In this document: piece by piece, positions 1-64,000 of the stretch
Numbering within the stretch: the first letter of the stretch is position 1
Layout of the letters: the number at the start of each line of letters is the position of its first letter
Source: Candidatus Poribacteria bacterium
Lineage (GTDB): Bacteria > Poribacteria > WGA-4E > JAJDTR01
Assembly (NCBI GenBank): GCA_965222225.1
Contig: CBDCTK010000002.1
Location: forward strand, 4,032,001 to 4,096,000
Length of the DNA: 64,000 nucleotides
Direction of reading: 5' to 3'
Notes under the pieces: generated by a model
Seen by the model: only the letters and a program-made list of their open reading frames with translations
The model's database searches: none
Told to the model about the DNA's origin: nothing
Program-made: the position numbers and the translations under genes

Positions 1-237
1 CTTGGGGATGCGTCCCTTCAGATCCGTGCGAACGCGCCGAATCGGGACATTGGCATAGGTGCCGAGGTGCAGCCCCTGATCCAGGAGGTGTTCCTGATAG
101 AATGTCGACAGGTACGGCAACAGTTGGCGAGGATCTCGAAAGTTGTGATGCACATCGCAGTCGACAATCGCAACGCCATCCTTGGGTTTAGCGGTCCAAC
201 CCGGCGCGGCAATCGGTGCGGCTCCTGCTTGACTCAT
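1..237 (-). CDS. Amidohydrolase-family protein, N-terminal part (runs off window start)
   Basis: Manual translation from ATG at 237 gives MSQAGAAP...VAIVDCDVHHNFRDPRQLLPYL; the IxDxDxH metal-binding start is typical of amidohydrolase_2; not in the ORF track because it has no stop in the window. Confidence 0.75.
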   Translation of the reverse strand, partial: MSQAGAAPIAAPGWTAKPKDGVAIVDCDVHHNFRDPRQLLPYLSTFYQEHLLDQGLHLGTYANVPIRRVRTDLKGRIPK

Positions 238-322
238 CTTATTGCCCTTTATACTTAAAATGATTAGGTCCTGTTAACATATATCTGAGGCGGCGCTGTA
301 ATTCGCCGAGAAATACCTAATT

Positions 323-418
323 GTAGGGGCGAGGAGGGGATCTCTATGGGAGTTCTATCGCAGTCATTATTCATTCCTTTGATCCTTCCTTATCCAGTCA
401 GTTGATCCTCGCCCCTAC
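323..418 (+). mobile_element. VB-unit doublet (337-407, inner unit 348-384) inside GTAGGGGCGAGG/CCTCGCCCCTAC REP palindrome
   Basis: gtaggggcgagga [gggatctctat [gggagttctatcgcagtcattattcattcctttgatc] cttccttatccagtcagttgatc] ctcgcccctac. Confidence 0.85.
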
Positions 419-556
419 GATATACGGTCACGTAACACGCCGGTTATTTGCGATTATACCAAATCGTCTCGACGCGCATCAGGGCGAAGACTCTCGGAAC
501 GGAGATGGGTTCAATTTGTCAAATGTCAACACGCGCTAGTACATTATGTAGGGTAC

Positions 557-593
557 GATCAACCGAGTGAGTAACGAGGGCGATAGAGGTTCT
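557..593 (-). mobile_element. Single VB unit
   Basis: gatcaa-cc-ga-gt-gagta-ac-ga-gg-gcgatag-aggttct, directly after a GTAGG REP start. Confidence 0.8.
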
Positions 594-652
594 CTCCCTG
601 TCGCGAGTAAAACTCGCTCCTACAGAAGATTGCTTAAGTTCTACTCTGCAAA

Positions 653-785
653 TTACGGCGTCCACGCTCGCGGCGCGATACCTTCAACGTGTGTCTTCAT
701 ATCAATGACCGCCGGCCTACCCGCGGCAAACGCCTGATCCAGCGCCCCCGCAAACTCGCTCGGTTTGTTGACCGTAATCCCGTTA
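653..785 (-). pseudogene. Duplicated 3' fragment of the TPP enzyme gene at 1655-3325
   Basis: GITVNKPSEFAGALDQAFAAGRPAVIDMKTHVEGIAPRAWTP nearly identical to the C-terminus of 1655..3325. Confidence 0.85.
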
Positions 786-798
786 CAACAATCGTACA

Positions 799-1245
799 TT
801 AGAACGGGATCAAGCGGCAAACCCAAAGCCCCAGAACTAAAGCGAACACACTCCCCGCAAGGCAATTTCGGATGGGTGCCGGGATTTTCAGCCAAGCCTT
901 CGGAAGTTTCCTCGGAAAGCATAAGGTGCCAATGGCTAACGGGACAATAAGATACGAAAACGGATGATAGCCCCAAGCCGTGGAAAATCTACCTTGCGCG
1001 AGAGAAACACAGGCGCGAGTCATACCGCAGCCGGGACACGGTATGTCCGTTACGAGGCGAAATGGACATGGCATCAGTGAAAGCTTGCCAATCGATAACC
1101 CTGACCATGCCGCGTAAATACCGACAAAGACAAGCCCAATCAGGAAAACTCGCGCAAGATGTACGTGATTAAAAGTCGGAGTGCTCACCGTAGGATTTGT
1201 TGATTTCCGCTTGTTGGATTGCCAGAGATGCGATACCGATACCAA
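799..1245 (-). CDS. DUF2752-type membrane protein (true start probably near 1190)
   Basis: CPFRLVTDIPCPGCGMTRA motif followed by hydrophobic helices. Confidence 0.8.
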   Translation of the reverse strand: MVSVSHLWQSNKRKSTNPTVSTPTFNHVHLARVFLIGLVFVGIYAAWSGLSIGKLSLMPCPFRLVTDIPCPGCGMTRACVSLAQGRFSTAWGYHPFSYLIVPLAIGTLCFPRKLPKAWLKIPAPIRNCLAGSVFALVLGLWVCRLIPF

Positions 1246-1441
1246 AAATCGCGAGCAAGACGCAGATAACTGCTAAATTATTGGCGACGCGCCAATCGTT
1301 GTTATGCTGAATCTCGTTGACCCCACTCGCCATTTTGTATTCGTAGTAAATGCCAAAGATACCGCACGTCAGAATGCTAAAAATTATCCCGAGTGCGATG
1401 CTTCTCACAGCGTCATTCATTGGATACGGATCGTCGCGCAT
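1169..1441 (-). CDS. DUF4234-type small membrane protein
   Basis: SILTCGIFGIYY...Q.EIN pattern. Confidence 0.75.
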   Translation of the reverse strand: MRDDPYPMNDAVRSIALGIIFSILTCGIFGIYYEYKMASGVNEIQHNNDWRVANNLAVICVLLAIFGIGIASLAIQQAEINKSYGEHSDF

Positions 1442-1654
1442 AATGGAACTTTTTCCATAAGGATACTTAGGAAACCGGAGTTGCCATCAATCAGAAATTT
1501 CGGGATCTGAGTTTTTGTCTATTAATCCCGCTTACGGGTCGGGCTAGAAGCCCGACCTACCGGGGTGGGTCGCAACTTGGGTTAGGTATGGTCGCTAAAT
1601 AATGTCAACGGCAAAGGATTCACGCCATGTCGAACAACCATCTCAAACATTTCA

Positions 1655-3325
1655 CTAGGGTGTCCAAGCCTGCGGCGCGATACCCTCAACGTGTGTCTTC
1701 ACATCAACGACCGCCGGTTTACCCGCGGCAAACGCCTGATCCAGCGCCCCTGCAAATTCGCTCGGTTTGTTGACTGTAATCCCGAAACAGCCCATCGATT
1801 CGGCGATCTTGGCGAAATCGGCGTCGGGGAAGAGCCACAGCTCGTCCGAACCCGCCGTTCGTCCGCCGTAGACAGATTCAACGCCTCCCTGCTCCTGATT
1901 GAGCGAATGATTATTGTTCACCAGAATGACTGCATTGATCTGGGATTTCACAGCGGTATCCAATTCCGAGATGTGGTACCAAATCCCGCCGTCGCCGGTG
2001 AAGCAGAGCACCGGTCTATCCGGCGCGGCACACTTGGCGCCCATCGCGGCGGGCAGCCCCCAACCCAGCGATCCCGAACAACGGATGAAGGTCTGATCGG
2101 GGTGTTTGAGGTCGAGCATGGTGCCCGTCCAAATACCCGAGTGCCCCGTATCGGAGACGAGAATCACGTCGGAAGGCAGATAGTCGCTCAATTCGCGGCA
2201 CAAGCGTTCCGGACGCATCGGCAGCACCTGGGAATTGACTTTGTCGCTAACGCTCGCTTTCCACGCCCGCACTAATTCCTGTACTCGGTTGACCCATGCG
2301 GTTCGCGGCTCACTCGTTTCCGAATGCTCAATCATTCGGCGCAGCGAATCCCTCACATCCCCTTGGAGTCCGACCTTGATTGGATAGTTGCGTCCCAGTT
2401 CCTCTGCGTTGATATCAAGCTGAATTGCCGGCGTCCCTTGAGGTGGAATCGTGTAACCGTTGGTCACTTGTCCGCCGGTGTGGCTGCCGATGAAGAACAC
2501 AAGGTCGGTTTCGCATAGGGCTTGGTTGGCGCAGTCGCGAGAGTAGGAGCCGGGCACGCCCACCGCCAATGGGTGATCGTGCGGGAACATCGCTTTGGCA
2601 TTTAGCGCCGTGGCTACCGGGATGGACAGCTTTTCGGCGAATGCGATGAGTTCGGCTCGGGCTCCCGAAGCGGTCACGCCGCCGCCAGCTACGATGATGG
2701 GTCGCTCGGCTTCGTTCAGAAGCTGAAGTGCCGCCGTCACCTTCTCTACCTCAGCTTCCGGTCGGAAAGGCGGGAGCTGCGAGAACATATCCTCAATCAC
2801 AACATCCAAGTCCGCCTCGTGATCTATGACCACCTGCCCCGCGAGTCCCTCCAGATCCAGATGCGTCGGTCCCGGAGTGCCCGAGGTAGCCGAACGGAAG
2901 GCTTGTCGCAGATAGATTGGGAGTTGCTCCGTTGAATTGACAAGAGCGCTGTATTTGGTCACCGCGGAGAAAGGACTCGCATGATTCACTTCCTGATACG
3001 CGTGGCGAAGCTGGCTAATCTGGCTCTCGCGCCCGGTGATGGCAATGACCGGCGAGCACGCCAGATAGGCGTCTTGCAACCCGGCTGCGAGATTGACCGC
3101 GCCCACGGACTGAGACATGCAGAGACTGGGACCGCGCTTCACGCGGGCATAGGCGTCCGCCATGTATGCCGCTCCCTTCTCCCCGTGCGTCTGCACGCGC
3201 TTAATCCCCAACTTCTCCATTTCCATCAACGCTCTGGGACCGATATAGGGCATAAAAAAGACATGGGTAATCCCATATCCGTGGACGGTATCTGCGAGGA
3301 ACTTCGCTCCTGTCATTTTGGGCAT
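1655..3325 (-). CDS. Thiamine pyrophosphate-dependent enzyme (acetolactate synthase large-subunit-like)
   Basis: HGEKGAAYMADAYAR N-terminal motif; GDGG...NN TPP-binding motif; 556 aa. Confidence 0.9.
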   Translation of the reverse strand: MPKMTGAKFLADTVHGYGITHVFFMPYIGPRALMEMEKLGIKRVQTHGEKGAAYMADAYARVKRGPSLCMSQSVGAVNLAAGLQDAYLACSPVIAITGRESQISQLRHAYQEVNHASPFSAVTKYSALVNSTEQLPIYLRQAFRSATSGTPGPTHLDLEGLAGQVVIDHEADLDVVIEDMFSQLPPFRPEAEVEKVTAALQLLNEAERPIIVAGGGVTASGARAELIAFAEKLSIPVATALNAKAMFPHDHPLAVGVPGSYSRDCANQALCETDLVFFIGSHTGGQVTNGYTIPPQGTPAIQLDINAEELGRNYPIKVGLQGDVRDSLRRMIEHSETSEPRTAWVNRVQELVRAWKASVSDKVNSQVLPMRPERLCRELSDYLPSDVILVSDTGHSGIWTGTMLDLKHPDQTFIRCSGSLGWGLPAAMGAKCAAPDRPVLCFTGDGGIWYHISELDTAVKSQINAVILVNNNHSLNQEQGGVESVYGGRTAGSDELWLFPDADFAKIAESMGCFGITVNKPSEFAGALDQAFAAGKPAVVDVKTHVEGIAPQAWTP

Positions 3326-3525
3326 GGTGTGGTTTCCTTCTGTGATTTCGGGATTGAATTATTTCCGGATGCAAGTACGTTTGAAGGCAAGCGTGGAAGC
3401 AAAACTCCGACGGCATGAGAAACATTATAGCCCGATTCCCCGACTAAGGCAAGCGATTTCTGTGATTTCGCGCTTTTCGTTGGAGGTGGAAGAATGGAAG
3501 GCTAGAAGGAGGGAAGGAAGAAACC

Positions 3526-3713
3526 GATCAAGCGAGCGATTAGAGAGTGCGGTAGAGATTCTACCAGCCTTTAAATGCCACAGAGTGGGATTAAGTGAGG
3601 AGTAGCAATCAATGAAACGGATAGTGACAGGAATTTCTATGGGAGCCCTATCGCACTGACTATGAGATCTTCTATCGCCTTCGCTATTCACTCAGTTGAT
3701 CGATAGGGATTCC
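3526..3713. mobile_element. VB-unit cluster: decayed unit 3526-3562, plus a minus-strand unit (3607-3713) split by plus-strand units
   Basis: aatcaatgaaacggatagtgac [aggaatttctat gggagccctatcgcactgactat gagatcttctatcgccttcgctattcactcagttgatc] gatagggattcc. Confidence 0.75.
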
Positions 3714-3813
3714 TTTTCAAGAAAAAACTCGGTTTCTAGGGGAAATCAGCGATTTTATGATCGCAGATCTTCTGCCATCAGGTACGATTGTCTTGGAGTT
3801 GTGGAGGCCACAT

Positions 3814-3842
3814 TTGACTCTAGCCGTAGATTCAGGTAAAAT
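3814..3842 (+). promoter_or_regulatory. sigma70-like promoter of hsdR
   Basis: TTGACT-17 bp-TAAAAT. Confidence 0.6.
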
Positions 3843-3913
3843 AACCTATAGAGTCAAGAATTTATGCGTCCGATAACGAACGGTAATTTCACTTTCCCGC
3901 AGATAACGAAGAC

Positions 3914-6667
3914 ATGACACCCGAGCAAAAAGCGCGGCAAAACATCGACCAATTACTCACGGCAGCGGGCTGGACGATTCAGCACCGCGAACAGATGAAC
4001 CTTGGCGCATCGCAAGGCGTGGCGGTACGCGAGTTTCAGATGGCGTCCGGTCCCGCGGACTACCTGCTATTCATCGACAGAAAAGCTGCCGGAGCGGTCG
4101 AAGCCAAACCCGAAGGCACCACCCTCGGCGGCGTCTCCGAACAAACCGAGCGATACCTCACCGGGATTCCGGCGAACCTTCCATGCCATCAACGCCCTCT
4201 GCCGTTTGGCTATGAAAGCACCGGGGTTGAAACCTTCTTCCGTGATTTGCGCGAACCGGATTCCCGCTCCCGCCGCGTTTTCGCTTTCAACAGACCGGAA
4301 ACCTTCGCGCGGTGGATTGCACAGGGGCGCACCTTGCGGCACCATCTCAAAGAATTGCCGGCGTTGGATGTGCATGGACTGCGAAACTGCCAAATCGAAG
4401 CCATTGAGAACCTGGAGCGGTCGTTTGTCGACAATCGACCTCGCGCGCTAATCCAGATGGCAACCGGCAGCGGGAAAACGTACACCGCCGTGAGTTTCGC
4501 CTATCGGCTCGTCAAGTTCGCAAGAGCCAACAGGATACTGTTTCTCGTTGATCGCAGCAATCTTGGAAGGCAGACGCTAAAAGAATTTCAGCAGTATACC
4601 ACACCGGACGACGGTAGGAAATTCACGAAACTTTACAACGTGCAACATCTCGCCGCCAACCGGATTGACGAGGTGAGTAAGGTCTGTATCACTACGATTC
4701 AGCGGCTGTATTCGATGCTGAAAGGAGAGCCGGATGTGGATGAGCAGATCGAGGGGCGTTCGTTGTACGACCTTGGATTGGCGAATCAAGCCGCCGAGGT
4801 GGAATACAACCCCGCCATCCCCATCTCGACGTTTGATTTCATCATCACCGACGAGTGCCATCGCTCGATCTACAACCGCTGGCGGCCAGTGCTGGAATAC
4901 TTTGACGCTTTTATCGTGGGTCTCACCGCTACGCCGTCAAAGCAGACGCTCGGATTCTTCGATCAGAATTTGGTCACGGAGTATAGCCACGAGCGCGCGG
5001 TTACCGATGGCGTCAACGTCGGGTATGAGGTGTACCGCATCAAGACAGAGATTACGGAGCGGGGCGACGTCGTCGAAGCTGGCTTTTACGTTGACAAACT
5101 GGACAAACGTACCCGCGCAACTCGATTGGAACAGCTTGATGAGGACATGGAATACGGCGCGAATCAGCTTGACCGCGCTGTGGTGGCGCCCGACCAGATT
5201 CGCACCGTGATTCGAACATTTCGAGAGAATCTGTTTACGCAGATTTTTCCCGGCAGAACTGATGTGCCCAAAACGCTAATCTTCGCCAAGGACGACTCGC
5301 ACGCCGAGGACATCATGCGCATCGTCCGCGAAGAATTCGCGCGGGGCAACGAGTTCTGCAAGAAGATTACTTACCAGACAACCGGCGAGAGACCGGAAGA
5401 TTTGCTCGCCAGCTTCCGAAACTCCTACAATCCGCGCATCGCGGTTACGGTGGACATGGTGGCTACCGGGACGGATATCAAGCCGCTGGAGTGCATTATC
5501 TTCATGCGAAACATCAGATCAGCGGTCTACTTTGAGCAGATGAAGGGCAGAGGCACCCGCACGATATCGTCAACAGATTTGCGGGCGGTCACACCTGACA
5601 CCGCTCATAAAACCCATTTCGTGATTGTCGATGCGGTCGGCGTTTGCGAGAATGACAAAACCGATTCCCGACCGTTTGAGCGGAAACGCAGTGTGCCGCT
5701 TGATAAACTGCTTGAATCCGTCGCGCTCGGTGCCCGAGATTCCGATACCCTGACGACGTTGGCGAGCAGGCTGGCGCGTCTGGACCGCCAGATCGAAGGT
5801 GATGCGCGGCATCAGATTGCCGAAGTGTCGGGAGGCGTCTCCCTGCGCGATATGATTCAAAACTTATTTGAGGCAACCAATCCGGACGAACAGCCTGAAG
5901 ACGGGCAACCCCTTATATTGACGGAATCGACCGAGGAATACCTAACGCCGGAGTTGATTCGGGAGAGGATGGATCAACTCGTTACCGAGGCGTGCAAACC
6001 TTTCGACAATCCCGAATTGCGTAACACCCTCGTTGAACTGAGAAGGCAACACGAGCAGACGATTGACATCGTAAGCCAAGACAGCGTCATCTCCTCGGAA
6101 TTTGACGAAGCGGCTAAGGAGCGAGCGGAGCGCCTCGTGAACGGCTTCAAGCAGTTTATTGAAGACAACAGAGACGAGTTGACAGCGATTCAGCTTATCT
6201 ACAGCAAACCCTACGGACAGCGCAATCTCACCTATCAGCAGGTTAAGGAGCTTGCCGATGCCATCGAAAGACCGCCGTACCAACTCACGCAAGAGAAATT
6301 GTGGCAGGCTTACCAACAGTTGGAACAATCGAAAGTCAAGGGGGCGGGAGCGCAAAAACTATTGACCGACATCATATCGTTGGTGCGTTTTGCGATTGAG
6401 GAGACTCAGACGCTTGAACCTTACAGAGAATCCGTAAATCGGCGGTTTCGGGGATGGCTCGCCGATCAGGAAAGGCAGTTTTCGGCGGAACAGATGGCGT
6501 GGCTGGAGATGATTAAAGACCATATTGCCACGTCGCTAAATATTGAAATGGAAGATTTTGCGGAAATACCGTTTCAGGCAAAGGGCGGGGCGATTAGGGT
6601 GCATCAGTTGTTTGGCGAGGAGTTGACCCAGATCCTGGCGGAGCTGAATGAACGGCTGGCAGCGTAA
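3914..6667 (+). CDS. hsdR: Type I restriction endonuclease subunit R (EcoEI/EcoAI-like)
   Basis: ADY..VEAK nuclease motif, MATGSGKT Walker A, DECH box, QMKGRGTR, EcoEI_R_C-like tail. Confidence 0.95.
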   Translation: MTPEQKARQNIDQLLTAAGWTIQHREQMNLGASQGVAVREFQMASGPADYLLFIDRKAAGAVEAKPEGTTLGGVSEQTERYLTGIPANLPCHQRPLPFGYESTGVETFFRDLREPDSRSRRVFAFNRPETFARWIAQGRTLRHHLKELPALDVHGLRNCQIEAIENLERSFVDNRPRALIQMATGSGKTYTAVSFAYRLVKFARANRILFLVDRSNLGRQTLKEFQQYTTPDDGRKFTKLYNVQHLAANRIDEVSKVCITTIQRLYSMLKGEPDVDEQIEGRSLYDLGLANQAAEVEYNPAIPISTFDFIITDECHRSIYNRWRPVLEYFDAFIVGLTATPSKQTLGFFDQNLVTEYSHERAVTDGVNVGYEVYRIKTEITERGDVVEAGFYVDKLDKRTRATRLEQLDEDMEYGANQLDRAVVAPDQIRTVIRTFRENLFTQIFPGRTDVPKTLIFAKDDSHAEDIMRIVREEFARGNEFCKKITYQTTGERPEDLLASFRNSYNPRIAVTVDMVATGTDIKPLECIIFMRNIRSAVYFEQMKGRGTRTISSTDLRAVTPDTAHKTHFVIVDAVGVCENDKTDSRPFERKRSVPLDKLLESVALGARDSDTLTTLASRLARLDRQIEGDARHQIAEVSGGVSLRDMIQNLFEATNPDEQPEDGQPLILTESTEEYLTPELIRERMDQLVTEACKPFDNPELRNTLVELRRQHEQTIDIVSQDSVISSEFDEAAKERAERLVNGFKQFIEDNRDELTAIQLIYSKPYGQRNLTYQQVKELADAIERPPYQLTQEKLWQAYQQLEQSKVKGAGAQKLLTDIISLVRFAIEETQTLEPYRESVNRRFRGWLADQERQFSAEQMAWLEMIKDHIATSLNIEMEDFAEIPFQAKGGAIRVHQLFGEELTQILAELNERLAA

Positions 6668-6841
6668 GGTATATGCTTTATCTCTTTTACTAAGAATCGA
6701 TGGTTTAGACCAAAGCCGATTTCACGGATGCAACTTATTTCAGAGTTTGGCATCTATGTCTGATCTGATATCTCGCATTGGCGCAAATTCACAGCTCACG
6801 TTACTAACATCGTATCTTATTGACAATCACCTAAAAATAAC

Positions 6842-6920
6842 TTGACAAAACGTTAATAGCGTTGCATCTTATTAACGTTAATATCAAAGAACGTTAATTA
6901 CGCTGTACTTTATTAACGTA
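6842..6920 (+). promoter_or_regulatory. Promoter (-35 TTGACA) overlapped by two tandem 31-bp inverted-repeat operators upstream of fic
   Basis: AACGTTAATA-11-TATTAACGTT (6849-6879) and AACGTTAATT-11-TATTAACGTA (6890-6920). Confidence 0.7.
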
Positions 6921-6932
6921 ATTTCATTTAAA

Positions 6933-8123
6933 ATGAATCCTGAAGACTTCAAGAATTCAACTGCCGGTCAATGCATGCGCACGATACGTGAGCCAGCCTA
7001 TTGGGCTTATGTGCCACATCCGCTTCCGCCGAAGATTGAAGTGGATTGGGAGTTGGCGAATCTTTTATCAACAGCAGGCACCAAACTTGGCGAGTTGTCC
7101 GGTGCGGGCCAACTGCTTCCAAATCCGCATCTGTTGATTAGACCGTTTATCCGGCGTGAAGCCGTGATGAGTTCGAGAATTGAAAACACCCAATCCGGCT
7201 TGGATGATCTTTTTCTGTTTGAGGCAGATGACGGGGAACCGCCCTCTGGGTCCGATGTGAATGAGATTATCAACTACGTTAGAGCCATGGAATACGGCGT
7301 CAAACGATTAGCGAAGTTGCCGATCAGTTCACGACTGATCTGTGAAATACACGGAATTCTCATGGACGGAGTGCGGGGCGACTCTGCAACGCCGGGGGAG
7401 ATGCGGAGGAGCCAAAACTGGATCGGTAGCCCCGGGTGCACGTTGATGGATGCCGCCTATGTTCCTCCGCCGCTCCCCGAGATGAAAGAATGTTTATCAG
7501 ACTTGGAAAAATACATCAATTCCGACGCAAGAGAGCCAGCTTTGATTCAATGTGCCCTGGTTCATTATCAGTTTGAGGCGATTCACCCGTTTGTCGATGG
7601 CAACGGAAGGATTGGCAGGCTTTTGATAACGTTTATGCTATTGGAAAGGAAACTGCTCTCGCAGCCTCTTCTTTATCTTTCCGATTTCTTCGAACAACAC
7701 AGAGATGAATATTATAGATTGCTGTTGACTGTAAGCCAAAAAGGCGACTGGAAAGCGTGGCTTACGTTTTTCCTAAACGGGGTGCGTCAACAGTCGGAAG
7801 ATGCCCTTGCGACGATTCAAAAATTGCTTGACCTGCAGAAACAATACAGGGAGGTTGCAACCGGTCAAAGAGTGCCGAAGATTGTAAATCGCTTGATCGA
7901 CCATCTGTTTACCGGTCCTATTGTCTCAATTTCACAGTTGTCGAAGACGTGGAAGATGCCGTTTCCCACGGTTAAACGGGGAGTGGATTACCTTATCGAA
8001 AAAGGCATACTTGTGGAAATAACCGGGAGGCAGCGAAATCGCCTGTTTGTTGCGAATGAAATATTCAATACAATCATGACAGAACGAACAAAATCAATGA
8101 ACCCGGGGAAACAGGTAACATGA
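6933..8123 (+). CDS. Fic family protein (class II-type, C-terminal wHTH)
   Basis: HPFVDGNGRIGR Fic motif; N-terminal SSRIEN inhibitory motif. Confidence 0.92.
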   Translation: MNPEDFKNSTAGQCMRTIREPAYWAYVPHPLPPKIEVDWELANLLSTAGTKLGELSGAGQLLPNPHLLIRPFIRREAVMSSRIENTQSGLDDLFLFEADDGEPPSGSDVNEIINYVRAMEYGVKRLAKLPISSRLICEIHGILMDGVRGDSATPGEMRRSQNWIGSPGCTLMDAAYVPPPLPEMKECLSDLEKYINSDAREPALIQCALVHYQFEAIHPFVDGNGRIGRLLITFMLLERKLLSQPLLYLSDFFEQHRDEYYRLLLTVSQKGDWKAWLTFFLNGVRQQSEDALATIQKLLDLQKQYREVATGQRVPKIVNRLIDHLFTGPIVSISQLSKTWKMPFPTVKRGVDYLIEKGILVEITGRQRNRLFVANEIFNTIMTERTKSMNPGKQVT

Positions 8124-9580
8124 GCGAAACCGATGTCGGTCTGTCTGAACTACCCGATGGGTGGGTGTGGACGACATTGGAGGAGATTTGCAAAATTATA
8201 TTGGGGCAATCGCCACCATCCTCGACTTATAATACTCAAGGAGAAGGACTTCCTTTTTACCAAGGCAAACTTGAATTTGGCGGGACCTACCCCACGCCAC
8301 GAAAATGGTGTACCGCTCCAAAGAAAATCGCCGAAACCGGGGATATACTAATCTCTGTTCGCGCTCCGGTTGGACCGACGAACATCTGTCCAGAAAAATC
8401 CTGCGTGGGTAGAGGGCTTGCGGCAATTAGGGGATTAGGTGGAATTGAACCCCTTTTTATTTTGTACTTGATGCGTACATTTGAGGATGAGATTGCGGGA
8501 AAGGGCACTGGAACAACCTTCGACGCGATAACGGGAAATCAACTCAAAACCTTTGTAATTCCCCTTCCCCCACTCCCCGAACAACACCGGATTGTCGCCA
8601 AGATTGAAGACCTCTTCACCAAACTTGACGCAGGCATTGACGCCCTCCACAAGGTACAAGCCCAACTGAAGCGGTATCGCCAATCCGTCCTGAAAGCCGC
8701 CTTTGAAGGAAAACTCACGGAAACGTGGCGAGCAGAGCATCAGGACGAGATTGAGTCTGCTTCTGTGCTTCTTGAGCGCATTCTCAAAGAGCGACGTGAG
8801 AAGTGGGAGGCAGAGCAGTTTGGGCAGATGAAGGCGCAGGGGGAAGTACCCAAAGATGACAAATGGAAGGCGAAGTATGAAGAACCTACTCCCCCCGATA
8901 CAAGTGAACTACCCAAGTTGCCAAAGGGGTGGTTGTGGGCAACGCTACCTCAAATTGGTGAATTGAATCGTGGGAAGTCAAAACATCGTCCCAGAAATGC
9001 ACCCGTTTTATACGGTGGTCCATATCCATTCGTGCAGACAGGAGACATTAGACATGCTACGGGTTTGATACGACACCATAACCTAACATATAGTGAGAAA
9101 GGGCTTAAGCAGAGTCGTTTATGGCCTGCCGGTACGCTTTGCATTACTATTGCTGCAAATATAGCTGATACCGCAATTCTTGGATTTGATGCGTGTTTTC
9201 CAGATAGCATGGTTGGCTTCTTGCCAGAACAAGGTCACTGTAAAATTCATTTTATTGAATTCTTTTTACGGACCGCTAAGGAAGATCTAGAGCGATATGC
9301 TCCTGCTACGGCTCAAAAGAACATCAATTTAGCAACTTTAAGAGACTTGGCAATTCCTTTTCCGCCGTTAGCTGAACAAAACGCACTCGCCGACGAGATA
9401 AACCGTCGCCTCTCCGTCGCCGATGAAGTGGAGAAGACCGTTGCGGCGGAGTTGAAACGCACCGAGCAGTTGCGTCAGTCGATTCTCAAAAAAGCCTTCT
9501 CCGGGGGATTGGTGCCGCAAGACCCAAGCGATGATCCTGCCAGCGTCTTGCTTGAAGGAATCAGGGCAGAGAAATCGTAG
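8120..9580 (+). CDS. hsdS: Type I R-M specificity subunit S
   Basis: LPDGWVW / LPKGWLW TRD starts, PPLPEQ / PPLAEQ conserved regions, LKAAFEGKL and LKKAFSGGL. Confidence 0.95.
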   Translation: MSETDVGLSELPDGWVWTTLEEICKIILGQSPPSSTYNTQGEGLPFYQGKLEFGGTYPTPRKWCTAPKKIAETGDILISVRAPVGPTNICPEKSCVGRGLAAIRGLGGIEPLFILYLMRTFEDEIAGKGTGTTFDAITGNQLKTFVIPLPPLPEQHRIVAKIEDLFTKLDAGIDALHKVQAQLKRYRQSVLKAAFEGKLTETWRAEHQDEIESASVLLERILKERREKWEAEQFGQMKAQGEVPKDDKWKAKYEEPTPPDTSELPKLPKGWLWATLPQIGELNRGKSKHRPRNAPVLYGGPYPFVQTGDIRHATGLIRHHNLTYSEKGLKQSRLWPAGTLCITIAANIADTAILGFDACFPDSMVGFLPEQGHCKIHFIEFFLRTAKEDLERYAPATAQKNINLATLRDLAIPFPPLAEQNALADEINRRLSVADEVEKTVAAELKRTEQLRQSILKKAFSGGLVPQDPSDDPASVLLEGIRAEKS

Positions 9581-9646
9581 TGCATTTAACAAAAATTTAG
9601 GTTAAAATTATCTACTGCAACCACCTTACATGGGAGGCAAGAAAAC

Positions 9647-9913
9647 ATGGAACAAACCCAGAAAGCGCGGGCTACCGCCCCCCTCCTTGCGCTAGCCGGG
9701 ACACTTGAGTGTGAAATCGCAGACATAGAAAACACGATGCCAGCGACGATTCGGAATACTAACACCAATCAATCCCTGGAAACGCAGGGGGCTGATCCAC
9801 TCCTTGCATTGGCAGGCACACTCGAATGTGAGGTGACAGACATAGGTGAACGCCACGACGACTATATCGGAGACGCACTGCTGGCAGAACTACAAGAAGA
9901 CAACGATGAATAA
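9647..9913 (+). CDS. Small antitoxin-like protein with an internal duplication
   Basis: PLLALAGTLEC occurs twice; ends DIGERHDDYI; RBS ggagg upstream. Confidence 0.55.
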   Translation: MEQTQKARATAPLLALAGTLECEIADIENTMPATIRNTNTNQSLETQGADPLLALAGTLECEVTDIGERHDDYIGDALLAELQEDNDE

Positions 9914-9985
9914 GGAATTTGGCGAAACGCCCCGATGGACGCGTTTAATGTAATCATTTCTCAATCCCGGAATAGGTGACCCGTT

Positions 9986-10450
9986 ATGCGAACACAGCAA
10001 AAGAAACCCAATTCCGATCAGTTACTCGTTAAAGAGGCAGCGGTTGAGAAGGAAATGCTTGACCTGCCTTCAGCCGCCACCTCAGATTTCTTCTCGCTGG
10101 AAGATGCCCTGCTAGAACTAGAGGAAACACGCCAAGAGGCTGAAGAAGCTTATGCGTCGGATGACCAAATTGACCCTGTACCCAACTCTGCGTATGATGA
10201 CGCGCGTGTTTTACTGAAGATACTTCAACGTAATGTCCCCATACCAGACATTGGCTGGGCAGAGGATGGCAGTCTTGGGTTTGAATGGCGGCCGGGTAAC
10301 GGCATCGCGACGATGGGCGTATCCGGTGACAATCTTGTCATTTACGGCGCCTTTTTTAGCAACAAGTGTGAATTCGGCGGAATTTGCTCGCTGTCAGACA
10401 CCGTTTTATTGGAGGGTTTTATTACAACATTGAGAAACCTCTTTCAATAA
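9986..10450 (+). CDS. Hypothetical acidic protein
   Basis: 154-aa ORF with RBS; PDIGWAEDGSLGFEW motif; family not recognised. Confidence 0.6.
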   Translation: MRTQQKKPNSDQLLVKEAAVEKEMLDLPSAATSDFFSLEDALLELEETRQEAEEAYASDDQIDPVPNSAYDDARVLLKILQRNVPIPDIGWAEDGSLGFEWRPGNGIATMGVSGDNLVIYGAFFSNKCEFGGICSLSDTVLLEGFITTLRNLFQ

Positions 10451-10548
10451 AACGCTTAATATCAATGATTTAGACTGTTAGGCCTTATGCAGCCACATAG
10501 AGGTCGCGATTCGGAGATCGCTCCTACAAAGGGAGATTCATCTAGATA

Positions 10549-11993
10549 ATGCCAAACGATTCATCAGCCATCGTACAAAAACTGTGGAATTACTGTAACG
10601 TCCTCCGCGATGACGGCATCAGCTACGGCGATTATGTGGAGCAGTTGACCTATCTGCTGTTCCTGAAAATGGCGGACGAGCAGACCAAACCGCCGTTCAG
10701 CAAGGAGTCCGTCGTCCCCGCGGGGCTAGACTGGGAGAGCCTGGTTGAGAAGGACGGCGACGCCCTCGAAACCCACTACCGCCACATCCTTGACGAATTG
10801 GGCAGGCAGAGCGGCACGCTGGGCGTCATCTTCAGAAAATCCCAAAACAAGATTCAAGACCCCGCCAAACTCAAGCGGATCATTCAACTCATCAACAATG
10901 AGACGTGGAGCGGCTTGGATGCCGATGTGAAGGGAGACATCTACGAGGGCTTGCTGCAGAAGAACGCCGAGGACACCAAAAGCGGCGCGGGTCAATACTT
11001 CACCCCCCGCCCGCTGATTCAAGCCATTGTGGAAGTGATGAGACCGGAACCGATGCAAACCATCTGCGATCCGGCGTGCGGCACCGGCGGTTTCTTTCTG
11101 GCAGCGCATGACTATCTGTCCGCCCGAAGCGATCAGCTCGACAGGTACAGAAACAATTTCTCCGATACGATACGTTTCACGGCACGGACATCGTGGACAG
11201 CGTGGTCAGGCTGTGCGTGATGAACCTGCACCTTCACGGCGTCGGCGGCGATGAGAGTCCCGTGAAGACGGGGGATAGCCTAATCTCGAATACGGGTGAG
11301 CGTTTTGACATGGTGTTGACGAATCCGCCGTTTGGGAAGAAGAGCAGCATCACGATTGTGGATGAGAAGGGAGCGGCTGGAAAGAACTCGCTCATCTACG
11401 AGCGGGAGGATTTTTGGGCGACCACGTCCAACAAGCAACTGAACTTCCTTCAGCACGTCAAGACAATTCTGGAAATCAACGGCAAAGCGGCGATTGTCGT
11501 GCCGGATAACGTCCTGTTTGAAGGCGGCGCCGGTGAGACGGTTCGCAGGAAATTGATGCACGAATGCGATCTTCATACGCTGCTCCGACTCCCGACGGGT
11601 ATCTTCTACGCGCAAGGCGTCAAGGCAAATGTGCTGTTCTTCGATCGCAAGCCCGCCAGCGAAACCCCGTGGACGGAAAAGCTATGGATATACGACCTCC
11701 GAACCAATAAGCGGTTCACGCTGAAAACAAAGCAGATGCGTTACGACGCCCTTCACGATTTCATCGCCTGTTACAATCCCGATAACCGCCATGATCGGCA
11801 AGAGAGCGAGCGATTTAAGTCGTTCTCGTACGATGAATTGATGCAGCGGGATAAGGTGAGTCTGGACATCTTCTGGCTGCGGGACGAAAGTCTTGAGGAT
11901 ACCGAGAATCTACCGGAACCCGATGAATTGGCGGGAGAGATTGCCGCGAATCTGGCGGCGGCGTTGGAGCAGTTTCAGGACATTTATGAGTAG
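10549..11993 (+). pseudogene. hsdM: Type I R-M N6-adenine methyltransferase M, split by a 1-nt frameshift near 11145
   Basis: GQYFTPR and DPACGTGGF in frame 1; NPPFG in the downstream frame; ...DR.QKQFLRYDTFHGTDIVDSVVRL joins them if 1 nt is added at gacaggtacag. Confidence 0.9.
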
Positions 11994-12065
11994 ACAGGGA
12001 TATTGCGCGAAGAAAGGCTGGTGCGCAGTGCGCACCCTACAAGACCTTAACCATATCGCGGCACA

Positions 12066-12590
12066 TCAAAACCGTTGGACGAGCCATAGGACGACGACGC
12101 ACAAGATAACGAGCATCGGCAAATTGAGCAGGACGGCGAGGTACATTCTCCGACGCTTATGAGGACTTACCTTTTCTCCAGAGAACAGCAGTCGTCCAAG
12201 CAGCCAGAGCGAGTAAAAATAAAGAGGGAAAAAAGGAAAGATAATCAATCCGAGTAAGGCGGCACGCAACGCTCGATCCACGGCGTTGTCACCCGCAGAT
12301 GAAGGAAGTTCATTCTCGGATTCTTCAGTTTCCGGGAGGTCCGCAAGCCCTTCCTCCGCGTCTATGGACGAATCCTCTCGCGCCGCAAGAATGCCGGTGG
12401 CACGCTCGACATCGGTTTCGGGTACTTGCAATTTAATGCCGCCGACGGCGTTGCTCAGATGCCATGCCACTCCCACGGTCAATTCGTCGGCGAGAAAAGC
12501 TGTTAGCCCATTGGCTTCGAGCAACCCCTTGGCAAGGTGCGCCTCCGTAGGCATGTCAAAGGTATCTACGGTCACCAATTTTCCCTCCAT
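12066..12590 (-). CDS. DUF2007-type putative signal-transducing membrane protein
   Basis: EAHLAKGLLEANGL...GGIKLQVPETDVERA, followed by transmembrane helices. Confidence 0.75.
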   Translation of the reverse strand: MEGKLVTVDTFDMPTEAHLAKGLLEANGLTAFLADELTVGVAWHLSNAVGGIKLQVPETDVERATGILAAREDSSIDAEEGLADLPETEESENELPSSAGDNAVDRALRAALLGLIIFPFFPLYFYSLWLLGRLLFSGEKVSPHKRRRMYLAVLLNLPMLVILCVVVLWLVQRF

Positions 12591-12657
12591 AGCGTCCCTC
12601 CTTTCGACGTAATGTCTGAGTCCTCAATGCGTATGCATAACGCCCTTTTTTCACGCA

Positions 12658-13398
12658 TTACGCATTATGCTTTTTGATTTCAACCAGCCATGCGATGTGA
12701 TTCAGGTCGTGGCAGATTACATCTCGCTGGGCAATCCCGCACGCTTCTAGGTTGGAGGCGAGGCTCTCCCTCGCCCACCTCGCCGACCAGAAATGTTCCG
12801 CGGTAGCCACAAATCGTGAGCCGCGCGGCGTCACTACGTGCTGGTCGGTGTGTTCATAGAACTCAATCTGTGCGGCTTCAGCCTCGGGAACATCCTTGTA
12901 GATTGTTAAAAACATCAACCCGCCCGACTTCAGCGCTTGATAGAACCGCGAGAATATCGCGATAAAACTCGGATTCCGATCGAGATAAGCGTCTGTATAA
13001 AGGCTCAAATCTGCTGACGCTTGGCGAAAATTCCCCGGCGTAAAGTACAAGCAGAAGACCAAATCGTAGAAATTGCGCTGTGGCGTCACTTCAGTCGCAT
13101 CGCCCAGAAACAACGCCGTGTTGGTTAGTCCCTCCTCCTGCCATCTCTTCCGTGCGATTTCGCCGATGTGAGCCGAGATTTCAAAGCCGTGATACAGCTC
13201 GCAAGCCGGGGCAAAGATTGAACCGTGATACCCGGTGCCGCAACCGACGTCGGCAATGGCGTAGCGGCGACCTTGGAACCTCTCAATCAGGATTTCATCC
13301 TGTCGGTCGCGTGCCTCCTGTATCGCTTTGGGGCAGTAGGATGATTCCAAGGATTTGAGTACGGCTCTACTTTCGGATTCACGTAAACTGTTGGACAT
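12658..13398 (-). CDS. Class I SAM-dependent methyltransferase
   Basis: IADVGCGTG motif I; GDA; YDLVFC. Confidence 0.85.
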   Translation of the reverse strand: MSNSLRESESRAVLKSLESSYCPKAIQEARDRQDEILIERFQGRRYAIADVGCGTGYHGSIFAPACELYHGFEISAHIGEIARKRWQEEGLTNTALFLGDATEVTPQRNFYDLVFCLYFTPGNFRQASADLSLYTDAYLDRNPSFIAIFSRFYQALKSGGLMFLTIYKDVPEAEAAQIEFYEHTDQHVVTPRGSRFVATAEHFWSARWARESLASNLEACGIAQRDVICHDLNHIAWLVEIKKHNA

Positions 13399-13528
13399 GC
13401 TACATTTCCTGTAAATGAAGTGTTGGGTTCACTAGAATTTCATTTTTTCGGGCGAAATGAAACTTTGAAAGCCTTCTTTTGTGTGTGATTCCTGATGGAT
13501 TTCCGTTCAACCCAACCTACGCACCGCA

Positions 13529-14299
13529 TTACAAACGAACATCCGCTTCGAGAAACTGCCAGAAAAAAATCTTCCAACCCGATTCCTCTTTCCGAAAGTA
13601 CATTTCACATCTGCTGACAATCTCTCTCCGAACCGAGCGCGCTCCCTTTTCCGTAATGATGACCACACCCAATATCGCGGAGGCTTGATGCGGATGGGGA
13701 ACGTCCATCTCAATATCGCGGAATCGAAATTGGACGAGACTGAATTCCTCGAATAGCGCTGTAAAAACCGGAGTCACGGCGTTGCGATTAGCCGGAATGA
13801 CACCGGTGTTCAGTCCAAAAAATCGAGTGACCAAATCGTCTGATGCGAGGTAACCCGCCGTAAACAACTCCTCAAGCTTATTGATGTCCACCGTGTCAAT
13901 CAATTCCGAAAATCTATCCAGCAAGCCCCGAATCTCTTGCGCCGGATTCGTCAGCGGCGCCAAAGATATGTCCACTACCAAACTCTCTGTTTTTAGAGCG
14001 ACAGTCTGCATTTCATCCGCATAATCAAGCGCCTCGACCGTGATGGTAATCGCGTCCGAAAAATCGACTTGGGCACAGCTGTATTTCCCTTCCGCATCCG
14101 ATTCCCACTGCCGCCCGGATATCGTAACAACCGCGCCGCACACCGGGCGCCCGGTTCTGGCGTTGGTAATTGTGCCGGACACCGTCCCGACCGCTTCAAC
14201 CGGTCCCACGGGCGTAACGGCCGAATCCTCGCCGCATCCCATGAAGAGAACCGTCAGGCAGATTGTAAGGAAAAATCGTATACAGATTATGGATTTCAT
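13529..14299 (-). CDS. Lipoprotein with carboxypeptidase-regulatory-like domain and NTF2-like C-terminus
   Basis: Lipobox FMG-C; GTVSGTITNARTGRPV.GAVV; FRKEESGWKI. Confidence 0.65.
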   Translation of the reverse strand: MKSIICIRFFLTICLTVLFMGCGEDSAVTPVGPVEAVGTVSGTITNARTGRPVCGAVVTISGRQWESDAEGKYSCAQVDFSDAITITVEALDYADEMQTVALKTESLVVDISLAPLTNPAQEIRGLLDRFSELIDTVDINKLEELFTAGYLASDDLVTRFFGLNTGVIPANRNAVTPVFTALFEEFSLVQFRFRDIEMDVPHPHQASAILGVVIITEKGARSVRREIVSRCEMYFRKEESGWKIFFWQFLEADVRL

Positions 14300-14492
14300 C
14301 TACTGTCGGAAAACGGAATTCCCTTCTGAACTAATGATAGGACAACCACATGAAGTTGTCCCTACACGGATAGGGTCAACGATCGTTGACCCTTACAAAA
14401 TAGAAAAAAACTTGCATTTCACCAAGGCGTTATGATATTCTAAGCGCGCAATTCGGATAGTAGTGTGGAATGCACGAAAGGAGGTGGACGAT

Positions 14493-14720
14493 ATGGCTCG
14501 TGTCTGTCATGTGTGCGGCAAAAAACCGATGGCTGGCAACCAAATAAGTAAGTCTCGCAATCATACGAAGCGGAGATGGCTTCCCAATTTGCAGCGTGTG
14601 CGCATTGAAATCCGGTTCGGCGAAAACCACGTAGGTCACAAGCGTGTGCGTGTGTGTGTGAAGTGTATTCGATCCGGAAGAATCGTCAAAGTTGTGTCAG
14701 GCGCACCGCAAGCGGCGTGA
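14493..14720 (+). CDS. rpmB: 50S ribosomal protein L28 (Zn-ribbon form)
   Basis: [34 protein letters not shown]...CVKCIRSG; RBS aaggaggt. Confidence 0.97.
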
Positions 14721-14733
14721 CAATTCCCGGTTG

Positions 14734-16863
14734 TTACGCTTCGCGTTTTACGCGCCTCACCCCATCCAAGAGCAGGATTTTTCCCATCACCTCTTCAAGT
14801 TGTTCGACACCGGTTACCTCTAGGGTCAACAGATTGGAAACCCTGCCGTCTACCCCCCTCCTGCCGGCGCCAAAACTCCCCGCTTGTATATTAACCCCGC
14901 ATTGAGCGACCGCAATCCCGATCTCCCCGATCTTACCGGGTGCATCCTCGCACTCGACGGAGATGCGCGCCATATAGGTGACCCGATCGGCGGATTTCCA
15001 TTCAACTTGGACAGTCCGTTCCGGTTCATTGGCTAAACGCAAACAATCTTCCTTGTGGATAGAGATTCCCCGCCCTCGCGTAATATACCCGATAATTCTA
15101 TCGCCGGGAATGGGCGTACAGCATTTCATAATGCGAACCATCGCCGCATCAATCCCATCTTCAAGTTGAACGGCGGGCATCAGCTCCGTGGTCGCTTCGT
15201 AGCCCCCATCCGCCGGTTTGTCCGCATCCGGCTTTAGCAGACTTGCAACCTTGGTGGCGAATTGTTTGCCGTTACCAATCTGCATTAACAGGTTGTCCGT
15301 GGTGCCTGCCCCCAGTTTCGTGGCAACTTCGAGAAGACTTGAGGATTGGAGATATACCTTCGGATTAAGACCGTGCCGACAGATTTCGTTCTCCAGTAAG
15401 CGCTGCCCGACTTCCAGCGCGAGCTTCCTGTCCTGCTCATTGAACCACTGCCGGATTTTGCTGCGCGCGCGCGCGGTTTTTGTCCATTGCAGCCAGTTGC
15501 GATTCGGATGCCCGTTGGGATTGGTAAAGATTTTCACGCGGTCGCCGTTTTGGAGGCGATACCGGAGCGACAACAGAGCGCCATTAACCTCCGCGCTGGA
15601 ACATTTGTGCCCGATATCGGTATGGATTTTGTACGCGAAGTCAATTGGCGTTGCGCCGGCGGGTAGCGCGAACAGGTCGCCTTTGGGCGAAAAGACATAG
15701 ACCTCGTCAGGGAACAATTCGCGTTTCATCGACTGGATAAATTGGTGGGGCAAATCTTTGGATTCCTGAATATCCTCCAGCATCTGCTTATACCCCGCAA
15801 AAATGGACTGTCCCTCCTCCGTTAAGGGTATTCCCTCCTTATAGCTCCAATGCGCGGCGATTCCGTCTTCCGCCACCTTGTGCATCTCATGCGTGCGAAT
15901 CTGGATTTCTACGGAGCGCCCGCCGTCCAAAATCGTTGTGTGCAAGGAGCGGTAACCGTTAATCTTCGCCGTTGGTCCAATCCAATCCCTGAGCCGCTGG
16001 GGAAGATGATGCCACTTCGTATGCAGAATGCCCAGAGCGGCGTAACACTCCGGAATGGAACTGACCAACAAGCGTAGCCCAATCAAATCTCGAATTTCTT
16101 CAAAGGGCGTTCCCTTCTGGTGGATTTTTTGGTAGATGCTGTAGATGTGCTTGGTGCGCCCGTGGACACTCGCCTTGATGCCGAATCGATTGAGTTCTTT
16201 CTCAATAGTTGCTACCATCTTGTCCACATACGCTTCTCGTTCGGTGAGTTTCTCGGCGAGCAATCCGGCAATGTCTCTGTACTCGGCAGGATAGAGGTGC
16301 TTAAACGCCAAATCTTCGAGCCTGCTCATAATCCGCCAAATGCCCAGACGATGAGCAATCGGGGCATAGACCTCAAGGGTTTCTTTGGAGATCGCCTGCT
16401 GCCTGAGCAAGGACAAAAATGACAGCGTTTCCATGTTGTGTAAGCGGTCGGCCAATTTTATTAGAATAACTCGGATGTCCTCCGCCGTAGCCAAAAGCAG
16501 TTTCAAATAGTTCTCCGCCTGCCGTTGCTGCGCCCCGCCCCTGAATTTGTATCTTCCAATCTTGCTGACTCCCTGCACCAACTGCGCGATGGTTTCACCA
16601 AACAGGTTTGCGAGTTCATCGCGTGTCACCGAGGTGTCTTCAATAACATCGTGTAGAAGACCGGCACTAACCGTGCGAACATCCAATTTGAGTTCGGTCA
16701 GGACGTTCGCCGTGGCGATGCAGTGGGTAAAGTACGGTTCCCCCGACTGGCGCCACTGCCCTCTGTGCGCTTTTTCGGCGAATTCATAGCTTTGACGCAG
16801 AAAGTCAAAATCGGCGTCGGAATTGTAGCCCCCGATGCGATTAATTAGAGTTTCGACACTCAT
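14734..16863 (-). CDS. rel: Bifunctional (p)ppGpp synthetase/hydrolase Rel
   Basis: HDVIED HD domain, KLADRLHNM, YRSLHT, EIQIRT, TGS and ACT domains. Confidence 0.95.
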   Translation of the reverse strand: MSVETLINRIGGYNSDADFDFLRQSYEFAEKAHRGQWRQSGEPYFTHCIATANVLTELKLDVRTVSAGLLHDVIEDTSVTRDELANLFGETIAQLVQGVSKIGRYKFRGGAQQRQAENYLKLLLATAEDIRVILIKLADRLHNMETLSFLSLLRQQAISKETLEVYAPIAHRLGIWRIMSRLEDLAFKHLYPAEYRDIAGLLAEKLTEREAYVDKMVATIEKELNRFGIKASVHGRTKHIYSIYQKIHQKGTPFEEIRDLIGLRLLVSSIPECYAALGILHTKWHHLPQRLRDWIGPTAKINGYRSLHTTILDGGRSVEIQIRTHEMHKVAEDGIAAHWSYKEGIPLTEEGQSIFAGYKQMLEDIQESKDLPHQFIQSMKRELFPDEVYVFSPKGDLFALPAGATPIDFAYKIHTDIGHKCSSAEVNGALLSLRYRLQNGDRVKIFTNPNGHPNRNWLQWTKTARARSKIRQWFNEQDRKLALEVGQRLLENEICRHGLNPKVYLQSSSLLEVATKLGAGTTDNLLMQIGNGKQFATKVASLLKPDADKPADGGYEATTELMPAVQLEDGIDAAMVRIMKCCTPIPGDRIIGYITRGRGISIHKEDCLRLANEPERTVQVEWKSADRVTYMARISVECEDAPGKIGEIGIAVAQCGVNIQAGSFGAGRRGVDGRVSNLLTLEVTGVEQLEEVMGKILLLDGVRRVKREA

Positions 16864-19390
16864 ACGATGCCCTTTTCCAAATCTCTTGGACAGTTTGTTT
16901 CAACTGAAATTCCGAAAAGATTGCGCTCGTCTGCTTGAGTTGCTCCCCATACAGGTAAGTACGTGATTGATGCAACTTGCGTTTCTCGGATGGTGTTGGC
17001 AAGAGTTGCACTACCTTCCCGGAAGATTGTTCCCGACTTTTAATCAACTTCAATTCTTCGAAGATGCCTATCCCGTTACAAACCGCATCGGGCGGAATCG
17101 AATTCGTGCGGGCTGCCGCAACCACCTCGTCCAACCGGATCGGCGCGTCGCTCTGAGAACCCAAGGATGTTATCGTTTGATACAATTTCTTCAGCGTCTC
17201 TTCGTCCGGATATTGCCACGATAGCAAGGTGTGCATGGAATCGGCATCTTTCGCACTGTAGATGAGATGGATATAGGTCGTTTCCGGAAATCTGAACGCC
17301 GGTTGACACCGATTAAAGAAGATTAGAGGTGTGGACACCGGATGGCAAAACACGAGATGTTTCGCGCTTTGAGACGCCGCCATCAACGTCCGACTTGTGA
17401 CGATTGCGAGCAACTTTCCATTTCCAAGCGTGTCTACCAGACCTTCGATTTCCGACTCCGACGTTGCATCATCACACCTACCTATCAATTCTGTTTGCGG
17501 ACCGATTAAGTCCAAGAATCGGTCTATCGCTTTTCCGTCCCGCACATAGAAAACGATAGGTTCTTCTTGTTCGAGGAGTTTCGAGAGATACGCCTTTTTG
17601 TCCGTGTGCCGCCGATCAACCAGCTTTACGGGACTATCCGTATCCTCCGTTGGAAACACGACTTGACGTTCGTGACGGTCGATTTTGCGGATGTCCTTGA
17701 TTGCCAACTGGGGCGAACTCCGTCCATTCCAATCGTTGATTTGAGGTGCACCAGCCAGATCGACGCATACGTTCTGTCCTCTCAACGCGATTTCGTAATC
17801 TGCCATCCCCCATCCTACCGCATCCAGCGCATGCCGTCCATCCGTCACATACAATTTTAGGTGTTGCTTCTCTTTGCCCATCCGGAGCGGCGGACGCTGG
17901 AGAACGAGTCCCCGGATTGCCAGTTGAGGCGCGGGATTGTCTTGGCCGAAGGGCTCCAGCAGATTTAGCTCCCGAATTGCGTTCAACGCGAGGAAAGACG
18001 CTTGCGCCTCGAAATCTATATCCAGTTTGGGAACGAGGTCCTCCTCCGATAGGTGTTCGGACGCATACTCGTTGAAACACTCCCTGAATTCCTCGATTTT
18101 TTCCGTTTCAATCGTTAATCCTGCCGCGGCTTGGTGCCCGCCGTGCTTGACCAGTAAATGCGTAGCGGCATTCAAACTGTCCGCCAAATTCAGTCCTTCA
18201 ATACTGCGTCCGGAACCGTGCGCTTCACTGCCATTGATTGCCAACAGAAAAACCGGGCGATGGTACATCTGCAGAATGCGTGAGGCAACAATCCCGACCA
18301 CTCCTTGATGCCAACCCTCCCGAGCTAACACCAACCCCTTGGCTTCATCGAGATTGACCGACCTCTTGACCAACTCGATTGCCTCCTCACGAATTCTGCC
18401 TTCGACTTCCCGTCGCTCCGTGTTGTTGGCATCAAGTTCCTCGGCAAAAGGAAGTGCCGCTTCATAGGATTCTGCCGTGAGCAGTTCAACGACCTTTGAA
18501 GCCGTGTCCATACGTCCGGCAGCATTGATGCGAGGCCCAAGCACAAATCCGAGTGTATGTCCGACAATAGGCTTGTTCTCGCTGAAACCGGCGACCTCGC
18601 ATAGCGCGTGAATCCCCGGACGTTTCCTATTATTGATTTCCGCCAGTCCCAGCTTGGTGAGCGTTCGATTTTCCCCCGTCAGCGTAGCCATATCGACGAC
18701 AGTGCCGAGGACGACGAGATCGAGTTGGTCAATGAGCGGTTGCGTAGGTTCGCCGCCTCCCATCAAGCCGTGAGCGAGCTTAAACGCCAGACCGACACCC
18801 GCCAAGCCATCGAGCAGGTACTCGCTATCCGCCATCTTGGGGTTAATGACGGCATGCGCGGAAGGCAACGCATCCGGAGGCGCTTGATGGTGATCGGTGA
18901 TGATGACATCCATTCCGACGTCATTCGCGAGTTTCACCTCGTTTACTGAGGTAATCCCGCAATCGACCGTGATGACGAGATCGCACCCCTTCGCTTTTAG
19001 ATCCTTCACGGCTTCTTGGTTCAGACCGTACCCCTCCCTAAACCGATCAGGAATGTAGTAGCGCACGGGCGCATCAAGCTCGCGAAAGACGCTTAACAGC
19101 AGCGCGACAGCGGTAGTGCCATCGGTATCGTAGTCGCCGTAGACCCAAATCTGCTCGCCTTTTTCTCTTGCCGCGTGAATTCGATCCACAGCCTTCTCCA
19201 TATCGTGCATCAGGAACGGATCGTGCAGATTGGAGAGAGTTGGGTACAGATACGTCTGCGCCGTCTCTACCGTTTCAATGCCGCGATTGACCAGCAGTTG
19301 CGCGACGAGTGGGGACACTTCAAGCCTCACCGCCAATGCGGAACTCTTCTCAATGTCGGGGGATTTGACTCGCCACTCCTTCTTCGTCAT
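16841..19390 (-). CDS. recJ: ssDNA exonuclease RecJ with long C-terminal extension
   Basis: GDYDTDG, TVDCG, TDHH, PRINAAGR, GGHQAAAG, LEPFGQDNP. Confidence 0.95.
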   Translation of the reverse strand: MTKKEWRVKSPDIEKSSALAVRLEVSPLVAQLLVNRGIETVETAQTYLYPTLSNLHDPFLMHDMEKAVDRIHAAREKGEQIWVYGDYDTDGTTAVALLLSVFRELDAPVRYYIPDRFREGYGLNQEAVKDLKAKGCDLVITVDCGITSVNEVKLANDVGMDVIITDHHQAPPDALPSAHAVINPKMADSEYLLDGLAGVGLAFKLAHGLMGGGEPTQPLIDQLDLVVLGTVVDMATLTGENRTLTKLGLAEINNRKRPGIHALCEVAGFSENKPIVGHTLGFVLGPRINAAGRMDTASKVVELLTAESYEAALPFAEELDANNTERREVEGRIREEAIELVKRSVNLDEAKGLVLAREGWHQGVVGIVASRILQMYHRPVFLLAINGSEAHGSGRSIEGLNLADSLNAATHLLVKHGGHQAAAGLTIETEKIEEFRECFNEYASEHLSEEDLVPKLDIDFEAQASFLALNAIRELNLLEPFGQDNPAPQLAIRGLVLQRPPLRMGKEKQHLKLYVTDGRHALDAVGWGMADYEIALRGQNVCVDLAGAPQINDWNGRSSPQLAIKDIRKIDRHERQVVFPTEDTDSPVKLVDRRHTDKKAYLSKLLEQEEPIVFYVRDGKAIDRFLDLIGPQTELIGRCDDATSESEIEGLVDTLGNGKLLAIVTSRTLMAASQSAKHLVFCHPVSTPLIFFNRCQPAFRFPETTYIHLIYSAKDADSMHTLLSWQYPDEETLKKLYQTITSLGSQSDAPIRLDEVVAAARTNSIPPDAVCNGIGIFEELKLIKSREQSSGKVVQLLPTPSEKRKLHQSRTYLYGEQLKQTSAIFSEFQLKQTVQEIWKRASYECRNSN

Positions 19391-19646
19391 GATGAAGTTA
19401 TACTATCATGAACCGGAAACGCCGTCAAGAGTAAGAACAATGGCAATCAGGGGAAACGCGTCTGATTGTAGGCATCCAAGTGACCAAACGAAGGGAGATC
19501 AAGCGACTGGAATGGGTAGCAACTTAAATTAATTCTAACGCTTTCTGTCACTTGGCAAACACTTTTCCACGTTGCGAGGAAGATATGAATTGCCGTATCA
19601 TTATCATGATTTTCTTTCGAGTACAGGAAAAACGAGGGCGCGGTGT

Positions 19647-19752
19647 GGATCTCTATGGAAATTCTATCGCCCTCACTATTCGTTCGGTTGATCGCTCCCT
19701 ATGGGATATACTGTCAAGTTTGCTATCGCCTTCCTTATCCAGTCAGTTGATC
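19647..19752 (+). mobile_element. VB-unit cluster inside a ...CTCGCCCCTAC REP
   Basis: ggatctctat ggaaattctatcgc-cc-tc-ac-tattc-gt-tc-gg-ttgatc ... ctatcgc-ct-tc-ct-tatcc-ag-tc-ag-ttgatc. Confidence 0.8.
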
Positions 19753-19827
19753 CTCGCCCCTACGATTAGGTGTTTCTCGGCGAATGTCAGGACGGGATAC
19801 ATGGCTTAATTAACCCCGGAGGAACAG

Positions 19828-20910
19828 ATGAGAGCTGCACGTTTTTATGGAGGTAAAGATATTCGAGTCGAAACTGTGCCGGAGCCAGAGCCGGAGGAGC
19901 GCGAGGTACTCGTTGAAGTCCAAGCAACCGGCATCTGCGGCAGTGACCTGCACGGCTATCACCATCAGCCGGATAAACCACGACCCCCTGCAACAGGCGG
20001 ACACGAACTCACGGGACGAGTCACCGGCGTTGGGGTGGCGGTTCGTCAATATCAGATCGGCGATCAGGTCGTCGTCGAGCCGATAGTCCCATGCAACAAT
20101 TGCCCTGAATGTCTAAACGGCAATTACAATCTGTGTTCAAAGCTCATTCATATCGGCGGTTCCAGAGGAAAACGTCTGGGCAATGTTTTCAGCGGGGGCT
20201 TTGCCGAGTATATGGTTGCGCCCGAAGATAACGTCTACGAATTACCTAATCGGGTTTCGTTCGAGGCGGGAGCAATGGCTGAAGTTTACGCCGTAGCCGT
20301 CCACGCCTTGTCGATGGCGCCAGTCCATCCGGGCGATAGCGTGGCGGTCATCGGCAGCGGTCCGGTCGGTTTGGCGCTCGCGCAGATGGCGCAACTGGCT
20401 GGTGCGGTGTCCGTCGCTGTCTTGGGCAAACCGGACGCGCCGTTACAAATTGCCAAAGAGTCGATCGGCATCTTCCCGATTAACGTAGACGCAGCCGACG
20501 CGGTCGAGGCAGTCCAAGCGTGGACGAACGGTCGCGGCGCGAATGTCGTCTTCGAGGCGGTCGGCGGAAGGGCACAAACGCTTCAGCAAGCGACGCAGAT
20601 TGCCGCGATACGGGGGAAAATTTGTATGGTCGGTGGACACACCGGCGCGCTTGAGTTGGACACGCGGTTCGCAAGGGGTCGTGAATTGACCCTCACGTGG
20701 TCATTCTGCTACGGTCGGCGAGATGGAAAGCGGGAGTTTCAGATTGCGCTCGACCTGATGGCGGCCGGCAAACTCGACCCAATGCCGTTAATCACTCACC
20801 GTTTCCCACTAGATGAGATTCAACAGCCGTTTGCCGTCGCCGCCGGACGTGATGAACACGGCTCGGTGAAGGTTCTGGTATTGCCCTCCGACTCACACGG
20901 AGATCACTGA
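19828..20910 (+). CDS. Zn-dependent MDR alcohol/sugar dehydrogenase (copy 1)
   Basis: GICGSDLH, GHE, CxxCxxC-x7-C structural Zn site, GSGPVG. Confidence 0.92.
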   Translation: MRAARFYGGKDIRVETVPEPEPEEREVLVEVQATGICGSDLHGYHHQPDKPRPPATGGHELTGRVTGVGVAVRQYQIGDQVVVEPIVPCNNCPECLNGNYNLCSKLIHIGGSRGKRLGNVFSGGFAEYMVAPEDNVYELPNRVSFEAGAMAEVYAVAVHALSMAPVHPGDSVAVIGSGPVGLALAQMAQLAGAVSVAVLGKPDAPLQIAKESIGIFPINVDAADAVEAVQAWTNGRGANVVFEAVGGRAQTLQQATQIAAIRGKICMVGGHTGALELDTRFARGRELTLTWSFCYGRRDGKREFQIALDLMAAGKLDPMPLITHRFPLDEIQQPFAVAAGRDEHGSVKVLVLPSDSHGDH

Positions 20911-20921
20911 AAACTTCGAGA

Positions 20922-20993
20922 GATCAAATGAGCGAATAGCGAATGCGATAGAGATCCCTTCAAACGAGCGATTAGCGAACAGGATAGGTCTTC
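20922..20993 (-). mobile_element. VB unit (20922-20958) plus a decayed neighbour
   Basis: gatcaa-at-ga-gc-gaata-gc-ga-at-gcgatag-agatccc. Confidence 0.85.
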
Positions 20994-21223
20994 AGGGTTA
21001 AGTGCGAGAATGAAACTTGTTGCGGGAACACGCGTTTGCCCTATGAGTGCAAGTTGATTGCAATGATACCCAATATGGTTCTGGAGGCCCCGATGTATGC
21101 GCTCTTGACACAACTGCTTGACACTTCCAACTACCGGGTGGTTTCTGCCGTGATTACAACAGATATAGTCGTTTCAACCAAGATTTATGCATATAGGATT
21201 TACACTGTTCGGTTTGTAGTCGC

Positions 21224-21355
21224 GATCAAGGGAGCGAATAGCGACTGCGATAGGGATCTTAAATAGAGATCAGGATTTACTATGGGAGTTCTATCGCACT
21301 CATTATTCATTCGCTTGATCCATCCTTATCCAGTCGGTTAATCGATAGAATTCCC
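21224..21355. mobile_element. Mixed-orientation VB-unit cluster inside a GTAG...GCGCAATTYATTGCGC REP
   Basis: Flanks match the uninterrupted copy at about 52576-52640. Confidence 0.85.
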
Positions 21356-21416
21356 TTTATTGCGCGTCTTCTGTAGGAGCGAGTTCTGCTCGCGATAGGA
21401 GGTCGCGATTCGGAGA

Positions 21417-21453
21417 GGGATCTCTATCGCACTCACTATCCGTTCGCTTGATC
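21417..21453 (+). mobile_element. Clean single 37-bp VB unit in the REP GTCGCGATTCGGAGATCGCTCCTAC
   Basis: gtcgcgattcggaga [gggatctctatcgcactcactatccgttcgcttga] tcgctcctac; uninterrupted REP at about 10503, 28553, 31400, 34028. Confidence 0.9.
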
Positions 21454-21517
21454 GCTCCTACAATCCTTTGGATGCGTCACTGCGTAAGTCCTAAGTTCGA
21501 CGTTTTACGTTTGTAAG

Positions 21518-21678
21518 GATTAAACAATCGGATAGCGATCGGATAACGATCAAAATTTTCTATCGCACTTGGATGTCTATCGCACTAACTGTGGGATCTA
21601 CTATTAGGATTCACTATCGCACTCATTAGCCATTCGCTTGATCCTTCGCTATCCGCTCAGTTGATCGTTCCTTTGATC
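21518..21678. mobile_element. Large nested VB-unit cluster
   Basis: Several GGAT..CTAT heads followed by three successive ...TTGATC tails. Confidence 0.8.
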
Positions 21679-21865
21679 GCTCACCCCAATCTACAAGCCG
21701 CGAAACTCTATAAACATCGCTTTTTCTTTGTTATTTTGTAGAAAATCCCCGAAATTACGGGAGTTTCAGATTGAAATCCACTGGCAGATGTGCTAAACTG
21801 AAAGGTAATGCGCAATTATTTGGCACAAACACTCCACCCCCAAACTGTTTCAACGAGAGTGAACA

Positions 21866-22855
21866 ATGGGATCTAGCCAGAACTCAGCGGCACATTTGGA
21901 AAACATGCGGCACCGCCGCATAAATCGAATGAAGCGTCAAAGAGCAATTGAAATCGGTAAACCGGTTGATGTCTCTTTGAAACCCATGGCATTGAACTCT
22001 TTACAGAAGAAGGAACTTTCCGGGCTGCAACTGCACGCTCACGGCGACCAGAAACATCAGGGCGCGAAGCGAAGCAGGGCATCCGTATTGGCTTCCTTGG
22101 GGCTTCACGCGATTATGGTGTTTATTGCGGCATTCTACGTCGTCAGAACCACTCAAGTTGATGACGAGGCTGTCAGCGTCGACTTTTTTCAACAGATTCT
22201 GGAAAAACGCAATCCGCCTATACGGAAGGAGGTAGTAAAGCAGAAAGCACTGCCTACCGAGCCGCTTAAGCCAATAGTCCTACCGGTACCGAAAGTGCCG
22301 GTGCGTCCAATCACATCAGACAGCGAAGGCAGCTTAGGAGACCCTAGTATGGGAGGTCTTGTTGATTCAGGTCTCGTCGCGGGTGGTAACATAAACACTG
22401 GCGGTATTATAGATAACTTAGGACCCGTCAAGCCACCGACATTTGATACCGGCGATCCAACGGAGAGTTTCCGACCAACATTCGACGAAGACGGTCTGGG
22501 TGTAATTGGTGAGCCGCCAGACCTTGAGAATACTCCCGACGCCGACCTCACCGGCGGCGATGCCTTCAAGCCCACGGAGATATTAAGGCCGCCCAGTTTC
22601 CGCAATAAAGTCGAGCCGAAATACCCGAGCGCGGCGAAGCGCGCCGGGAAAGAGGGCAAGGTTGTTCTGATGGCTACCATTGGCGTGGATGGCAAGGCTA
22701 CAGACATTGAGGTGAAGGAGGACAAAGTTGGATTTGGCTGCGCAAGAGCCGCCATACGGGCTTTGAAATCCTCACGCTTCAACCCTGCCAAACGGGGTGG
22801 GGAGAGCGTTCCCCAGAGGATATCCGTTCCGTATACCTTCAAAATTGAAGAATAA
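21866..22855 (+). CDS. tonB: Energy transducer TonB
   Basis: SLGLH transmembrane motif, Pro-rich linker, PKYPSAAKRAGKEGKV...FNPAKRGG..V. Confidence 0.85.
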   Translation: MGSSQNSAAHLENMRHRRINRMKRQRAIEIGKPVDVSLKPMALNSLQKKELSGLQLHAHGDQKHQGAKRSRASVLASLGLHAIMVFIAAFYVVRTTQVDDEAVSVDFFQQILEKRNPPIRKEVVKQKALPTEPLKPIVLPVPKVPVRPITSDSEGSLGDPSMGGLVDSGLVAGGNINTGGIIDNLGPVKPPTFDTGDPTESFRPTFDEDGLGVIGEPPDLENTPDADLTGGDAFKPTEILRPPSFRNKVEPKYPSAAKRAGKEGKVVLMATIGVDGKATDIEVKEDKVGFGCARAAIRALKSSRFNPAKRGGESVPQRISVPYTFKIEE

Positions 22856-22966
22856 ACGCCTCGCCGGTACGGTCAACAAACGCGTAAAACACAGGTCACT
22901 TTGGACCCAAATTGACGCGCCTAGGTTTAGCAAAACCACATCCCGCCGTTTGAAGGAGGTCAAACA

Positions 22967-23838
22967 ATGAAATCCAGCCAAGGGATTTCTGTGGCACATC
23001 TGGAAACCGTACGGCAGCGTCGCATGAGGCGAATTCGGCGTCAACGAGCGATTGAAGTCGGTAAACCGGTTGATGTCTCTTTGAAAGCCATGGCGTTGAA
23101 CCCTACCCAAAAGAGGGTACTTTCCGACCTGCACGTCCAACCGCATGTCGACCAGAAGCATCAAATCATGACACCGAAACGCGTGTCCGTAATGGCTGCT
23201 TAGGGCTTCACCTAATCGCCGTACTGCTTGGATCCTATTATGTTCTTAAACCCGCCCGTCTTGATGCTGAGACGAAAAACGGTGAAATTGTCCACTCAAT
23301 CTGCGGTATCGGAGCACGCAGTCTCCCACCTCTTCAATTTTCAAGAACGCCAAATCCGGTTCCCTCGGGATTGGGGTGCATGGGCGGTAATCCATCGGGA
23401 AATTTTGTCCCTACTCCTGGTTATGAGAAAATTCGCCGCGACGCTTTCAGCTCTCTTGAAGTTACGAGACCGCCCAGTTTCCGCAAAAAAGTCGAGCCGA
23501 AATACCCGAGCGAGGCGAAGCGCGCCGGGAAAGAGGGTAAGGTTGTTCTGATGGCTACCATTGACGTGGATGGCAAAGCCAAAGAAATTGAGGTCAAGGA
23601 GGACGAGGTTGGATTTGGCTGCGCCAGAGCCGTCATACAGGCTTTGAAATCCTCACGCTTCAACCCTGGCAAACTGGGTGACGAGATTGTCCCCTACAGA
23701 ATAGCAATCCCCTATCAGTTCAAGTTGGAAGATGAAGTGACTCGCGCGAACCGTCAACAAACGCGCGTGAACCACAGGTCACCGCGAACGTCCATTGAGA
23801 GCGATCTCGTGAAGATAGTCGAAGTCGGTTGTTGGTAG
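22967..23838 (+). pseudogene. Degraded second tonB copy
   Basis: N-terminal RQRAIEVGKPVDVSLK and C-terminal PKYPSEAKRAGKEGKV match 21866..22855; stop codon and frameshifts in between. Confidence 0.85.
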
Positions 23839-24010
23839 AGAGAGTGTTTCCACAGGTTTGTCAAAGCAGACTAAAAGGCACTCCGATGCGTCATACTTTT
23901 TTCTATTGGCAAAATTGAACCCGAAATTCATTCTTGGGCAACCCTCTTAGCCTATAGCCGCGCCTCGGTTTAGAAAAACCACATCCGGCCCGCTTGAACG
24001 AGGCCAAGCA

Positions 24011-24212
24011 ATGAAATCCAGCCAGGACAATTCCACAGCACATTTGGGGGACATGCAACGGCGTCGCATGCAAGGAGGACAAGGTTGGATTTGGCTGCGC
24101 AAGAGCCGCCATTCAGGCTTTGAAATCCTCATGGTTCTACCCTGCCAAACGGGGTGAGGAAATCGTTCCCCAGAGGATAACCATTCCGTATACCTTCACA
24201 ATTGAAGATTAA
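24011..24212 (+). pseudogene. Third, internally deleted tonB remnant
   Basis: atgaaatccagcca start joined directly to aaggaggacaaggttggatttggctgc...attgaagattaa. Confidence 0.8.
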
Positions 24213-25095
24213 CAGTTTCATGGGAAGGTCAATTAATGAGGCGATAACAGTAACGCTTCCCCGCTTCATTTCGCTTGTTAGCCCCCCAAACCTCTTTAGA
24301 CTCACATTAACGCTTGCCGTTCTTTTGCTCACCTCTTCTCTCGCCCTCTCCGCCGAATTCCCGTTTGAAGAAGCGCGACCGCACTATACCGGGGCGCGTG
24401 CCTTGGGAATGGGGAATGCGTTTACCGCTGTCGCCGATGACGCTTCGGCGGGCTTCTGGAATCCCGCGGGATTGATTCAGTGGACAGGCGTAAAACTCTT
24501 TGGCGTCAACAAATTGCATGACCGCTCGGATTACGCCTTCGATCCGAAGGGCATCGGCTATTCCTATCGTAGATTCGGCTTATTCTGGGGCAACAAAATC
24601 GCGTTGGGCGTCGAGTCGGGAACCCCGGATTTCAACTACTACGGGTTTGCCTACCAGATAAGTTCGCACGTTGCGGGCGGCGCCAACGTCAAATTTCAAC
24701 GCGCACATCCGAGCGACCATTACCAGTTCTTTGGTACGGATCCCTCCTACGATTTTGCTCTCCTCCTCAAGCCTAGCGCCAATCTTAAGTTCGGTCTTCT
24801 GGCGGGACGCCTGCCCAAGACGCGCGGAGTTCGCTGGGTAACGCTAGGCGCCGCATTCCAGTTTCGGCAGGCGCTGTTTGCATCGGACATCGCCATACCG
24901 CGTTCGGGGCGCCCAGACCTCTATTTCGGTATCGAGTGGTCAGCCCTGCCGTTCCTATATCTGCGCACCGGCTATTCGGCTCACGATTGGACGGGCGGCA
25001 TCGGCTACGATTGGAAATGGGGACGCATCGACTACGCCAGAATCTACGAAGACAAATTTACGTCGGATTTTATCTCGGCGGAAATACGGTTTTGA
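24202..25095 (+). CDS. PorV/UPF0164-like outer-membrane beta-barrel protein (start uncertain)
   Basis: GARALGMGNAFTAVADDASAGFWNPAGL motif; C-terminal Phe. Confidence 0.7.
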   Translation: MKINSFMGRSINEAITVTLPRFISLVSPPNLFRLTLTLAVLLLTSSLALSAEFPFEEARPHYTGARALGMGNAFTAVADDASAGFWNPAGLIQWTGVKLFGVNKLHDRSDYAFDPKGIGYSYRRFGLFWGNKIALGVESGTPDFNYYGFAYQISSHVAGGANVKFQRAHPSDHYQFFGTDPSYDFALLLKPSANLKFGLLAGRLPKTRGVRWVTLGAAFQFRQALFASDIAIPRSGRPDLYFGIEWSALPFLYLRTGYSAHDWTGGIGYDWKWGRIDYARIYEDKFTSDFISAEIRF

Positions 25096-25201
25096 AGGCA
25101 TCTTCCGATGCTCCTACCCCTGCACCATTCGACCATTCCAATAATTGGGCGCTTTCTATACTGCCCACGTTTTGACGGAACAATCCAAGCCGAAAAACCG
25201 A

Positions 25202-25230
25202 TTGACACACGAATCCTTTCAGGTTATGCT
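25202..25230 (+). promoter_or_regulatory. sigma70-like promoter of the rsmD operon
   Basis: TTGACA-17 bp-TATGCT. Confidence 0.6.
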
Positions 25231-25247
25231 TACGGAACAAAAATCTG

Positions 25248-25829
25248 ATGAGAATCATCTCCGGAAGGTTCAAAGGCAAACGCTTGACCTCGGTCAAAGC
25301 GAACACGGTGCGACCGACTTCGGATCGTGTAAAAGAGTCCGTGTTTGGGATTCTGGGCGACAGGATAATCGATTCAAATTTCCTGGACCTCTGCGCGGGC
25401 ACGGGCAACATTGGGCTTGAAGCATTGAGCCGCGGGGCGAAATCTGTGACCTTTGTTGATCGGAGCCCTCATTGCATCCGCGTGATTAAGTCCAATCTTT
25501 CGGGTTGTAGTGTGAGCGGCGACGAACCTCACGTAAATATCGTCAAGCTGGATATGCTCAAGGGAATCGCTTTTTTCGCTCGGCGCAACGCCCGATTTGA
25601 TTTAATCTACTTCGATCCGCCTTACGATTCGGACATCCATGAAGCTTGCCTGAGACAGATTGATAAGAACAATATGCTGCTACCCCTCGGTCAAGTTATC
25701 GTGGAGCGGCGGAGAGAACGGAAGGGAGAGTGCGCTGCGCCTGTAGCGTTTGACGAGTTGAGACTGAAACGACAGGAACGGTACGGTGATACGGTTATAT
25801 CGTTCTACCAAAGGGAGGACACTGGATGA
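25248..25829 (+). CDS. rsmD: 16S rRNA m2G966 methyltransferase
   Basis: MRIISG..RPTSDRVKES, LDLCAGTG, DPPY. Confidence 0.93.
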   Translation: MRIISGRFKGKRLTSVKANTVRPTSDRVKESVFGILGDRIIDSNFLDLCAGTGNIGLEALSRGAKSVTFVDRSPHCIRVIKSNLSGCSVSGDEPHVNIVKLDMLKGIAFFARRNARFDLIYFDPPYDSDIHEACLRQIDKNNMLLPLGQVIVERRRERKGECAAPVAFDELRLKRQERYGDTVISFYQREDTG

Positions 25830-26611
25830 AACTTTCAAGTCAGGAGAAGATGGTGCCCGGAGCGGAACTGGGAGAGAAACTTGACAACCTGGCGGCATAC
25901 GGTTACGAGGGGATTGAATTCGGGGGTAACAGTTTGGGGGAACGGCAGGATGAGATAGTCAAAGCAACCGAGAATCATCCCGTCAAAGCCAGTACAATTT
26001 GCGCCGGTTATCCCGGTTGTCTCTTGGACAGCGATCCCGAGCAACGGGAGCTTGCGATCGCGGGAATCAGATCTCTGCTGAAGGTTGGGGCGGCGATCGG
26101 CGCTGTCGGGCTGATTATGGTGCCTGTTTTTGGCGCGCCGCGCATCAGTGACTTAAGCCCGTATAAGACGACGACGGAACTCGAAACCGAACTTCTCGTT
26201 GAAATTCTGAAGGATCTCGGGGGCTATGCCGAGGAAGTCGGGTCTATTGTGCTGCTTGAACCCCTCAATCGCTATGAAACGCACTTCATCAGGAGCCTCA
26301 ACGACGGAGTTGAAATCTGCAAGCGGGTGGGCAGCCCCAACGTGGCGATTATGGCGGACTTCTTTCACATGAGCCTTGAGGAGAGAAACATTCCGGAGAG
26401 CATTGAGGCGGCGGGCGAGTACATCAGGCACGTCCATCTGGCGGACAGCACCCGTGAACTTCCGGGATATGGACACACGGATTTCGCTGCCGGATTTGCA
26501 GCGTTGAAACGAATCGGATATCGGGACTACATGGCGTTGGAATGCGCCATCCCGGGCCCCGGTGAAGTCGAACTCCCGAAATCGGCGACGTATATGAAAC
26601 AGTGGCTTTAG
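25826..26611 (+). CDS. Sugar phosphate isomerase/epimerase (xylose isomerase-like TIM barrel)
   Basis: LEPLNRYET, DFFHM, HVHLADS.R..PG.G. Confidence 0.88.
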   Translation: MKLSSQEKMVPGAELGEKLDNLAAYGYEGIEFGGNSLGERQDEIVKATENHPVKASTICAGYPGCLLDSDPEQRELAIAGIRSLLKVGAAIGAVGLIMVPVFGAPRISDLSPYKTTTELETELLVEILKDLGGYAEEVGSIVLLEPLNRYETHFIRSLNDGVEICKRVGSPNVAIMADFFHMSLEERNIPESIEAAGEYIRHVHLADSTRELPGYGHTDFAAGFAALKRIGYRDYMALECAIPGPGEVELPKSATYMKQWL

Positions 26612-26699
26612 AGATGATTCCGATGACGCTTGGTCGACGAACTCGTAAGTCCTATATTCGATTCGAGATGCGCAAGAGTCGGAATTAACGGAGGGAAAA

Positions 26700-27668
26700 A
26701 TGAATAAAGTAAGAATCGGCGCGATTGGCGTTGGCGGAATGGCAAGCGGCCACATGAAGCATTTGGCGGGATTCGACGATGTCGAATTTGCCGCCATGTG
26801 CGACATCTCGGAGGAGCGGGCTAACAACGCCTCTCAAGAATATGGAGGCACCCCTTACACCGACTACAAAGAAATGTACGAAAAGGAGGAGTTGGACGCC
26901 GTATACATCTGTACTCCTCCCTTCGTGCATGGGGAACAGGAGCTGATTGCGTGCGAAAAACGCATTCCATTTTTTATCGAGAAACCGGTCGGCACTTGTA
27001 GGGACGTGGCACAAGAGATTCATGAAGCCGTACAAAGCAGCGGCAATATTACCAGCGTCGGCTATCATTGGCGTTATCACGGTCACACGAGCAAAGCAAA
27101 AACCGCTCTGGAAGGCGCGAGCGTAGTGGGCGCGCTAGGCTACTGGATGGGCGGTATGCCGGGAGTTGCGTGGTGGCGCGTTCGCGCCGAGTCGGGCGGA
27201 CAACACGTTGAGCAGACGACCCACATTTTCGATCTGTGCCGCTATCTTGTCGGGAGTGATGTCGCCGCCGTGCACGGATTCGCTGCCCAAGGCAGTATGA
27301 CCGACGTTCCAAACTACGACGTCGACGACATGAGTGTTGTCAACCTTCACTTTTCCAGTGGCGCCGTTGCAAACATTACGTCTGCCTGTATGTTAGAGGG
27401 TTGGGGGCGCGTAAAGCTTGAAGTGTTTTGCCGCGGACTCGTCGTCGAAGTCAATTCCGGTGACACCGCTGTCAACCGCGCCGGGGAAACCGAATCGCTC
27501 GACAATGATGTCAACGGCTCTGTGCGCGAAGATCGAATCTTTATTGACGCCGTAAAGAGCGGAGATTCGTCGGAGATTCTCGCTCCTTATTCCGAAGGGC
27601 TGAAAACCTTGGAAGTTACGCTGGCGGCGAGTGAATCGTTCGCCCAGGGAAAGCAGATTAACCTGTAA
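26700..27668 (+). CDS. Gfo/Idh/MocA oxidoreductase
   Basis: GVGGMA Rossmann motif, CTPPFVH, IEKP. Confidence 0.9.
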   Translation: MNKVRIGAIGVGGMASGHMKHLAGFDDVEFAAMCDISEERANNASQEYGGTPYTDYKEMYEKEELDAVYICTPPFVHGEQELIACEKRIPFFIEKPVGTCRDVAQEIHEAVQSSGNITSVGYHWRYHGHTSKAKTALEGASVVGALGYWMGGMPGVAWWRVRAESGGQHVEQTTHIFDLCRYLVGSDVAAVHGFAAQGSMTDVPNYDVDDMSVVNLHFSSGAVANITSACMLEGWGRVKLEVFCRGLVVEVNSGDTAVNRAGETESLDNDVNGSVREDRIFIDAVKSGDSSEILAPYSEGLKTLEVTLAASESFAQGKQINL

Positions 27669-27704
27669 TCCTCGACCAATGCCGCGTAAGGCATATTGGG
27701 AAAA

Positions 27705-28400
27705 ATGGAATCTGAGTATCACATTCGGTTGAAAGATCTTCCGGCAGACGAGCGTCCGATGGAACGTCTCCGAGAGCATGGCCCCGAGGCACTGAAAACG
27801 TCGGAGTTGCTGGCAATCATTATCCGCACCGGAACCGGGCAAGCCACCGCCGTGCAGGTGGCGGAGCAGTTGTTGAAAAAGTACGATGGCAACCTGAAAC
27901 GAATCGCAGATGAGACTCCGCAGCAACTGGGAGAGGGTGTCAAGGGCTTGGGGGCGGTAAAGGCGGCTCAAATCAAAGCGTCTTTTGAGTTGGGACGACG
28001 AATGGCGTCGTATTTTGAGGAGAAATATCAAATCTCCGCGCCATCCGACGTTGCGCGGCTAATGATGTCATCCATGCGGGATCTCAAACAGGAGGTGTTG
28101 TACGTTCTCTGCCTTGATACCAAGCACAACGTAATCAAGAGGCGTCAAATCTTTGAGGGCAGCTTGAACGCCAGCATAATCCATCCCCGCGAGGTCTTTC
28201 GATTCGCCATTGAGGAGGCGGCAGCCGCAATTCTTCTGGTTCACAACCATCCATCCGGCGATCCCGCTCCGAGCAAAGAAGACATTCGGGCGACAAAGGA
28301 GTTAATCGCGGCGGGAAATCACATTCAAATCCCCGTGTTGGATCACATCATCATTGGGGATGGAGTCTATACGAGCTTGAAGGAGGAAGGAGGCATTTGA
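27705..28400 (+). CDS. radC: RadC (JAB-domain) protein
   Basis: ERPMERL...GLGAVKA; HPREVF, HNHPSG, LDHIIIG. Confidence 0.93.
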   Translation: MESEYHIRLKDLPADERPMERLREHGPEALKTSELLAIIIRTGTGQATAVQVAEQLLKKYDGNLKRIADETPQQLGEGVKGLGAVKAAQIKASFELGRRMASYFEEKYQISAPSDVARLMMSSMRDLKQEVLYVLCLDTKHNVIKRRQIFEGSLNASIIHPREVFRFAIEEAAAAILLVHNHPSGDPAPSKEDIRATKELIAAGNHIQIPVLDHIIIGDGVYTSLKEEGGI

Positions 28401-28499
28401 TGAGAAAGTCTTGTGTTTTTAGGAGTATTTGTGCAGAGATAGATAAAGCAATTTGCTGACACCGGCGAAAACGGAAAGAGCCAATCGCCCCGTAGGAGG

Positions 28500-28536
28500 G
28501 ATCAACTGAGCGGACAACGAAGGCGATAGAGATCCC
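28500..28536 (-). mobile_element. Single VB unit in a GTAGGAG REP
   Basis: gatcaa-ct-ga-gc-ggaca-ac-ga-ag-gcgatag-agatccc. Confidence 0.85.
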
Positions 28537-28643
28537 TTCCGATTCCGGACAGGTCGCGATTCGGAGATCGCTCCTACAGACTCGACTGCGTAAGTCCTAT
28601 GTGTATAATTCTTGGTTGCAATGACTATGACAGGTGTATAGAT

Positions 28644-29414
28644 TCACTCGTGCGTCCTTTGCCGAAGAACCTCGTATAATAGCACTCCCGCCGCTACCGA
28701 CACGTTCAAAGACGGCAAATGACCGTGCATCGGTAGACGAACCAGCGAATCGCACTTTTCCCTCACGAGCCTTCGCAGTCCCGCCGCTTCATTGCCCAAG
28801 ACGAGACAAAGCGGCACCGCAAAATCGGCTTGTGTGTAGATTAGCGGCGCTTCCTGCTCAGCTCCGATAACCCAAAATCCAGAGTCTTTTATACGCTCGA
28901 TAGTTCGCGCGAGATTCGTGACTTGGGCAACCGGGATATATTCCGCGCTGCCCGCCGATGCCTTATGGACGGTTGTCGTTACCCCCACCGCTCTATTCTT
29001 TGGAATCACAATCCCATCCACGCCCGCAGCGTCGGCTGTGCGCATGACTGCGCCGAGGTTGTGCGGATCTTGAACCCCATCCAACATTACAATCAAGGGC
29101 GGGCGGTCTCCCCGTTCGTCCTGGATTTGCTCAAGCAGCGTTCCGATTTCCAAGTATTTCTTGGGACTGGCAATGGCGATAACTCCCTGATGAGGGATTG
29201 TTGACTCTAGTCGATCTAGTTCAATGCGGGGAACAAAATCACAGCGGATTCCCTTTTTCTGAGCGAGCGAGGTGATTTGACGAAGCCGTGGGTGGTCTCG
29301 TCCCTGCGCAATCTGGATTAGCTCAATCTCACGCTCACCTCCACGCAAGAGTTCCAACACGGAATTCCGTCCGACGATTGCATATGGGTTTGACGTTGTA
29401 TGATGATTATCCAT
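28644..29414 (-). CDS. rlmB: 23S rRNA Gm2251 methyltransferase
   Basis: HQGV, LDGVQDPHNLGA, GNE..G, SLNVSVA SPOUT motifs. Confidence 0.92.
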   Translation of the reverse strand: MDNHHTTSNPYAIVGRNSVLELLRGGEREIELIQIAQGRDHPRLRQITSLAQKKGIRCDFVPRIELDRLESTIPHQGVIAIASPKKYLEIGTLLEQIQDERGDRPPLIVMLDGVQDPHNLGAVMRTADAAGVDGIVIPKNRAVGVTTTVHKASAGSAEYIPVAQVTNLARTIERIKDSGFWVIGAEQEAPLIYTQADFAVPLCLVLGNEAAGLRRLVREKCDSLVRLPMHGHLPSLNVSVAAGVLLYEVLRQRTHE

Positions 29415-29554
29415 TAGAATGCGTGCGTGTTCCTGACTGGGTTCAGCAAGTTTTGGTATTAAGGTTCATCTTCTGAACAACTAATGAGAATAGGATTGGA
29501 AGAGTGGAAGGTTGGAAGAACTCCTTCCACTCGCTGACATAGTTGATAACAACC

Positions 29555-31243
29555 TTATCCCGTAACCGCGCCTTCGGAAGCGGAAGAAACGCTCTTCGCG
29601 TACTTTGCAAATACGCCGCGGGTGTAGTGCGGTGCCGGCGCAGTCCAGGAGTCGAGCCGCGCACGCAACTCGTCATCCGACAGTTCCACGTCGATTCGCC
29701 GTTTCTCCACATCAATCACGACGATATCGCCATCCCGCAGCGCCGCAATCGGTCCGCCGCGCGCAGCTTCGGGAGCAACGTGACCAACCATAAAGCCGCG
29801 TGTGGCGCCCGAGAATCTTCCGTCGGTCAAGAGCGCCACCGACTCCCCAAGTCCGGCGCCGACAATTGCGGCGGTGATGCCAAGCATTTCGCGCATACCG
29901 GGACCGCCCGCCGGTCCCTCGTAGCGGATAGCCACCACATCACCGGGGTTGATTTTTCCACCCTTAATTGCCGCAAACGTATCCTCTTCACGTTCAAAAA
30001 CGCGGACAGGTCCTCGGTGAATCGTTCTCTCGCTGGCGGCGACCTTTATGACGCAACCGTCCGGCGCCAAGTTGCCGCGCAGGATGACCAGCCCGCCCGT
30101 TGGCTTGATAGCGTCCGATATCGGGCGAACAACCTCTTGCCCGTCCGTTTCCAGCGCTTTTGAAGCCTCGTCGCCGATGGAGTCCCCCGTCACCGTCAGT
30201 TCATCGGCGTGCAGAAGTCCCGCCTCAAGCAGCCTCTGAGCCACCAAGGGAATGCCGCCCGCCTGATGCAAATCGGCGGCAACAAAACGCCCTCCGGGCT
30301 TGAGGTCGACAAAAGTCGGCGTGCGGGAATTGATTTCTTGAAAATCGTCAATCTCGAATGGGATATTCGCTTCGCTTGCAATCGCGAGCAGGTGAAGCAC
30401 GCCGTTGGTTGACCCGCCGGTCGTCGCAATTGAGGCGACTGCATTCTCAAGTGACTTACGAGTTATGATTTGACTTGGTCGGCGATCGTGTTCCAGCATA
30501 TCCATGACAAGTTTCCCCGCCTCGAAAGCGACTTGGTCTTTGTCCGGGTGCGTTGCCGGGACACTTCCACTCCCCATTGGCGCAATGCCGAGCACTTCGA
30601 TTGCCGTCGCCATCGTGTTGGCTGTGAATTGACCGCCGCAGGCTCCCGGACCCGGGCAGCCCTTACTGACAAGGTCATCCAGTTCTTCAACGGTTATCGT
30701 TCCGTTGGCATGTTTACCCACTGCCTCGAACACGTCTTGGATAGTGACATCCTGCCCCTGAAACCTGCCGGGCATGATGGAGCCGCCGTAGATCACCAGC
30801 GACGGAATATCGAGACGCACCAGCGCCATGACGGTGCCGGGCACGGTCTTGTCACATCCGGAGAGGGCAACGACGCCGTCGAACATATTCCCGCGAGCCA
30901 CTAGCTCAATGGAATCCGCGACAACCTCGCGGCTAACGAGCGAAGCCTTCATCCCCTCGCTGCCCATCGTGATGCCATCCGAGATGCTGACGGTGTTAAA
31001 CTCCAGCGGTGTTCCGCCCGCGGCTCGAATCCCCTCTTTAACCTTTGCCGCGAGCCGCCGGAGATGGAAATTACACGGACCAATTTCAATCCACGTATTG
31101 GCAACGCCAATGATTGGACGGTCCAAATCTTCGGGGGACAATCCGCCGTCTCCGAACATTAGCATTGCCCGTGCAGCCGCTCTATCCGGTCCGTCGGTAA
31201 TTACATAGCTTTGGCGTTTGAGTTTACTTGACATGATGTTCAC
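29555..31243 (-). CDS. ilvD: Dihydroxy-acid dehydratase
   Basis: PCN, SDG, GCDKT, GGSTN, EGPAGGPGMREM, TDGRFSG. Confidence 0.95.
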   Translation of the reverse strand: MNIMSSKLKRQSYVITDGPDRAAARAMLMFGDGGLSPEDLDRPIIGVANTWIEIGPCNFHLRRLAAKVKEGIRAAGGTPLEFNTVSISDGITMGSEGMKASLVSREVVADSIELVARGNMFDGVVALSGCDKTVPGTVMALVRLDIPSLVIYGGSIMPGRFQGQDVTIQDVFEAVGKHANGTITVEELDDLVSKGCPGPGACGGQFTANTMATAIEVLGIAPMGSGSVPATHPDKDQVAFEAGKLVMDMLEHDRRPSQIITRKSLENAVASIATTGGSTNGVLHLLAIASEANIPFEIDDFQEINSRTPTFVDLKPGGRFVAADLHQAGGIPLVAQRLLEAGLLHADELTVTGDSIGDEASKALETDGQEVVRPISDAIKPTGGLVILRGNLAPDGCVIKVAASERTIHRGPVRVFEREEDTFAAIKGGKINPGDVVAIRYEGPAGGPGMREMLGITAAIVGAGLGESVALLTDGRFSGATRGFMVGHVAPEAARGGPIAALRDGDIVVIDVEKRRIDVELSDDELRARLDSWTAPAPHYTRGVFAKYAKSVSSASEGAVTG

Positions 31244-31562
31244 TTTTTCCTATTGGTGTAGCAGTTTCATGCGGATTCAACCGCATGGCAATTTTTCCGG
31301 CGGTTCTTGCGCTATTTGCCCAAAAGTGGTATAACTTGCGTACTTCCGGCAACCAATCCATTTCTCTAAAATGACAATGTATCCCTGGGGTGAATTAAAG
31401 TCGCGATTCGGAGATCGCTCCTACCGGGTGTTCAACTGCGTATGTCCTGACACAATCCCGAACAATTGGAAAACTGTTTCATACGGAAACTTGGAATCGG
31501 CACATCTGAAGGGAAATTGCCGCGATAACACGAAGAGGCGTCGATTCCAAGTTTCCGGCTGA

Positions 31563-33926
31563 CTAGCTCATCCCCAACAAATCGCCGATTACCGTACCGT
31601 ATTTGGCGATTAACCCGGCAAATACGACGGAAACCATGGACATCAGTTTAATCAGGATATTCAGCGAAGGGCCGGATGTGTCTTTGAACGGATCGCCGAC
31701 GGTGTCGCCTACCACGGTGGCTTTGTGGTTTTCGGAGCCTTTGCCGCCATATGCGCCTTGCTCAATATATTTCTTGGCGTTATCCCAGGCGCCGCCTGCG
31801 TTCGCCATCATCACCGCGAGGACAAATCCGGTCGTAAGCCCGCCGGCGAGTAGACCGAGAACTCCCGCGACGTTGAAGACAAGTCCCACCGCTACAGGCA
31901 CGATAATCGCGATGAGTGACGGGAAAATCATCTCTTTCTGTGCGCCAGTTGTGGAGATTGCCACACATGTAGCATAGTCGGGCTTTACTTCGCCCTTCAT
32001 GATACCGGGGTTTTCACGGAATTGCCGACGTACCTCCTGCACCATGGCTCCTGCGGCGCGTCCGACAGCCTTCATGGTCAACGCGCAGAAGAAAAATGCC
32101 ATAACCGCCCCGATAAACAAGCCAATCAAGACTTGAGGGTTCATCAACGTCACGTCGTAGTAAGTCATGAACTGAGAAATACTCACCTCTAAAGTATCTA
32201 CTGAGCCCACGCCAGGGATGTCGAGGTGCGTTTTACCCGCAAGGTGCACCAAGCCGTACCGAACCTCCTCTAAGTAGGCGGCGAGGAGTGCAAGTGCGGT
32301 CAGCGCAGCGGAACCGATGGCAAACCCCTTACCGGTTGCGGCAGTCGTGTTGCCGAGCGAATCCAACTGATCTGTCCGCTGACGGACGGCTGGGTCGAGA
32401 TCAGCCATCTCGGCGTTACCCCCCGCATTGTCGGCAATCGGTCCGTAGGCATCGGTCGCAAGCGTAATTCCGAGTGTTGCGAGCATACCGACCGCTGCAA
32501 TGCCAACGCCGTACAATCCCATTAAGGTGTCATCGGCGCCGCCCGGCAGATAAAAGCTGACAGCGACGGCCGCAATAATTGTTAGTACGGGAATGGCGGT
32601 TGACTGCATACCCACGGCGATTCCCTCAATAATTACTGTCGCTGGGCCAGTTTCTGATTGCTTGGCAATGCCTTGCGTAGGACTGTAGTCGTGGGATGTG
32701 TAGACTTCGGTAACTTTACCGATTATCAAGCCCGCGGACAAACCTGCCACAATCGCGCCCCAAATTTGCCATTTGTTCGGCAGGTCCAAATACATCAGCA
32801 CCAGGATTGCCAGTATAGCAATCCCAACTGCGCTACCGTTGATACCCAGATTGAGCGCCCCCATCAACTGCTTCATACTCGCGCCTTCTTTGGTGCGCAC
32901 CATGTAGATTCCCAACACGGACAGAATCACGCCGATACCCGCCAGTACCATCGGCGCCGATAGGTACTTCAACTGAAGCGCGATGTTATCGTGATCCTTG
33001 GCGGCTACGGCAGCGACGCCGAGTGCGGCGGTAGCCAAGATTGAGCCGGCATAAGATTCGTAGAGATCCGCTCCCATGCCTGCGACATCACCCACGTTGT
33101 CGCCGACGTTGTCCGCGATGACCGCTGGATTGCGCGGATCGTCTTCGGGAATGCCCGCCTCCACCTTGCCTACCAGATCGGCGCCCACATCAGCCGCCTT
33201 GGTGTAGATGCCGCCGCCCACACGAGCGAAGAGTGCTTGCGTTGAAGCCCCCATACCGAAACTCAACATGATTACGGTGATTTGGGGTAGAGGGTTTTCT
33301 CCCAAGAAGCCGGGGAAAATCTTTGGGAACAGATAGTAGAGGATTAGAAACCAGCCCGCGATGTCCAATAGAGCAAAACCGACGACCACCAATCCCATCA
33401 CAGCGCCCGCGCGAAAAGCGACTCGCAGCCCCGCGTTGAGTCCGTCCATTGCGGCGCACGTTGTGCGGGCAGACGCGTTAGTGGCGGTCTTCATTCCCAG
33501 AAATCCGCAAAGCCCCGAGAAAAATCCTCCCGTCAGGAACGCAAACGGGACGACCTTGTTTTGAGCGTGCAGCCCAAAAGCCATGATGAGGAAAATGACG
33601 CACAGCACGATAAAGACGATTGTCACCACTTTATACTGTTGTCGCAGGTAAGCCATCGCCCCGTCGCGCACTGCCTGCGCAATCTCACGCATGACATCCG
33701 TTCCTTCACTCTGCTTCATGACGGATTTGTAAAAAACGAACGCAAACACCAAAGCAACAATCGAACCGATTAGCGTAATCCACCAAGCGTCCGGCACAGG
33801 CGGAAGCTTCCCATCCGTTTGGGCAAGAGCGAAATTGGTTACGACCATGCTCAACAATAAGACAAGAAATATCAGGCATCGCCGGTTTATCCGACGACAC
33901 CACTTTCGTTGAGGATTTTCTGACAT
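31563..33926 (-). CDS. hppA: Membrane-bound ion-translocating pyrophosphatase, K+-dependent type
   Basis: [26 protein letters not shown] (Ala variant is K+-dependent), [10 protein letters not shown]. Confidence 0.95.
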
Positions 33927-34073
33927 TGCAACTCCTTTTTCTAAAGTGTGGTATAAACAACTCTCAATGGGCGACAGATCGCCCCACCAAAGTAACAGTT
34001 TCTAGATTGCATAAGATTGTGCAATTTGTCGCGATTCGGAGATCGCTCCTACCAGTGTGCTTCCCGTGGGAGG

Positions 34074-34120
34074 AATCAAGGGAACGGATAGTGACCGCGA
34101 TAGAATTCCCATAGAGATCC
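34074..34120 (-). mobile_element. VB unit with an extra head, in a REP pair
   Basis: aatcaa-gg-ga-ac-ggata-gt-ga-cc-gcgatag-aattccc-atag-agatcc. Confidence 0.85.
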
Positions 34121-34230
34121 TCTCCGATTCCCGACATCACGAAGGCATTCCAATTCCCGACGATAGCTCGCGATTCGGAGATCGCTCCTACAAACCATTT
34201 GGTGTTCAACTGCGCAAATCCTAACGTTTA

Positions 34231-35583
34231 TTAAACTAGCCCCAACGCCTGCGCCGCCTCCCCAACAAGTATCATCGACCCCGTTATACAAATCAGGTCA
34301 CTTGGACTCGCGACTGATTTTGCTGTTGCAATCGCATCGCTAACCGATTGACTGATTCGGAGATCAGCTCCAATGTCCGACCACGTGCGGACGATTTCGT
34401 CAGCGCCGACAGCGCGAGGGTTGTCCCACATCTCGGTCGCGATGATTGTGTTCGACATAGGACATAGCAACTGCCCGATTCCTCGCAAGTCTTTGTCCCT
34501 CATGAATCCGACGATGAGGATTAGCTTTTCATAGTGAAAAACTTCTCCGATTGTGCCACATAACATCTCCACCGACGCCGGAGAGTGTGCGCCATCAAGC
34601 AGTATAGCGGGTGCGCCCCCAACCAACTGCAAACGACCGGGTAAACGTGCCTCCTTCAACCCGCCGTATACGCCCGCTGTGGAGATTTCATATCCCGACG
34701 CTTGAATCCTGTCGATACATGCGATAGCTGTCGCCGCGTTGATTGCTTGATGCACCCCCAATAGCGGCAAAAAGAGGTCTGGGTAAGATTCCTTCGGGGT
34801 GCGGACATCGAATGTCTGCCCATGAATATCGTGCACCCCGTGTTCCCATGTTACGTCCCGTCCGACCAGAGAGATAGGCGCGTTCCGATCTGCGGCCACA
34901 ACTTCAAAAACCGATTGCGCCTCCTCGGACTGCGGCGCAAGCACAACCGGGCGGTTCGGCTTGATAATTTCCGCCTTTTCCTTCGCAATGGCTTCGTGCG
35001 TGTTCCCCAAGATTGTCGTGTGCTCCAAGCTGATTGGGGTGATGACACTCACGAGCGGATTAACGATGTTGGTCGCATCCAGGCGCCCCCCGAGTCCGAC
35101 CTCGATAACCGCAAAATCTACCCCTTGGTCGGCAAAATAGGTAAACGCAAGCGCCGTATATATTTCAAAGAAAGAGACATCTCCGATTCCGTCTATCCCC
35201 GAAACCGCCTCTATCTCCGGCGTGAGCCGATTCACGCAATAGGCGAACGCGGCCACCGAGATAAGATTCGAGTCGATGCGACAGCGTTCGCGCGGGGTCA
35301 CCAGATGGGGAGAGGTAAACAAGCCCGTCTTGAAACCGGCATGGCTAAGTATCGACGCGATGAATGTAGCCGTGGATCCTTTGCCTTTGCTGCCGGCGAC
35401 ATGAACCACCTTGAGATTGCGGTGCGGATTCCCAAGTCGATTTAAGAGGCGAGAGATACGATCGAGGTTATAAAGGCGTGCTAGTCTGGAGAAATCGGGA
35501 CTTCTCTCGGCGTTGATAAAGGAATTGATATAGGCAAGTGCCTCTTCATAATTCAACATCATGTGAAACGCAAAGAATGGCAC
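34231..35583 (-). CDS. folC: Folylpolyglutamate/dihydrofolate synthase
   Basis: HVAGSKGKGS, FTSPHL, EVGLGGRLDATN, LDGAH. Confidence 0.93.
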   Translation of the reverse strand: MPFFAFHMMLNYEEALAYINSFINAERSPDFSRLARLYNLDRISRLLNRLGNPHRNLKVVHVAGSKGKGSTATFIASILSHAGFKTGLFTSPHLVTPRERCRIDSNLISVAAFAYCVNRLTPEIEAVSGIDGIGDVSFFEIYTALAFTYFADQGVDFAVIEVGLGGRLDATNIVNPLVSVITPISLEHTTILGNTHEAIAKEKAEIIKPNRPVVLAPQSEEAQSVFEVVAADRNAPISLVGRDVTWEHGVHDIHGQTFDVRTPKESYPDLFLPLLGVHQAINAATAIACIDRIQASGYEISTAGVYGGLKEARLPGRLQLVGGAPAILLDGAHSPASVEMLCGTIGEVFHYEKLILIVGFMRDKDLRGIGQLLCPMSNTIIATEMWDNPRAVGADEIVRTWSDIGADLRISQSVSDAIATAKSVASPSDLICITGSMILVGEAAQALGLV

Positions 35584-35600
35584 ATCGTGCGGCGTACAGT

Positions 35601-36875
35601 TTACGGCAAGAGACGAAGATCTTCATAGACGGGGAACTGGTGGGAAAGCTCTAAAACCTTAGCCTTGACACGTTTCTTGACTTCCGAGTCGCGCCGGCCT
35701 TCGAGTGTTTCGGTGATTAAATCGGCGATTACCCTCATTTCTGTCTCCTGCATCCCGCGTGTCGTCACCATCGGGGTACCGAGGCGGATACCGCTCGTTG
35801 TCACGGCTGAACGCTTGTCGAAGGGGATTGTATTCTTATTGACGATAATTCCCGATTCCTCAAGATGGTCTGCCGCTTGCCGTCCGCTTAATTTCTCATA
35901 CGATGTGCTCAGGTCGATTAACATCAAGTGATTCTCCGTGCCGCCGGTGATTGAACGAAGTCCGTTCGAATTGAGAGTCTCTGCCATCGCCTGCGCATTC
36001 TTGACCACTTGCGTCTGGTATTCTTTGAAGGCGGGTTCCATCGCTTCCTTGAAGGCAACCGCTTTGGCGGCTATGGAGTGCATGAACGGACCGCCCTGCA
36101 ACCCGGGAAACACAGCCCGATCAATGGCTTCGGCAAATTCTTGCCGGCACATCACCATAGCGCCGCGCGGTCCGCGCAAGGTTTTGTGCGTTGTCGTGGT
36201 TATCACGTCGCAATACGGAGCCGGGTCGGGATGGACATCTGCGGCGATAAGCCCGGCGATGTGGGCGATGTCAGCCAAGAGATACGCATTCACGGAATCG
36301 GCAATCGCTCGCCATTCCGCGAAATCGAACCGGCGCGAATAAGCTGTGGCGCCAACCACAATCAGCTTCGGGCGATGCTGCTCCGCGAGTTCCCCGACGG
36401 CGTTCATGTCGATGCGTTCCGTCTCGGGATCAACGCCATAGTGAACAATATTGTAGTACCTGCCCGAGAAGTTCTGCTTCAGCCCATGGCTCAGATGCCC
36501 GCCGTGATCGAGCTTCAGCGACAGAATGGTGTCGCCCGGTTCCAAAATCGCGTGGTAGGCAGCCATATTCGCCTGAGTGCCGGCGTGCGGTTGAACATTT
36601 ACATGGTCAACGCCGAAGAGTTGCTTGGCGCGATTTATCGCCAAGGATTCGACGCCATCCATGAACTGACAACCGTTATAGTAACGCGCTGCCGGATAAC
36701 CCTCGGCATACTTGTTCGCCAAGATGCTGCCCTGTGCCTGCATCACGGCTATACTGGCGTAATTCTCGGAAGGGATTAAGGTGAGGCAATTCTGCTGGCG
36801 TTCCAGATCCTGGAGCGTTATTTCGACAAGTTCGGGGTCAACTTCGTGGAGCGACCTATCCATCAAATTTTCCAA
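35601..36875 (-). CDS. glyA: Serine hydroxymethyltransferase
   Basis: [27 protein letters not shown]. Confidence 0.97.
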
Positions 36876-36959
36876 TATTCCACCGTGCTTCCGGATTCAA
36901 TTCTACGGCAAACATCCTATTGTCAACGACAATCTTCAATCGTCAAAATTTAACGATTA

Positions 36960-37050
36960 TTATGCGGTCGATTCATACCATCCCGGAGGGAAAAAATTGT
37001 ATCACAGATATTAGGCAGTTTCAAGTAAAATATCCGGCGCATCGCGCAGT
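36960..37050 (+). repeat. About 90-bp dispersed repeat, second copy near 40263-40352
   Basis: Both copies share cacagata.taggc.gtttcaagtaaaatatccggcgcatcgc.cag. Confidence 0.7.
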
Positions 37051-37346
37051 CCCAATGCGCCGTTCCGCCGATAAAAATTCGAGACTTGAACCACTGGACG
37101 TGCGTAGGTTGGGTTGAACGGGAATCCATGAGAAATCACACGCGGAAGAAAGGTTCTCGAGATTTCATCCCACCAAAGAAATGCTGGAATTCGAGTGAAA
37201 CCCAACACGTTATCGCACACGCAGCAGTTGGGTTTCGCTATATTCGTGAAGACGAGTGGGGCACTGGAAAGCCGAATTCTCCTTTGAAACGCGATAGAAC
37301 TTGGTTATTGATTGCTCAACCCAACCTACAGAAGACCCGCAATAAC

Positions 37347-37446
37347 GGGATTTCTATGGGATCGCTATCGCCCTAAGAGCTCTATCGCATTCGCTAATCG
37401 CTCATTTGATCCTATCCGGTCGGTTGATCTATTCGCTCCCTTTATC
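37347..37446 (+). mobile_element. Nested VB-unit cluster
   Basis: gggatttctat gggatcgctatcgc... ctatcgc-at-tc-gc-taatc-gc-tc-at-ttgatc ctatcc-gg-tc-gg-ttgatc tattc-gc-tc-cc-tttatc. Confidence 0.8.
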
Positions 37447-37566
37447 CCCGCCCACTCGCAAAACCGACGCTACTCAAAGCAGTCGGGTCGGTTGTAAATT
37501 CGAACACTTGTTTTTTTACTTCTGCGAATATCTCCCAACTCACCGATAGGGAGGTTAGCTCCTTTT

Positions 37567-39574
37567 CTATTTCAAGATCAGCATCTTCCGCGTAGCGGAA
37601 AAATCCCCTGTGGTCAAGTGATAGAAATACACGCCACTTGCCACCCCTTCACCGAAGTTGTTGCGACCATCCCAGTACGCCGCCCTCCCCCGATCGGCAT
37701 AATACCCCGCCAACCGATGCCCCAAATCCAGCCGACGAACCATGAAACCACTGGCATCATAAATCGTCAGAGCGACCTCCGCATCTCTTGAGAGTTGGTA
37801 AGGTATCCACGTCTCCGGGTTGAACGGATTCGGATAGTTTGGCAACAATGCCGTCTCCTCTGGTGTCAAGGTGGCCTTGAGTTACTCTAGCAGCAGCACA
37901 CCCATTTGGGTCGTTGCATCCGTCAAGTCTAGCGTTTGCGCTTGAGCCAACCACTGTCCCACTTCTGTAGCCGTCAGCATCGCCAGTGCTCGTGGATCTG
38001 CGGACGGCGCCGCCGCGTTCCCAAACGCACCCGCAACCAACACCAAATCCAGGATGTTAACAACGCCATCCCTATTGACATCCGCCGCCAAGTCTGCCCC
38101 CGCATCGCCGAGATTCGACGCCACCGACACCAAATCCAAGATATTCACCACATCGTCCTCGTTCACATCCTCCGGAATCGGGGGAGGTTCGGCAGTTGCA
38201 TTAACGGACTGCTCCTCCAGTATCCCTGTTACAGATACAGTAACGGTGTTTATTCCCGGATTTGGTCCCAATGTTAGGATACTCTCCGCTCTACCGTTGC
38301 TATCGGTCATGGCGATTGTCGCACTGAGCGTCCCGCCGTCCGCCGTAACGGAGAATATGACCTGCGCACCTGGTAAGGGTTCGCCGGACTGGTCTCGCAC
38401 CTCCACCACAAACGCTTTTGCCAGCGCCGTCCCGGGCGCGCCCTGGTTGGTTGTCGCCCGAGATTATCTCCAATGACGTGGGTACTCGGACGCCTTCGGC
38501 GGTAAACGTCTGTTCACCCTGAACACCAGTTACAGTCACCACAACAGTGTTCGTTCCCGGTTCGGGATCCAACGTGAGCCTACTCTCTGCTCTGCCATTG
38601 GCATCAGTCGTGACGCTTGTCGCACTAAGCGTCCCACCCCCGCTGCTAACCGAGAATGTCACTTGAACCTCTGGTAAGGGTTGGTCGGATTGGTCTCGCA
38701 CCTCCACCACAAACGCTTTTTCAAGCGCCGTGCCCGGCGGTCCCTGTTGCTCGTCGCCCGAGATTATCTCTAGTTTCTTGGATGTCCGGATTCCTTCGGC
38801 GTTGAAGATTTGTTTTTCTTGAATCCCCGCAACAGACGCTTCAACGGTGTTTGTTTCCGCGCCTGGCCCTAACGTAAGAACGCTTTCCGTCCTGCCGTTG
38901 GCATTTGTCGTCGTGTTAGTGCTGCTGAGTGTCCCGCCGCCCGCCGTGACGGAGAATGTAACCGGCACCCCCTCAAACACAACACTATTCCCATCCTGCA
39001 CTTCAACGATAAACGGGCTTGCAAGTACTGCGTCAGGCGACCCCTCTTGGTCATCGCCTGAAACCATGCGAATTGTCCGGGGCATTCGGTTGTCGAAGAT
39101 TGCTTCAACCCCTCTTTCCTGTAAGGCAGGAATGTGTGTGCGGATGGATGCGTAGTTGAGTGAGTTTCCATGCACACCAACTTTGTCTTCACTCCCCAGC
39201 CCTGAGTTTGCTACTAGCGGCGAGAGGTCCGATATCGTGTTGCCCACAAGAGACAACCAAATCAGGTTGGTTAAGCCCGCCACAGGCGATATATCCGATA
39301 TCATGTTGTTCGCAAGGTTCAGGTTTGTCAGGTTGATGGCAAACTTCAACCCTGTTAAATTTCTAATATTGGCGTTTCTGGCTTCAAGGCGATCCAACGT
39401 TTCCATCTCGGCGGCGGTGATTGTGGCACCCGACGCTTTGTTGAGCGCCATCCCAATCGCAGCGCGGAGGTTGGAGTCGGGGATATCCACGACTTGTGCT
39501 GCTGTGGTTAGCGGTAGAGTAAGGAAAATTGACAGGAGAAAAGTGAATCGAAAAAGTTGTGTTTTCATTGACAT
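37567..39574 (-). pseudogene. Secreted LRR + Ig-like (Big_1) repeats + dockerin-like + T9SS-like C-terminal domain protein, disrupted
   Basis: Signal peptide, internalin-like LRRs, three SGDxQxG..VEV.D Ig repeats, DVNxDxVVNILDLV twice, NYPNPFNPET tail; +1 frameshift near 38445 (caa ccag ggc) and in-frame TAA at 37882-37884. Confidence 0.85.
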
Positions 39575-39928
39575 AGCTCCTATGAACTCCGTTTGTAGGG
39601 GATGTGGCTAGGCGCAGTAAATTTTCGGGGCATAGTGCGCGCACTCCAACGCCGACACAGGGTAACCAAAGGAGGCCTACGTGCTGAACACGGGATAATG
39701 CAGCAGGACTTACGCAAACAGCGAACAATGATAATTTTGGCAATAAATTCATGTTGCGGGGCTTTTGTAAGGATTTGAGATTATCAAATCGTAGATGGAA
39801 TCCCCTCAACGATCGTTATTCTCTACGGCGGCTCTAAGATCCTGTTTGAATAATAGGTGGCAAAGCAATTTCGGTCACTTTGGGCGCGGCTTTTTCATGT
39901 TTTTGTGGTCGCCTGCTATACACCTGTC

Positions 39929-39965
39929 AGGATTTCTATCGCACTCACTATTCGCTCGCTTGATC
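39929..39965 (+). mobile_element. Single VB unit in a GCCCC/GGGGCT palindrome
   Basis: aggatttctatcgc-ac-tc-ac-tattc-gc-tc-gc-ttgatc. Confidence 0.85.
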
Positions 39966-40098
39966 CCACGCTGGGGCTTAGATTCTTGGGTTTCGGCGTT
40001 TCTATAAACCTTCCGCCCCTCTGGGGCTTACAAAGGCTGGTGCGCAGTGCGCACCCTACGGGATTGCGCAAGAAAGAAATGGAGTTTTCAAGAAAAAA

Positions 40099-40135
40099 GG
40101 GATTTCTATCGCATTCGCTATTCGCTCATTTGATC
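40099..40135 (+). mobile_element. Single VB unit; empty-site homologue at 3714-3736
   Basis: ttttcaagaaaaaa [gggatttctatcgcattcgctattcgctcatttga] tcggtttc versus ttttcaagaaaaaactcggtttc. Confidence 0.9.
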
Positions 40136-40524
40136 GGTTTCAGAGCAAAAGTTCTACCCGAAATGAATTTTCAAACAGGCTTTAAGCAATCTTCGATCTG
40201 ACGGACGATTGAAAATCTTACTACCAACGTTTGCCTGTTCAACAGCGCAAGTCCCATCTTTATTATGCGGGCAATTCATATCGTCCAAGAAAAAAACTGT
40301 AGCACAGATACTAGGCGGTTTCAAGTAAAATATCCGGCGCATCGCACAGCCCGCAGGATAGGTTTAGCACATCGAAACAGACTACTTGGCACTCCATCGG
40401 CGTCCCGTTGCTGCTCGGTCTGGATTGACAAATCCAGACCGTTTTTCCTTCTCTTAAGAGGCGACATACCTAAACAAACCGGACTATCTCAAGATCTTGT
40501 TATTGCGCCCACTTTTGTAGGATT

Positions 40525-40614
40525 AATCAAGCGAGTGGACAGCGAAGGATCAAAGGAGCGAATAGCGACTGCGATAGTAAATCCTGATAACAAATCCCGT
40601 ACGATAGAGATCCC
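40525..40614 (-). mobile_element. Nested VB-unit cluster in a GTAGG REP
   Basis: Two ATCAA tails and three ATAG/ATAA..ATCC heads. Confidence 0.8.
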
Positions 40615-40800
40615 TCTCCAGATCGCGACTCCTGCAGTCGGGGTAAGATGCCCCTCCTACGGATACGGTTTGTCGGTAAGATTAGGCGAACGAATGGGAA
40701 GACGCGAAATATCGCAAATCTATCTATATGATGTGAATTCTGACAATCGAAGATTCGTTAGAATCACGTGCGAACGCCTCGGTACGGCACGAGATTTTCG

Positions 40801-40829
40801 TTGACGCGCGTTTTCGCGAATGCTATACT
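40801..40829 (+). promoter_or_regulatory. sigma70-like promoter
   Basis: TTGACG-17 bp-TATACT with extended TGn. Confidence 0.6.
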
Positions 40830-40923
40830 GCCGCTAGGTCTAGTCGCATCCTTCCCTCTGACGAGCGCCCCTCTTTCGCTGAAACACCGGCGCCGTCTCC
40901 CACACAATCTTTGAGGACTGTCA

Positions 40924-43122
40924 ATGGCTTGGCGTCTAATCCTTATTTTGTCCGTGCCTTTCATTGTGCTGCTCGGGTGCCAATCTCAAGATTCCCGGAA
41001 TACCCAAGATTCCGAGAGCACGAAGTCACCAGTTGAAAACTCACCCAAGTCAACCGGAAAGCTGAGCGCCCCCCAGACCCGCCCCGAAGATTGGGCGATG
41101 TTCATGCACGATGTGCATTTTTCAGGTAAGAGTCCGGATCAGACGCTCAAGCCGCCGCTAAAGCCGCGCTGGAAATTCAAGACCGGCGGTCCTATCCACG
41201 CAAGTCCCATTATTGTCGATGGCACGGTCTACGTCGGCTCGACGGATGGCAAACTGTACGCGCTTGATGCAAAGCAGTGGGGGGTGAAATGGACGTTCCG
41301 GAGCGGCGATGCCATCCGCTATGCCGCGGCGGTGTGGAACAATCACGTCTGCTTTAGTTCGAGAGACAATCATGTGTACGCCCTCGACGCCAAAACCGGC
41401 GAACTCGTTTGGAAATTCAAATCGGAGACTTGGATAGATTCACCGCCAATTATCTCCAACGGGCAGGTCTACATCGGTGCATTCACGCGCACGATTCACG
41501 TCATTAACGCAACAACGGGAGAAGCGGAGGGAAAACGCCGAAATCGCGTGCAGATTGACGGGATTGAATTCGGCTGTGCTCAAGGTAAATTGCGTCCAAT
41601 TATTCCTGAACACGAAGCTGAGTTGTGGCGGAGTTATGTGGATTACACCTACAGCTTTCCTGTCAGAGCCAATGGCGTGGTTTATATTGGCGCGCGAGAC
41701 AATCATATCCACGCCATCGACGCTGCATCGAAAAAGAAGGTCTGGTCATACGAGACGCGGGGGTTTGTTGACGCGGCTCCTGCGGTCTCCGATGGCTTGC
41801 TTTTCGTCACGTCCCATGATGGCTATGTATACGCCTTCGAGAATCGGACAACGGAATCCCCGCAACCGGATGAACGGCAAGTTGGAATCGTGGTGCACGA
41901 TGAGGCGCCTGTCTATCCTGCCAAAGACTCCGATTCGCCCGTGAAACTTCACCTCAACGACGGCGTCAAACTCCCCATTCTGAATGAAGGGGGTGGTTGG
42001 TATCAAGTTGAACTTCCGGACGGCGAATCCGGGTGGATGGACGAATTTGCCATCGGTAGGTTTGAAGAAACCGACGACGTGCAATTCAATACCTCGATTT
42101 GCTCCAACATCCGTACCTTGGAACTGATTGAGGGTGGTGAATATCCGTACTGGTCGCCCGACGGAAAAGCAATCGCGTTTTTCAAACGAACGAATCTCTC
42201 CGGTCAATATTGGAAAGCGAGCGAAATCTGGATTACGGATAGGGAAGCGAAGCGCTTTCGGAAGTTGTGCGAGGGGAGGTTCTACAATCCACACCTGTCA
42301 TGGACATTCAACGGCAATCTGCTCGCGTTTGAGGCACGTAAAGAGGGTGAGAGCGAAGTATGGACATTTGATCTGAAAACCGCGCGTCTAACCAACCTCG
42401 TGAGCGGCGATGCACCGGTATGGTCGCCAGTCGCGAACAAACTCGCGTTCAGGCGGTGGGAAAAAGGGTTCGATGTCGTGTATCGAATCAACAGCGATAC
42501 AACCGGCTTGGCGCCAATTGCTCGTATCCCGATTGAAGGAAGGGTCGGCGCGTTCAGTTTTTTGGATAAGCCGTCTTGGTCGCCGGACGGAGAGCGAATC
42601 GCCATTGGGCTGGATCACCAGCACTACAAGTCGGGGTACGCCCGCATTCGATTGCAGAACGTCAACGGAACAAGGCTCGGAGAGATACGTACCCAGCATC
42701 AGCGCGTCAAGCAGATCAATTGGTCGGCGGACGGAACAGAACTTGCCTATGTGCTGCTCGGAAGTATTCGCCCCGACCGATTGCTGGACAAACGCCTTCA
42801 CGTCACGGATGTCAATGAACGAAGCCGCACAAGGATTCTCAAACACACGTCGCCGTCATGGTCGCCCCAAGGAAAGTACCTCGCCTATATGGAGCGTGAG
42901 GATTGTATGGGCTTGCAATGGAAGGTGTGGATACTTGATATGGAAACGAATCGGAAGCGGGCTGTTGCACGAGCGGCGGGGGTTCTCACCTCCATTACAT
43001 GGTTGCCCGGAGGGAAACAACTCTGTCTATGGCACACCTCCGACTACCTGCGCGGCGGAGAGTATAAACCCGCCACGACCAAGGGATGGGTTGCGGATGT
43101 CGCCGTGGTGCCGGTGCGTTGA
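40924..43122 (+). CDS. Lipoprotein: PQQ/BamB-like propeller + SH3b + TolB-like (PD40) propeller
   Basis: Lipobox LLG-C; YVGSTDGKLYALDA..W repeats; GWYQVELPDGESGW; WSPDG repeats. Confidence 0.8.
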   Translation: MAWRLILILSVPFIVLLGCQSQDSRNTQDSESTKSPVENSPKSTGKLSAPQTRPEDWAMFMHDVHFSGKSPDQTLKPPLKPRWKFKTGGPIHASPIIVDGTVYVGSTDGKLYALDAKQWGVKWTFRSGDAIRYAAAVWNNHVCFSSRDNHVYALDAKTGELVWKFKSETWIDSPPIISNGQVYIGAFTRTIHVINATTGEAEGKRRNRVQIDGIEFGCAQGKLRPIIPEHEAELWRSYVDYTYSFPVRANGVVYIGARDNHIHAIDAASKKKVWSYETRGFVDAAPAVSDGLLFVTSHDGYVYAFENRTTESPQPDERQVGIVVHDEAPVYPAKDSDSPVKLHLNDGVKLPILNEGGGWYQVELPDGESGWMDEFAIGRFEETDDVQFNTSICSNIRTLELIEGGEYPYWSPDGKAIAFFKRTNLSGQYWKASEIWITDREAKRFRKLCEGRFYNPHLSWTFNGNLLAFEARKEGESEVWTFDLKTARLTNLVSGDAPVWSPVANKLAFRRWEKGFDVVYRINSDTTGLAPIARIPIEGRVGAFSFLDKPSWSPDGERIAIGLDHQHYKSGYARIRLQNVNGTRLGEIRTQHQRVKQINWSADGTELAYVLLGSIRPDRLLDKRLHVTDVNERSRTRILKHTSPSWSPQGKYLAYMEREDCMGLQWKVWILDMETNRKRAVARAAGVLTSITWLPGGKQLCLWHTSDYLRGGEYKPATTKGWVADVAVVPVR

Positions 43123-43123
43123 G

Positions 43124-43252
43124 AACAAGGGAATGGATAATGAGTGATCGCACGACCGAATAGAATCAAACGAGTGGATAGATCAAATGAGCGATTAGCA
43201 AGCTGGATTTACTATGGGAGTTCTATCGCACTCATTATTCATTCGCTTGATC
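43124..43252. mobile_element. Mixed-orientation VB-unit cluster
   Basis: Several ATCAA-VB-GA-VB-GRATA tails, then ggatttactatgggagttctatcgcactcattattcattcgcttgatc (identical to about 21273-21320). Confidence 0.8.
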
Positions 43253-43290
43253 CCTCCGATACGTGTCTACATTATTTAGGACGGTTCACC

Positions 43291-43332
43291 CATTACGTAT
43301 TACGTATTACGTATTACGCACTTACGCATTAC
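43291..43332 (+). repeat. Heptamer tandem repeat (TATTACG)n
   Basis: cattacg tattacg tattacg tattacg cacttacg cattac. Confidence 0.8.
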
Positions 43333-43376
43333 TCGCCTAACCCATCCCCTTTCCGACACAAAAGATACGTTCCCCT

Positions 43377-43865
43377 TCACCGCGAACCACCAGACTTAAT
43401 CCGCCCCCACTGCGTCAGACGATTTCCTTTGGGCGCAACCGCCAACGTCCTCCCAAGTGCGTAGCCTGCTCCATCCCATGCCGCTATTCCACCTTCCAAC
43501 ACTTTCAACCGCTCATGCGCATATCCGAATTCATCCATTAGCAATCGTGCCGCACGGGCACTTGTCGCTTCCGCAGGTCAGCTTCAGTAGAACACCATCA
43601 ACCCCTCTTTGGGAAGCTCCGCATGTCGCATTTCAAGCTGCGCAAGCGGAATAGAGACCGCGTCCGGAATATGCGCTTCTCTGTATGCCCGTTCGCTGCG
43701 AACATCCACCACTACTACCTTCGCTCCACTGTCAAGTAGGCGTTTGAGTTCTAGTGGCGCGATCCGCTCCGGCTCTTCCGCAAACCCGAGTATCCGAGTC
43801 AACGGGAGCAGACATAGGAACGCGATGCCAATGACGACGCTAAGATTCCTGTTCAATCGCTTCAT
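43377..43865 (-). CDS. Secreted rhodanese-like protein, candidate selenoprotein with a U-S-U motif (162 aa by readthrough)
   Basis: RBS aaggagg; ...VVVDVRS...HIPDAVSIP...MVFY-TGA-S-TGA-PAEATSARAARLL...LEGGIAAWDGAGY...AVAPKGNRLTQWGRIK; frame stays open after both TGAs. Confidence 0.85.
43547..43561 (-). promoter_or_regulatory. Candidate bacterial SECIS hairpin
   Basis: mRNA GUGCC-CGUGC-GGCAC; loop starts 21 nt after the second UGA and 27 nt after the first, with G at loop position 2. Confidence 0.55.
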
Positions 43866-43946
43866 AACTAACCTCCTTTTGCAATGAGAGTTGACCGCAA
43901 ATCGCGACCATCTCCGAATGGCGACATCCTGTAGGTTGGGTTGAAC

Positions 43947-44016
43947 AATCAAGCGAGTGGATAACAAGTAATCAAGGGAATGGATAATGACCGCGATAGA
44001 GTTCCCATAGAGATCC
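43947..44016 (-). mobile_element. VB-unit cluster in the loop of a GTAGGTTGGGTTGA/GAAACCCAAC REP
   Basis: gtaggttgggttgaac [aatcaa...agatcc] ggtgaaacccaac; uninterrupted relatives near 54278 and 57698. Confidence 0.85.
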
Positions 44017-44284
44017 GGTGAAACCCAACTATTCAGCTCCTTTCTAGTATACCATTGTATACAATTTCTGTCACCTGACAAACCACCTGTATCACCGAAG
44101 CCTTCAAGCTAGACAGCGGATTGTATACAGGCATTTTCACGTGTGCTATAATAGGCAACTTCCAATAACAAATCTCACATCTTGACCATAGCCTACGGCG
44201 CGCCGTCCCCGCTCTTGCCGGATTCCCAGTAGTAGGCATACTCCGCCGTGCCGTAACCCTTGTGCAGATTACGGCACGGCGGAG

Positions 44285-44427
44285 AATCAAGCGACTGAAT
44301 AAGGATCAGGGGAGTGGAAAGCGAGTGCGATAGAGATCTTAAGGCGATAGTAAATCCCGTGCGATAGAATTCCCATAGAGATCCCCGCGATAGAGATTTT
44401 TCTTGCACCGCCCGCGATAGAACTCCC
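44285..44427 (-). mobile_element. Large VB-unit cluster with at least five heads
   Basis: Repeated gcgatag-NN(N)atcc/tccc heads after aatcaa/gatcag tails. Confidence 0.8.
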
Positions 44428-44551
44428 CCTGCCCCGCATTGGAGAGACTTGATTAACGCTAAAAACGCACTGCAAATATAGGGAAATGGTCTAAGATGAA
44501 AACAATGTTCGGAAGTTTTCTGTCATCTGTGCACCTTGCCTCTCGAAGTTT

Positions 44552-45634
44552 TCAGTGACCTCCGTGTGAGTCGGAGGGCAATACCAAAACCTTCACCGAG
44601 CCGTGTTCATCACGTCCGGCAGCGACGGCAAACGCCTGTTGAATCTCATCTAGTGGGAAACGGTGAGTGATTAACGGCATTGGGTCGAGTTTGCCGGCCG
44701 CCATCAGGTCGAGCGCAATCTGAAACTCCCGCTTTCCATCTCGCCGACCGTAGCAGAATGACCACGTGAGGGTCAATTCACGACCCCTTGCGAACCGCGT
44801 GTCCAACTCAAGCGCGCCGGTGTGTCCACCGACCATACAAATTTTCCCCCGTATCGCGGCAATCTGCGTCGCTTGCTGAAGCGTTTGTGCCCTTCCGCCG
44901 ACCGCCTCGAAGACGACATTCGCGCCGCGACCGTTCGTCCACGCTTGGACTGCCTCGACCGCGTCGGCTGCGTCTACGTTAATCGGGAAGATGCCGATCG
45001 ACTCTTTGGCAATTTGTAACGGCGCGTCCGGTTTGCCCAAGACAGCGACGGACACCGCACCAGCCAGTTGCGCCATCTGCGCGAGCGCCAAACCGACCGG
45101 ACCGCTGCCGATGACCGCCACGCTATCGCCCGGATGGACTGGCGCCATCGACAAGGCGTGGACGGCTACGGCGTAAACTTCAGCCATTGCTCCCGCCTCG
45201 AACGAAACCCGATTAGGTAATTCGTAGACGTTATCTTCCGGCGCAACCATATACTCGGCAAATCCCCCGCTGAAAACATTGCCCAGACGTTTTCCTCTGG
45301 AACCGCCGATATGAATGAGCTTTGAACACAGATTGTAATTGCCGTTTAGACACTCAGGGCAATTGTTGCATGGGACTGTCGGCTCGACGACGACCTGATC
45401 GCCGATCTGATATTGATGAACCGCCACCCCAACCCCGGCGACCCGTCCCGTGAGTTCGTGTCCGCCTGTTGCAGGTGGACGTGGTTTTTCCGGCTGATGG
45501 TGATAACCGTGCAGGTCACTGCCGCAGATGCCGGTTGCTCGGACTTCAACGAGTACCTCGCGCTCCTCCGGCACCGGCTTTGGCACAGTTTCGACTCGAA
45601 TATCTTTACCTCCATAAAAACGTGCAGCTCTCAT
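44552..45634 (-). CDS. Zn-dependent MDR dehydrogenase (copy 2, inverted near-identical paralogue of 19828..20910)
   Basis: Same length (1083 nt) and same upstream ttaaccccggaggaacagatg; 9 aa differences by eye. Confidence 0.92.
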   Translation of the reverse strand: MRAARFYGGKDIRVETVPKPVPEEREVLVEVRATGICGSDLHGYHHQPEKPRPPATGGHELTGRVAGVGVAVHQYQIGDQVVVEPTVPCNNCPECLNGNYNLCSKLIHIGGSRGKRLGNVFSGGFAEYMVAPEDNVYELPNRVSFEAGAMAEVYAVAVHALSMAPVHPGDSVAVIGSGPVGLALAQMAQLAGAVSVAVLGKPDAPLQIAKESIGIFPINVDAADAVEAVQAWTNGRGANVVFEAVGGRAQTLQQATQIAAIRGKICMVGGHTGALELDTRFARGRELTLTWSFCYGRRDGKREFQIALDLMAAGKLDPMPLITHRFPLDEIQQAFAVAAGRDEHGSVKVLVLPSDSHGGH

Positions 45635-46057
45635 CTGTTCCTCCGGGGTTAATTTAACGTGAGTTCGACGTAAGAAGCTACGTGACGAGTGATGAGTGAT
45701 AGGTGAATTTTCACCTCTCACTCCTCCCAGATTTTGTCGGCATATTTGAATGAATGCGATGGTATCGACACCAGCGGCACTGTGTCGGGGACGACCACTG
45801 AAGGTGACGATGCCGCTGGACGAAGCAGAGCGTCACGAATGGCAGGCCATGTCGAGTTATGACTCGTTTGCGTGGCTTGCCAGCCAACTGCGCCAAGCAT
45901 TAGAGCCATGGCAGCGTGGCTCTGGATGGCAATTGAGCTGTCCCAAGGCATCTCGCCAAACCATCGAAGCAGTTGTGGTGTACGAAAGTTCCTTTCCCCG
46001 TCTAATATTGGCGATTCTGACGCCGACGTTTTTCAGCCCCTTGGTTTCGGGCGATAC

Positions 46058-46619
46058 TTACTTCTGACGCTTGGCTCTGTTCTTCTCTGATTGCTGTGTT
46101 TGATTGGCTTGGTGTATCAATAAGAGGTCGATGCCCTCAAAAACTTGAAAAATGCGTCGTAGCGTTGGGCGTTGCGTGGGCTTGCCGACTTGGTTGGGAA
46201 TGGTTCGTCCCTGCCGGGTCAGTTCAGAGCGAATCCAACGCTCTGCTAGCGCATAAACCAGTAGCGACAGCCCCATCACCATTAAAAGCGCCATAATGCG
46301 TTGCGGTTTTTCTAAGAATAGACTGGAGGCAAAAAATAACGGGTCCTTGAGAAATCGGAATCCACGCTCTACCGAAACGTTCTGACCTTTGTACGCTGAA
46401 AGTATCGTGGCATCATCAAGAGATATGGCATCCAATTCATTCGTCGCCAACACAAACTTACCTTTGCTGTTCTTGGCTTGTTCAATTGCCTGTGGCTGTT
46501 CAACAACCTGACCAACGACTTGAAAACCGATTCGTGTCGGAAGTTGTTCTTTGGTTGGACGCCCCGGGTTTGGGTAATGAGGAATGTCAATCAGTTCAAT
46601 TTGAGGTTCATGATAACGC
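46058..46619 (-). pseudogene. IS1634-family transposase, C-terminal fragment
   Basis: GKFVLATN, YKGQ..VERGFRFLKDP.FFASSLFLEKPQRI, KPTQRPTLR; truncated by the IS3 element. Confidence 0.8.
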
Positions 46620-46699
46620 TGTACTGCCATCGGAAATTTAGGCCATAATCTTAACCAAGATTGTGATACAATTTCCAATCAGATTGAAAGGAGATTCCG

Positions 46700-47055
46700 A
46701 TGGCTAAACGAAGGAGATTCACATCCCAATTTAAGGCTGAAGTCGTTATTGAGGTACTTACCGGTCAAAGTTCACAAGCGGAACTTTGTCGGCGGCATAA
46801 CCTCAGCCAAGAGCAATTATCAAAGTGGAAACACCAACTTCTTGACAACGCAGCGACTCTCTTTGAATCCACTGACAAGCAATCCACTGATTATAGAGAA
46901 CGGATTGCTCAACTGGAGCAGCTTGTTGGGATCAAACGAACGATCAACTGAGTGGATAACGAAGGCGATAGCAAATCCCATAGTGAGTGCGATAGGGATC
47001 CCTAGTGAGTTTGGCGTTAGACATCCAAAAAAAAGCCTTGACTTTGCTCAATTGA
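46700..47055 (+). pseudogene. IS3 orfA interrupted by a nested VB insertion
   Basis: Removing 46932-47002 restores ...EQLVGIVSLALDIQKKALTLLN*. Confidence 0.85.
46930..47002 (-). mobile_element. Two-level nested VB insertion (inner unit 46942-46979)
   Basis: Reverse complement: gggatccctatcgcactcactat [gggatttgctatcgccttcgttatccactcagttga] tcgttcgtttgatc. Confidence 0.9.
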
Positions 47056-47891
47056 ATCGGTCTCAAAAGCGACAGATGGTTGAAGCTTTGCACACCGATT
47101 ACCCGGTTCGGCACATTTGTGATGTACTCGGCTTCAATCGGAGTAGTCTCTATTATCAACCGAAGCATGACCCCATTGAACAGGTGCTACGCGATGAGAT
47201 TGAGCAACTGGCAGCCCGTTATCCGAAGTATGGCTATAGACGCATCACTCATCTGCTGTTGCGCATGGGCTACTCGGTCGGTTACACACGCGTCGCCCGA
47301 CTGATGAGAGAAGAGAATCTGTTAGTTGCTGTCAAACGTGCCTGTCAAACCACTCAATCGTTGCGCGGTCATAGTCAATGGGACAATCAGCTTGAGAACC
47401 TTAACATCTGTCGCCGAAATCAGGTTTGGGTCGGTGACATTACTTATGTCCGACTCAAGGGACAATTCATCTATGTTTCGGTGTTAATGGATGTTTTCAG
47501 TCGAGTGGTAAGAGGTTGGCAACTGAGTCAACACTTGACAGAACCGCTCACATTGCAACCGTTGCAAAAGGCATTAAGTCAAGGCAATCCAGAAATTCAT
47601 CATAGTGACCAGGGCGTTCAGTATCCTTCAACAGCCTATATTTCAACTCTGATTGAACATGGAATTGACATTTCCTTAGCCCATAGAGGGCGTCCGTGGG
47701 AGAACGGCTATGCTGAAAGACTTATCCGAACCCTCAAGGAAGAAGAAGTGTATCTCAATGAGTACGATGATATAATGGATGCCAGAGAGCGAATCGGTCA
47801 TTTTATTGTACAAGTTTATAACCGGAAACGACCTCACTCGGCGTTAGGTTATTTGACACCGGTTGAATTTGAGCAACAATACTTGTCTTAA
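47027..47891 (+). CDS. IS3 orfB transposase (reached by -1 frameshift)
   Basis: YGYRRI, WVGDITY, HHSDQG, ENGYAER, YNRKRPHSALGYLTP. Confidence 0.9.
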
Positions 47892-48065
47892 CTTTGCTTA
47901 GTTGTGGTCTAAATTCTCGTTGGCACTTCAAGTTCTTTTGGGTTGACCATTGAAAAAGTCTCCAGCGGTTCCTGATACTATGCAACTTGTCCGGATTGCT
48001 TCCCCTGTGGTAGGCGCTGTTTCTAACTGCGCGTCGCGGGGGGTTGTGTCATCGGTGCGGTTAGA

Positions 48066-48137
48066 GGGATCTCTATCGCGTGGGATCTACTATCGCACTC
48101 CCTATTCGGTCGTTTGATCCTATTCGGTCACTTGATC
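48066..48137 (+). mobile_element. Two-level nested VB insertion in a GGTGCGGTTAGA/CGCACCTAC REP
   Basis: gggatctctatcgcgt [gggatctactatcgcactccctattcggtcgtttgatc] ctattcggtcacttgatc. Confidence 0.88.
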
Positions 48138-48186
48138 GCACCTACCGTTAGTACCTATTTAGGTTTGTGACATCGGCGGAGGTGAA

Positions 48187-48295
48187 GAGATTTCTATCGC
48201 AGTCACTTTGGGATTTACTATCGGGATTAGCTATCGCAGTCATTGTCCATTCCCTTGATCCTTCGCTATCCACTCAGTTGATCGTTCGTTTGATC
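48187..48295 (+). mobile_element. Three-level nested VB insertion in a GGCGGAGG/CCCCGCCTAC REP
   Basis: A 48187-48209, B 48210-48222, complete C 48223-48260, rest of B 48261-48283, rest of A 48284-48295. Confidence 0.88.
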
Positions 48296-48734
48296 CCCGC
48301 CTACGGGTTTGGTGCTTCACGGCTTTCCGTTCAACCCAACGTTGTACGTTTGTACAAAGTCGAGCTAAGTATATCATTGTATACGATTTCCGCCGCACGA
48401 CAATCCACGCGAATCACTGAAACCTTGAAATCGGAGACGACTGCCCTACGAATTGGCGATCGTTCTATTGACGTGACCAACAGTATATCATACAATCACA
48501 TGAAGACGTGAACGTTCCCTCATTCAGATGCGATTCAAGGGGGTGTTTGTTCCGTTTTTGGGTTTTTCTGCACCTGAAAGCAAATCGTGATAATGAAAAG
48601 GTTATTTGCATCTTTTTCGCTGCGTGGTAACGTGTTTGTGCGACTAGCGAAAAGCATTACGATTTTTAGCGGAGCAGTAAAGTGTAGAGCGAGGATCAAA
48701 ATAGAAGCGTACGCGTACGCTGGAGGTTTTCGCC

Positions 48735-49439
48735 ATGAAGAAATTCGCATTTACAATGTCAGCAGTTTTCGTGCTATTGAGTGGTATTGTGATAATGATA
48801 AATCCATCGGCGCAAGAGACCGAACTAGCGCAGATCGTCTTCCACTCCAATCGGGACGGGAATAAAGAAATCTACGTCATGGACGCCGATGGGAACAATC
48901 TACGCAGGTTAACAACAAATCTATGGGCTGATTCCGATCCGGCATGGTCCCCTGATGGCCAAAAGATTGTCTACCATTCCACGTGGCGTGGGCGCCCTAC
49001 AGTCTTCGTCATGGATGCCGATGGTAACAATCAACAAAAGTTAACAAACAATAAAATTAGAGCGTTTGATTCAAGTCCGGCGTGGCCCCCTAGCGGTCAA
49101 AAGATTGCCTTAGTCTCCACCCGTGATGGCAACAAAGAAATCTACGTCATGGATCCCGACGGCGAGCATCAACTCAGACTAACAAACAATAAAAGGGATG
49201 ACAACTATCCAGCCTGGTCACCTGACGGTCAACAGATTGTTTTCGTGTCTAGGCGGGACGGGAACTTTGAAATCTACGTCATGAATTCCGATGGGAGGAA
49301 TCAAACTAGGCTGACAAACAATCCCGCTACGGACAGCGAACCGGCTTGGTTCGATCCCCGTTTTGCACGGGCGGTGGAGCCTCCAGGTAAGTTGAAGTCT
49401 ACCTGGGGAAAGATCAAGGGATATCAAAGGAAGGAATGA
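48735..49439 (+). CDS. Secreted TolB-like (PD40 repeat) protein
   Basis: Signal peptide; SNRDGNKEIYVMDADG..LT repeats, WSPDG; C-terminal AVEPPGKLKSTWGKIK. Confidence 0.85.
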   Translation: MKKFAFTMSAVFVLLSGIVIMINPSAQETELAQIVFHSNRDGNKEIYVMDADGNNLRRLTTNLWADSDPAWSPDGQKIVYHSTWRGRPTVFVMDADGNNQQKLTNNKIRAFDSSPAWPPSGQKIALVSTRDGNKEIYVMDPDGEHQLRLTNNKRDDNYPAWSPDGQQIVFVSRRDGNFEIYVMNSDGRNQTRLTNNPATDSEPAWFDPRFARAVEPPGKLKSTWGKIKGYQRKE

Positions 49440-49498
49440 ATCAAGCGACCGATCAAGTGACCGAATAGGGAACGCGATAGAGTTCCCATAGAGATCCC
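49412..49498 (-). mobile_element. VB-unit cluster overlapping the stop codon of the PD40 gene
   Basis: gatcaaggga tatcaaaggaaggaat gaatcaagcgacc gatcaa-gt-ga-cc-gaata-gg-ga-ac-gcgatag-agttccc-atagagatccc. Confidence 0.75.
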
Positions 49499-49678
49499 GA
49501 AGGTGTGTAGAAGGGCGGCACCCCAAAGACCACAAGCCCCGGAGGGTTACAGGTATACGTCTTATTAGGAGCGATTTCCAAATCGCGACGAATCTTCCTC
49601 CTACCCGCGTCCGTTTGTAGGGGACGGCCCCTGTGCCGTCCCACGACAACTTGTAGCCGCCACGTTTTAAGAACAAAA

Positions 49679-50045
49679 ATGTACATCAGATATCTCAGAT
49701 ATCAAGGAACCAAAAACAGCGGCAAAACCGGCAAGCCTAGCGGTATTTTTGCCGTCGCTTGGCACATGAAACAGAAAGGACGCCTCACCCAGAGAGAAAT
49801 AGAAGAGATCCAACAAATCGAGAACTGGTTCGAGGACAATTTGCCCAATCCTCCGTTCTACCAGAAATCCAACCCCCGGAAAGCCATTACCTGGTTTAAA
49901 CGAAACAACGGCAGAGATGATTGAGAAAATAGAGCAGGTAAAAACTATCATCGAACGAAACGGCTGGAAAATTGAGGTCGAATATCACGAAAACGCTCCG
50001 GGCAAAATCATCTACGAAGACGAATATCAAATTGCCACCATCTGA
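49679..50045 (+). pseudogene. Hypothetical protein, frameshifted near 49910
   Basis: MYIRY...WFEDNLPNPPFY...KAITWFK continues in another frame as EMIEKIEQVKTIIERNGW...PGKIIYEDEYQIATI*. Confidence 0.65.
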
Positions 50046-50150
50046 AGGCACCTGACGATTAGGTTATTTTCCCCGAAACCGATCTGCCGACTGAATGTAA
50101 TAGGTACACTCCGTATGCCGTAACCCGCACAAAATCCGAGGACCAACCCA

Positions 50151-52142
50151 TTGACCAACGACAACACAACCGATTCTTCTTATGCCCTAGACTCAAATCC
50201 ACTGGCATACACCCCGCCCGACCGGCTAATCCACGATTTCGCCAGCTGGGGGCTGGTCGTGCTGCCGCTGGAAAGTCTCGGGATTCCGCTTGATACCCAC
50301 GACCGCATCTATGAGCTGCAGAAGCGAGCGGTCAAGCCCCCGACACGCGCCACACTTTTCCAAGTTCCCGAAGTACTGGAGATAATCAATGCGCCCGGCG
50401 TCGTCGCGGCCTGCAATCAACTCGTCGGCGAGCGCTGGGTAATTGTTCCGTTTACCGCCGTGCCCATTTCCAGCGGCGCCAGCGATCAACTCTGGCACAA
50501 GGACGACAACAGCCCCGCGAACGGCAGAAAACAGCGTCACCATCACGCTGTGCAAATTGAGTTACTGTATTACCCGCAGGCGGTTCCTGAAGACATGGGC
50601 CCAACGGCGATCGCGCCCTATTCACACTACTGGACGCTTAATCACGAAGACAATCAGGACAATTTTGCCGGGTCGGACCATCTTGATTTTAACTACATGC
50701 TGGAAGCGATGGGAAAGCAACATGTCAGCGGACCCAACTCCGTATACGACGAAGACGACATCATTCACCGTCGCACGGCGCACGACATTCGGATGAGAGA
50801 TGCAGTTACCAACTTGAAGTGGCACCTTGTCCAGCAGTTTGAAGTGGCTCCGCTTCGCGCCGGCACCGTCATTCTGTGCTCTCACAACATCTTCCATCGA
50901 GGCAACCACAGGCGCGACGATTGGCGCACCTGGAACAATCACCCGCGCTTCATGTGGCGATTCTGGCTGTACCGCACCACCGATCCCGACCCTAGTCGTG
51001 AAAACGGCGCGCCGCCCGAGCTTGATTGGAACGGGCTGAGCATAGACCTCCTGACCCGCACCGATCTGACCCAAGCCAGCAACGACCTGACTGTCGTCTG
51101 GCGGCATCACTATCACTGGCTGCACACCGGTCAACCGCCTCCACCGCGAGTGGATGCTGCTGCCTTGGCGGCTGAAAAACGGGAAAAAGAGGCCGCACGA
51201 TTATCCGAGCGGCTTTACGCAAAACACGACCAAGCGGAGCCCGCACGAATCGGCGCGGCGTATAGACTTGCGTCCATTGGTGACAATGAGTTGGCGTTAA
51301 GGCTGCTTGCCGAAGCCTTGTATGACGAGCGGGAGAGCGTGCGGCGAGCCGCTACCTATGGGCCGGTTGCCGTTGGACCGGACGCTACCGGCGTCTTTCT
51401 TGAGGCGGCAACGTCGCCGCTCAAATGGGTTCGGAAGGCGGGAGTGTTTGGTCTGGGCGATGCCAGCCCGCTCAACCATGAGGTTTTGAAAGCCGTTGTA
51501 ACGTGTCTGGAGGACGACCCGTCGGTCTATGTCCGTTCCGTTGCCACTGGGAGTCTGGGGTGTTTGGGGCGTCGCGCCATCGCTACAGGCGTCGGCAAAT
51601 CACTGATTCCCGCCTGCCTTGAGGCGCTAGCGGCGAGCTTGGAGCGTGAGGAGAATCGGCTGTGTATGAGCCTGGCGCAAAATCGGGGCGTCAAATTTGC
51701 ACGCCCGACGGATGAATGCGATGTGTGTGAGGGCAGTCTTATTATACAAGCCGATCGTGAAGGTTTTGAGCCGGTACGCTCGGCAGTCCGTGAAAACGCG
51801 CTATGGTCCGTCGTCATGCTATGCTCACACGGCGCGGCAATTATGGATGATGCACTCGAGCCGACGATACGTGCGCTAAAAACCTTGGTGCAAAACGATC
51901 GGAACGCCATCTGCGTCGGATTCGCTTCCGATGCGTTGACCCGCCTTGCCAATCTGCAGCCGCACGACGAGACAGTCCCGCCGCTTATCCAAGACCTGCG
52001 GGCGCACCTCTTGACGATACTCAAAGCGCCGCCGGTTCAAAGCTGGGACACCCTTGTCCGCGGCGGCCTCAGCCCAAGTGCCTTATCTGAGTTGACGCAG
52101 CGGATTGATATAAAAATAGGACTTACGCAGTTCGGTCTGTAG
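50151..52142 (+). CDS. PhyH-like Fe(II)/2OG dioxygenase fused to HEAT repeats
   Basis: WHKD, MGPT...SH, HRG; VRRAATY, VRKAGVFGLG, VRSVATGSLG HEAT-like repeats. Confidence 0.75.
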   Translation: MTNDNTTDSSYALDSNPLAYTPPDRLIHDFASWGLVVLPLESLGIPLDTHDRIYELQKRAVKPPTRATLFQVPEVLEIINAPGVVAACNQLVGERWVIVPFTAVPISSGASDQLWHKDDNSPANGRKQRHHHAVQIELLYYPQAVPEDMGPTAIAPYSHYWTLNHEDNQDNFAGSDHLDFNYMLEAMGKQHVSGPNSVYDEDDIIHRRTAHDIRMRDAVTNLKWHLVQQFEVAPLRAGTVILCSHNIFHRGNHRRDDWRTWNNHPRFMWRFWLYRTTDPDPSRENGAPPELDWNGLSIDLLTRTDLTQASNDLTVVWRHHYHWLHTGQPPPPRVDAAALAAEKREKEAARLSERLYAKHDQAEPARIGAAYRLASIGDNELALRLLAEALYDERESVRRAATYGPVAVGPDATGVFLEAATSPLKWVRKAGVFGLGDASPLNHEVLKAVVTCLEDDPSVYVRSVATGSLGCLGRRAIATGVGKSLIPACLEALAASLEREENRLCMSLAQNRGVKFARPTDECDVCEGSLIIQADREGFEPVRSAVRENALWSVVMLCSHGAAIMDDALEPTIRALKTLVQNDRNAICVGFASDALTRLANLQPHDETVPPLIQDLRAHLLTILKAPPVQSWDTLVRGGLSPSALSELTQRIDIKIGLTQFGL

Positions 52143-52270
52143 GAGCGATCTCCCGGTCGCGACCACAGTTACTACCCATTTTCGGTAGGTCGGGCTTCCA
52201 GCCCGACCCGCGCGCGCGATAATAAACAAAGTAGCCTGTAGTGTGCGATAGAACTCCCCTAGAGATCCCG

Positions 52271-52752
52271 CTATAGTCGTCTAGATTCATATTTACACAT
52301 ATTAGGATTGTATGTTACTATATGAACTATTATGAGCTATAGCGTAGATTTAAGAAAGCGAGTCGTGAGTTACGTTGAGTCGGGTGGCAGTAAGGCAGAA
52401 GCCGCTCGTCGGTTTGAAGTCAGTCGTAAGACAGTATACAACTGGTTAGCGTTAGATGACCTGTCGCCCAAACCACACCCAAAGCATACTCTCAAAGTCG
52501 ACAAACACGCATTGAAACGCCATGTGCAAGAGTATCCTGATTCGACTCTATAGTCATTGCAACTAAGAATTTTACATATAGGACCTACATTGTTCGGTTT
52601 GTAGTAGCGCAATTCATTGCGCGTCTTCTGTAGGAGCGATCTCTTGGTCGTGACCACTTATGCTGGCAGGGCAAGATGCCCGCCCAACGGTAGCGACCTC
52701 TCCCGTTGCCGCGTAAGTCTTATACGTGTAAACACGAATGTAAATGACTATA
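52271..52752 (+). mobile_element. IS630-family remnant / MITE composite; transposase HTH fragment at 52332-52553
   Basis: MSYSVDLRKRVV..GGSKAEAARRFEVS; imperfect TIRs ctatagtcgtctagattcatatttacac / reverse complement ctatagtcatttacattcgtgtttacac. Confidence 0.7.
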
Positions 52753-52800
52753 GACTATCGGTATAGAATCAATCTCTCGTAACCTTACAGGAAACGCAAA

Positions 52801-54003
52801 GTGGCTAACGTAACCATCAAAGACGTTCAAACAATCTTGACCCAACCCGAAGGCTCACGATTAATCATCGTGAAAATCATCACCTCGCAACCCGGGCTGT
52901 ACGGGCTAGGCTGCGCCACCTTCACGCAACGCTTCCACGCCGTTCACACCGCGATCGAAAAGCACCTCAAACCGTTCCTCATCGGACGAGACGTTTCCCG
53001 CATTGAGGAAATTTGGCAGATGGGGATGGTCAACGGCTATTGGCGCAATGGTCCCGTGCTAAACAACGCCATCTCCGGCGCCGACCAAGCCCTCTGGGAT
53101 ATCAAAGGCAAACAAGCCGACATGCCGCTCTATCAACTCTTGGGCGGGAAATGCCGCGAGGCGGCTGCGGTCTACGGTCACGCTGATGGCAGGGACGAAC
53201 ATGAAGTCGAGGACAGCGTCCGAAAGTACATGGCACAAGGCTACCGCTACATACGAATCCAGATGGGCGGCTACGGCGGTCAAGCCGAAAAACTCGCCAA
53301 ACCCGAAGGCGCGCCGCCGGGGGCTTACTTCGATCCCAGAGCCTACACCCGCGACATGCTGCGCATGATGGAACACGTGCGATCCAAAGTCGGCGACGAG
53401 ATTGAACTCCTGCACGACATTCACGAGCGGTTGAATCCCATTGACGCCGTCCAATTTGCCAAAGATGTCGGACGATTCAAACTGTTCTTCTTGGAAGATC
53501 CGTTAGCGCCGGAAGATTTGGAATGGTTCCGCCATATCCGTCAACAGTGCAGCACCCCAATCGCCATGGGCGAACTCTTCAATAGTCCGCGCGAGTGGCA
53601 GCCCTTGATTGCCGACAAGCTGATTGACTTTCTCCGCATGCACGTCAGCCAGATGGGAGGGATAACCCCCGCCCGCAACGTCGCCGCATTTGCCAATATG
53701 TACGGCATCCGAACCGCGTGGCACGGTCCCGGCGACACCTCGCCCGTGGGACACGCCGCCAACCTGCACCTCGATCTGTGGGCGCCGAATTTCGGCATCC
53801 AAGAGTGGTGCCGTTTCTCCGAGGCTGTATATGAGATTTTCCCCGGCACCCCCGAAGTTCGCGGCGGGTACATGTATCCCAACGACAAACCCGGCTTGGG
53901 GATTGATGTCAACGAGGAATTAGCCGCGAAATATCCCTGTACCGACGAAGTGATAGGCTGGACACAAACCCGACTGCCCGACGGCAGCCCAACAAGACCA
54001 TGA
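52801..54003 (+). CDS. RspA/ManD-like enolase-superfamily dehydratase
   Basis: GLYGLGCATF, YWRNGPV, ALWDIKGK, LLHDIHE, FLEDP, TAWHGP. Confidence 0.88.
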   Translation: MANVTIKDVQTILTQPEGSRLIIVKIITSQPGLYGLGCATFTQRFHAVHTAIEKHLKPFLIGRDVSRIEEIWQMGMVNGYWRNGPVLNNAISGADQALWDIKGKQADMPLYQLLGGKCREAAAVYGHADGRDEHEVEDSVRKYMAQGYRYIRIQMGGYGGQAEKLAKPEGAPPGAYFDPRAYTRDMLRMMEHVRSKVGDEIELLHDIHERLNPIDAVQFAKDVGRFKLFFLEDPLAPEDLEWFRHIRQQCSTPIAMGELFNSPREWQPLIADKLIDFLRMHVSQMGGITPARNVAAFANMYGIRTAWHGPGDTSPVGHAANLHLDLWAPNFGIQEWCRFSEAVYEIFPGTPEVRGGYMYPNDKPGLGIDVNEELAAKYPCTDEVIGWTQTRLPDGSPTRP

Positions 54004-54130
54004 CACATTCCCATCTTTTCTACTCGGGCGTATTTCCTAACTGCTCGGTCTGGATTGCCAAATCCAGACCGCACACTGCGATTTGCTAAAACATGTAGGT
54101 TGGGTTGAGCCCCTGTAGGGTGCGCAATGC

Positions 54131-54183
54131 GATCAACCGACCGAATACGGAGTGCGATAGGAAATCCCGCGCGATAGCCATCC
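54131..54183 (-). mobile_element. VB unit plus a head, in a GTAGGGTGCGCA REP
   Basis: gatcaa-cc-ga-cc-gaata-cg-ga-gt-gcgatag-gaaatccc-gc-gcgatag. Confidence 0.8.
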
Positions 54184-54495
54184 TGTTGCCCCAACTCACG
54201 TCCATTGCCCGTAGGGGCGAGGTTCCCTCGCCCGATAATGGTAGGCGGAGCATCTTGCTCGGCCTACTGCTATCCCCGTAGGTTGGGTTGAGCACAGCGA
54301 AACCCAACAATTCAGCTCTCATTCTTGATAATTGCTTACCACTATTGTAACCGTTTAGTCCATTTATTCCTAGGGCGAATGCAGAGCCATCACCTTCGAT
54401 TCTATGGAGGCTGAGAACAGCATGCATTCGCCTTATCATTATACGCGTACCCCAAGTGGCATTGGTCACTGATTTCAGGTTCGTCGTAGCGCAAT

Positions 54496-56210
54496 TCATT
54501 GCACGTCCTGTACTGATGCACAAAACCACAACCCTCCTCAGAACGACGGCTCTTAATCTTCTCTGCCTCTCCACGGCAATCCACGTTGCAATAGGAAATC
54601 CTCAACCCACGACCACCGATGCGATCAAACCGCTCTTCACCGAAATCACTTCAGAGTTGCTCTTGAACGACGCGCCCAATCTGCTGCCCGACGGGACGTA
54701 TTCCCTGCCGGAGATTATGGGCGGTGGCGTTTCCCTGTTCGATTACGACGGCGACAGCGATCTCGACCTCCTCCAGATACGCTTCCCTCCGCCCGGTCAG
54801 CCTCACCTACCGGCGCCCAATCGGCTTTTCCAACAGCAGCCTGACGGGACGTTTCTGGATGTGACATCCACTGCTGGCTTGGACGACACGGGTTATGGAC
54901 AGGGCGCCGCGGTTGGAGACACTGACAACGATGGCGACTTGGATATCTACGTGACCAACTTCGGACGTGACGCTTTCTACCTGAACAACGGAGATGGCAC
55001 CTTCGTCGACGCCACGGTGTCCGCCGGATTTTCCGGCGAGCATTGGAGTTCGTCGGGTGCATTCCTCGACTACGATCGCGACGGAGATCTTGACCTCTAC
55101 ATCGTACACTATCTTCTATTCGACTCCGGCATCGTATGTCGTAGCAGAACTGACAGACCGGTTTATTGCGGCCCCCAAAGCTTCGACGGGGTGCTTGACG
55201 CGCTCTATCGTAATAACGGGGACGGTAGCTTTTCCGACGTAACTGCAGAGGCTGGCATCACCTTACCGGGCAAGGGTTTGGGTGTAGTCTGCGCGGATCT
55301 GACAGGCGACGGTTGGGCCGACATCTATGTCGCCAACGATCAGGAGGCAAACCTCCTTTGGGTCAACGGAGGGGATGGTGCTTTTACTGACGAAGCCGTT
55401 ATACGCGGCGTTGCATTCAACGCCTACGGAGAGGCGGAAGCTAGCATGGGTGTGACCACCGGTGATGTAAACGGCGACGGGCGCTTCGACCTGTTCATGA
55501 CACACCTGAGGGATGAAACCAACACGCTCTATATTGCCACAGAGTATGGGATTTTCATTGACGCATCGGAAACTTCGGGCTTAGCGGCAATCGATCGAGG
55601 TTACACCGGTTTCGGCTGCGGATTCTTCGACTATGATAACGACGGAGACCTTGACCTCGCTCTCGTCAATGGCAGCGTCAGGCGCGGATCAAAGTTTCCG
55701 GGCGGGAATCTCGGCGAATTCTGGAACTTGTACGCGGAACCCAACCTGCTGTTCCAAAACGATGGCAGCGGCAATTTCACCGATATCAGTTCGCTCGCGG
55801 GCGCTTTCGCCGACCAAGTTGAAGTCAGTCGCGGACTTGCCTTCGGTGACACCGATCTGGATGGCGACATCGATTTGGTCGTTGGAAACCTCGGTGGGAT
55901 GCGGGTGTTCCGCAATGATGCCCCTGCACCGAGCAATCGCTGGCTGCGCGTGCGAGCAATAGATGGAAACCGAGATGCAATCGGCGCCGAAGTGATGGTC
56001 GTCACGGCGGAGGCTAACTATGTCAGACTTATACTCCCCGGCTACAGCTATCTCAGTAGCAGCGAATTACGCGCTCATTTTGGACTCGGGACAACGGAGC
56101 TAATTGAGTCGATTGAGGTAAAGTGGCAAGATGGCAACCGGGAACGTTTCACGGTACCCGGAGTTGACCGAGAACTGACTGTCCGTAAAGGAAGCGGGGA
56201 CGCATTATGA
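54496..56210 (+). CDS. CRTAC1-like FG-GAP repeat protein with ASPIC/UnbV domain
   Basis: Repeated DYDxDGDLD motifs; C-terminal AIGAEV...SYLSSS..HFGLG. Confidence 0.85.
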
Positions 56211-57643
56211 AGGAGCTCTTCTTCGTGATACTCGCCGTTTGTGTTGGTGTTACCGGCATTGAAGCGGCAATCCCCCAGCCGAACACACCGGACGGGATAC
56301 CTCAGCCTCAAGATCTCGCACAAGTCTCCAATGACCGGCTCCTGCAGGCAGTGGAATCCGCCCAAAACGCTCTCGCTAAAAATCCCGGATCCACCGCCGC
56401 TTGGGGACGGCTGGGCCATGTCTATCTGGCTCACGAGTGGCGCGCCGATGCCGCCCGCTGTTACCGAAACGCGGCAAAGATTGACCCCGATGCGTTTCGC
56501 TGGCTGTACTACCTCGGTAGAGCCATACAAAATGCCCCTGTCGAGGCGGCTGATGTGCTGGCGCGAGCAATCGATTTAGACTCGAAATACGCACCCGCTC
56601 ATATTCACTACGCCAATGCCCTCAGAAATATAGGCAAGTTCGAGATTGCACAACGGCATTTCGAGCGCGCCTTGGAACTGGCGCCGCAAAACCCGTATGC
56701 CGAATTGAGATTGGGCCAACTTGCGCTCTCTGCCAAGCAGTTCGAGACGGCGCGTGACCACCTGCAACGTGCCTTGACGCTGAATCCAAAACAGAGTGAG
56801 GTGCACACCGCACTTGCGCAAATCTACTTGGCGCTAGGCGACAAGAATGCCGCCAATCGGCACGCTCAAGCGGCGCACATGCCCACAAAATACAATGAGA
56901 TGCCCGATCCGCTATATCGGGAGGTCGAAAAAGCCGGTGTTAGCAAGTACTGGTTTACGCGGCGTGGACGGCAATACTTCATGGCAAAGGATTTTGAGCG
57001 TGCGGTCGAAGAATTGGCTGAGGTCGTCTCGGAGGAGGAGAAAAACCCGTTAATCTGGTATCTCTACGGCGTCTCTTTGCTTGGAACCGAACGTTACAAG
57101 GAGGCAGCCGCAACCTTGGAGCGTGCACTGTCCGCTAGCCGCGACAACGACCATCAGAACGAAAAAGACCTGCTGAAGATTTATAACAGTTTGGCAATCG
57201 CTCATGGGCGAGCAGGTAATCCGGAGTTGGTTGAACTGTCTCTGCAAAAGGCTTTGGCGCTCAATCCAACGTCGATTAGAGCAATGAACAACTTGGCATT
57301 TTACTATGCCGAAAACGACAGGAATTTGGACGAAGCGCTGAACCTTGCCCGAAAAGCTGCGGAAGTTGGACCCGAGGATGGGGGACATCCCATGTCTCTC
57401 GATACGCTGGGCTGGGTTTATTTTAAGCGAGGCAATTACACTGCCGCGTTGAAAACTCTCACGCTCGCCCTCCAATTTATCCCCGATTCACCGACGGTTT
57501 ACTACCATCTCGGGATGGCATATTTTGGAAATCGGGACACTCGGAATGCGCTGAAGGCGTTCAAGATAGCTTTGGAGCTTTCGCCGAACTTCCCGGAAGC
57601 CGATAAGACAAAAGCCATGATCCGTCAAATCGAAGTACGGTAA
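56207..57643 (+). CDS. Secreted tetratricopeptide repeat protein
   Basis: Multiple TPR helices; NNLAFYY, DTLGWVY; coupled to the upstream gene (ATGA). Confidence 0.85.
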   Translation: MKELFFVILAVCVGVTGIEAAIPQPNTPDGIPQPQDLAQVSNDRLLQAVESAQNALAKNPGSTAAWGRLGHVYLAHEWRADAARCYRNAAKIDPDAFRWLYYLGRAIQNAPVEAADVLARAIDLDSKYAPAHIHYANALRNIGKFEIAQRHFERALELAPQNPYAELRLGQLALSAKQFETARDHLQRALTLNPKQSEVHTALAQIYLALGDKNAANRHAQAAHMPTKYNEMPDPLYREVEKAGVSKYWFTRRGRQYFMAKDFERAVEELAEVVSEEEKNPLIWYLYGVSLLGTERYKEAAATLERALSASRDNDHQNEKDLLKIYNSLAIAHGRAGNPELVELSLQKALALNPTSIRAMNNLAFYYAENDRNLDEALNLARKAAEVGPEDGGHPMSLDTLGWVYFKRGNYTAALKTLTLALQFIPDSPTVYYHLGMAYFGNRDTRNALKAFKIALELSPNFPEADKTKAMIRQIEVR

Positions 57644-57780
57644 CGTGATGTTGAAGCTACCATCGAACGCCATGCTAAGCTCGACTTTGTACAGCCCGTA
57701 GGTTGGGTTGAGCGCAGCGAAACCCAACACGTCATCTGTAGGAGCGATCTCCGAATCGCGACCTCTCCCGCTCCAGCGGA

Positions 57781-57878
57781 GATCAAACGACTGGACAGAA
57801 TCAAGTAACCGAATAGGGAACGCGATAGAAAATCCTGTGCGATAGAGATCCCCGCGTTAGAAATCTCATAGAGTTCCC
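57781..57878 (-). mobile_element. Nested VB-unit cluster
   Basis: gatcaa-ac-ga-ct-ggaca gaatcaa-gt-aa-cc-gaata-gg-ga-ac-gcgatag-aaaatcc...gcgatagagatccc. Confidence 0.8.
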
Positions 57879-58061
57879 CTTGCCTCGCCGTGAAACACCA
57901 AAATTCAAGCGAAACCCAACACGCCATCTGCATGTTATCAGAAACCGCTGACGACGTTTTCAATGGTCAACCAAGAAGCTAGACGACCAAAATATCTGGC
58001 GTTTTTCTCCAACACTTGATTGGCACCATCCACTAGTCAAACAGAACCTTAATGTTTTTGC

Positions 58062-58090
58062 TTGACTTCGTAAACATCAACCCCTATAAT
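58062..58090 (+). promoter_or_regulatory. sigma70-like promoter upstream of the LamG gene
   Basis: TTGACT-17 bp-TATAAT. Confidence 0.65.
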
Positions 58091-58274
58091 GCCTGATATC
58101 CATTCGTTCGCATAAGCTACTTTAGATAATGTGGACGGTAAGCCATGTGTGTCAGAATGTCAGGAACTGAGGGAAGAATCGCTCTACCCCTCGAATCGTC
58201 TGAGTTTGAAGTACCCCAAATAGCTGGTAAATTAAGTAACTTAACATTGTAGCTTTTGACAGGAGGAAACTAAA

Positions 58275-59096
58275 ATGCTGAGATTGAAACACCTCGCAAT
58301 CCGCTTTTTTGTCGTCGCATTTGTCTGCGTATTGCCTGTCGTGGGAGATAGCGCCGAAGTCCCCGAAGTAGCATTCCACTTCACCATGGATGAAATAAGT
58401 GGTGACGAAACCATGGATGTCAATGGCATGGTGGGAATTCTTGAAAATGGTCCCGTCGTGGTTGCCGGTAGACATGGAAACGCGATTCAGTTTACACGTT
58501 CTGATGAACAAGCCATTGAAATTTTCCCGGATCCCGCCACAAACTTTGGCACTGGCGATCTTAGCTTGGAAGCCTGGGTTAAGACTCCTTTTGACCAGGA
58601 ACAGTCCTACATCTTTAATAAGTGGGGCCCCTGGGAGGCGCCGGAGACTCCGTGCTGTAGGGGATACCGGCTTACTATTGAGCCGGGCGGCCAGCTTGAT
58701 ACCATATTTAATGATGGGGTCCCGGACGATGAACGCCTCGCCAACGAAGGCTTCGTTAGGGGTAGTGACACCTCGGTTGCCGATGGCGAATGGCATCATG
58801 TGGTCGTGACTCGGAAGGATACATCAATCATCCAGTTCTGGATAGATGGTGTACTCGACCACGAGATTGAAGAAGCCGCAGCTGCTGGTTCGATTGATAA
58901 CACCACCAATCTGTATCTTGGCAGAAGCCACAAGAATAGGGGCTGGTTTGACGGTCTGATCGACGAGGTTCGCGCGTGGAGGGGAGCTCTGAACGAAACA
59001 CAAATTGCTCAAGCAATGAGCGGAGCCGCCGTCACTGCCGTTGAACCCGTGGGGAAACTTCCGCTAATCTGGGGTCAGATAAAAGCTGACCATTAG
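58275..59096 (+). CDS. Secreted LamG-like jellyroll protein
   Basis: Signal peptide, SLEAWVK, DGEWHHVVV, FDGLIDEVR; C-terminal AVEPVGKLPLIWGQIK. Confidence 0.88.
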   Translation: MLRLKHLAIRFFVVAFVCVLPVVGDSAEVPEVAFHFTMDEISGDETMDVNGMVGILENGPVVVAGRHGNAIQFTRSDEQAIEIFPDPATNFGTGDLSLEAWVKTPFDQEQSYIFNKWGPWEAPETPCCRGYRLTIEPGGQLDTIFNDGVPDDERLANEGFVRGSDTSVADGEWHHVVVTRKDTSIIQFWIDGVLDHEIEEAAAAGSIDNTTNLYLGRSHKNRGWFDGLIDEVRAWRGALNETQIAQAMSGAAVTAVEPVGKLPLIWGQIKADH

Positions 59097-59164
59097 GCCT
59101 GCTTGCAGCCCATCGGTAGTTCGGGTGCAAATGATATCGGATTTTCGTGTTGATTCAAACATCG

Positions 59165-59224
59165 ACGGTGGGGTGCGCACGTCAACCCAACACCCAATTG
59201 GTTTGTCGTGTGCACCCCACCGTT
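59165..59224. repeat. Long hairpin downstream of the LamG gene (possible terminator or RNA stabiliser)
   Basis: gacggtggggtgcgcacg...cgtgtgcaccccaccgtt. Confidence 0.55.
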
Positions 59225-59448
59225 GTCACTCCGATAAATGTTAATAATCCCGTTTCACGGGATTTTACACAACCTGCGTGCCTCAATCCCTTCTAGCCGT
59301 CCCTTCTCAAGAAGCGGATAATTCTCCCACTTCTATTGCCGAATGAACCGTACTGTATTCAGCAAACAGAAGTTTTGAGCAACCACCATCCGCTCGCTTG
59401 ATTGGTTTCTTTCTTTCAAAATTCTGTAGCGTTCCCCGCTCCAGAGGA

Positions 59449-59521
59449 GATCGAACGAGTGAATGACGATCAACCGAGTGGACAGCGAGGGCGATAGCAA
59501 ATCCCGTGCGATAGAGATCCC
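59449..59521 (-). mobile_element. Two-level nested VB insertion
   Basis: gatcgaacgagtgaatgac [gatcaa-cc-ga-gt-ggaca-gc-ga-gg-gcgatag-caaatccc] gtgcgatagagatccc. Confidence 0.85.
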
Positions 59522-59781
59522 TTTCCAACCGCACCCAGCCCCGCCCCTACGGATATCGAGCGCCATGAAATCATCTTCTGTGGCGGCCCCATCAATGAAT
59601 GGGTTGGTATTCCCTCGCCCAAGTCTACGTGGAGATTAACAGTTTGAGACATTGAATCCGCATGACTTACACCCTAAAACGCTTAACTTGATCCCTATGG
59701 GGAGTGCGATAGAGTTCCCATAGCATTCCCCATGTTGATAGCACGCTATCGGCGTTGAATCCCTGCGATTTTGAGTTCACC

Positions 59782-60873
59782 ATGAAAAACAAAGTTCGTT
59801 GCGCAGTCATTGGTGCCGGTTGGTGGGGCACCGCCGCTCATATACCCGCGTTACTACGGCACCCCAAAGCAGAACTGTTGTGCGTACATCATCGCGACCA
59901 AGACATTGGCCGAAGAATTGCCCGCGATTTTGGAATTCCTCTCGGTGTGTCCTGCGTGGACGAAGTGCTTGCGATTGAAGTCCTTGACGCGGTGGTTATC
60001 AGTTCCACGGTAAATATGCACTATCCGCAAGCCAAAGCGGCGTTGGAACACGGGCTTCACGTGCTAATCGAAAAGCCGATGACACTCACCGCAACCCAAG
60101 CCAAGACGCTGGTCGATCTCGCGGATGAGCAGGGAGTGCAGTTTCTAATCAGCGGCCCCTGGCATTACACCGAGCATGCTGTTGAGGCGCGCCGTTTGAT
60201 CCAATCAGGTGCGATTGGCGACATCAAGATGATTAGTGTGCTGATGACGAATTTCTGTTTGGGGGTTTTTCGCGGGCTGCCCTGGGAGGAGATTTTCGCG
60301 GATACCGACACCTTTGAGACCGCGCAACCACCGTACCTGAAACCGGAACCGGCGGCGAGCAGCGACCCGGCCGTGTGCGGTGGCGGTCAGATTTACAACC
60401 AAGTCTCACACGTCGGCGGACACTTGGCATTTCTCACCGGTCAAGAACCCATTGAGGTGTTCGCACGGTTTGACAATCATGGTACACGTGTTGATGTGTA
60501 TAACACACTGAACGTCAAACTGAATAGTGGAACGCTTGTGTCGATTGCCAGCACCGGAGCCACTATGCCAACCGATCGGAACTATGAATTGCGCGTTTTC
60601 GGGAGCGAAGGCATGATATTCATGGAACTATGGAAGGGAGTAATGCAGTACCACTCTCGCACGGGCTGTGTGCACGACTATCCGAATCTTCCCGACGATG
60701 CCGTTTACCCAATATATGCGCCAACGAATAATTTGGTAGATGTCGCGCTAGGCGCTGCGCCCAACCAGTCGCCTGCCAAGCTGGGATTCAGTGCCATGAA
60801 ATTGATTGAAGCGGCGTGCGAGTCGGCGCGTACCGGTGGCAACGTGATCATAGAGGAGAGTTCGGCGCCATGA
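59782..60873 (+). CDS. Gfo/Idh/MocA oxidoreductase
   Basis: IGAGWWG, HVLIEKPM. Confidence 0.88.
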   Translation: MKNKVRCAVIGAGWWGTAAHIPALLRHPKAELLCVHHRDQDIGRRIARDFGIPLGVSCVDEVLAIEVLDAVVISSTVNMHYPQAKAALEHGLHVLIEKPMTLTATQAKTLVDLADEQGVQFLISGPWHYTEHAVEARRLIQSGAIGDIKMISVLMTNFCLGVFRGLPWEEIFADTDTFETAQPPYLKPEPAASSDPAVCGGGQIYNQVSHVGGHLAFLTGQEPIEVFARFDNHGTRVDVYNTLNVKLNSGTLVSIASTGATMPTDRNYELRVFGSEGMIFMELWKGVMQYHSRTGCVHDYPNLPDDAVYPIYAPTNNLVDVALGAAPNQSPAKLGFSAMKLIEAACESARTGGNVIIEESSAP

Positions 60874-61724
60874 AACTTAAATTCGCCTGCGCTGACTATA
60901 CATTTCCATTATTACCGCACGATGACGTTCTGACACTGATTGCTATGCTTGGCATTCGCGACGTGGATATCGGCTTGTTCGAGCATCGGTCGCATCTGCA
61001 GCCGTCCGACCAATTCGAGAACGTCACCCGTTCGGCAAAAGCCTTGAAAAAGACATTGAATTCCAAGGGCTTGAATCTCGCGGATGTGTTCCTTCAAGTT
61101 GACGACGATGGCATGTCTTACGCCATCAATCACCCGGATGCCTCGCGCCGTCGCAAGGCTCGCGACTGGTTTGAGCGCACACTGGATTACGCGGCTGCAT
61201 GCGGCGCTAAGCATGTGACGATTAGTCCCGGCGTCTTTTTCAGCGATCAAACCCGAGCAGATTCGCGGGCGCGTGGTTGTGACGAACTTTCGTGGCGGAT
61301 AGAACGTGCCGGCGCCTACCACATTATCATGGGCGTAGAGCCGCACATCCGCTCGATTGCCTCCCGTCCCAAATCGGCGCTGCGGCTGATATCCAAAGTG
61401 CCGGGGTTGACCTTCTCTCTTGACTACGGACATTTCACCTGCGTTGGCGTTCCCGATGCCGAGGTTGAACCCCTCATTCCCCATGCGAGTCATTTTCACG
61501 TCCGCGGCGCCCGGCGAGGAAGGCTCCAAGCAACATTCCAAGACAACACAATCGATTTCGCGCGGGTCGTGAAAGTGATGAAGTCAGTCGGGTATCACGG
61601 GTACCTCGCCTTGGAGTATGTATGGGTCGACTGGGAGGGCTGCAATCGAGCAGACAATCTGAGTGAAACAATCCGCTTCCGCGATTTTCTGCGTCCGCTT
61701 CTCGACGACACGTCCTGCGGTTGA
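60870..61724 (+). CDS. Sugar phosphate isomerase/epimerase (TIM barrel)
   Basis: VEPH, LDYGHF, HFHVR, YLALEY; coupled to the upstream gene. Confidence 0.82.
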   Translation: MKLKFACADYTFPLLPHDDVLTLIAMLGIRDVDIGLFEHRSHLQPSDQFENVTRSAKALKKTLNSKGLNLADVFLQVDDDGMSYAINHPDASRRRKARDWFERTLDYAAACGAKHVTISPGVFFSDQTRADSRARGCDELSWRIERAGAYHIIMGVEPHIRSIASRPKSALRLISKVPGLTFSLDYGHFTCVGVPDAEVEPLIPHASHFHVRGARRGRLQATFQDNTIDFARVVKVMKSVGYHGYLALEYVWVDWEGCNRADNLSETIRFRDFLRPLLDDTSCG

Positions 61725-62576
61725 ATCTGAATAATTCGATACTTTAAGCCTTGAGAAGAAACGAGGTGCCAACGCGCTCAAACTGCCCCACCGAAAGGCC
61801 CGCCCTCTCTTGAAGCTCACTATATTAGCCATGCGTCCCCGTAGGCAGGCATCATCTCGGTTATGGCTAGGAGTCATCGTTAATGTCATCTAGCTTTTAT
61901 TGGCGTTCGGCTGTCTTCTGAACCGGCGGTAGCATCCGATCGCACACGCTTCCCTTCATCAAATGCCTCCTTCAACTGCTCAAACCACTTTGCTTCATCA
62001 CCGCGATTATATGGCGTCATTTTATCCTTGTTCTCGCCCGGCTATGTCCTTTCAGACATAATGGCAATCTCTAAGTTTCACTTTGTACAAGAGTGCAGTA
62101 ATGAATACAATTTGTGGCAGACCAATCGCACCTAATTCTAAATGTGTAGGAACCTGTGATTATCAAATCAAGATGGAATCCATGATCATGTTGTAGGGTG
62201 CGCACTGCGCACCAGCCTTTGAAAGCTCCAGCGGGGCGACAGGTTTCGGACATTGGGTTTCAAGCCCACATTAAATGACCAAGGACGGCTTGCCCCTATT
62301 ATTCAATCAATCACTAAGCAACTTTCAGCAACTTTCAAGAATAAACTTAAATTTCGGTCTACCTCCAAACCGCTCCTGCTGGATTAACAAATCCAGCCGC
62401 TATTTATGTATCCATTTCGCTTTGAGCCTTTCGCTCCGGAGGATTAAGGGTAGCGTGGAAGCGAACCTTCCACTCCTCCATCCTTCCAATCCCATTCTTC
62501 CTAGTCGTTTCAGAAGATAAATTTCAATACTGAAACGTGCTTGTTTGCGTCAATCGCAACAAATGGAGTTTCTGCT

Positions 62577-64000
62577 ATGCCGCTTGAACGAAACCAGTTC
62601 CGGGCATCCTCGGAGAAACGTAGTGCCTCCACGCTCACGCCTTGGCGTACTATTGCGGTCGGATTGGTGCTTATACCGCTGAATTGCTACTGGGTTATCA
62701 TGTCGGAGGATATATGGAATGCAGGACATCCGACGCTTACAACGCTATTTTTCAACACGGTTTTCAGTCTATTCGTCCTCCTGCTGATCAATCGGTTACT
62801 GCAAGAGATTGTCCCCCTAAGGGCAATGAAGCGCGATGAGTTATTGACAGTCTACGCCATGCTCTGCGTTGCAACTTCGATTGCCGGACATCACTTCCTC
62901 CCCTTGCTTGTCCCGATTATTCCTTATGCCTTTTGGTTTGCAACCCCCGAAAACGAATGGGCACAACTCATTCACCCTTATGTGCCGTCCTGGCTTTCAA
63001 TCAGCGACAAACGTGTTATGCAGGGATATTTCGAGGGCCAGTCCACCCTTTACACCCACGCTCACCTTTTCACCTGGATGCTCCCCGTCCTCTGGTGGTC
63101 GCTATTCATCCTTGCGCTCCTCACAGGGATGCTATGCCTTTGTGTGATCGTCCGAAAGCAGTGGGTCGAGAGTGAAAAACTCGCCTATCCTGTCATCCAA
63201 GTGCCGCTAGTAATGACACATCGGGAGTCTGGAGTGTTCAAGGCGAAGTTGCTGTGGGGAGGGTTTGCCATTGCCGCGGGAATCGATACCCTCAATGGAC
63301 TGCACTTCCTTTTCCCGGTTATGCCCTATTTGCACGTCAAAATGCGCAGTATCGGCCCCCTGTTCATGGACCCACCCTGGAACGCTATCGGCTGGACGCC
63401 TATTTCGTTCAATCCCTTTATCATCGGCATGAGTTTTTTCTTGCCGCTGGATCTATCCTTTTCTCTCTGGTTTTTCTATCTTTTTAGAAAGATACTGCAG
63501 GTACCGGTAGCGGTTGTCGGTGGCCATAGTTACCCGCGAGGTAGCGGCCGTTTTTTCGATCAACAAGCCCAAGGCGCATGGTTGGGTATCGCGGTTCTGG
63601 CGTTGTGGCTCACACGCCGACATTTTATGTCGGTCTTCCGAGGAATGCTCCGACCTCGCACTGCCTCGGATTGGGAGGAAGGTCGGTATCAGCGGTGGGC
63701 AATTGTAGGATTGGTGGCAAGCATGTTGTTTATCATTGCATTCTCATACTATGCCGGGATGTCCCTTTGGGTCGTTCTGGTGTTTTTTGGCATCGACTAC
63801 GCGATTTTCCTCGCATTGTCAAGAGCGCGTGCGGAGAGTGCCCCCGCTCACCAGAACTTGTGGGCTGTCAACGCGGGGGAAATCATGTTCAACATCTTTG
63901 GCTCTCGCCGATTGGGAGCGTCTAATCTGAGTGTGATTGCACTTTTTCGGTTCTTCAACCGGAATTATCCCAGTCATCCAATGCCGGAATATTTGGAAAA
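62577..64000 (+). CDS. Large polytopic membrane protein (DUF6785-like), runs off window end
   Basis: Manual translation MPLERNQF...GLVLIPLNCYW...ELLTVYAML...RKQWVESEKLAYP...FFLPLDLSFSLWFFY; not in the ORF track because it has no stop in the window. Confidence 0.7.
   Translation, partial: MPLERNQFRASSEKRSASTLTPWRTIAVGLVLIPLNCYWVIMSEDIWNAGHPTLTTLFFNTVFSLFVLLLINRLLQEIVPLRAMKRDELLTVYAMLCVATSIAGHHFLPLLVPIIPYAFWFATPENEWAQLIHPYVPSWLSISDKRVMQGYFEGQSTLYTHAHLFTWMLPVLWWSLFILALLTGMLCLCVIVRKQWVESEKLAYPVIQVPLVMTHRESGVFKAKLLWGGFAIAAGIDTLNGLHFLFPVMPYLHVKMRSIGPLFMDPPWNAIGWTPISFNPFIIGMSFFLPLDLSFSLWFFYLFRKILQVPVAVVGGHSYPRGSGRFFDQQAQGAWLGIAVLALWLTRRHFMSVFRGMLRPRTASDWEEGRYQRWAIVGLVASMLFIIAFSYYAGMSLWVVLVFFGIDYAIFLALSRARAESAPAHQNLWAVNAGEIMFNIFGSRRLGASNLSVIALFRFFNRNYPSHPMPEYLE

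Follow-up and report, generated by a model that had tools for sequence, protein, structure and literature searches.

A mobile, hairpin-forming repeat of fewer than 40 nucleotides in two Poribacteria genera, best read as a REP-like or SDR-like single-stranded DNA element

What kind of element is a repeat of fewer than 40 nucleotides that lies scattered between genes, in both orientations, and also inside copies of itself? The question is raised by a 64-kb stretch of Poribacteria DNA, here called the window, which is the whole stretch that was analysed. A preliminary description had listed about 27 loci of the repeat there, had called four dinucleotide slots within it hypervariable, and had proposed that it is written as a short oligonucleotide by an enzyme acting in trans.

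The pattern CTATCGC-NN-TC-NN-TAYYC-NN-TC-NN-TTGAT, with at most two mismatches, is matched 27 times in the window over both strands, against no match in 100 dinucleotide-shuffled windows. The repeat is, as was claimed, a genuine dispersed, non-coding insertion unit present in both orientations. The list of loci stands for 25 of the 27, at each of which there is either a full unit or a nested cluster that begins there and contains one. The other two, near 52243 and 59700, are partial remnants, heads stacked without the hairpin. The features of the window are these:

348 to 384, plus: unit, inner copy, nested after CTAT of an outer unit (outer remainder to about 406)
557 to 593, minus: unit
3526 to 3562, minus: unit, two mismatches
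3665 to 3701, plus: unit nested in a cluster starting near 3607
12020 to 12040, plus: GTAG-type REP, empty, a target; the G005 ortholog holds a unit
19657 to 19693, plus: unit nested after CTAT of an outer head
19716 to 19752, plus: unit
20922 to 20958, minus: unit
21224 to 21260, minus: unit
21284 to 21320, plus: unit, nested
21417 to 21453, plus: unit inserted at GGAGA^TCGCTCCTAC of a GTAG-type REP
21607 to 21643, plus: unit in a nested cluster
28500 to 28536, minus: unit in the first half of the REP pair 28492-28577; site empty in G005
34074 to 34110, minus: unit, nested, in a REP; site empty in G009, G002 and G001
37375 to 37411, plus: unit in a nested cluster
39929 to 39965, plus: unit
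40099 to 40135, plus: unit
40548 to 40584, minus: unit in a nested cluster
43216 to 43252, plus: unit nested after CTAT
43970 to 44006, minus: unit, nested, adjoining a GTAGGTTGGGTT-type REP
44304 to 44340, minus: unit, two mismatches, in a nested cluster
46942 to 46978, minus: unit inside the loop (TAT^TC) of an outer unit
48083 to 48119, plus: unit between slot 1 and TC of an outer unit
48224 to 48260, plus: unit in a nested cluster
49451 to 49487, minus: unit nested after CTAT
52236 to 52270, minus: remnant, stacked heads without hairpin (the locus first placed at 52243)
54131 to 54167, minus: unit, nested
57799 to 57835, minus: unit, innermost of a triple nest
59468 to 59504, minus: unit between slot 1 and TC of an outer unit

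The window's genome holds 1012 units (at most two mismatches), 1009 of them chromosomal. An information profile over these copies places the limits of the unit at positions -7 and +29 relative to the core, a length of 37 nt; across the analysis its size is 35-37 nt. The conserved 30-nt core reads CTATCGC, then nn-TC-nn-TATYC-nn-TC-nn, then TTGATC, with CTATCGC at the foot on one strand and GATCAA on the other. The 5' head is genus-specific, GGGATYT in the window's genus and RAARA in a second genus. No GTAG or CGTC tetranucleotide stands at the 5' foot of the hairpin, although the REPs of the host do have GTAG.

The slots do not vary independently. Slot 1 is complementary to slot 4 and slot 2 to slot 3; they therefore form two 2-bp helices kept by compensatory change. 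Watson-Crick pairs number 713, 918, 941, and 841 at the four stem pairs over the 1012 genome copies, against maxima of 348, 424, 397, and 532 in 200 shuffles, and off-register slot pairings stay at the shuffle level. Among the 27 window copies, 91.8% of slot cells pair, against 74.4% when shuffled (0 of 500 shuffles reach the real value), and slid slot partners pair in at most 42.3%. This pairing makes the unit a small imperfect palindrome, and the statement that it does not fit the palindromic REPs was, in spirit, wrong.

Each stem pair uses only two or three pair types, joined by wobble intermediates (at one of them, CG 455, CA 137, TA 385). The non-Watson-Crick stem cells comprise 446 A.C, which is G.T on the complement strand, and 66 G.T. 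While the stem letters vary, the unpaired letters (CTATCGC, TC, TATYC, TC, TTGATC) are almost invariant, at 1.7-1.9 bits; the two TC read GA and GA on the complement. Mutual information between slots that do not pair is 0.45, against 0.08 when shuffled, which is lineage structure. A population copied from copy to copy and filtered for the hairpin is what this pattern looks like. One invariant lower-stem pair, however, is G.T on the written strand in 964 of 1012 copies and A.C on the complement, and the assignment of the folding strand is therefore not clean. Nearest-neighbour energies for the isolated hairpin run from 0 to -1.7 kcal/mol, which is marginal for either strand and does not surpass shuffled sequences; thus, the fold needs non-canonical pairs or a protein.

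The unit is not confined to one genome. All ten genomes of the window's genus (g1) carry it, with 599-1304 copies each, as do all four of the second genus (g4), with 206-212 each, at most one mismatch being allowed in both counts. These genera belong to different families, and any match at all is found in 21 of 176 genomes of the phylum. That the unit is an artefact of adapter, barcode, or assembly error is vanishingly improbable, and no evidence supporting such a reading was found. Long-read chromosomes, SPAdes assemblies, and MEGAHIT assemblies all carry units, and several unit-bearing genomes have closed chromosomes. All 80 loci listed in a scan of named genomes lie in Poribacteria MAGs from different assemblers, and the 16 runs that hold at least half of the window come from 9 studies. 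The copies are species-specific, nested, and have orthologous sites; the reversed pattern gave no match in every genome examined. The search of related MAGs recommended in the preliminary description thus finds the unit in sister species and independent assemblies. Its caution about an adapter, a barcode, or a single assembly is answered by 14 genomes, several assemblers, and nine studies, which exclude such an origin.

Where do the units lie? Only 73 of the 1009 chromosomal units overlap a crude ORF map covering 79% of the chromosome, where about 799 would be expected, so the reported intergenic confinement holds. The ORFs with units on both sides number 75, mostly ordinary genes, and those units are inverted in 28 of the 75. 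Self-nesting is confirmed for 55 of the 1012 units by a strict test, and insertions into the unit's own sequence fall in the loop, the internal loop, and the head.

An exact empty paralogous site exists for 278 of the 1012 units. No target-site duplication was found at these filled/empty pairs and 0-3 nt of target are replaced, both as had been described; the nucleotides replaced are those directly 5' of a C-rich motif, either C-(G/C)-C or TC. Terminal inverted repeats are absent, the ends sharing only GGGATC...GATC(CC) similarity; with neither feature, the unit is indeed unlike a MITE. Many targets are themselves hairpin repeats: the loops of GTAG-tagged REPs, the foot of GCCCC hairpins flanking an IS200-like gene, and the foot of CRISPR-repeat hairpins. 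Within REPs, the unit's complement is always on the GTAG strand. CTAC stands 5-6 nt downstream of 148 of the 1012 units, with no such peak in mirrored controls. Only 68 of the 1012 lie between perfect flank stems of at least 5 bp, against 23 in shuffles, and a hairpin target is therefore not universal.

Filled and empty orthologous sites between close species, here 92-95% identical, show recent mobility; the comparison had been proposed in the preliminary description, and sites filled in one species are indeed empty in another. Downstream of the IS200-like gene stands a REP that holds a unit in G000 (the window's own genome), G001, and G005 but none in G002, G009, and G004. At the REP pair 28492-28577, G000 has a unit in the first half and an empty second half, G005 has two units in the second half and an empty first half, and G002, G003, and G009 have a 32-nt spacer without the repeat. 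The REP at 12020-12040, empty in G000, is filled in G005 by a copy that carries the right arm of another REP subfamily. In this one case, therefore, a flank was co-transferred.

The orientation of units tracks the direction of replication, not transcription, as does that of the host's REPs. Orientation correlates with local GC skew (Spearman 0.57, p 9e-6, 53 windows), and not with gene-strand bias (0.06). Independent unit clusters agree with skew in 341 cases against 136 (p 2e-21); relative to flanking genes, 293 units are co-oriented and 334 anti-oriented. In about 70% of units, irrespective of how genes are directed, the complement strand coincides with the strand that is locally C-rich (the lagging-strand sequence). 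Four abundant GTAG-REP families share this bias, at 65-81%, and units away from REPs show it as well (311 against 134). The folded (complement) strand is found mainly on the leading-strand template, whereas the IS608/ISDra2 paradigm has it on the other template strand. Alternatively, the bias could reflect a selective disadvantage of hairpins on the template of the lagging strand.

These features make a REP-like or SDR-like non-autonomous single-stranded DNA element the best reading, closest, by described features, to the SDRs of Nostoc. Here, we lean towards a non-autonomous mobile element of the REP/small-dispersed-repeat kind, probably moved in trans, via single-stranded DNA, by an enzyme in two Poribacteria genera. 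Something acting in trans is needed because no gene lies in the unit. This much of the earlier proposal survives; the writing of an oligonucleotide with position-specific variability does not, the variable letters being stem pairs with lineage structure. Units would be copied from existing genomic copies. The intermediate would be single-stranded, its complement strand folding into a hairpin that would tolerate G.T wobble and may owe its stability to sheared G.A pairs, in tandem as GA/AG and as a G..A that closes the loop. An enzyme specific for sequence and structure would then cut and join this single strand, during or after replication. Some of the spread may be passive, the unit riding inside REPs that are themselves amplified or converted.

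The likeness to the REP/REPIN-RAYT system is considerable. Like a REP, the unit is extragenic and short, forms an imperfect hairpin, and occurs in hundreds of copies; its stem has conserved mismatches and its 5' foot conserved single-stranded letters. It shares the replication-strand bias of the host's GTAG-REPs, sits inside RAYT-flanking REPs, and forms some inverted doublets in the second genus. Unlike REPs, it lacks the tag, does not appear to flank RAYTs as their cognate repeat, and has no co-occurring RAYT lineage. It also enters other repeats and copies of itself, behaviour that the passages cited here do not ascribe to REPs. With IS200/IS605 elements and their miniatures it shares the lack of target duplication and of terminal inverted repeats, a hairpin as the recognisable feature, insertion beside a short specific motif, and an orientation coupled to replication. 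It differs in having one hairpin, where those elements have distinct subterminal hairpins at the left and right ends, and in junctions that lose 0-3 nt, where those elements insert exactly 3' of a tetra- or pentanucleotide; the genome's IS200-like gene, moreover, has a different cognate repeat.

The SDRs come closer. SDR4-6, including SDR5, are likewise very short, high-copy, dispersed, and inserted precisely into another short palindrome. Elhai et al. are said to have described for SDR4-6, in Genome Research in 2008 (18:1484), nesting, a lack of target duplication, and a variable complementary stem. The unit thus shares with SDR5 a size below 40 nt, insertion into other palindromes and, going by that account, self-nesting without target duplication. 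It differs in its host, its 35-37 nt, probably its sequence, and targets that include REPs and CRISPR repeats. To our knowledge, self-moving repeats below 40 nt have been described only once, in 2008, as the SDRs of Nostoc; the Poribacteria unit is a second, independent, and much richer case. If it is the counterpart of the SDRs, then solving it would explain how elements of this size move. With some 600-1300 copies in ten genomes and about 210 in four, transposition of very small elements becomes directly testable, through filled and empty orthologous sites, a structure signature, a strand bias that REPs also show, and expressible candidate nucleases. Annotation is affected too: units inflate and reshape intergenic DNA in a phylum dominant among sponge symbionts, they fragment short-read assemblies, and they divide CRISPR repeats. 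The SDR5 of Nostocaceae is given as 21 nt (PMC13756078) and sits between the third and fourth letters of HIP1, GCG^ATCGC (PMC4390886), to be compared with the frequent site GA^TCGC of the unit. HIP1 is not abundant in the window's genome, with 120 GCGATCGC in 5.7 Mb. What these articles say of SDRs includes a report that SDR-like repeats were not found outside Nostocaceae (PMC5861425) and a statement that mechanism and function were still unknown in 2026 (PMC13756078).

Other readings must, of course, be weighed. It is somewhat doubtful, but conceivable, that the unit belongs to a distinct class of single-stranded hairpin elements, a "parasite of palindromes" pasted at hairpin feet and loops by a novel or domesticated HUH nuclease. 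A G.A-zippered mini-hairpin and the conserved single-stranded letters would be recognised, with 1-3 nt replaced; erosion of CRISPR arrays by split repeats would be a side effect. Rather implausible is a spread without any dedicated enzyme, through accidents of replication or repair at hairpins. Polymerase stalling with copy-choice template switching, or gene conversion between dispersed REPs inside which the unit also rides, would do the copying, helped by short microhomology at the TC or C-S-C junction. The loss of 0-3 nt, the varying head length at the left junction, the co-transferred flank in G005, 47 identical cores found mostly within one REP family, an orientation tied to replication, and the want of a fitting enzyme all suit this account. 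Against it stands the near invariance of unpaired letters beside variable stem letters, which suggests recognition by a protein, not mere stalling at a hairpin. Many junctions, moreover, are exact (GGAGA^TCGC is repeatedly filled with a complete unit), and unrelated targets such as CRISPR repeats, GCCCC REPs, and the unit itself are entered without long homology. A structured motif useful to the host, such as an RNA stabiliser or the site bound by a nucleoid, methylation, or repair protein, would be kept by selection and would only seem mobile on account of moving carrier REPs. Two genera of different families conserve the unit strongly, each unit of the common form has two GATC sites, and the location is intergenic, all of which is consistent with such a role. 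It is nevertheless unlikely, given presence and absence at orthologous sites of close species, nesting, the splitting of CRISPR repeats, orientation unrelated to flanking genes, no match to an Rfam family, and 155 of 176 phylum genomes without the unit.

The earlier model, in which a reverse transcriptase or primase-polymerase writes a diversified oligonucleotide for an integrase to insert, is very improbable. It would account for the diversity (570 distinct cores among 1012 units; 245 slot/loop combinations, where 311 would be expected if independent) and for a variable, G-rich left junction. Yet variation is restricted to paired letters and is compensatory, wobble intermediates join the allowed pair types, there is lineage structure, and orientation follows replication rather than transcription. 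The sole RT-like gene of the genome is a weak RVT_1 match in a 670-aa protein beside a type I restriction gene; the unit is, as was said, unlike a classical DGR, in which a template repeat is paired with a variable one, an RT takes part, and the changes are adenine-specific. Hardly to be expected, either, is off-target integration of recurrent spacer-sized DNA by type I Cas1-Cas2. Cas1-Cas2 prefers palindromes, and the densest unit cluster in the genome lies in a CRISPR array beside cas1 (type I, repeat 37 nt, period 72-76), whose spacer length is close to that of the unit and whose invaded repeats have their hairpin part on both sides of the insert. However, the sequence of the unit is fixed, unlike that of spacers, and neither REP nor self targets show a repeat or target duplication. 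In G002, G006, and G008, which have 599-895 units, no member of the close Cas1 lineage was found, whereas G024 and G037, which have no units, possess it. Nor is the unit itself a CRISPR array, as the preliminary description recognised: it is dispersed over 660 clusters rather than alternating, as a constant repeat, with unique spacers beside cas genes, and the true array, elsewhere in the genome, is split by units.

For the preferred reading, that of a non-autonomous element moved in trans, HUH nucleases are by analogy the most plausible enzyme class. None of the reverse transcriptase, HUH, and Cas1 candidates once named could be tied to the unit, distribution or context being mismatched, and none of four HUH lineages matches the distribution of units over g1 and g4. 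The IS200-like gene (L100 type) is in all seven sampled g6 genomes, which lack units, was not found in two of four g4 genomes with units, and has a different REP as its own flanking repeat. Apart from a partial copy in G009, the L101 type turns up only in G000 and G005; close orthologs of the L103 type (69-78% identity) are only in G003, G006, G012, and G035, with distant paralogs elsewhere. Unlike precise HUH transposition, moreover, the unit shows variable head length, 0-3 nt lost, and one co-transferred REP flank. Tentatively, the enzyme may be a REP-associated HUH tyrosine nuclease (RAYT) like those that the host's REPs accompany in sister genomes. In E. coli, the REP nuclease makes its cut in single-stranded DNA, beside an imperfect hairpin with a tag, and is able to join any 3'-OH to that cut (PMC3479197). 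Classical RAYTs were found in 7/9 sister g1, 2/4 g4, 3/7 g6, and 1/10 g3 genomes, and the one in G000 is truncated. RAYT and IS200-like genes are flanked by REPs other than the unit, with units inside some. Intact RAYTs of 191-194 aa, in G009, G002, G005, and G001, are flanked by GTAG-REPs, some of which hold units, and at each of the two g4 RAYT loci examined, units lie no more than 330 nt away.

The dispersed repeat, here called the unit, occurs 27 times in the window, on both strands and with two mismatches or fewer allowed, and not once in 100 dinucleotide shuffles. Thus, the repeated pattern reported in the preliminary description is real. Of the 27 loci named there, 25 are complete units or the starts of nested clusters; those near 52243 and 59700 are remnants, consisting of stacked heads without a hairpin. 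The genome that holds the window (G000; 5.70 Mb, two contigs, 49.8% G+C) carries 1012 units at the same tolerance, 529 of them exact and 1009 of them chromosomal, with 570 distinct cores.

An information profile over these 1012 copies bounds the unit at 37 nt. Read 5' to 3' on what we call the written strand (its opposite being the complement), it has a moderately conserved head, GGGATYT, and then CTATCGC, nn, TC, nn, TATYC, nn, TC, nn and TTGATC, where the four nn are slots 1 to 4. In a second unit-rich genus, g4, where the loci come from 4.7-4.9-Mb chromosomes, the core is identical, the head is RAARA, and some copies form head-to-head inverted doublets. Arrays of period 38 in G000, which carry the linker CTACAAGA, have a short head as in g4. 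Because g4 and these arrays share the core and have a short or different head, the real unit is the conserved 30-nt core. One such array, at G000:C2:1578374-1578560 (C2 being the chromosome), consists of unit cores plus linker, with a stem that differs in each copy; it looks superficially like CRISPR, its variable part being the hairpin.

The unit is widespread within a narrow range of hosts. In a scan of one genome per species, Poribacteria MAGs were the source of all 80 loci among the matches listed, and the assemblies behind these loci include long-read chromosomes, SPAdes assemblies and MEGAHIT assemblies. Across the phylum sample, 21 of 176 genomes have the unit with one mismatch or fewer. 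The genus of the window, g1, has it in 10/10 genomes (599-1304 copies each); g4, which belongs to another family, in 4/4 (206-212 copies each); and g2 in its single genome (3 copies). Six further genomes hold 1-19 copies each. In the trace genomes G066, G125 and G146 the copies are concentrated on few contigs, as they would be in islands or in mis-binned contigs. The reversed pattern, used as a control, gave no match in any genome.

Several other origins can be set aside. The possibility that the unit belongs to a single assembly or library, raised in the preliminary description, does not survive its occurrence across assemblers, species and public runs; 16 such runs, from nine studies, each cover 50% or more of a 10-kb piece of the window, and the reversed control stays at zero. 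Viral carriage is ruled out by the lack of any exact match in viral contigs, a known RNA family by the lack of Rfam matches up to E = 1 (window 19000-22500), and a cyanobacterial origin by the lack of a phycobilisome match in the genome. Over window 19001-35000, contigs from four public runs (X3, X4, X13 and X17) break at repeats and offered neither clean empty alleles nor any information about RNA ends or RNA levels; the joints among the matches listed have short sides of 29 letters or fewer, typical of repeat chimeras.

The preliminary description took the four slots to be hypervariable and the whole to be a candidate mobile or diversifying system. The slots are instead covarying stem pairs, in which slots 1 and 4 complement each other, as do slots 2 and 3. 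Watson-Crick pairs occur at the four variable positions in 713, 918, 941 and 841 of the 1012 copies, against maxima of 348, 424, 397 and 532 in 200 shuffles, and off-register pairings of slots stay at shuffle level. The 27 window copies alone give the same picture: 91.8% of cells are paired, against 74.4% when shuffled (0/500 shuffles as high), the covariation score is 0.458 against 0.137, and sliding the partner columns leaves at most 42.3% paired. Each variable pair uses only two or three pair types, bridged by one intermediate kind; one pair, for example, is CG 455 times, CA 137, TA 385 and TG 17. Paired slots share 1.7 bits of mutual information; for unpaired slots the value is 0.45, where shuffling gives 0.08, and 245 combinations of slots and loop are seen where 311 would be expected if they were independent. 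This looks like a population copied from copies and filtered for the hairpin, not the output of a diversity generator.

Across the non-Watson-Crick cells, the written strand has 446 A.C against 66 G.T. Each A.C on the written strand is, of course, a G.T on the complement; likewise, the conserved TC/TC becomes GA/GA, and TATYC in the loop reads GRATA. Tandem sheared G.A pairs and triloops closed by G..A are stable. For these reasons we take the complement to be the folding strand, with two cautions. In 964 of 1012 copies it is the written strand that has G.T at an invariant lower stem pair, and nearest-neighbour energies run from 0 to -1.7 kcal/mol on either strand, not better than those of shuffles. 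Energies of flank pairing did not discriminate (observed mean -5.92, against -5.93 for mismatched pairs of flanks), and hairpins directly adjoining units, on either side, are no commoner than in shuffles.

The near-confinement to intergenic DNA holds for the chromosome as a whole: although a crude ORF map takes in 79% of its sequence, only 73 of its 1009 units overlap this map. Because the target is itself a repeat, 278 of the 1012 units have an exact empty copy of their site elsewhere in G000. Many of these targets are REPs, extragenic hairpin repeats that here often bear a GTAG tag. Units sit in the centre or loop of GTAG-REPs at GGAGA^TCGCTCCTAC (0 nt lost), at GGTGCGCAG[TG]CGCACC (TG lost) and at CGGGGCAAG[ATG]CCCCGCC. 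Further targets are a plain palindrome, ACGA^TCGT, and the GCCCC hairpin REPs of an IS200-like gene, CCTGT[CG]CCCC. The unit also targets itself, in 55 strict cases, 19 of which lie after CTAT of the head with CG lost; further points of entry are the junction of slot 1 with TC, the loop (TAT^TC) and the unit's own end (TTGA^TC), the last giving tandems.

The right junction is constant, TTGAT being followed by C in 909/1012 copies and then by G or C in 878/1012. At the left junction 0-3 nt are lost and the head varies in length. Comparison of filled with empty sites found no target duplication. Here the preliminary description was accurate on the absence of duplication, the small losses and the self-nesting, as 278 filled/empty sites and 55 nests attest. 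Perfect flanking stems of at least 5 bp enclose 68/1012 units, against 23 in shuffles; hairpin targets are common, not universal.

Filled and empty orthologous sites, the comparison that the preliminary description had proposed, were found at several loci between close species. Immediately downstream of the IS200-like gene lies a REP that holds a unit in G000, G001 and G005; in G002, G009 and G004 it is empty. The spacer at window 28401-28643 holds a REP pair common to G000 and its closest relative, G005 (flanks 92-95% identical). The first half contains a unit in G000 and is empty in G005; the second half contains two units in G005 and is empty in G000. The orthologous spacer in G002, G003 and G009 is 32 nt without any repeat. 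A unit occupies the REP at window 12020-12040 in G005, whereas in G000 this REP is empty; in the G005 copy the arm to the right of the unit is of another REP subfamily, which implies that donor flank was transferred with the unit. At all four regions compared, intergenic length and unit count differ between species. Opposite the 68-nt spacer at window 14324-14392, what may be an IS element, a 1.2-kb insertion containing a long open frame, is present in G005. A further repeat of about 120-180 bp at window 20987-21167 may be a MITE or a composite of REPs; a search of five sister genomes found dozens of copies in each, at 75-92% identity.

Units show no preference for the direction of flanking genes (293 co-oriented, 334 anti-oriented). 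In 100-kb windows, 53 in all, unit orientation correlates with local GC skew (Spearman 0.57, p 9e-6) and not with gene-strand bias (Spearman 0.06). With clusters counted once, the written strand lies on the G-rich strand 341 times against 136 (p 2e-21). Because the unit is C-rich on this strand, it cannot itself cause the skew. REPs behave alike. Within them, the complement of the unit and GTAG are always on one strand; CTAC lies 5-6 nt downstream of 148 units, with no such peak in mirrored controls; and four abundant GTAG-REP families of G000 have their GTAG strand on the C-rich strand in 65-81% of cases. Units distant from REPs share the bias (311 against 134). A bias shared in this way means that the process, or selection, acts on DNA strands relative to replication. 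Along C2 the skew is weak, and its sign reverses at many points, where the orientation of units and REPs reverses too; this suggests many rearrangements or an assembly with inverted segments.

In structure, as in strand behaviour, the unit is thus like REPs. In size and habits, the closest described things are the small dispersed repeats (SDRs) of Nostoc. Elhai et al. in 2008 are said to have found that these nest, cause no duplication and have a variable stem. Taken together, the unit is a real, abundant and recently mobile miniature hairpin element, of a kind already known, in a new phylum. It offers unusually good handles for solving how such elements move. One passage describes SDR5 as a 21-nt repeat tied to HIP1 in a few heterocystous cyanobacteria, its function still unknown (PMC13756078), and another describes its precise insertion between the third and fourth letters of GCGATCGC (PMC4390886). 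A statement in a third source has SDR-like repeats not found outside Nostocaceae (PMC5861425). Bertels and Rainey place SDRs among the repeats that their REPIN-RAYT approach might explain (PMC3116915), and Di Nocera et al. place them among untagged REP-like families (PMC3733652). A search of the literature on Poribacteria REPs, repeats and transposases found no description of such repeats.

What enzyme might move the unit? The preliminary description proposed a reverse transcriptase or primase-polymerase, a Cas1-like integrase, or an HUH enzyme. None could be linked to the unit, distribution or context being mismatched for each candidate examined. Three genes of G000 need to be located here:

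G000:C2:3080258-3080728: IS200-like HUH gene of 157 aa; the genome has five Y1-transposase matches, this one included
G000:C2:1545573-1545995: truncated classical RAYT (REP-associated tyrosine transposase, HUH class), a C-terminal fragment without the HUH half (L156 4571-4996, minus strand)
G000:C2:4499560-4501572: the genome's single RT-like gene, which encodes 670 aa with a YVDD motif and matches RVT_1 weakly (L135 514-2526)

Units lie on both sides of the IS200-like gene, but 22 loci with close relatives of the gene show that its cognate repeat is another REP. This REP is built of hairpins in tandem, CTATA..GCCCC-nnn-GGGGC or GCTCC-nnn-GGAGC, which face opposite ways on either side of the gene and are kept across four genera. 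The gene is present in 7/7 sampled genomes of genus g6, all without units, and was not found in 2/4 g4 genomes, which have them. Two other HUH lineages are narrower: the L101 type was found in G000 and G005 and, as a partial copy, in G009 only, and the L103 type has close orthologs (69-78% identity) only in G003, G006, G012 and G035. The RAYT fragment lies amid a dense field of GTAG-REPs and units. The same GTAG-REPs, some with a unit inside, flank its intact relatives (191-194 aa in G009, G002, G005 and G001). A g4 relative, 180 aa in G015 and G027, has GTAGGTTGGGTT REPs on its flanks, and at 2/2 loci the loops of these REPs carry units. Classical RAYTs were found in 7/9 sister g1 genomes, 2/4 of g4, 3/7 of g6 and 1/10 of g3. 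The RT-like gene adjoins a type I restriction-enzyme gene and is probably a defence reverse transcriptase. The Cas1 lineage was not found in three unit-rich genomes and is present in two unit-free ones.

Of 75 ORFs in G000 with units on both sides, 28 have the units inverted. These 28 genes are mostly metabolic, the only nucleic-acid enzymes among them being the IS200-like gene, cas1 and the truncated RAYT. The two copies in G010, examined in a search for a master locus, are ordinary decayed nested copies in a REP. By analogy, HUH nucleases are the best candidate class for mobilising the unit. The E. coli REP nuclease is described as binding a tagged imperfect hairpin in ssDNA, cutting at C^T and joining any 3'-OH (PMC3479197). 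That cut rule fits only some parses of the unit junctions, a plain rule of insertion 5' of TC misfits those insertions that follow the head's CTAT and remove CG, and no one rule was derived for all junctions.

The densest cluster of units, 20 in 3 kb, is in a type I CRISPR array of G000 (G000:C2:2705500-2709700; L155 9500-13700), which adjoins cas3, cas7, cas5 and cas1 and has the repeat GTAGCAACCATTGCCCCGATGAAAAGGGGACTGAAAG. Here eight repeats are intact and at least four are split by units. In invaded repeats, units lie against the CCCC..GGGG hairpin, those on the written strand at its 5' foot and those on the complement at its 3' foot; on each strand, therefore, a unit stands immediately 5' of the hairpin of that strand. 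Elsewhere, this repeat family has 52 intact repeats in G005, 42 in G009 and 41 in G021 (g4), with units only at or near the trailer end, and 59 in the unit-free G024 (g6). Because Cas1 is about 80% identical between genera of different families, the CRISPR locus may have moved horizontally, and transfer with it may be a candidate route by which the unit spread as well. Several of the cas1 orthologs in G001, G003, G004 and G027 have one in-frame stop, which suggests decay of Cas1 in some lineages.

Follow-up and report, generated by a model that had tools for sequence, protein, structure and literature searches.

The window analyzed here (the whole stretch of DNA under study, 64,000 nt) belongs to a genome of 5.70 Mb, assembled in two contigs with a G+C content of 49.8%. 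At positions 21417–21453 it carries a short repeat, hereafter the unit, which interrupts a GTAG-tagged REP. The plus strand of this copy reads GGGATCT-CTATCGC-AC-TC-AC-TATCC-GT-TC-GC-TTGATC, and the minus strand is what we call its GA strand. The parts of the copy and the features around it were located as follows.

21417..21453, minus strand: the unit, with the GA strand GATCAA-GC-GA-AC-GGATA-GT-GA-GT-GCGATAG-AGATCCC
21448..21453, minus strand: 5' box, GATCAA on the GA strand (TTGATC on the plus strand); the consensus base was present at each of the six positions in 1238–1347 of 1368 genome units
21431..21447, minus strand: hairpin core of 17 nt, supported by covariation and by the predicted minimum free energy (MFE) fold
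21431–32 (AC), 21435–36 (AC), 21442–43 (GT) and 21446–47 (GC), plus-strand letters: the four slots of the core
21433–34 and 21444–45, plus-strand TC: the tandem G·A of the core on the GA strand
21437–41: loop of the core
21424..21430, minus strand: 3' box, GCGATAG on the GA strand (CTATCGC on the plus strand)
21417..21423, minus strand: tail, AGATCCC on the GA strand (GGGATCT on the plus strand), whose GATC is able to pair with the GATC of the 5' box
21401..21416, minus strand: half of the GTAG-tagged REP of family D18 split by the unit, GGTCGCGATTCGGAGA
21454..21462, minus strand: the other half of this REP, GCTCCTACA (minus strand: TGTAGGAGC)
21297..21343, minus strand: two tandem units with a 23-nt period
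21620..21666, minus strand: two tandem units with a 23-nt period
21224..21247, plus strand: unit of opposite orientation on the left side of the spacer that holds the 21417 unit, with its GATCAA end toward the flanking gene
20922..20945, plus strand: unit adjoining the end of a duplicated 1115-nt segment
39942..39965, minus strand: unit at the foot of a GC-rich REP, nested in a 145-nt composite repeat
40112..40135, minus strand: unit with the slots AT-GC-GC-AT
19670..19693, minus strand: unit with the slots CC-AC-GT-GG
48096..48119, minus strand: unit with the slots AC-CC-GG-GT

Five intact copies of the D18 REP were found in the window, at 10498, 28548, 31395, 34023 and 34162. A 360-aa ORF at 19828–20910, beside units, was considered as a REP-targeting insertion sequence and was rejected, since it is a duplicated zinc alcohol dehydrogenase. 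Short-read contigs from four runs over 19300–22300 broke at repeats, and a 35-nt "skip" of the unit, from 21414 to 21450, was observed in them; it most likely comes from uninterrupted REP copies elsewhere.

The general form of the unit on the GA strand is GATCAA n1n2 GA n3n4 GRATA n4'n3' GA n2'n1' GCGATAG, and with an A(G/A)ATCC-type tail the full element measures about 37 nt. The whole genome was scanned with the 16 conserved scaffold positions, ignoring the slot letters, and the reversed genome served as control. At 0, 1, 2 and 3 mismatches the scan gave 595, 483, 290 and 285 matches, against 0, 0, 3 and 35 in the control, that is, 1368 copies with up to two mismatches and about 1,650 with up to three. 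At ~37 nt each, ~1,650 copies represent a new repeat family for an uncultured phylum that fills about 1% of a 5.7-Mb genome, which is relevant to assembly, strain typing and genome plasticity in sponge symbionts. Only 199 of the 1368 units fell inside crude gene calls, which cover 82% of the genome, and 85% lay outside. The slot statistics below were taken from these 1368 units (5472 slots) and, for the window, from 36 units (144 slots).

The initial annotation had proposed that the slots obey a strand-symmetric V-B rule, in which the first base is not T and the second is not A, and this rule is real. It was followed by 137 of the 144 slots in the window (expected share from the dinucleotide background of the genome, 0.541; binomial p = 2.7e-28) and by 5248 of the 5472 slots genome-wide (95.9%). 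Genome-wide, T stood at the first slot position in 2.5% and A at the second in 1.7% of cases, both rarer than the mean scaffold deviation of 4.9% per position. The copies quoted in support (at 21417, 40099, 19671 and 48097) carried the letters that had been given for them. Exceptions had been attributed to decayed copies, and this was confirmed at 3526, 3607 and 21518 as well as across the genome, where compliance dropped from 98.7% to 96.5, 89.1 and 74.7% as scaffold mismatches rose from 0 to 1, 2 and 3. The list of nine allowed dinucleotides held in most part but was too generous for CG, which occurred only 6, 2, 3 and 3 times in slots 1–4 (each of 1368), and for the two inner slots, where only six dinucleotides were used (VY and RB on the GA strand). 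The rule also held outside this genome, where it was followed by 882 of 908 slots at loci like those of the own genus and by 99 of 100 slots in a second genus.

The initial annotation had counted 9^4 = 6561 possible codes, a figure that takes the four slots as independent. The mutual information check that had been suggested for this assumption did not uphold it: slots 1 and 4 shared 1.51 bits and slots 2 and 3 shared 1.50 bits, against about 0.09 in the permutation null. The remaining slot pairs gave 0.41–0.48 bits, which reflects sub-families. Base pairing of slot 1 with slot 4 and of slot 2 with slot 3 leaves room for about 54 Watson-Crick stems instead of 6561 codes, and 37 of these stems were seen. 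As natural barcodes, another use proposed for them, the units would be poor, with 392 distinct codes among 1368 units, a commonest code present 69 times and a commonest 5' arm present in 106 of 1368.

Pairing was also evident in the window itself. In its 36 units, 90.4% of the cells were paired, compared with 55.2 ± 3.4% after shuffling (0 of 500 shuffles reached as high), the covariation score was 1.022 against 0.336 in shuffles, and double changes were present in all four pairs. When the partner was slid by 1–3 columns, at most 52.9% of the cells were paired. Cells that were not Watson-Crick on the GA strand were G·T far more often than A·C (579 vs 158). Between the paired dinucleotides, GA stands opposite GA on the GA strand and TC opposite TC on the other. 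Folded as RNA with ViennaRNA, the GA strands of 480 of the 595 perfect-scaffold units had the proposed hairpin as their MFE structure, and none of the 595 TC strands did. The hairpin is weak, with a mean MFE of −2.2 kcal/mol as RNA, and the 51-nt context of the 21417 copy was predicted to fold no better than shuffled sequence (z = 0.45).

These results indicate that the slots make up both arms of a small hairpin that is partly held by G·A mismatches. The GA strand would fold as a single strand into a stack that starts with an A·G; a tandem sheared G·A/A·G then separates two blocks of two Watson-Crick pairs each, and a G·A closes an RAU triloop at the end. Each Watson-Crick pair has a single G·A as its stacking partner in this fold (A5·G23, G8·A20, A9·G19 and G12·A16). 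The slots would then be four Watson-Crick pairs whose identity is free provided that pairing is kept, from which the covariation would arise. The folded form is probably single-stranded DNA rather than RNA. Scaffold and pairing may be conserved because a putative enzyme copies only well-formed hairpins. The copies turn over fast and build arrays with their GATCAA ends outward. Taken as a whole, with its structural and its mobile-element parts, we give this explanation a probability of about 0.7.

The letter rule itself can be restated in terms of this stem. With X as the base 5' of the mismatched G and X' as the base 3' of the mismatched A, the X-X' pairs summed over the four positions (n = 5472) were C-G 2114, U-A 1378, G-C 879, U·G 563, C·A 129, A·C 29, G·U 16 and A-U 8. 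All four positions behaved alike, with the loop-closing pair being stricter (Y-R only; G-C 2 and A-U 1 of 1368), and Y-R closure by C-G, U-A and U·G accounted for 4055 of the 5472 pairs (74%). No A-U pair was found in the slots of the other genomes of either genus. Combinations of neighboring pairs were restricted as well. The context (5'-GGAC-3')2 around the tandem GA was observed 0 times against 49.3 expected (p = 3e-27), and the slot CG in the neighboring-pair test 0 times against 58.8 expected, and the non-adjacent control pair was observed 113 times against 76.4 expected. In the proposed mechanism, the base 3' of a mismatched A could never be T, and the base 5' of a mismatched G consequently never A, and of two adjacent pairs at most one could be G-C in the purine-5' sense; V-B would be this single pairing and orientation rule read slot by slot. 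It looks strand-symmetric because the stem has a two-fold symmetry. Because U·G abounds and G·U is excluded, "no T 3' of the mismatched A" is the primary constraint, and "no A 5' of the G" follows from pairing. G-C and C-G are both abundant though two transversions apart, so the lack of A-U comes from selection and not from mutational access.

A thermodynamic explanation of the A-U exclusion was rejected: with the RNA and the DNA parameters of ViennaRNA, A-U and U-A have nearly equal energies and the forbidden A-U orientation is not penalized. Cheng et al. and Ebel et al. reportedly described the Y-GA-R rule for DNA, both in 1992. In RNA, according to the available text of PMC5900564, tandem 5'-GA-3' loops closed by CG, AU, UA, UG or GU are sheared and only (GGAC)2 is imino. 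For DNA, the accessible part of PMC10085684 describes sheared tandem G·A in pyrimidine-GA-purine tetranucleotides, and hairpins of alternating G:C and sheared G:A pairs, and GA-AG stacking is very strong and confirmed by melting data in the available portion of PMC8163305. The missing (GGAC)2 and the 74% of Y-R closure fit selection for sheared geometry. The complete lack of A-U is predicted neither by nearest-neighbor energies nor by the RNA data, where A-U closure is still sheared (PMC5900564, available text), and is closer to the DNA Y-GA-R rule than to the RNA data. We infer that the orientation rule reflects the sheared G·A geometry as read by a putative copying enzyme. As far as the accessible texts go (PMC10085684, PMC5900564 and PMC8163305), the CGAG-block DNA hairpins and tandem sheared G·A motifs share with the unit the alternation of Watson-Crick pairs and sheared G·A and the preference for pyrimidine-GA-purine, and the imino context (GGAC)2 is absent from the unit. 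By contrast, those studies deal with oligonucleotides or single loci, the unit is a genomic repeat family, and the complete lack of A-U is not predicted there.

What appeared to be a hypermutation code becomes in this way a structural statement with about 5,500 natural observations: beside G·A, C-G, U-A, U·G and isolated G-C are tolerated, and A-U, G·U and doubled G-C are not. Since nearest-neighbor energy rules do not predict which pairs are tolerated, the family is a ready-made data set for modeling non-canonical pairs.

The same hairpin could be kept and T and A be excluded by avoidance of a motif, such as a mimic of the GAT in the terminal boxes, taken as a cleavage or binding site, or a GATC methylation or restriction site, rather than by G·A stacking. 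This is unlikely, although several observations agree with it. Every V position follows a scaffold A, so that a T there always makes AT, and GAT in two of the four cases; scaffold AT is found only within GATC, RATA and GATAG; GATC is under-represented genome-wide (observed/expected 0.57); and energy models leave the A-U exclusion unexplained. However, at pairs 1 and 4 a T would give AAT or TAT, not GAT, and the exclusion is identical there. Nor does avoidance predict the loss of (GGAC)2 and of CG slots, or the restriction of the loop-closing pair to Y-R. The initial annotation had offered a binding or cleavage constraint, with avoidance of extra GAT/ATC ends as its example; its direction, a structural constraint, was right, but GAT/ATC avoidance could account for no more than two pairs, those on either side of the tandem GA, while all four pairs show the exclusion.

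The distribution of the unit was then compared among genomes. A scan of reference genomes with a 30-nt unit pattern gave at least 101 matches, and all those listed were Candidatus Poribacteria MAGs, and the same pattern had 0 matches in viral contigs. Among 31 genomes of the order, strict copies numbered 370–930 in each of 10 genomes of its own genus (595 in this genome) and 145–162 in all four genomes of a genus from another family. The other 17 genomes had 0–2 strict copies, two of them holding 1–2. The 14 unit-rich genomes therefore belong to two genera only (g1 and g4). Turnover was high between close relatives. In 91 syntenic spacers there were 86 units in the relatives, a count inflated by the choice of loci for holding a unit, and 53 in this genome, and none were shared with the same strand and code. 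Relatives had arrays of 7, 4 and 3 units that this genome lacks, with flanks that were 97, 91 and 93% identical, and two congeners differed by a hairpin module of 23 nt and a further module of 13 nt.

The geometry of the arrays followed the spacers. Where both orientations were present in a spacer, the GATCAA ends pointed outward, with 98 convergent blocks against 14 divergent ones. In the left third of spacers most units had the plus orientation, in the right third most had the minus orientation, and since this was the same in all four arrangements of the flanking genes, the direction of transcription is not its cause. The GA strand was on the sense strand of the gene in 453 cases and on the other strand in 368. 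It lay on the strand of negative GC skew (C-rich) in 188 of 292 and 253 of 343 single-orientation clusters (~64–74%, chi-square 91.7), and GTAG REPs had a similar orientation bias. The GC skew of this genome is patchy, with many sign changes along the chromosome, so that the leading or lagging strand cannot be assigned from unit orientation.

A structured RNA or protein-binding site selected by the host, for mRNA 3' end protection, termination or nucleoid binding, is on these data quite unlikely. The mainly intergenic position of the copies and the tolerance of G·U would suit such a role, REPs elsewhere have been proposed as RNA elements (PMC3733652, in its accessible part), and RNA-library contigs span unit-bearing stretches, which as contigs alone are not proof of transcription. 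Against it stand the absence of shared units in the 91 syntenic spacers, the presence or absence of whole arrays between close relatives, an orientation that tracks spacer position and not gene direction (with a sense bias of only 453 vs 368), and the nesting of copies inside other repeats. Moreover, no family of Rfam 15 matched the 64-kb window at the gathering threshold.

Nesting was observed in several forms. Within 12 nt upstream of the unit, GTAG was present in 249 of 1078 cases, belonging to two REP types at fixed places, and GTAGGAGC directly preceded 27 units. In the 21417 copy the REP is interrupted between GGTCGCGATTCGGAGA and GCTCCTACA; other units lie at the foot of a GC-rich REP, and empty and filled REP sites coexist. 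Units also nest in each other at the hairpin foot, which gives the 23-nt tandem arrays and the inverted pairs. The units are thus nested in the loops or at the feet of other REP hairpins and of their own kind. A comparison of REP sites with and without a unit, of tandem modules and of inverted pairs showed no consistent target-site duplication or junction; the boundaries were ambiguous by a few bases and shared no common target word.

The units might instead be passive passengers, spreading only within GTAG REPs, REPINs and composites moved by RAYT transposases and diversified by recombination. The 249 of 1078 units just downstream of a GTAG tag would be expected from this, as would the commonest code traveling in one type of GTAG REP, the fixed place of the unit in the 145-nt composite family, the shared orientation bias against GC skew and the existence of chimeric stems. 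But no GTAG is found near three quarters of the units, the same REP types are found empty and filled and with different stems at the same site, and the foot of one unit's hairpin can harbor another unit. Additionally, there are genera with related Y1 genes and GC-rich REP that have no units at all. We consider passive transport improbable as the whole explanation.

For a self-spreading hairpin, a cognate enzyme was sought among the Y1 (HUH) transposases. The genome had five matches, three of them with units on both sides, and units were dense near all mobile DNA. Unit positions and orientations near Y1 genes varied among homologues, without a fixed arrangement. The only intact gene close to IS200 had GC-rich REP on its flanks, one of these with a nested unit, and its homologues in unit-free genera were flanked by GC-rich REP alone. 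Other Y1 clades were present in 3, 4 and 14 of the 31 genomes, and none coincided with the 14 unit-rich ones. Among the five genome matches and their homologues in 30 relatives, no Y1 transposase thus had the consistent flanking arrangement and the matching phyletic spread that a cognate enzyme would show.

The sub-terminal hairpins of IS200/IS605 elements are read as single-stranded DNA by Y1 HUH transposases and are irregular, with short conserved flanking boxes. The unit resembles them in that one strand folds, in an irregular hairpin with boxes, and in an orientation tied to GC skew; its GATCAA/TTGAT boxes resemble the short cleavage and target words of these elements. It differs from them in that no linked transposase was found among the Y1 matches and in neighbors that are often inverted, as opposed to direct ends. 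In the IS200/IS605 model the active strand is expected to have the opposite skew bias to the GA strand of the unit, and the bias of the unit is opposite in sign to that of IS608.

Small dispersed repeats (SDR) of Nostocaceae are a further comparison. Elhai and colleagues reportedly found in 2008 that SDR share a secondary structure kept by compensatory changes, and we know of no enzyme for them. Both SDR and the unit are shorter than 40 nt, dispersed, nested in other repeats and different between close genomes, which suggests mobility; SDR5 inserts in HIP1 (GCGATCGC), and the unit sits at the GATC of a GTAG REP. A length of 20–40 nt, nesting, a structure with compensatory changes and turnover between close genomes were all found in the unit. 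Unlike SDR, it comes from a different phylum with a different sequence, and has G·A mismatches, a strict pair-orientation rule and outward-facing arrays. SDR were reportedly described by Elhai et al. (2008, Genome Res 18:1484), a paper cited in PMC5861425.

REPs are 20–40 bp palindromic, in high copy number and mostly extragenic, and so is the unit. REP/REPIN families are, like the unit family, short intergenic hairpin repeats with hundreds to thousands of copies, frequent inverted neighbors, compensatory changes that keep the hairpin and a lineage-specific occurrence (PMC3733652 and PMC3116915, available parts). The palindrome of a REP carries an unpaired tag, GTAG or CGTC, on one side (PMC3733652, available part). 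In contrast, the unit has no GTAG or CGTC tag of its own, being flanked by GATCAA and GCGATAG, and sits inside GTAG REPs of the same genome; the GTAG near it belongs to the interrupted host REP. Its stem counts no more than four Watson-Crick pairs, which alternate with G·A pairs, and is almost free in sequence, with no master sequence. In a REPIN, inverted REPs form one long hairpin. Close plus/minus unit pairs had stems with the same code in 0 of 41 cases, and since the paired stems never share a code, inverted unit pairs cannot form a long hairpin. Moreover, unlike in REPIN-RAYT systems, no cognate RAYT was found among the five Y1 matches and the homologues in 30 relatives. A literature search on palindromic, REP, RAYT or intergenic repeats of Poribacteria returned CRISPR mentions and general REP papers and no description of the unit.

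The family is best filed with the REP/SDR kind of small structured repeat, and seems to behave like a very small REP- or SDR-like mobile element. A bolder version of the hairpin reading is possible but doubtful, namely that it is a new class of autonomous-looking mobile hairpin of ~35–40 nt, which would be recognized by its G·A architecture and not by its stem sequence, and, in the form of single-stranded DNA, would insert at the loops or feet of other hairpins, those of its own family among them, by means of a putative enzyme that is no canonical REP-linked RAYT. If so, the covarying stem would be a heritable tag of each lineage, and the family a natural record of the pair orientations that sheared G·A stacks tolerate in vivo.

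In the 145-nt composite family (20 copies picked on body sequence), identity was 93.9% in the body and 93.7% in the unit scaffold but only 65.1% in the slots and 65.7% in a 9-nt module next to the unit. The letter rule is as strong as the conservation of the scaffold, so that, in line with the earlier statement, it is not a matter of ordinary drift. The 9-nt module, the stem and the junction changed together and define sub-lineages, with chimeric stems also present; recombination or gene conversion between copies could be behind part of this pattern. Targeted DGR-like or templated misincorporation on an ancestral AT dinucleotide, the mechanism first put forward for the slots, is scarcely credible: it could draw on the slot identity of 0.651 against 0.939 in a family related by descent, on tandem copies with identical 14-nt tails and different stems (the genome-wide tail set being biased by the choice of exact matches) and on the one weak reverse transcriptase match in the genome (RVT_1, 27.5 bits), but mutations that arise independently cannot yield complementary arms, a surplus of G·U over A·C or a ban on combinations of neighboring pairs, and the composite family varies by whole cassettes and sub-lineages, not by scattered point changes. 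DGRs have a reverse transcriptase with template and variable repeats that differ at adenines, and the likeness of the unit to them is confined to variable positions beside conserved neighbors. There is no template/variable repeat pair, the variable positions are paired, T and not A is excluded at the first slot position, and ~1,650 dispersed non-coding sites are unlike the targets of such a system. In one regional sub-family of the hairpin, a stepwise series from U-A through U·G to C-G was observed.

An inverted duplication of 1115 nt was detected in the window, with 98% identity between its two copies:

19808-20922, first copy
44540-45654, second copy, inverted relative to the first

The ends of the duplicated segment directly adjoin hairpin units (the core of a ~37-nt REP-like repeat), an arrangement suggestive of recombination between repeats. 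The segment contains a zinc-dependent alcohol dehydrogenase gene of 360 aa.

Outside the window, the two largest arrays of hairpin units were located on C2, the large contig of the same genome (G000):

C2:1578224-1578735, ten units, all on the same strand
C2:2705782-2707143, 17 units of mixed orientation within a 1.3-kb block

Five of the ten units in the former array form a 38-nt tandem, in which the 14-nt tails are identical and the stems are different.

Other REP families accompany the hairpin units in the window:

10498, 28548, 31395, 34023 and 34162, GTAG-tagged REPs of the GTAGGAGCGATCTCCGAATCGCGAC type, ~34 nt each
40006-40059 and 62193-62246, two more REP families, often neighbours and also found genome-wide

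The GTAGGAGCGATCTCCGAATCGCGAC-type REP was counted in 134 genome copies (at most 4 mismatches), and its central GATC is a frequent point of interruption by the hairpin unit. One of the two often-adjacent families is a GC-rich hairpin REP with the sequence CTATA(A/C)ACCT(G/T)TCGCCCCnnnGGGGC. A second GTAG REP, GTAGGGTGCGCAnTGCGCACC, which is often found next to the GC-rich REP, reached 290 copies (at most 3 mismatches).

Three Y1 (HUH tyrosine) transposase genes were also located on C2, all of them outside the window:

C2:3080258-3080728, intact IS200-like Y1 transposase of 157 aa
C2:3088808-3089350, RAYT-like Y1 gene, apparently broken
C2:3727372-3728017, RAYT-like Y1 gene, apparently broken

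The intact gene is bordered on both sides by inverted GC-rich REPs. Elsewhere in the genome, its C-terminal coding end is found repeatedly as short remnants. One of the two RAYT-like genes has an in-frame TAG and the other is split across two overlapping frames.

Additionally, three groups of direct repeats in the window may represent repeat-domain proteins or paralogues:

21884-24212, repeats of 140-300 nt each, spaced 476-1104 nt apart, within or close to ORFs
38202-39046, three copies with a period of ~300 nt
48806-49322, four copies with a period of 132-138 nt

Across the whole genome, the most depleted 4-nt palindromes were GATC (observed/expected 0.57) and GGCC (0.34). Restriction pressure, either former or ongoing, is a possible reason, although the hairpin units themselves have GATC at both ends. 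The GC skew along the 5.6-Mb contig C2 changes sign at least eight times, suggesting that this repeat-rich genome has undergone many inversions or that its assembly is a mosaic.

Follow-up and report, generated by a model that had tools for sequence, protein, structure and literature searches.

Does the 93-codon reading frame that stops at a TGA in this stretch of Candidatus Poribacteria DNA (64,000 nt, analysed whole and here called the window) conceal a longer gene, whose product would carry two selenocysteines (Sec, U)? An earlier note on the same DNA had proposed a hidden, exported rhodanese with two recoded UGA codons. Once both in-frame TGAs are read through, a single-domain rhodanese of 162 amino acids (aa) is read from positions 43865 to 43377 of the minus strand (coding sequence 43377..43865), with orthologues aligned over residues 1-159. 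From its ATG at 43865, the frame comprises 93 codons, a TGA (43586-43584), AGC, a second TGA (43580-43578), 66 open codons and a terminal TGA (43379-43377). A Shine-Dalgarno-like AGGAGG (43872..43877, minus strand) lies 6 nt 5′ of the ATG, and a consensus scan alone yielded a candidate sigma-70-like promoter (44046..44074, minus strand; 10 of 12 consensus positions plus an extended TG).

The rhodanese domain (residues 38-131; 43473..43754, minus strand) extends across both TGAs, matching Pfam PF00581 with an E value of 3e-15 and 56.9 bits (gathering cutoff 22.2) over positions 3-100 of its 102-position profile. For residues 29-162, an AlphaFold2 model computed from a 47-sequence alignment with TGA read as Cys had a mean pLDDT of 90.5, and its top Foldseek matches were rhodanese-fold proteins. 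The best of them, the BH2092 rhodanese (PDB 3nhv; rmsd 1.9 Å, TM 0.71, 32% identity), is the closest solved fold; it differs in its YCWGPxC loop, which has no Sec, and is a structural-genomics entry with no function in its title. The first TGA (43584..43586, minus strand; predicted Sec94) occupies the canonical catalytic-Cys position, with which the Cys of YCWG in 3nhv and 3o3w aligns, and in the model is the first loop residue after strand 89-93, the loop being followed by helix 100-113. The second (43578..43580, minus strand; predicted Sec96) is residue 3 of the active-site loop and, by comparison of loci, the more widely shared Sec position. Model, Foldseek search and 3nhv alignment concur in a rhodanese fold whose active-site loop opens with Cys or Sec. 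Without read-through, judged from the model, the 93-aa chain would miss this loop and half of the fold, and thus read-through is needed for a complete rhodanese. An acidic residue (P-x-E) is conserved in the loop, which contains no basic one; classical rhodanese loops carry basic residues. A CX5R loop, the motif of the Cdc25/arsenate-reductase type, was considered and rejected, as the residue six positions after U94 is Ala, not Arg.

Relatives with CxC, CxU or UxU at the motif, for which the earlier note had proposed a search, were all found. Among 160 candidates the protein search gave 45 matches, one of which (84% identity) carries the NCBI name Ca. Poribacteria. Thirty-six of the 45 stop exactly at Tyr93, directly before U94 (the stop codon is inferred for 35 of these shortened database proteins, and P0025 matches an ORF of locus L001); the remaining nine comprise one ending in Y-C-S, one with W-S-W, three whose sequence diverges or changes frame ahead of the motif, and four other rhodaneses. 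The downstream half is annotated as a separate 53-aa protein in three of the four matches from a search for shorter proteins. A scan of GTDB genomes returned at least 598 pattern matches and at least 398 relatives, of which the best 80 were kept as loci. All three Poribacteria loci among these (L001-L003; 51-55% identity over residues 1-159) carry TGA-AGC-TGA, while the other 77 consist of one U-T-U locus (L018, Anaerolineales; TGA-ACT-TGA), nine C-x-U loci (eight from Chloroflexota and one from Pyrinomonadaceae), six C-x-C, no U-x-C and 61 of other rhodanese types. L001 and L002 lie on complete Poribacteria chromosomes (OZ244587.1 and OZ242315.1).

At codon 94, TGA is found in L001-L003 and L018, and TGC or TGT in the CxU and CxC relatives; at codon 96, TGA is found in all 13 TGA-bearing CxU or UxU loci and a Cys codon in the six CxC loci. 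Both TGAs align with Cys in those six loci and in at least 72 CxC proteins, as had been claimed for the YCxCPxE subfamily, and the downstream frame is conserved in the three Poribacteria loci that keep the TGA pair. In a profile search, the 120 listed of 1,756 matches were sorted by regular expression into 72 CxC, 20 CxW, 10 other and 18 unclassified proteins. Two close relatives among the database proteins, P0092 and P0211, have C-x-R at the motif, where the Arg could stem from a TGA-to-CGA change, that is, from loss of the second Sec. Another form of Sec-rhodanese was encountered in sulfate-reducer lineages: its in-frame TGA lies five residues beyond the loop Cys (Y-C-x-G-x-x-U), as seen in L068 (10001-10558; twice, in tandem domains), L074 (10001-10330) and L078 (7650-8003).

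A hairpin, GUGCC-CGUGC-GGCAC, lies over codons S102-R107 (43547..43561, minus strand) and was assigned as a bacterial SECIS (bSECIS) by comparison. Its stem of 5 bp closes a 5-nt loop in which positions 2-3 are G-U; from UGA94 to the start of the loop the distance is 27 nt, and from UGA96 it is 21 nt. The bSECIS consensus, as given in the accessible text of PMC13188914, comprises a loop of 3-9 nt, an upper stem of 4-16 bp, a G in the first two loop positions, a spacing of 16-37 nt and a minimum free energy (MFE) of −7.5 or lower. One hairpin is therefore compatibly spaced from both UGAs, as had been proposed; loop, stem and the G at loop position 2 also conform, and the MFE does so only with flanks (−11.5 to −14.4 kcal/mol, against −6.4 kcal/mol bare). 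Because the bare hairpin is no stronger than this and the 91-nt region is no more stable than its shuffles (z = −0.26), the support for the SECIS is comparative, not thermodynamic.

All 14 TGA-bearing genes, which come from three phyla, contain the hairpin, and none of six CxC genes does; in the six CxC loci the residues under it (S-A-R/G-A-A) vary freely. Its 15-nt pattern, derived from the same sequences in which it was counted, stands at a fixed distance from UGA96 and is found nowhere else in the window or in 1.1 Mb of loci. Three stem pairs are invariant among the 14 sequences, and one covaries between U-A (8) and C-G (6) with no exception, at synonymous third positions of Ser and Ala codons; both states are represented among Chloroflexota, where even the sister rows L009 and L011 differ. 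None of 500 shuffles reached this covariation (the shuffle ignores relatedness), and slid controls scored lower. The outermost pair is broken in 4 of the 14. An RNAalifold consensus kept four pairs and no conserved lower stem, and gave no sign of a second hairpin confined to UxU genes; thus, if both UGAs are recoded, one SECIS must serve both. Judged from the sequences compared, the hairpin is a real, functional SECIS. A read-through scan of the window gave two other TGA-plus-hairpin matches (8121, plus strand; 12068, minus strand), both at the ends of apparently complete ORFs.

Selection was compared between the two halves of the gene, using pN/pS as uncorrected proportions for the window against L001, L002 and L003. 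Identity is 57-59% over residues 108-158, at a pN/pS of 0.32-0.37, and 52-55% over residues 30-93, at a pN/pS of 0.40-0.54. The relaxed downstream half of which the earlier note had warned is therefore not seen, and purifying selection on this half indicates that it is translated. Furthermore, pS over codons 94-107 is 0.15-0.25, against 0.63-0.78 in the flanking domain regions, and 0 over codons 102-106; such low synonymous divergence just after the UGAs points to constraint at the RNA level.

In a 35-row tree, built with both motif positions masked and after removal of 16 of the 24 unrelated rhodanese rows in alignment A3, L018 was placed inside the CxU clade, behind a 96/93 branch. Separate origins of UxU in Poribacteria and Anaerolineales, for which this placement speaks, were not retained, as a single UxU clade was not rejected by the AU test (p = 0.296). 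The series suggests that Sec, with its SECIS, first appeared at loop position +2 (CxU), a change of the catalytic Cys codon to TGA coming later. Since the distance of the SECIS from UGA96 does not differ between CxU and UxU genes, a second Sec at position 94 would reuse the existing SECIS.

Export, also proposed earlier, is predicted by a probable Sec-pathway signal peptide at about residues 1-29 (43779..43865, minus strand), judged by eye from hydropathy. It shows a basic N-region, a hydrophobic core (Kyte-Doolittle 9-mer peak of 3.1 around residues 10-19) and a small-residue cleavage site near residue 28-29, with no twin-arginine motif. Many CxU and CxC relatives likewise begin with signal or lipoprotein-like leaders, and four loci (L007, L020, L023 and L030) encode membrane-protein fusions, L007 with DedA-family matches. 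At the other end, the C-terminal motif that had been described as lineage-type is borne out: the tail AV-x-P-K-G-x-x-x-T-x-W-G-x-I-K (residues 142-157; 43395..43442, minus strand) is conserved in L001-L003 and in the database protein P0059, and forms a short helix in the model at pLDDT 55-69. No NCBIfam model matches the WG-x-I-K tail, nor was it found in the published work searched on Poribacteria secretion motifs, where the accessible part of PMC3909097 mentions only a T9SS-like domain. The tail is a candidate lineage-specific C-terminal sorting signal by its sequence. Similar tails (AV-x-P-x-G-K-L-x-x-x-W-G-x-I-K) were observed in unrelated, signal-peptide-bearing proteins (TolB-like propeller, LamG domain) encoded at 48735-49439 and 58275-59096 (both plus strand) of the window and at 5443-6096 (minus strand) of L003.

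Standing alone, the rhodanese gene faces a convergently oriented PQQ/beta-propeller gene (40924-43122) and has a Zn alcohol dehydrogenase gene on its upstream side. No neighbours near the gene are shared between the window and L001-L003, the single match being to a distant window ORF; the neighbourhood is thus not conserved, and context yields no substrate. A MerA/dihydrolipoamide-dehydrogenase-like flavoprotein, scoring below all family cutoffs shown, is encoded directly 3′ of the UxU gene in L002 (10496-12001, plus strand), and one of the same type in L003 (14871-16376, plus strand); as the latter is 4.4 kb from the UxU gene and no blastp match exists in the window, a flavoprotein disulfide reductase was dropped as context evidence.

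Several other features of the window were recorded. A dispersed, degenerate intergenic repeat of ~19-nt units lies on both sides of the rhodanese gene and in both orientations across the window, at or near 338-406, 19647-19692, 21225-21670, 34071-34120, 37345-37371, 40525-40577, 43126-43251, 43936-44025, 44285-44384, 46943-46986, 48231-48287, 49452-49497, 52245-52268 and 59706-59723. It gave 19 blastn HSPs (self included) in the window and no match in the 80 loci, the three other Poribacteria among them, and is possibly a REP- or MITE-like element of the species. Two near-identical Zn-dependent alcohol dehydrogenase genes (19828-20910, plus strand; 44552-45721, minus strand) lie 24 kb apart. 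A leucine-rich-repeat/Ig-like surface protein with a T9SS-like C-terminal domain (37567-39574, minus strand) is split by frameshifts or stops into ORFs 38300-39574, 37882-38409 and 37567-37869, whose similarity to internalin/intimin repeats is weak and below cutoff. Judged from the translations, a type I restriction-modification methylase-like gene (10549-11993, plus strand) apparently falls into two ORFs that overlap (10549-11220 and 11193-11993), and ORFs upstream of it resemble HsdR and HsdS.

As for the decoding machinery, the window gave no tRNA or Rfam match and, by eye, no evident sel gene among its ORFs, and no tRNA-Sec was found in the 9 of the 80 loci that were scanned. In the accessible COG table of PMC5649159, whose columns were matched by hand, SelA/SelB/SelD counts are 4/1/2 for the Poribacteria genome bin44, 2/1/1 for bin70 and 2/1/1 for WGA3G; another Poribacteria MAG, in the available part of PMC13582414, has two each of SelA, SelB, SelD and tRNA-Sec together with a UxxU hydrogenase. 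According to these published tables, selA, selB and selD are known from four other Poribacteria genomes, and tRNA-Sec from one of them.

The earlier note overestimated the novelty of a UxU rhodanese. A UxU form of a 'rhodanese-related sulfurtransferase' selenoprotein was already predicted in symbionts of Olavius algarvensis (Zhang & Gladyshev 2007, PMC1976440), where, as here, a second Sec in a rhodanese selenoprotein gives UxU. That form, reported as new, belongs to a small metagenomic set drawn from marine-invertebrate symbionts, and the accessible text of its account makes no mention of export signals, SECIS sharing or Poribacteria. A CxU rhodanese selenoprotein subfamily appears in two reviews and corresponds to NF041203 in the part of PMC13188914 available. 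NF041203 (rhodanese_LYCAU, form 3, CxU) is the best NCBIfam match for the window protein (72.9 bits; positions 7-122 of the 126-position profile) and for each of the 12 tested relatives from the subfamily, with scores of 69.9-78.6 for the orthologues and 51-85 for the relatives. Sec at loop position +2 is common to both, whereas the window protein has two Sec rather than one and adds the WG-x-I-K tail; as 72.9 bits is below the cutoff of 115, it works like the NF041203 family but is not a member.

Exported single-domain CxC rhodaneses and DedA-rhodanese fusions (YCxCPxE) share the loop with Cys in place of Sec, but have neither TGA nor hairpin. TsoB (NF045694), a rhodanese/DsbD fusion with UxxxxU described in PMC13188914 (accessible part), is likewise rhodanese-like with two Sec, yet differs in motif spacing and architecture; the single-domain window protein scores 20.9 bits against its cutoff of 805. 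A parallel for shared decoding is offered by UxxU Group 4 [NiFeSe] hydrogenases, one example of which is from Poribacteria: in the text available from PMC13582414, two close UGAs are proposed to share one downstream SECIS, which is unchanged between CxxU and UxxU. They differ in being another protein, in having UGAs 9 nt apart (6 nt here) and in the metal-ligand role of the motif. In the literature searched, with most subscription journals outside its scope, no description of the Poribacteria UxU clade (lineage-wide, with signal peptide and WG-x-I-K tail) and no experimental test of any bacterial UxU protein were found, and the accessible part of bioRxiv 10.1101/2022.07.06.499078 has no mention of rhodanese. 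The window gene is a new, lineage-wide instance of an already predicted kind of double-Sec rhodanese.

Taken as a whole, the locus is very probably an intact, stand-alone Ca. Poribacteria gene for an exported rhodanese with two selenocysteines, U94-S-U96. That both UGAs are recoded appears almost certain from the sequence comparison, and that Sec is inserted at both sites is highly probable. Following the known SelB/SECIS pathway, SelB with Sec-tRNA would act on the one hairpin to decode both UGAs. The protein would then leave the cytoplasm by way of its signal peptide, with the WG-x-I-K tail as a possible guide to a further destination. There, U94 would take up a sulfane sulfur or a selenium atom in a selenopersulfide-type intermediate, and U96 may resolve the adduct through a small U-x-U diselenide ring. 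Such a rhodanese would be an extracytoplasmic sulfur/selenium carrier or redox enzyme, not a classical thiosulfate:cyanide sulfurtransferase. Given two Sec, a role in sulfur/selenium transfer or redox chemistry is the one that we favour, with modest confidence; binding of soft metals or metalloids is conceivable, if not expected, and other roles are doubtful.

Other readings of the two TGAs have to be weighed against this one. A sequencing error, or a pseudogene that acquired two nonsense mutations, has nothing in its favour but the presence of the stops: the same two TGAs recur in three other Poribacteria species, the genes contain no other stop or frameshift, and the hairpin covaries. With the TGA pair conserved and the downstream half under selection, this reading is ruled out for practical purposes. 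The case for an alternative genetic code, in which TGA would mean Trp or Gly and the loop would be an inactive W-x-W, is that Trp, against which the earlier note had cautioned, does occur at these codons in database proteins: P0002 has WSW, P0059 WGW, and the 20 CxW proteins belong here as well. However, P0199 and P0198 of the CxW set match L004 (97% identity) and L017 (92% identity), loci with TGA in their DNA at this codon, and Trp is thus most likely an artefact of gene calling with TGA=W; the Trp residues of P0002 and P0059 presumably arose in the same way. Moreover, TGA is an ordinary stop in the window, ending many genes, the rhodanese gene included, and 28 of the 63 ORFs of at least 150 aa (a count that takes in shadow ORFs as well as plausible genes). 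On both grounds a changed code has next to no probability.

Inefficient or regulated read-through, by which the main product would be the 93-aa chain or a split pair and the double UGA a selenium-dependent switch, gains from the need to decode two UGAs, one of them 27 nt from the loop, and from gene callers annotating the halves as 93-aa and 53-aa proteins. It is very unlikely nonetheless: the 93-aa product would be missing half of the fold together with the active-site loop, purifying selection is of similar strength on the two halves, and a split gene with an internal start was rejected because Met110 is not conserved, being Ile in L002 and L003. A selenium-dependent yield, for its part, is compatible with the double-Sec explanation and no replacement for it. 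A different matter is which amino acid is inserted. Both UGAs may be recoded, yet with Cys inserted at one, most likely at UGA94 as the more distant from the hairpin, by a tRNA of the tRNA-ReC (selC*) type in a SECIS-dependent manner, giving CxU or a mixture. In its accessible part, PMC13582414 reports tRNA-ReC to be enriched in genomes with UxxU hydrogenases (about 56% versus about 2.3%) and cautions that Cys may be inserted at one or both UGAs, and CxU is the commoner form among the relatives here (nine loci against four UxU loci among the best 80). Against it, the same text places tRNA-ReC in Armatimonadota, Desulfobacterota and JAPLJL01, and its sole Poribacteria genome, which is not the source genome of the window, has two tRNA-Sec and no tRNA-ReC. 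Cys at one site is unlikely by our estimate. An extended version, in which one SECIS directs dual decoding 6 nt apart, with Sec at 96 and Cys at 94 through a tRNA-ReC-like tRNA (or a selenium-dependent Cys/Sec mix), and the tail is an undescribed WG-x-I-K sorting signal, is quite unlikely; if true, Poribacteria would adjust the chemistry of an exported enzyme's active site through the genetic code itself.

Two selenocysteines in one exported rhodanese thus stay the preferred reading, and its meaning is that of a useful extension rather than a surprise, the UxU motif itself not being new. If true, what is annotated across the lineage as a 93-aa 'fragment' would be corrected to a 162-aa double-selenocysteine exported enzyme. 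The CxC/CxU/UxU series, with its identical 15-nt SECIS, is a compact test case for double decoding from a single SECIS, and so bears on the questions raised in the accessible part of PMC13582414, namely whether one bacterial SECIS decodes two UGAs at different distances and whether the far one is read as Sec or Cys. Poribacteria, described in PMC3909097 as dominant members of sponge microbiomes, would, on the same condition, join the hosts of extracytoplasmic selenium chemistry.

Follow-up and report, generated by a model that had tools for sequence, protein, structure and literature searches.

The genome of a Candidatus Poribacteria bacterium (5.70 Mb, two contigs, 50% G+C) carries about a thousand copies of a 37/38-nt unit, which we regard, with a probability of roughly 0.6, as a mobile, self-targeting and strand-specific hairpin element of the REP-like or SDR-like kind. 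The stretch of DNA that was analyzed, hereafter the window, is 64,000 nt long (G000:C2:4032001-4096000), and plain coordinates below refer to it. A preliminary description of the window had read its compound repeats as the outcome of repeated insertion of the unit into itself, and this self-targeting nested insertion is supported both by junction statistics and by real before-and-after states of individual loci.

Anatomy, Copy Number and Distribution of the Unit

On the forward strand the unit has the consensus GGGATYT-CTATCGC-NN-TC-NN-TATYC-NN-TC-NN-TTGATC, and its reverse strand, termed here the structure strand, reads GATCAA-NN-GA-NN-GRATA-NN-GA-NN-GCGATAG-ARATCCC. The position matrix distinguishes the 37-nt form, which has the 7-nt head GGGATYT, from a 38-nt variant with an 8-nt head; the unit ends (GGGAT.../...TTGATC) are not inverted repeats and bear no GTAG or CGTC tag, and the flanks are unconserved except for a weak [C/G]C 3' of the unit. 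The core pattern CTATCGC-NN-TC-NN-TNTNC-NN-TC-NN-TTGATC has 1010 matches in the genome versus 0 for the same pattern read backwards, a control that gave 0 matches across 41 genomes. Core copies number 1005 at up to 2 mismatches and 1093 at up to 3, and ~1000 units of 37 nt amount, by simple arithmetic, to about 0.65% of the 5.7-Mb genome. In the window, the head pattern matches 11 times against 1.26 expected (0 of 100 shuffles reach 11), and a search of the same 64 kb against Rfam 15 gave 0 matches at the gathering threshold. Since 242 of the 293 solitary full units are distinct in sequence, the family is old and diverse; the commonest exact sequence occurs in 19 copies, mostly in one host type.

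The unit is abundant in a narrow set of relatives: core matches number 712-1468 in the other species of the genus (9 of 9) and 232-256 in a genus from another family (4 of 4 genomes), compared with 4 in a sister genus and 0-1 in each of the remaining 26 genomes searched in the order. Nested forms are present in loci of G001, G005, and G009. Although 80% of the source genome is coding, only 67 of 866 unit clusters lie inside rough long-ORF calls.

Covarying Hairpin on the Reverse Strand

The four variable dinucleotides of the unit covary as two 2-bp stems around a GA/GA mismatch, the mutual information at the four pairs being 0.80, 0.99, 1.19, and 0.43, as against 0.22 or less for other pairs of variable positions. 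In the 25 copies of the window, 95.8% of cells pair; shuffles give 57.3 ± 3.9%, none of 500 being as high, and slid partners give at most 54%. Double-sided changes occur at all 4 stem pairs. The non-Watson-Crick cases on the forward strand are nearly all A.C or C.A (in 239 of 1005 copies for the outer pair and in 135 for the innermost), and forward-strand G.T accounts for 2% or less in the unit stems. Forward A.C and C.A correspond to G.T or G.U wobbles on the reverse strand, and therefore pairing is selected on the latter. Thermodynamic folding gives the hairpin no support beyond shuffles: when modelled as DNA, either strand reaches about -1 kcal/mol (z > 0), no better than shuffles; as RNA, the reverse strand recovers the covarying hairpin together with an invariant AUC/GAU stem at -3.9 to -4.4 kcal/mol, with a z of only -0.2 to -0.8, and the forward strand folds worse than shuffles. 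The fold of the unit is an irregular hairpin with AA/GC and GA/GA internal mismatches, and this irregular hairpin is probably read by a protein.

Nested Units in the Window

The deepest nest of the window had been described as outer unit A, middle unit B, and innermost unit C in the order A-5', B-5', complete C, B-3', A-3'. The sequence is as transcribed there, and a jump-alignment parse agrees with this order, assigning the following segments:

48187-48209, forward strand: A-5', outer unit, columns 1-23 (head, CTATCGC, AG-TC-AC, TTT), from the parse.
48210-48222, forward strand: B-5', middle unit, columns 1-12/13 (8-nt head plus CTATC), from the parse.
48223-48260, forward strand: C, complete innermost unit of 38 nt with an 8-nt head, from the parse and an excision test.
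48261-48283, forward strand: B-3', middle unit, columns 14/15-37, from the first stem dinucleotide onward, from the parse.
48284-48295, forward strand: A-3', outer unit, columns 25/26-37, with 2 loop nt (YC) lost, from the parse.

As had been claimed, near-complete units reappear on excision: cutting out C rebuilds B minus 2 nt (GC), and cutting out B rebuilds A minus 2 nt (YC). B-3' resumes at 48261 with the GC of CTATCGC lost, and the stems CT/GC..AC/AG fit B as a single unit. The genome has 9 fully closed three-level nests, the locus 48187-48295 (C2:4080187-4080295) among them, and no copy of this locus with A alone or with A and B only was found. Contigs from the population samples X2, X11, and X14 span 48092/48100 to 48258/48289 with 0 differences, and hence the same nest exists in those samples; the four population runs yielded short contigs, mostly repeat unitigs. 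A joint in sample X8 that connects 48223 to 48260 and skips exactly 36 nt of unit C was rejected as an empty state, because its shorter side comprises 22 letters and intact units of the same type occur elsewhere in the genome.

The two-level nests reported at 337-407, 46930-47002, and 48066-48137 parse as claimed; the one at 59449-59521 is indeed two-level but imprecise, with 5 columns missing and 3 stray nt. Nesting in opposite orientation was recovered at 3608-3713, where a reverse outer unit surrounds forward units, and the two clusters said to have surplus heads (34075-34121 and 44286-44398) do hold orphan heads in the parse. The corresponding features are:

337-407, forward strand: two-level nest, with head columns 1-11, a complete unit, and a tail from column 14/15 (parse).
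3608-3713, no strand assigned: reverse outer unit 3608-3627 plus 3701-3713, enclosing forward pieces at 3630-3700 (parse).
34075-34121, reverse strand: complete unit plus an 11-nt orphan head (parse).
44286-44398, reverse strand: cluster with several orphan heads, heads outnumbering tails (parse).
46930-47002, reverse strand: two-level nest in a copy of an IS3-family element, outer unit 46930-46943 plus 46980-47002, inner unit 46944-46979 (36 nt) (parse and paralog).
47934-48369, no strand assigned: 436-nt multi-copy host element bearing both the second nest and the three-level nest (its own paralog and G005 copies).
48066-48137, forward strand: second nest, A columns 1-16 at 48066-48081, complete B at 48082-48119, A columns 20-37 at 48120-48137 (parse).
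59449-59521, reverse strand: imprecise two-level nest in which a complete 38-nt unit separates outer columns 37-22 from 16-1 (parse).

A heptamer tandem repeat (ATTACGT x 5.7) at 43292-43332 adjoins unit fragments at 43126-43252.

Genome-Wide Statistics of Nesting

The jump-alignment parser uses the genome-wide unit profile in both orientations, with jump and entry penalties. It returned 1679 same-orientation clusters with a segment of at least 20 nt, comprising 886 full units and 1031 internal junctions; 174 mixed-orientation clusters are left out of the junction and nest counts, and lone segments shorter than 20 nt are treated as noise. The clusters, and likewise the related genomes, are non-independent samples. 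When each cluster is graded by its deepest fully closed nest, 745 remain plain, 115 reach two levels, and 9 reach three. A full unit stands directly 3' of an interrupted head in 264 of 886 cases, and excision of a complete unit restores a second unit with at most 3 mismatches in 197 of 1005, the excised length being 36 nt in 80, 34 nt in 39, and 35 nt in 24 of these 197. Heads and tails add up to whole units, as insertion of units into units had been expected to produce: 146 of 263 stack-matched pairs lack 0-3 nt, versus 53 ± 5.8 on re-pairing (maximum 75 in 2000). For stems divided between a matched head and tail, compatible pairing holds at 186 of 210 base pairs versus 135.5 ± 4.7, and in the junction parse the inner units are always full length at both ends.

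Interruptions occur mainly at column 11 (after CTAT, 154 cases), column 16 (after GCNN, 116), column 23 (after ..TAT, 57), column 17 (54), and column 12 (38), and the outer unit resumes at column 14/15 (143), column 17 (71), column 25 (57), columns 20/21 (78), and column 28 (28). The suggestion that breakpoints cluster just after TAT or TATC therefore holds for columns 11, 12, and 23, but breaks are equally found after GCNN(T), at columns 16 and 17. The orphan heads left by the stack parse end at column 11 (100), column 16 (81), and column 23 (50), the orphan tails begin at column 14 (126) and column 17 (86), and arrangements of a head plus a full unit or a full unit plus a tail are approximately as frequent as closed nests. 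Inner units had also been expected to lie closer to the consensus than outer ones, which is not so: at conserved columns, inner units show 3.9% mismatches, outer units 4.15%, and solitary units 4.5%.

Before-and-After States and the Order of Events

The window copy of the IS3-family element that contains the nest at 46930-47002 has a paralog at C2:2516727-2518037, 88-93% identical, in which the outer unit is intact and the inner unit is absent; the window copy differs from it by exactly 36 extra nt, located in the loop of the unit. The IS3-family element itself occupies 46700-47891 with two overlapping ORFs and has the unit within its coding region, and its long ORF reads through the repeats because the 36-nt inner insert keeps the frame.

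The 436-nt element has a 98% identical paralog in the same genome (C2:3196873-3197240), in which site 1 (48066-48137) is empty and forms the perfect hairpin GGTGCGGTT-AGAA-AACCGCACC, and site 2 carries the same three-level nest. At least seven copies of this element with varied nest states are present in G005. Site 1 consists of unit A alone in copy L116; in the window and in four G005 copies A is interrupted by B, which replaces TCC; and in L113 the head of A and B are retained and the tail of A is lost. At site 2, the tail of B is lost in L112, the nest is collapsed in L117, and the inner piece in L114 and L115 differs from that of the window. The losses fall between direct repeats (TTGAT..TTGAT and CTATCGC..CTATCGC), and, because tails are lost in this way in sibling copies, orphan heads and tails are explained without a special synthesis mechanism. 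Flank searches across the genome yielded 1081 paralogous flank pairs with differing content, including series with 0, 1, 2, or more units.

Given the IS3 paralog and the states of the 436-nt element, we conclude that the inner unit is the later arrival at these two loci. The more general statement that the innermost unit is the newest thus stands for the IS3 nest and for site 48066-48137; deletions blur the record of events, and no age gradient is seen. Intermediate nesting depths, for which a comparison of related strains had been suggested, exist as stepwise states among the copies of the 436-nt element, but the strictly orthologous locus gave nothing: homology of G005 to the flanking gene region begins only at window position ~48362, and the nest-bearing block is absent there. 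Strict orthology with G005 is uninformative because the nest block belongs to the mobile 436-nt element. In G005, the first ~130 nt of this element are also repeated in tandem, the period being about 231 nt (G005:C1:111557-112751).

Insertion Targets and Replaced Nucleotides

Targets were deduced from 64 filled loci with a single unit and empty paralogs (259 pairs, 174 empty loci). At all 64 listed loci and at the nested sites the unit replaces 2-5 nt and is never a clean addition; target letters are lost, without duplication, in the filled/empty pairs. Where the unit is full (columns 1-37; 49 loci), it has taken the place of GC (10), TGC (10), ATGC (7), CGC (6), TTGC (6), TC (2), CTC (2), CG (2), and four singletons, and 41 of the 49 end in GC. 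A perfect stem of at least 5 bp lies within 5 nt of 56 of the 128 empty sites with at most 6 nt between the flanks, versus 3.2% of 5000 random sites. At least 12 different combinations of replaced segment and host context have empty paralogs.

The hosts are mostly GTAG-tagged hairpins with CCTAC 3' of the unit, for example GGTGCGCAG-TGC-GCACCCTAC, and CCTAC-tagged host hairpins follow many clusters on the 3' side, for instance at 48296-48306 and 48138-48147 of the window. The target sequences in REP loops are GGTGCGCAG-TGC-GCACC and GGGGCAAG-ATGC-CCCC. A further host is the GC-rich REP CACCTGT-CGCCCC-NCT-GGGGCTT, which in the source genome carries the unit at CCTGT^ in 107 cases versus 23 intact ones. 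When the target is another copy of the unit, what is replaced is the YC of its loop, the TC of its internal mismatch, or a GC or CGC where its stem begins. The proposal that the unit contains its own preferred target was borne out, as the junctions fall into few classes with three sharp hot spots that coincide with the unpaired spots of its fold; because these hot spots are unpaired and begin with G on the structure strand, the unit serves as its own target.

Strand Orientation

Unit orientation tracks the local GC skew, with 505 concordant versus 174 discordant clusters (odds ratio 8.5, leaving out 187 clusters with |skew| < 0.01); the associated p-value overstates the effect because the clusters are not independent. 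By GC skew, the wobble-tolerant strand lies opposite the lagging-strand template. No bias relative to the direction of neighboring genes was found with rough long-ORF calls (198 clusters co-oriented versus 224 anti-oriented). On contig C2 (5.6 Mb), the GC skew switches sign many times without forming two replichores, and unit orientation flips along with it, which suggests either many inversions or a skew that is not driven by a single origin and terminus.

Candidate Enzymes and Proposed Mechanism

The genome contains five matches to Y1_Tnp (IS200-like HUH) transposases, and units in inverted orientation lie on both sides of 3 of these 5 loci. The best of them, C2:3080258-3080728, is a 157-aa ORF that scores 83.7 bits with Pfam Y1_Tnp and passes the NCBIfam IS200 model (65.8 bits, cut-off 55) but fails the NCBIfam RAYT model REP_Tyr_transpos (30.6 bits, cut-off 80). 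Its direct flanks are an inverted GC-rich REP, CACCTGTCGCCCC-NCT-GGGGCTT, in three genera, and in the unit-bearing genus the unit is inserted into this REP at CCTGT^CG. The 157-aa Y1 gene (L080/L092) and its orthologs (L093-L101) form a REPtron-like arrangement distinct from the 37-nt unit. Y1 genes occur in all 14 unit-rich genomes and also in 20 of 27 genomes with four or fewer units, a genus whose genomes have 0-1 units carries orthologs of the 157-aa Y1 with 70-77% identity in 7 of 7 cases, and no unit-specific Y1 gene was found among the genomes compared. The sole reverse-transcriptase-like gene (C2:4499563-4501572, L085), a 670-aa ORF, scores 26.8 bits against a Pfam cut-off of 29.6; it has stop codons in several congeners, and the L085 protein used as a query was found in 5 of 9 congeneric genomes and in 1 of 4 genomes of the second unit-bearing genus.

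We propose that the unit moves as a discrete piece and integrates into unpaired spots of DNA hairpins. These are the loops of GTAG-type and GC-rich REP hairpins and three spots of its own fold, which is closed by the invariant ATC/GAT pair set: the loop at the apex, the GA on the 3' side of the internal mismatch, and the GC(G) where the stem begins. With each event, 2-5 target nt are swapped out that begin with G on the structure strand and mostly end with GC on the forward strand. Integration may take place on single-stranded DNA at the replication fork, perhaps catalyzed in trans by a Y1/HUH enzyme. Because every copy offers unpaired spots, copies pile up within copies, to three closed levels. 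Later deletions between conserved motifs of neighboring units strip tails or heads and leave orphans, and part of the spread is hitch-hiking on host repeats, since many copies share host flanks.

Among the possible routes we tentatively favor, at somewhat less than even odds, single-stranded DNA transposition by an IS200/RAYT-like Y1/HUH transposase acting in trans, because the structure is strand-specific, the targets are hairpin loops, the orientation is linked to replication, and there are neither duplications nor inverted ends. Our confidence in this route goes no higher because the event is a small replacement and not a clean insertion and because no unit-specific enzyme was found. We consider it doubtful, if conceivable, that the unit is a hairpin-loop-replacing micro-transposon, in which a 36-38-nt single-stranded DNA piece is spliced into unpaired loops by a host-encoded enzyme and swaps 2-5 nt beginning with G; the enzyme would be a Y1/HUH protein in an unusual two-cut mode or one not yet recognized. 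If true, this integration mode would be distinct from the IS200/IS605 and classical REP models, and the family, with 700-1470 copies in each of ten species and many empty, filled, and nested states, would be the most amenable system to date for learning what moves SDR-like elements.

Alternative Explanations

Copying through RNA would begin with a reverse-strand transcript that folds with G.U pairs allowed and is reverse-transcribed into nicked hairpin loops, so that the junction matching the RNA 3' end would be exact and the other ragged. The wobble pairs on one strand only and the RNA fold of that strand, which recovers the covarying hairpin, are in line with this route, as are the small and variable target losses at one junction, the orphan heads, which correspond to 5'-truncated copies in the RNA sense, and the metatranscriptome runs, which contain 43-59% of the sampled words of the region. 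We nevertheless judge it improbable, given that inner units are full length at both ends without exception, that orientation follows GC skew and not the direction of transcription, and that the only reverse-transcriptase-like gene is sub-threshold and patchy among congeners. About equally small is the chance that the unit is immobile on its own and travels as a passenger of REP-like or MITE-like host repeats, with nests arising by recombination or gene conversion. Most copies do sit in a few recurrent host contexts, such as the 107 REPs filled at CCTGT^ as against 23 intact, the commonest exact unit, with its 19 copies, is largely confined to one host type, and the 436-nt element is multi-copy within and between species together with its whole three-level nest. 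A passenger, however, does not account for the gain of 36 nt within a unit inside an IS3 gene copy, for at least 12 replaced-segment/host contexts with empty paralogs and three sharp hot spots in the unit, for identical units in unrelated flanks, or for L114 and L115, sister copies whose inner unit differs from the one that the window has there.

The preliminary description had itself offered, as an alternative to successive insertion, one burst of iterative synthesis with re-priming. In such a burst a polymerase copying unit templates would abort and restart, or switch templates, and deposit heads, full units, and tails at once. The abundance of orphan heads and tails, and the head-plus-full and full-plus-tail arrangements about as common as closed nests, are what such a burst might leave, yet it fits the remaining data poorly, and we find it the least credible of the explanations considered here. 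Heads differ in their stem dinucleotides from the units that follow them, that is, inner and outer stems differ, whereas matched heads and tails have complementary split stems; a single locus passes through an empty state, A alone, and A with B, and the IS3 paralog presents a similar intermediate; and the surplus heads reflect tail loss, as orphans derive from closed nests in otherwise identical siblings (L112 and L113). Successive insertion of a mobile, self-targeting hairpin element is the reading that we retain.

Comparison with Known Repeat Systems

The closest known parallel, by analogy, is provided by the nested SDR elements of cyanobacteria. The 2008 work of Elhai and colleagues on Nostoc and Anabaena is said to describe SDRs as very short dispersed repeats, reportedly 21-27 nt long, that share a hairpin with compensatory changes. 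They reportedly lie inside other repeats and mini-transposons, two families being nested within their own copies, and their mobility is said to have been judged from presence or absence among relatives, the enzyme being unknown. Both systems thus consist of dispersed repeats of less than 40 nt with a hairpin, compensatory changes, and copies within copies of the same family; the Poribacteria unit comes from a different phylum, is longer (37/38 nt, as against the 21-27 nt reported for the cyanobacterial repeats) and is apparently unrelated in sequence, and a GC-skew orientation bias is shown for it. Precise insertion into HIP1 is described for SDR5 in PMC4390886, whereas our unit targets REP hairpin loops and replaces 2-5 nt.

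With REP, BIME, and REPIN-RAYT systems (Di Nocera et al., 2013, PMC3733652; Bertels and Rainey, 2011, PMC3116915), the unit shares an intergenic imperfect palindrome of 20-40 nt in hundreds to thousands of copies with conserved unpaired bases and compensatory stem changes (PMC3733652), as well as single-stranded DNA as the presumed substrate. A Y1 gene lies between inverted repeats here too, but next to the best Y1 gene these are copies of another REP, into which the unit is inserted. The unit differs in having no GTAG or CGTC tag, GTAG belonging instead to its host hairpins, and the Y1 protein fails the NCBIfam RAYT model. In the passages of PMC3116915 and PMC3733652 that were compared, no REP-like unit inserted into REP loops or into itself was found, and the word 'nested' occurs 0 times.

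In the hairpin-dependent elements IS608 and ISDra2 both ends carry a hairpin, and integration, which uses the lagging-strand template, is clean and lies 3' of a fixed target sequence of 4-5 nt. By GC skew, the wobble-tolerant strand of the unit lies on the opposite side from that expected under the IS608 rule. The unit resembles the IS200/IS605 family and its miniature derivatives (Quentin et al., 2018; PMC6006769) in its hairpin dependence, strand specificity, and link to replication and in the absence of target duplication and terminal inverted repeats, and it differs in possessing a single hairpin and in replacing 2-5 nt. Unlike MITEs of the DDE type, it has neither terminal inverted repeats nor target-site duplications. 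Insertion sequences that target REPs are reportedly known from the 2006 work of Tobes and Pareja; REP hairpins are landing sites in both cases, but those insertion sequences encode a transposase and the unit is a 37-nt non-coding sequence. A literature search that covered PMC4071589 by title and abstract found no description of the 37-nt unit family or of REPs in Poribacteria.

What moves very small bacterial repeats, such as REPs without a dedicated transposase and cyanobacterial SDRs, is still an open question, and clean before-and-after states are scarce. In the present family, sister copies show one and the same position empty, occupied by one unit, nested, or decayed; the family also offers a sharp target rule, strand asymmetry, and ten related genomes with ~1000 copies each, and the mechanism is therefore testable with oligonucleotides and the candidate Y1 enzyme. 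Nests inflate intergenic regions, break short-read assemblies, and, as the IS3 copy shows, may sit in frame within genes; masking them is advisable when Poribacteria genomes are annotated. The proteins of the window are closest to those of Candidatus Poribacteria MAGs, with up to 81% identity for a 663-aa ORF. This ORF, at 50151-52142, has relatives with 46-81% identity in MAGs of Poribacteria, Latescibacterota, Gemmatimonadota, and marine Gammaproteobacteria.
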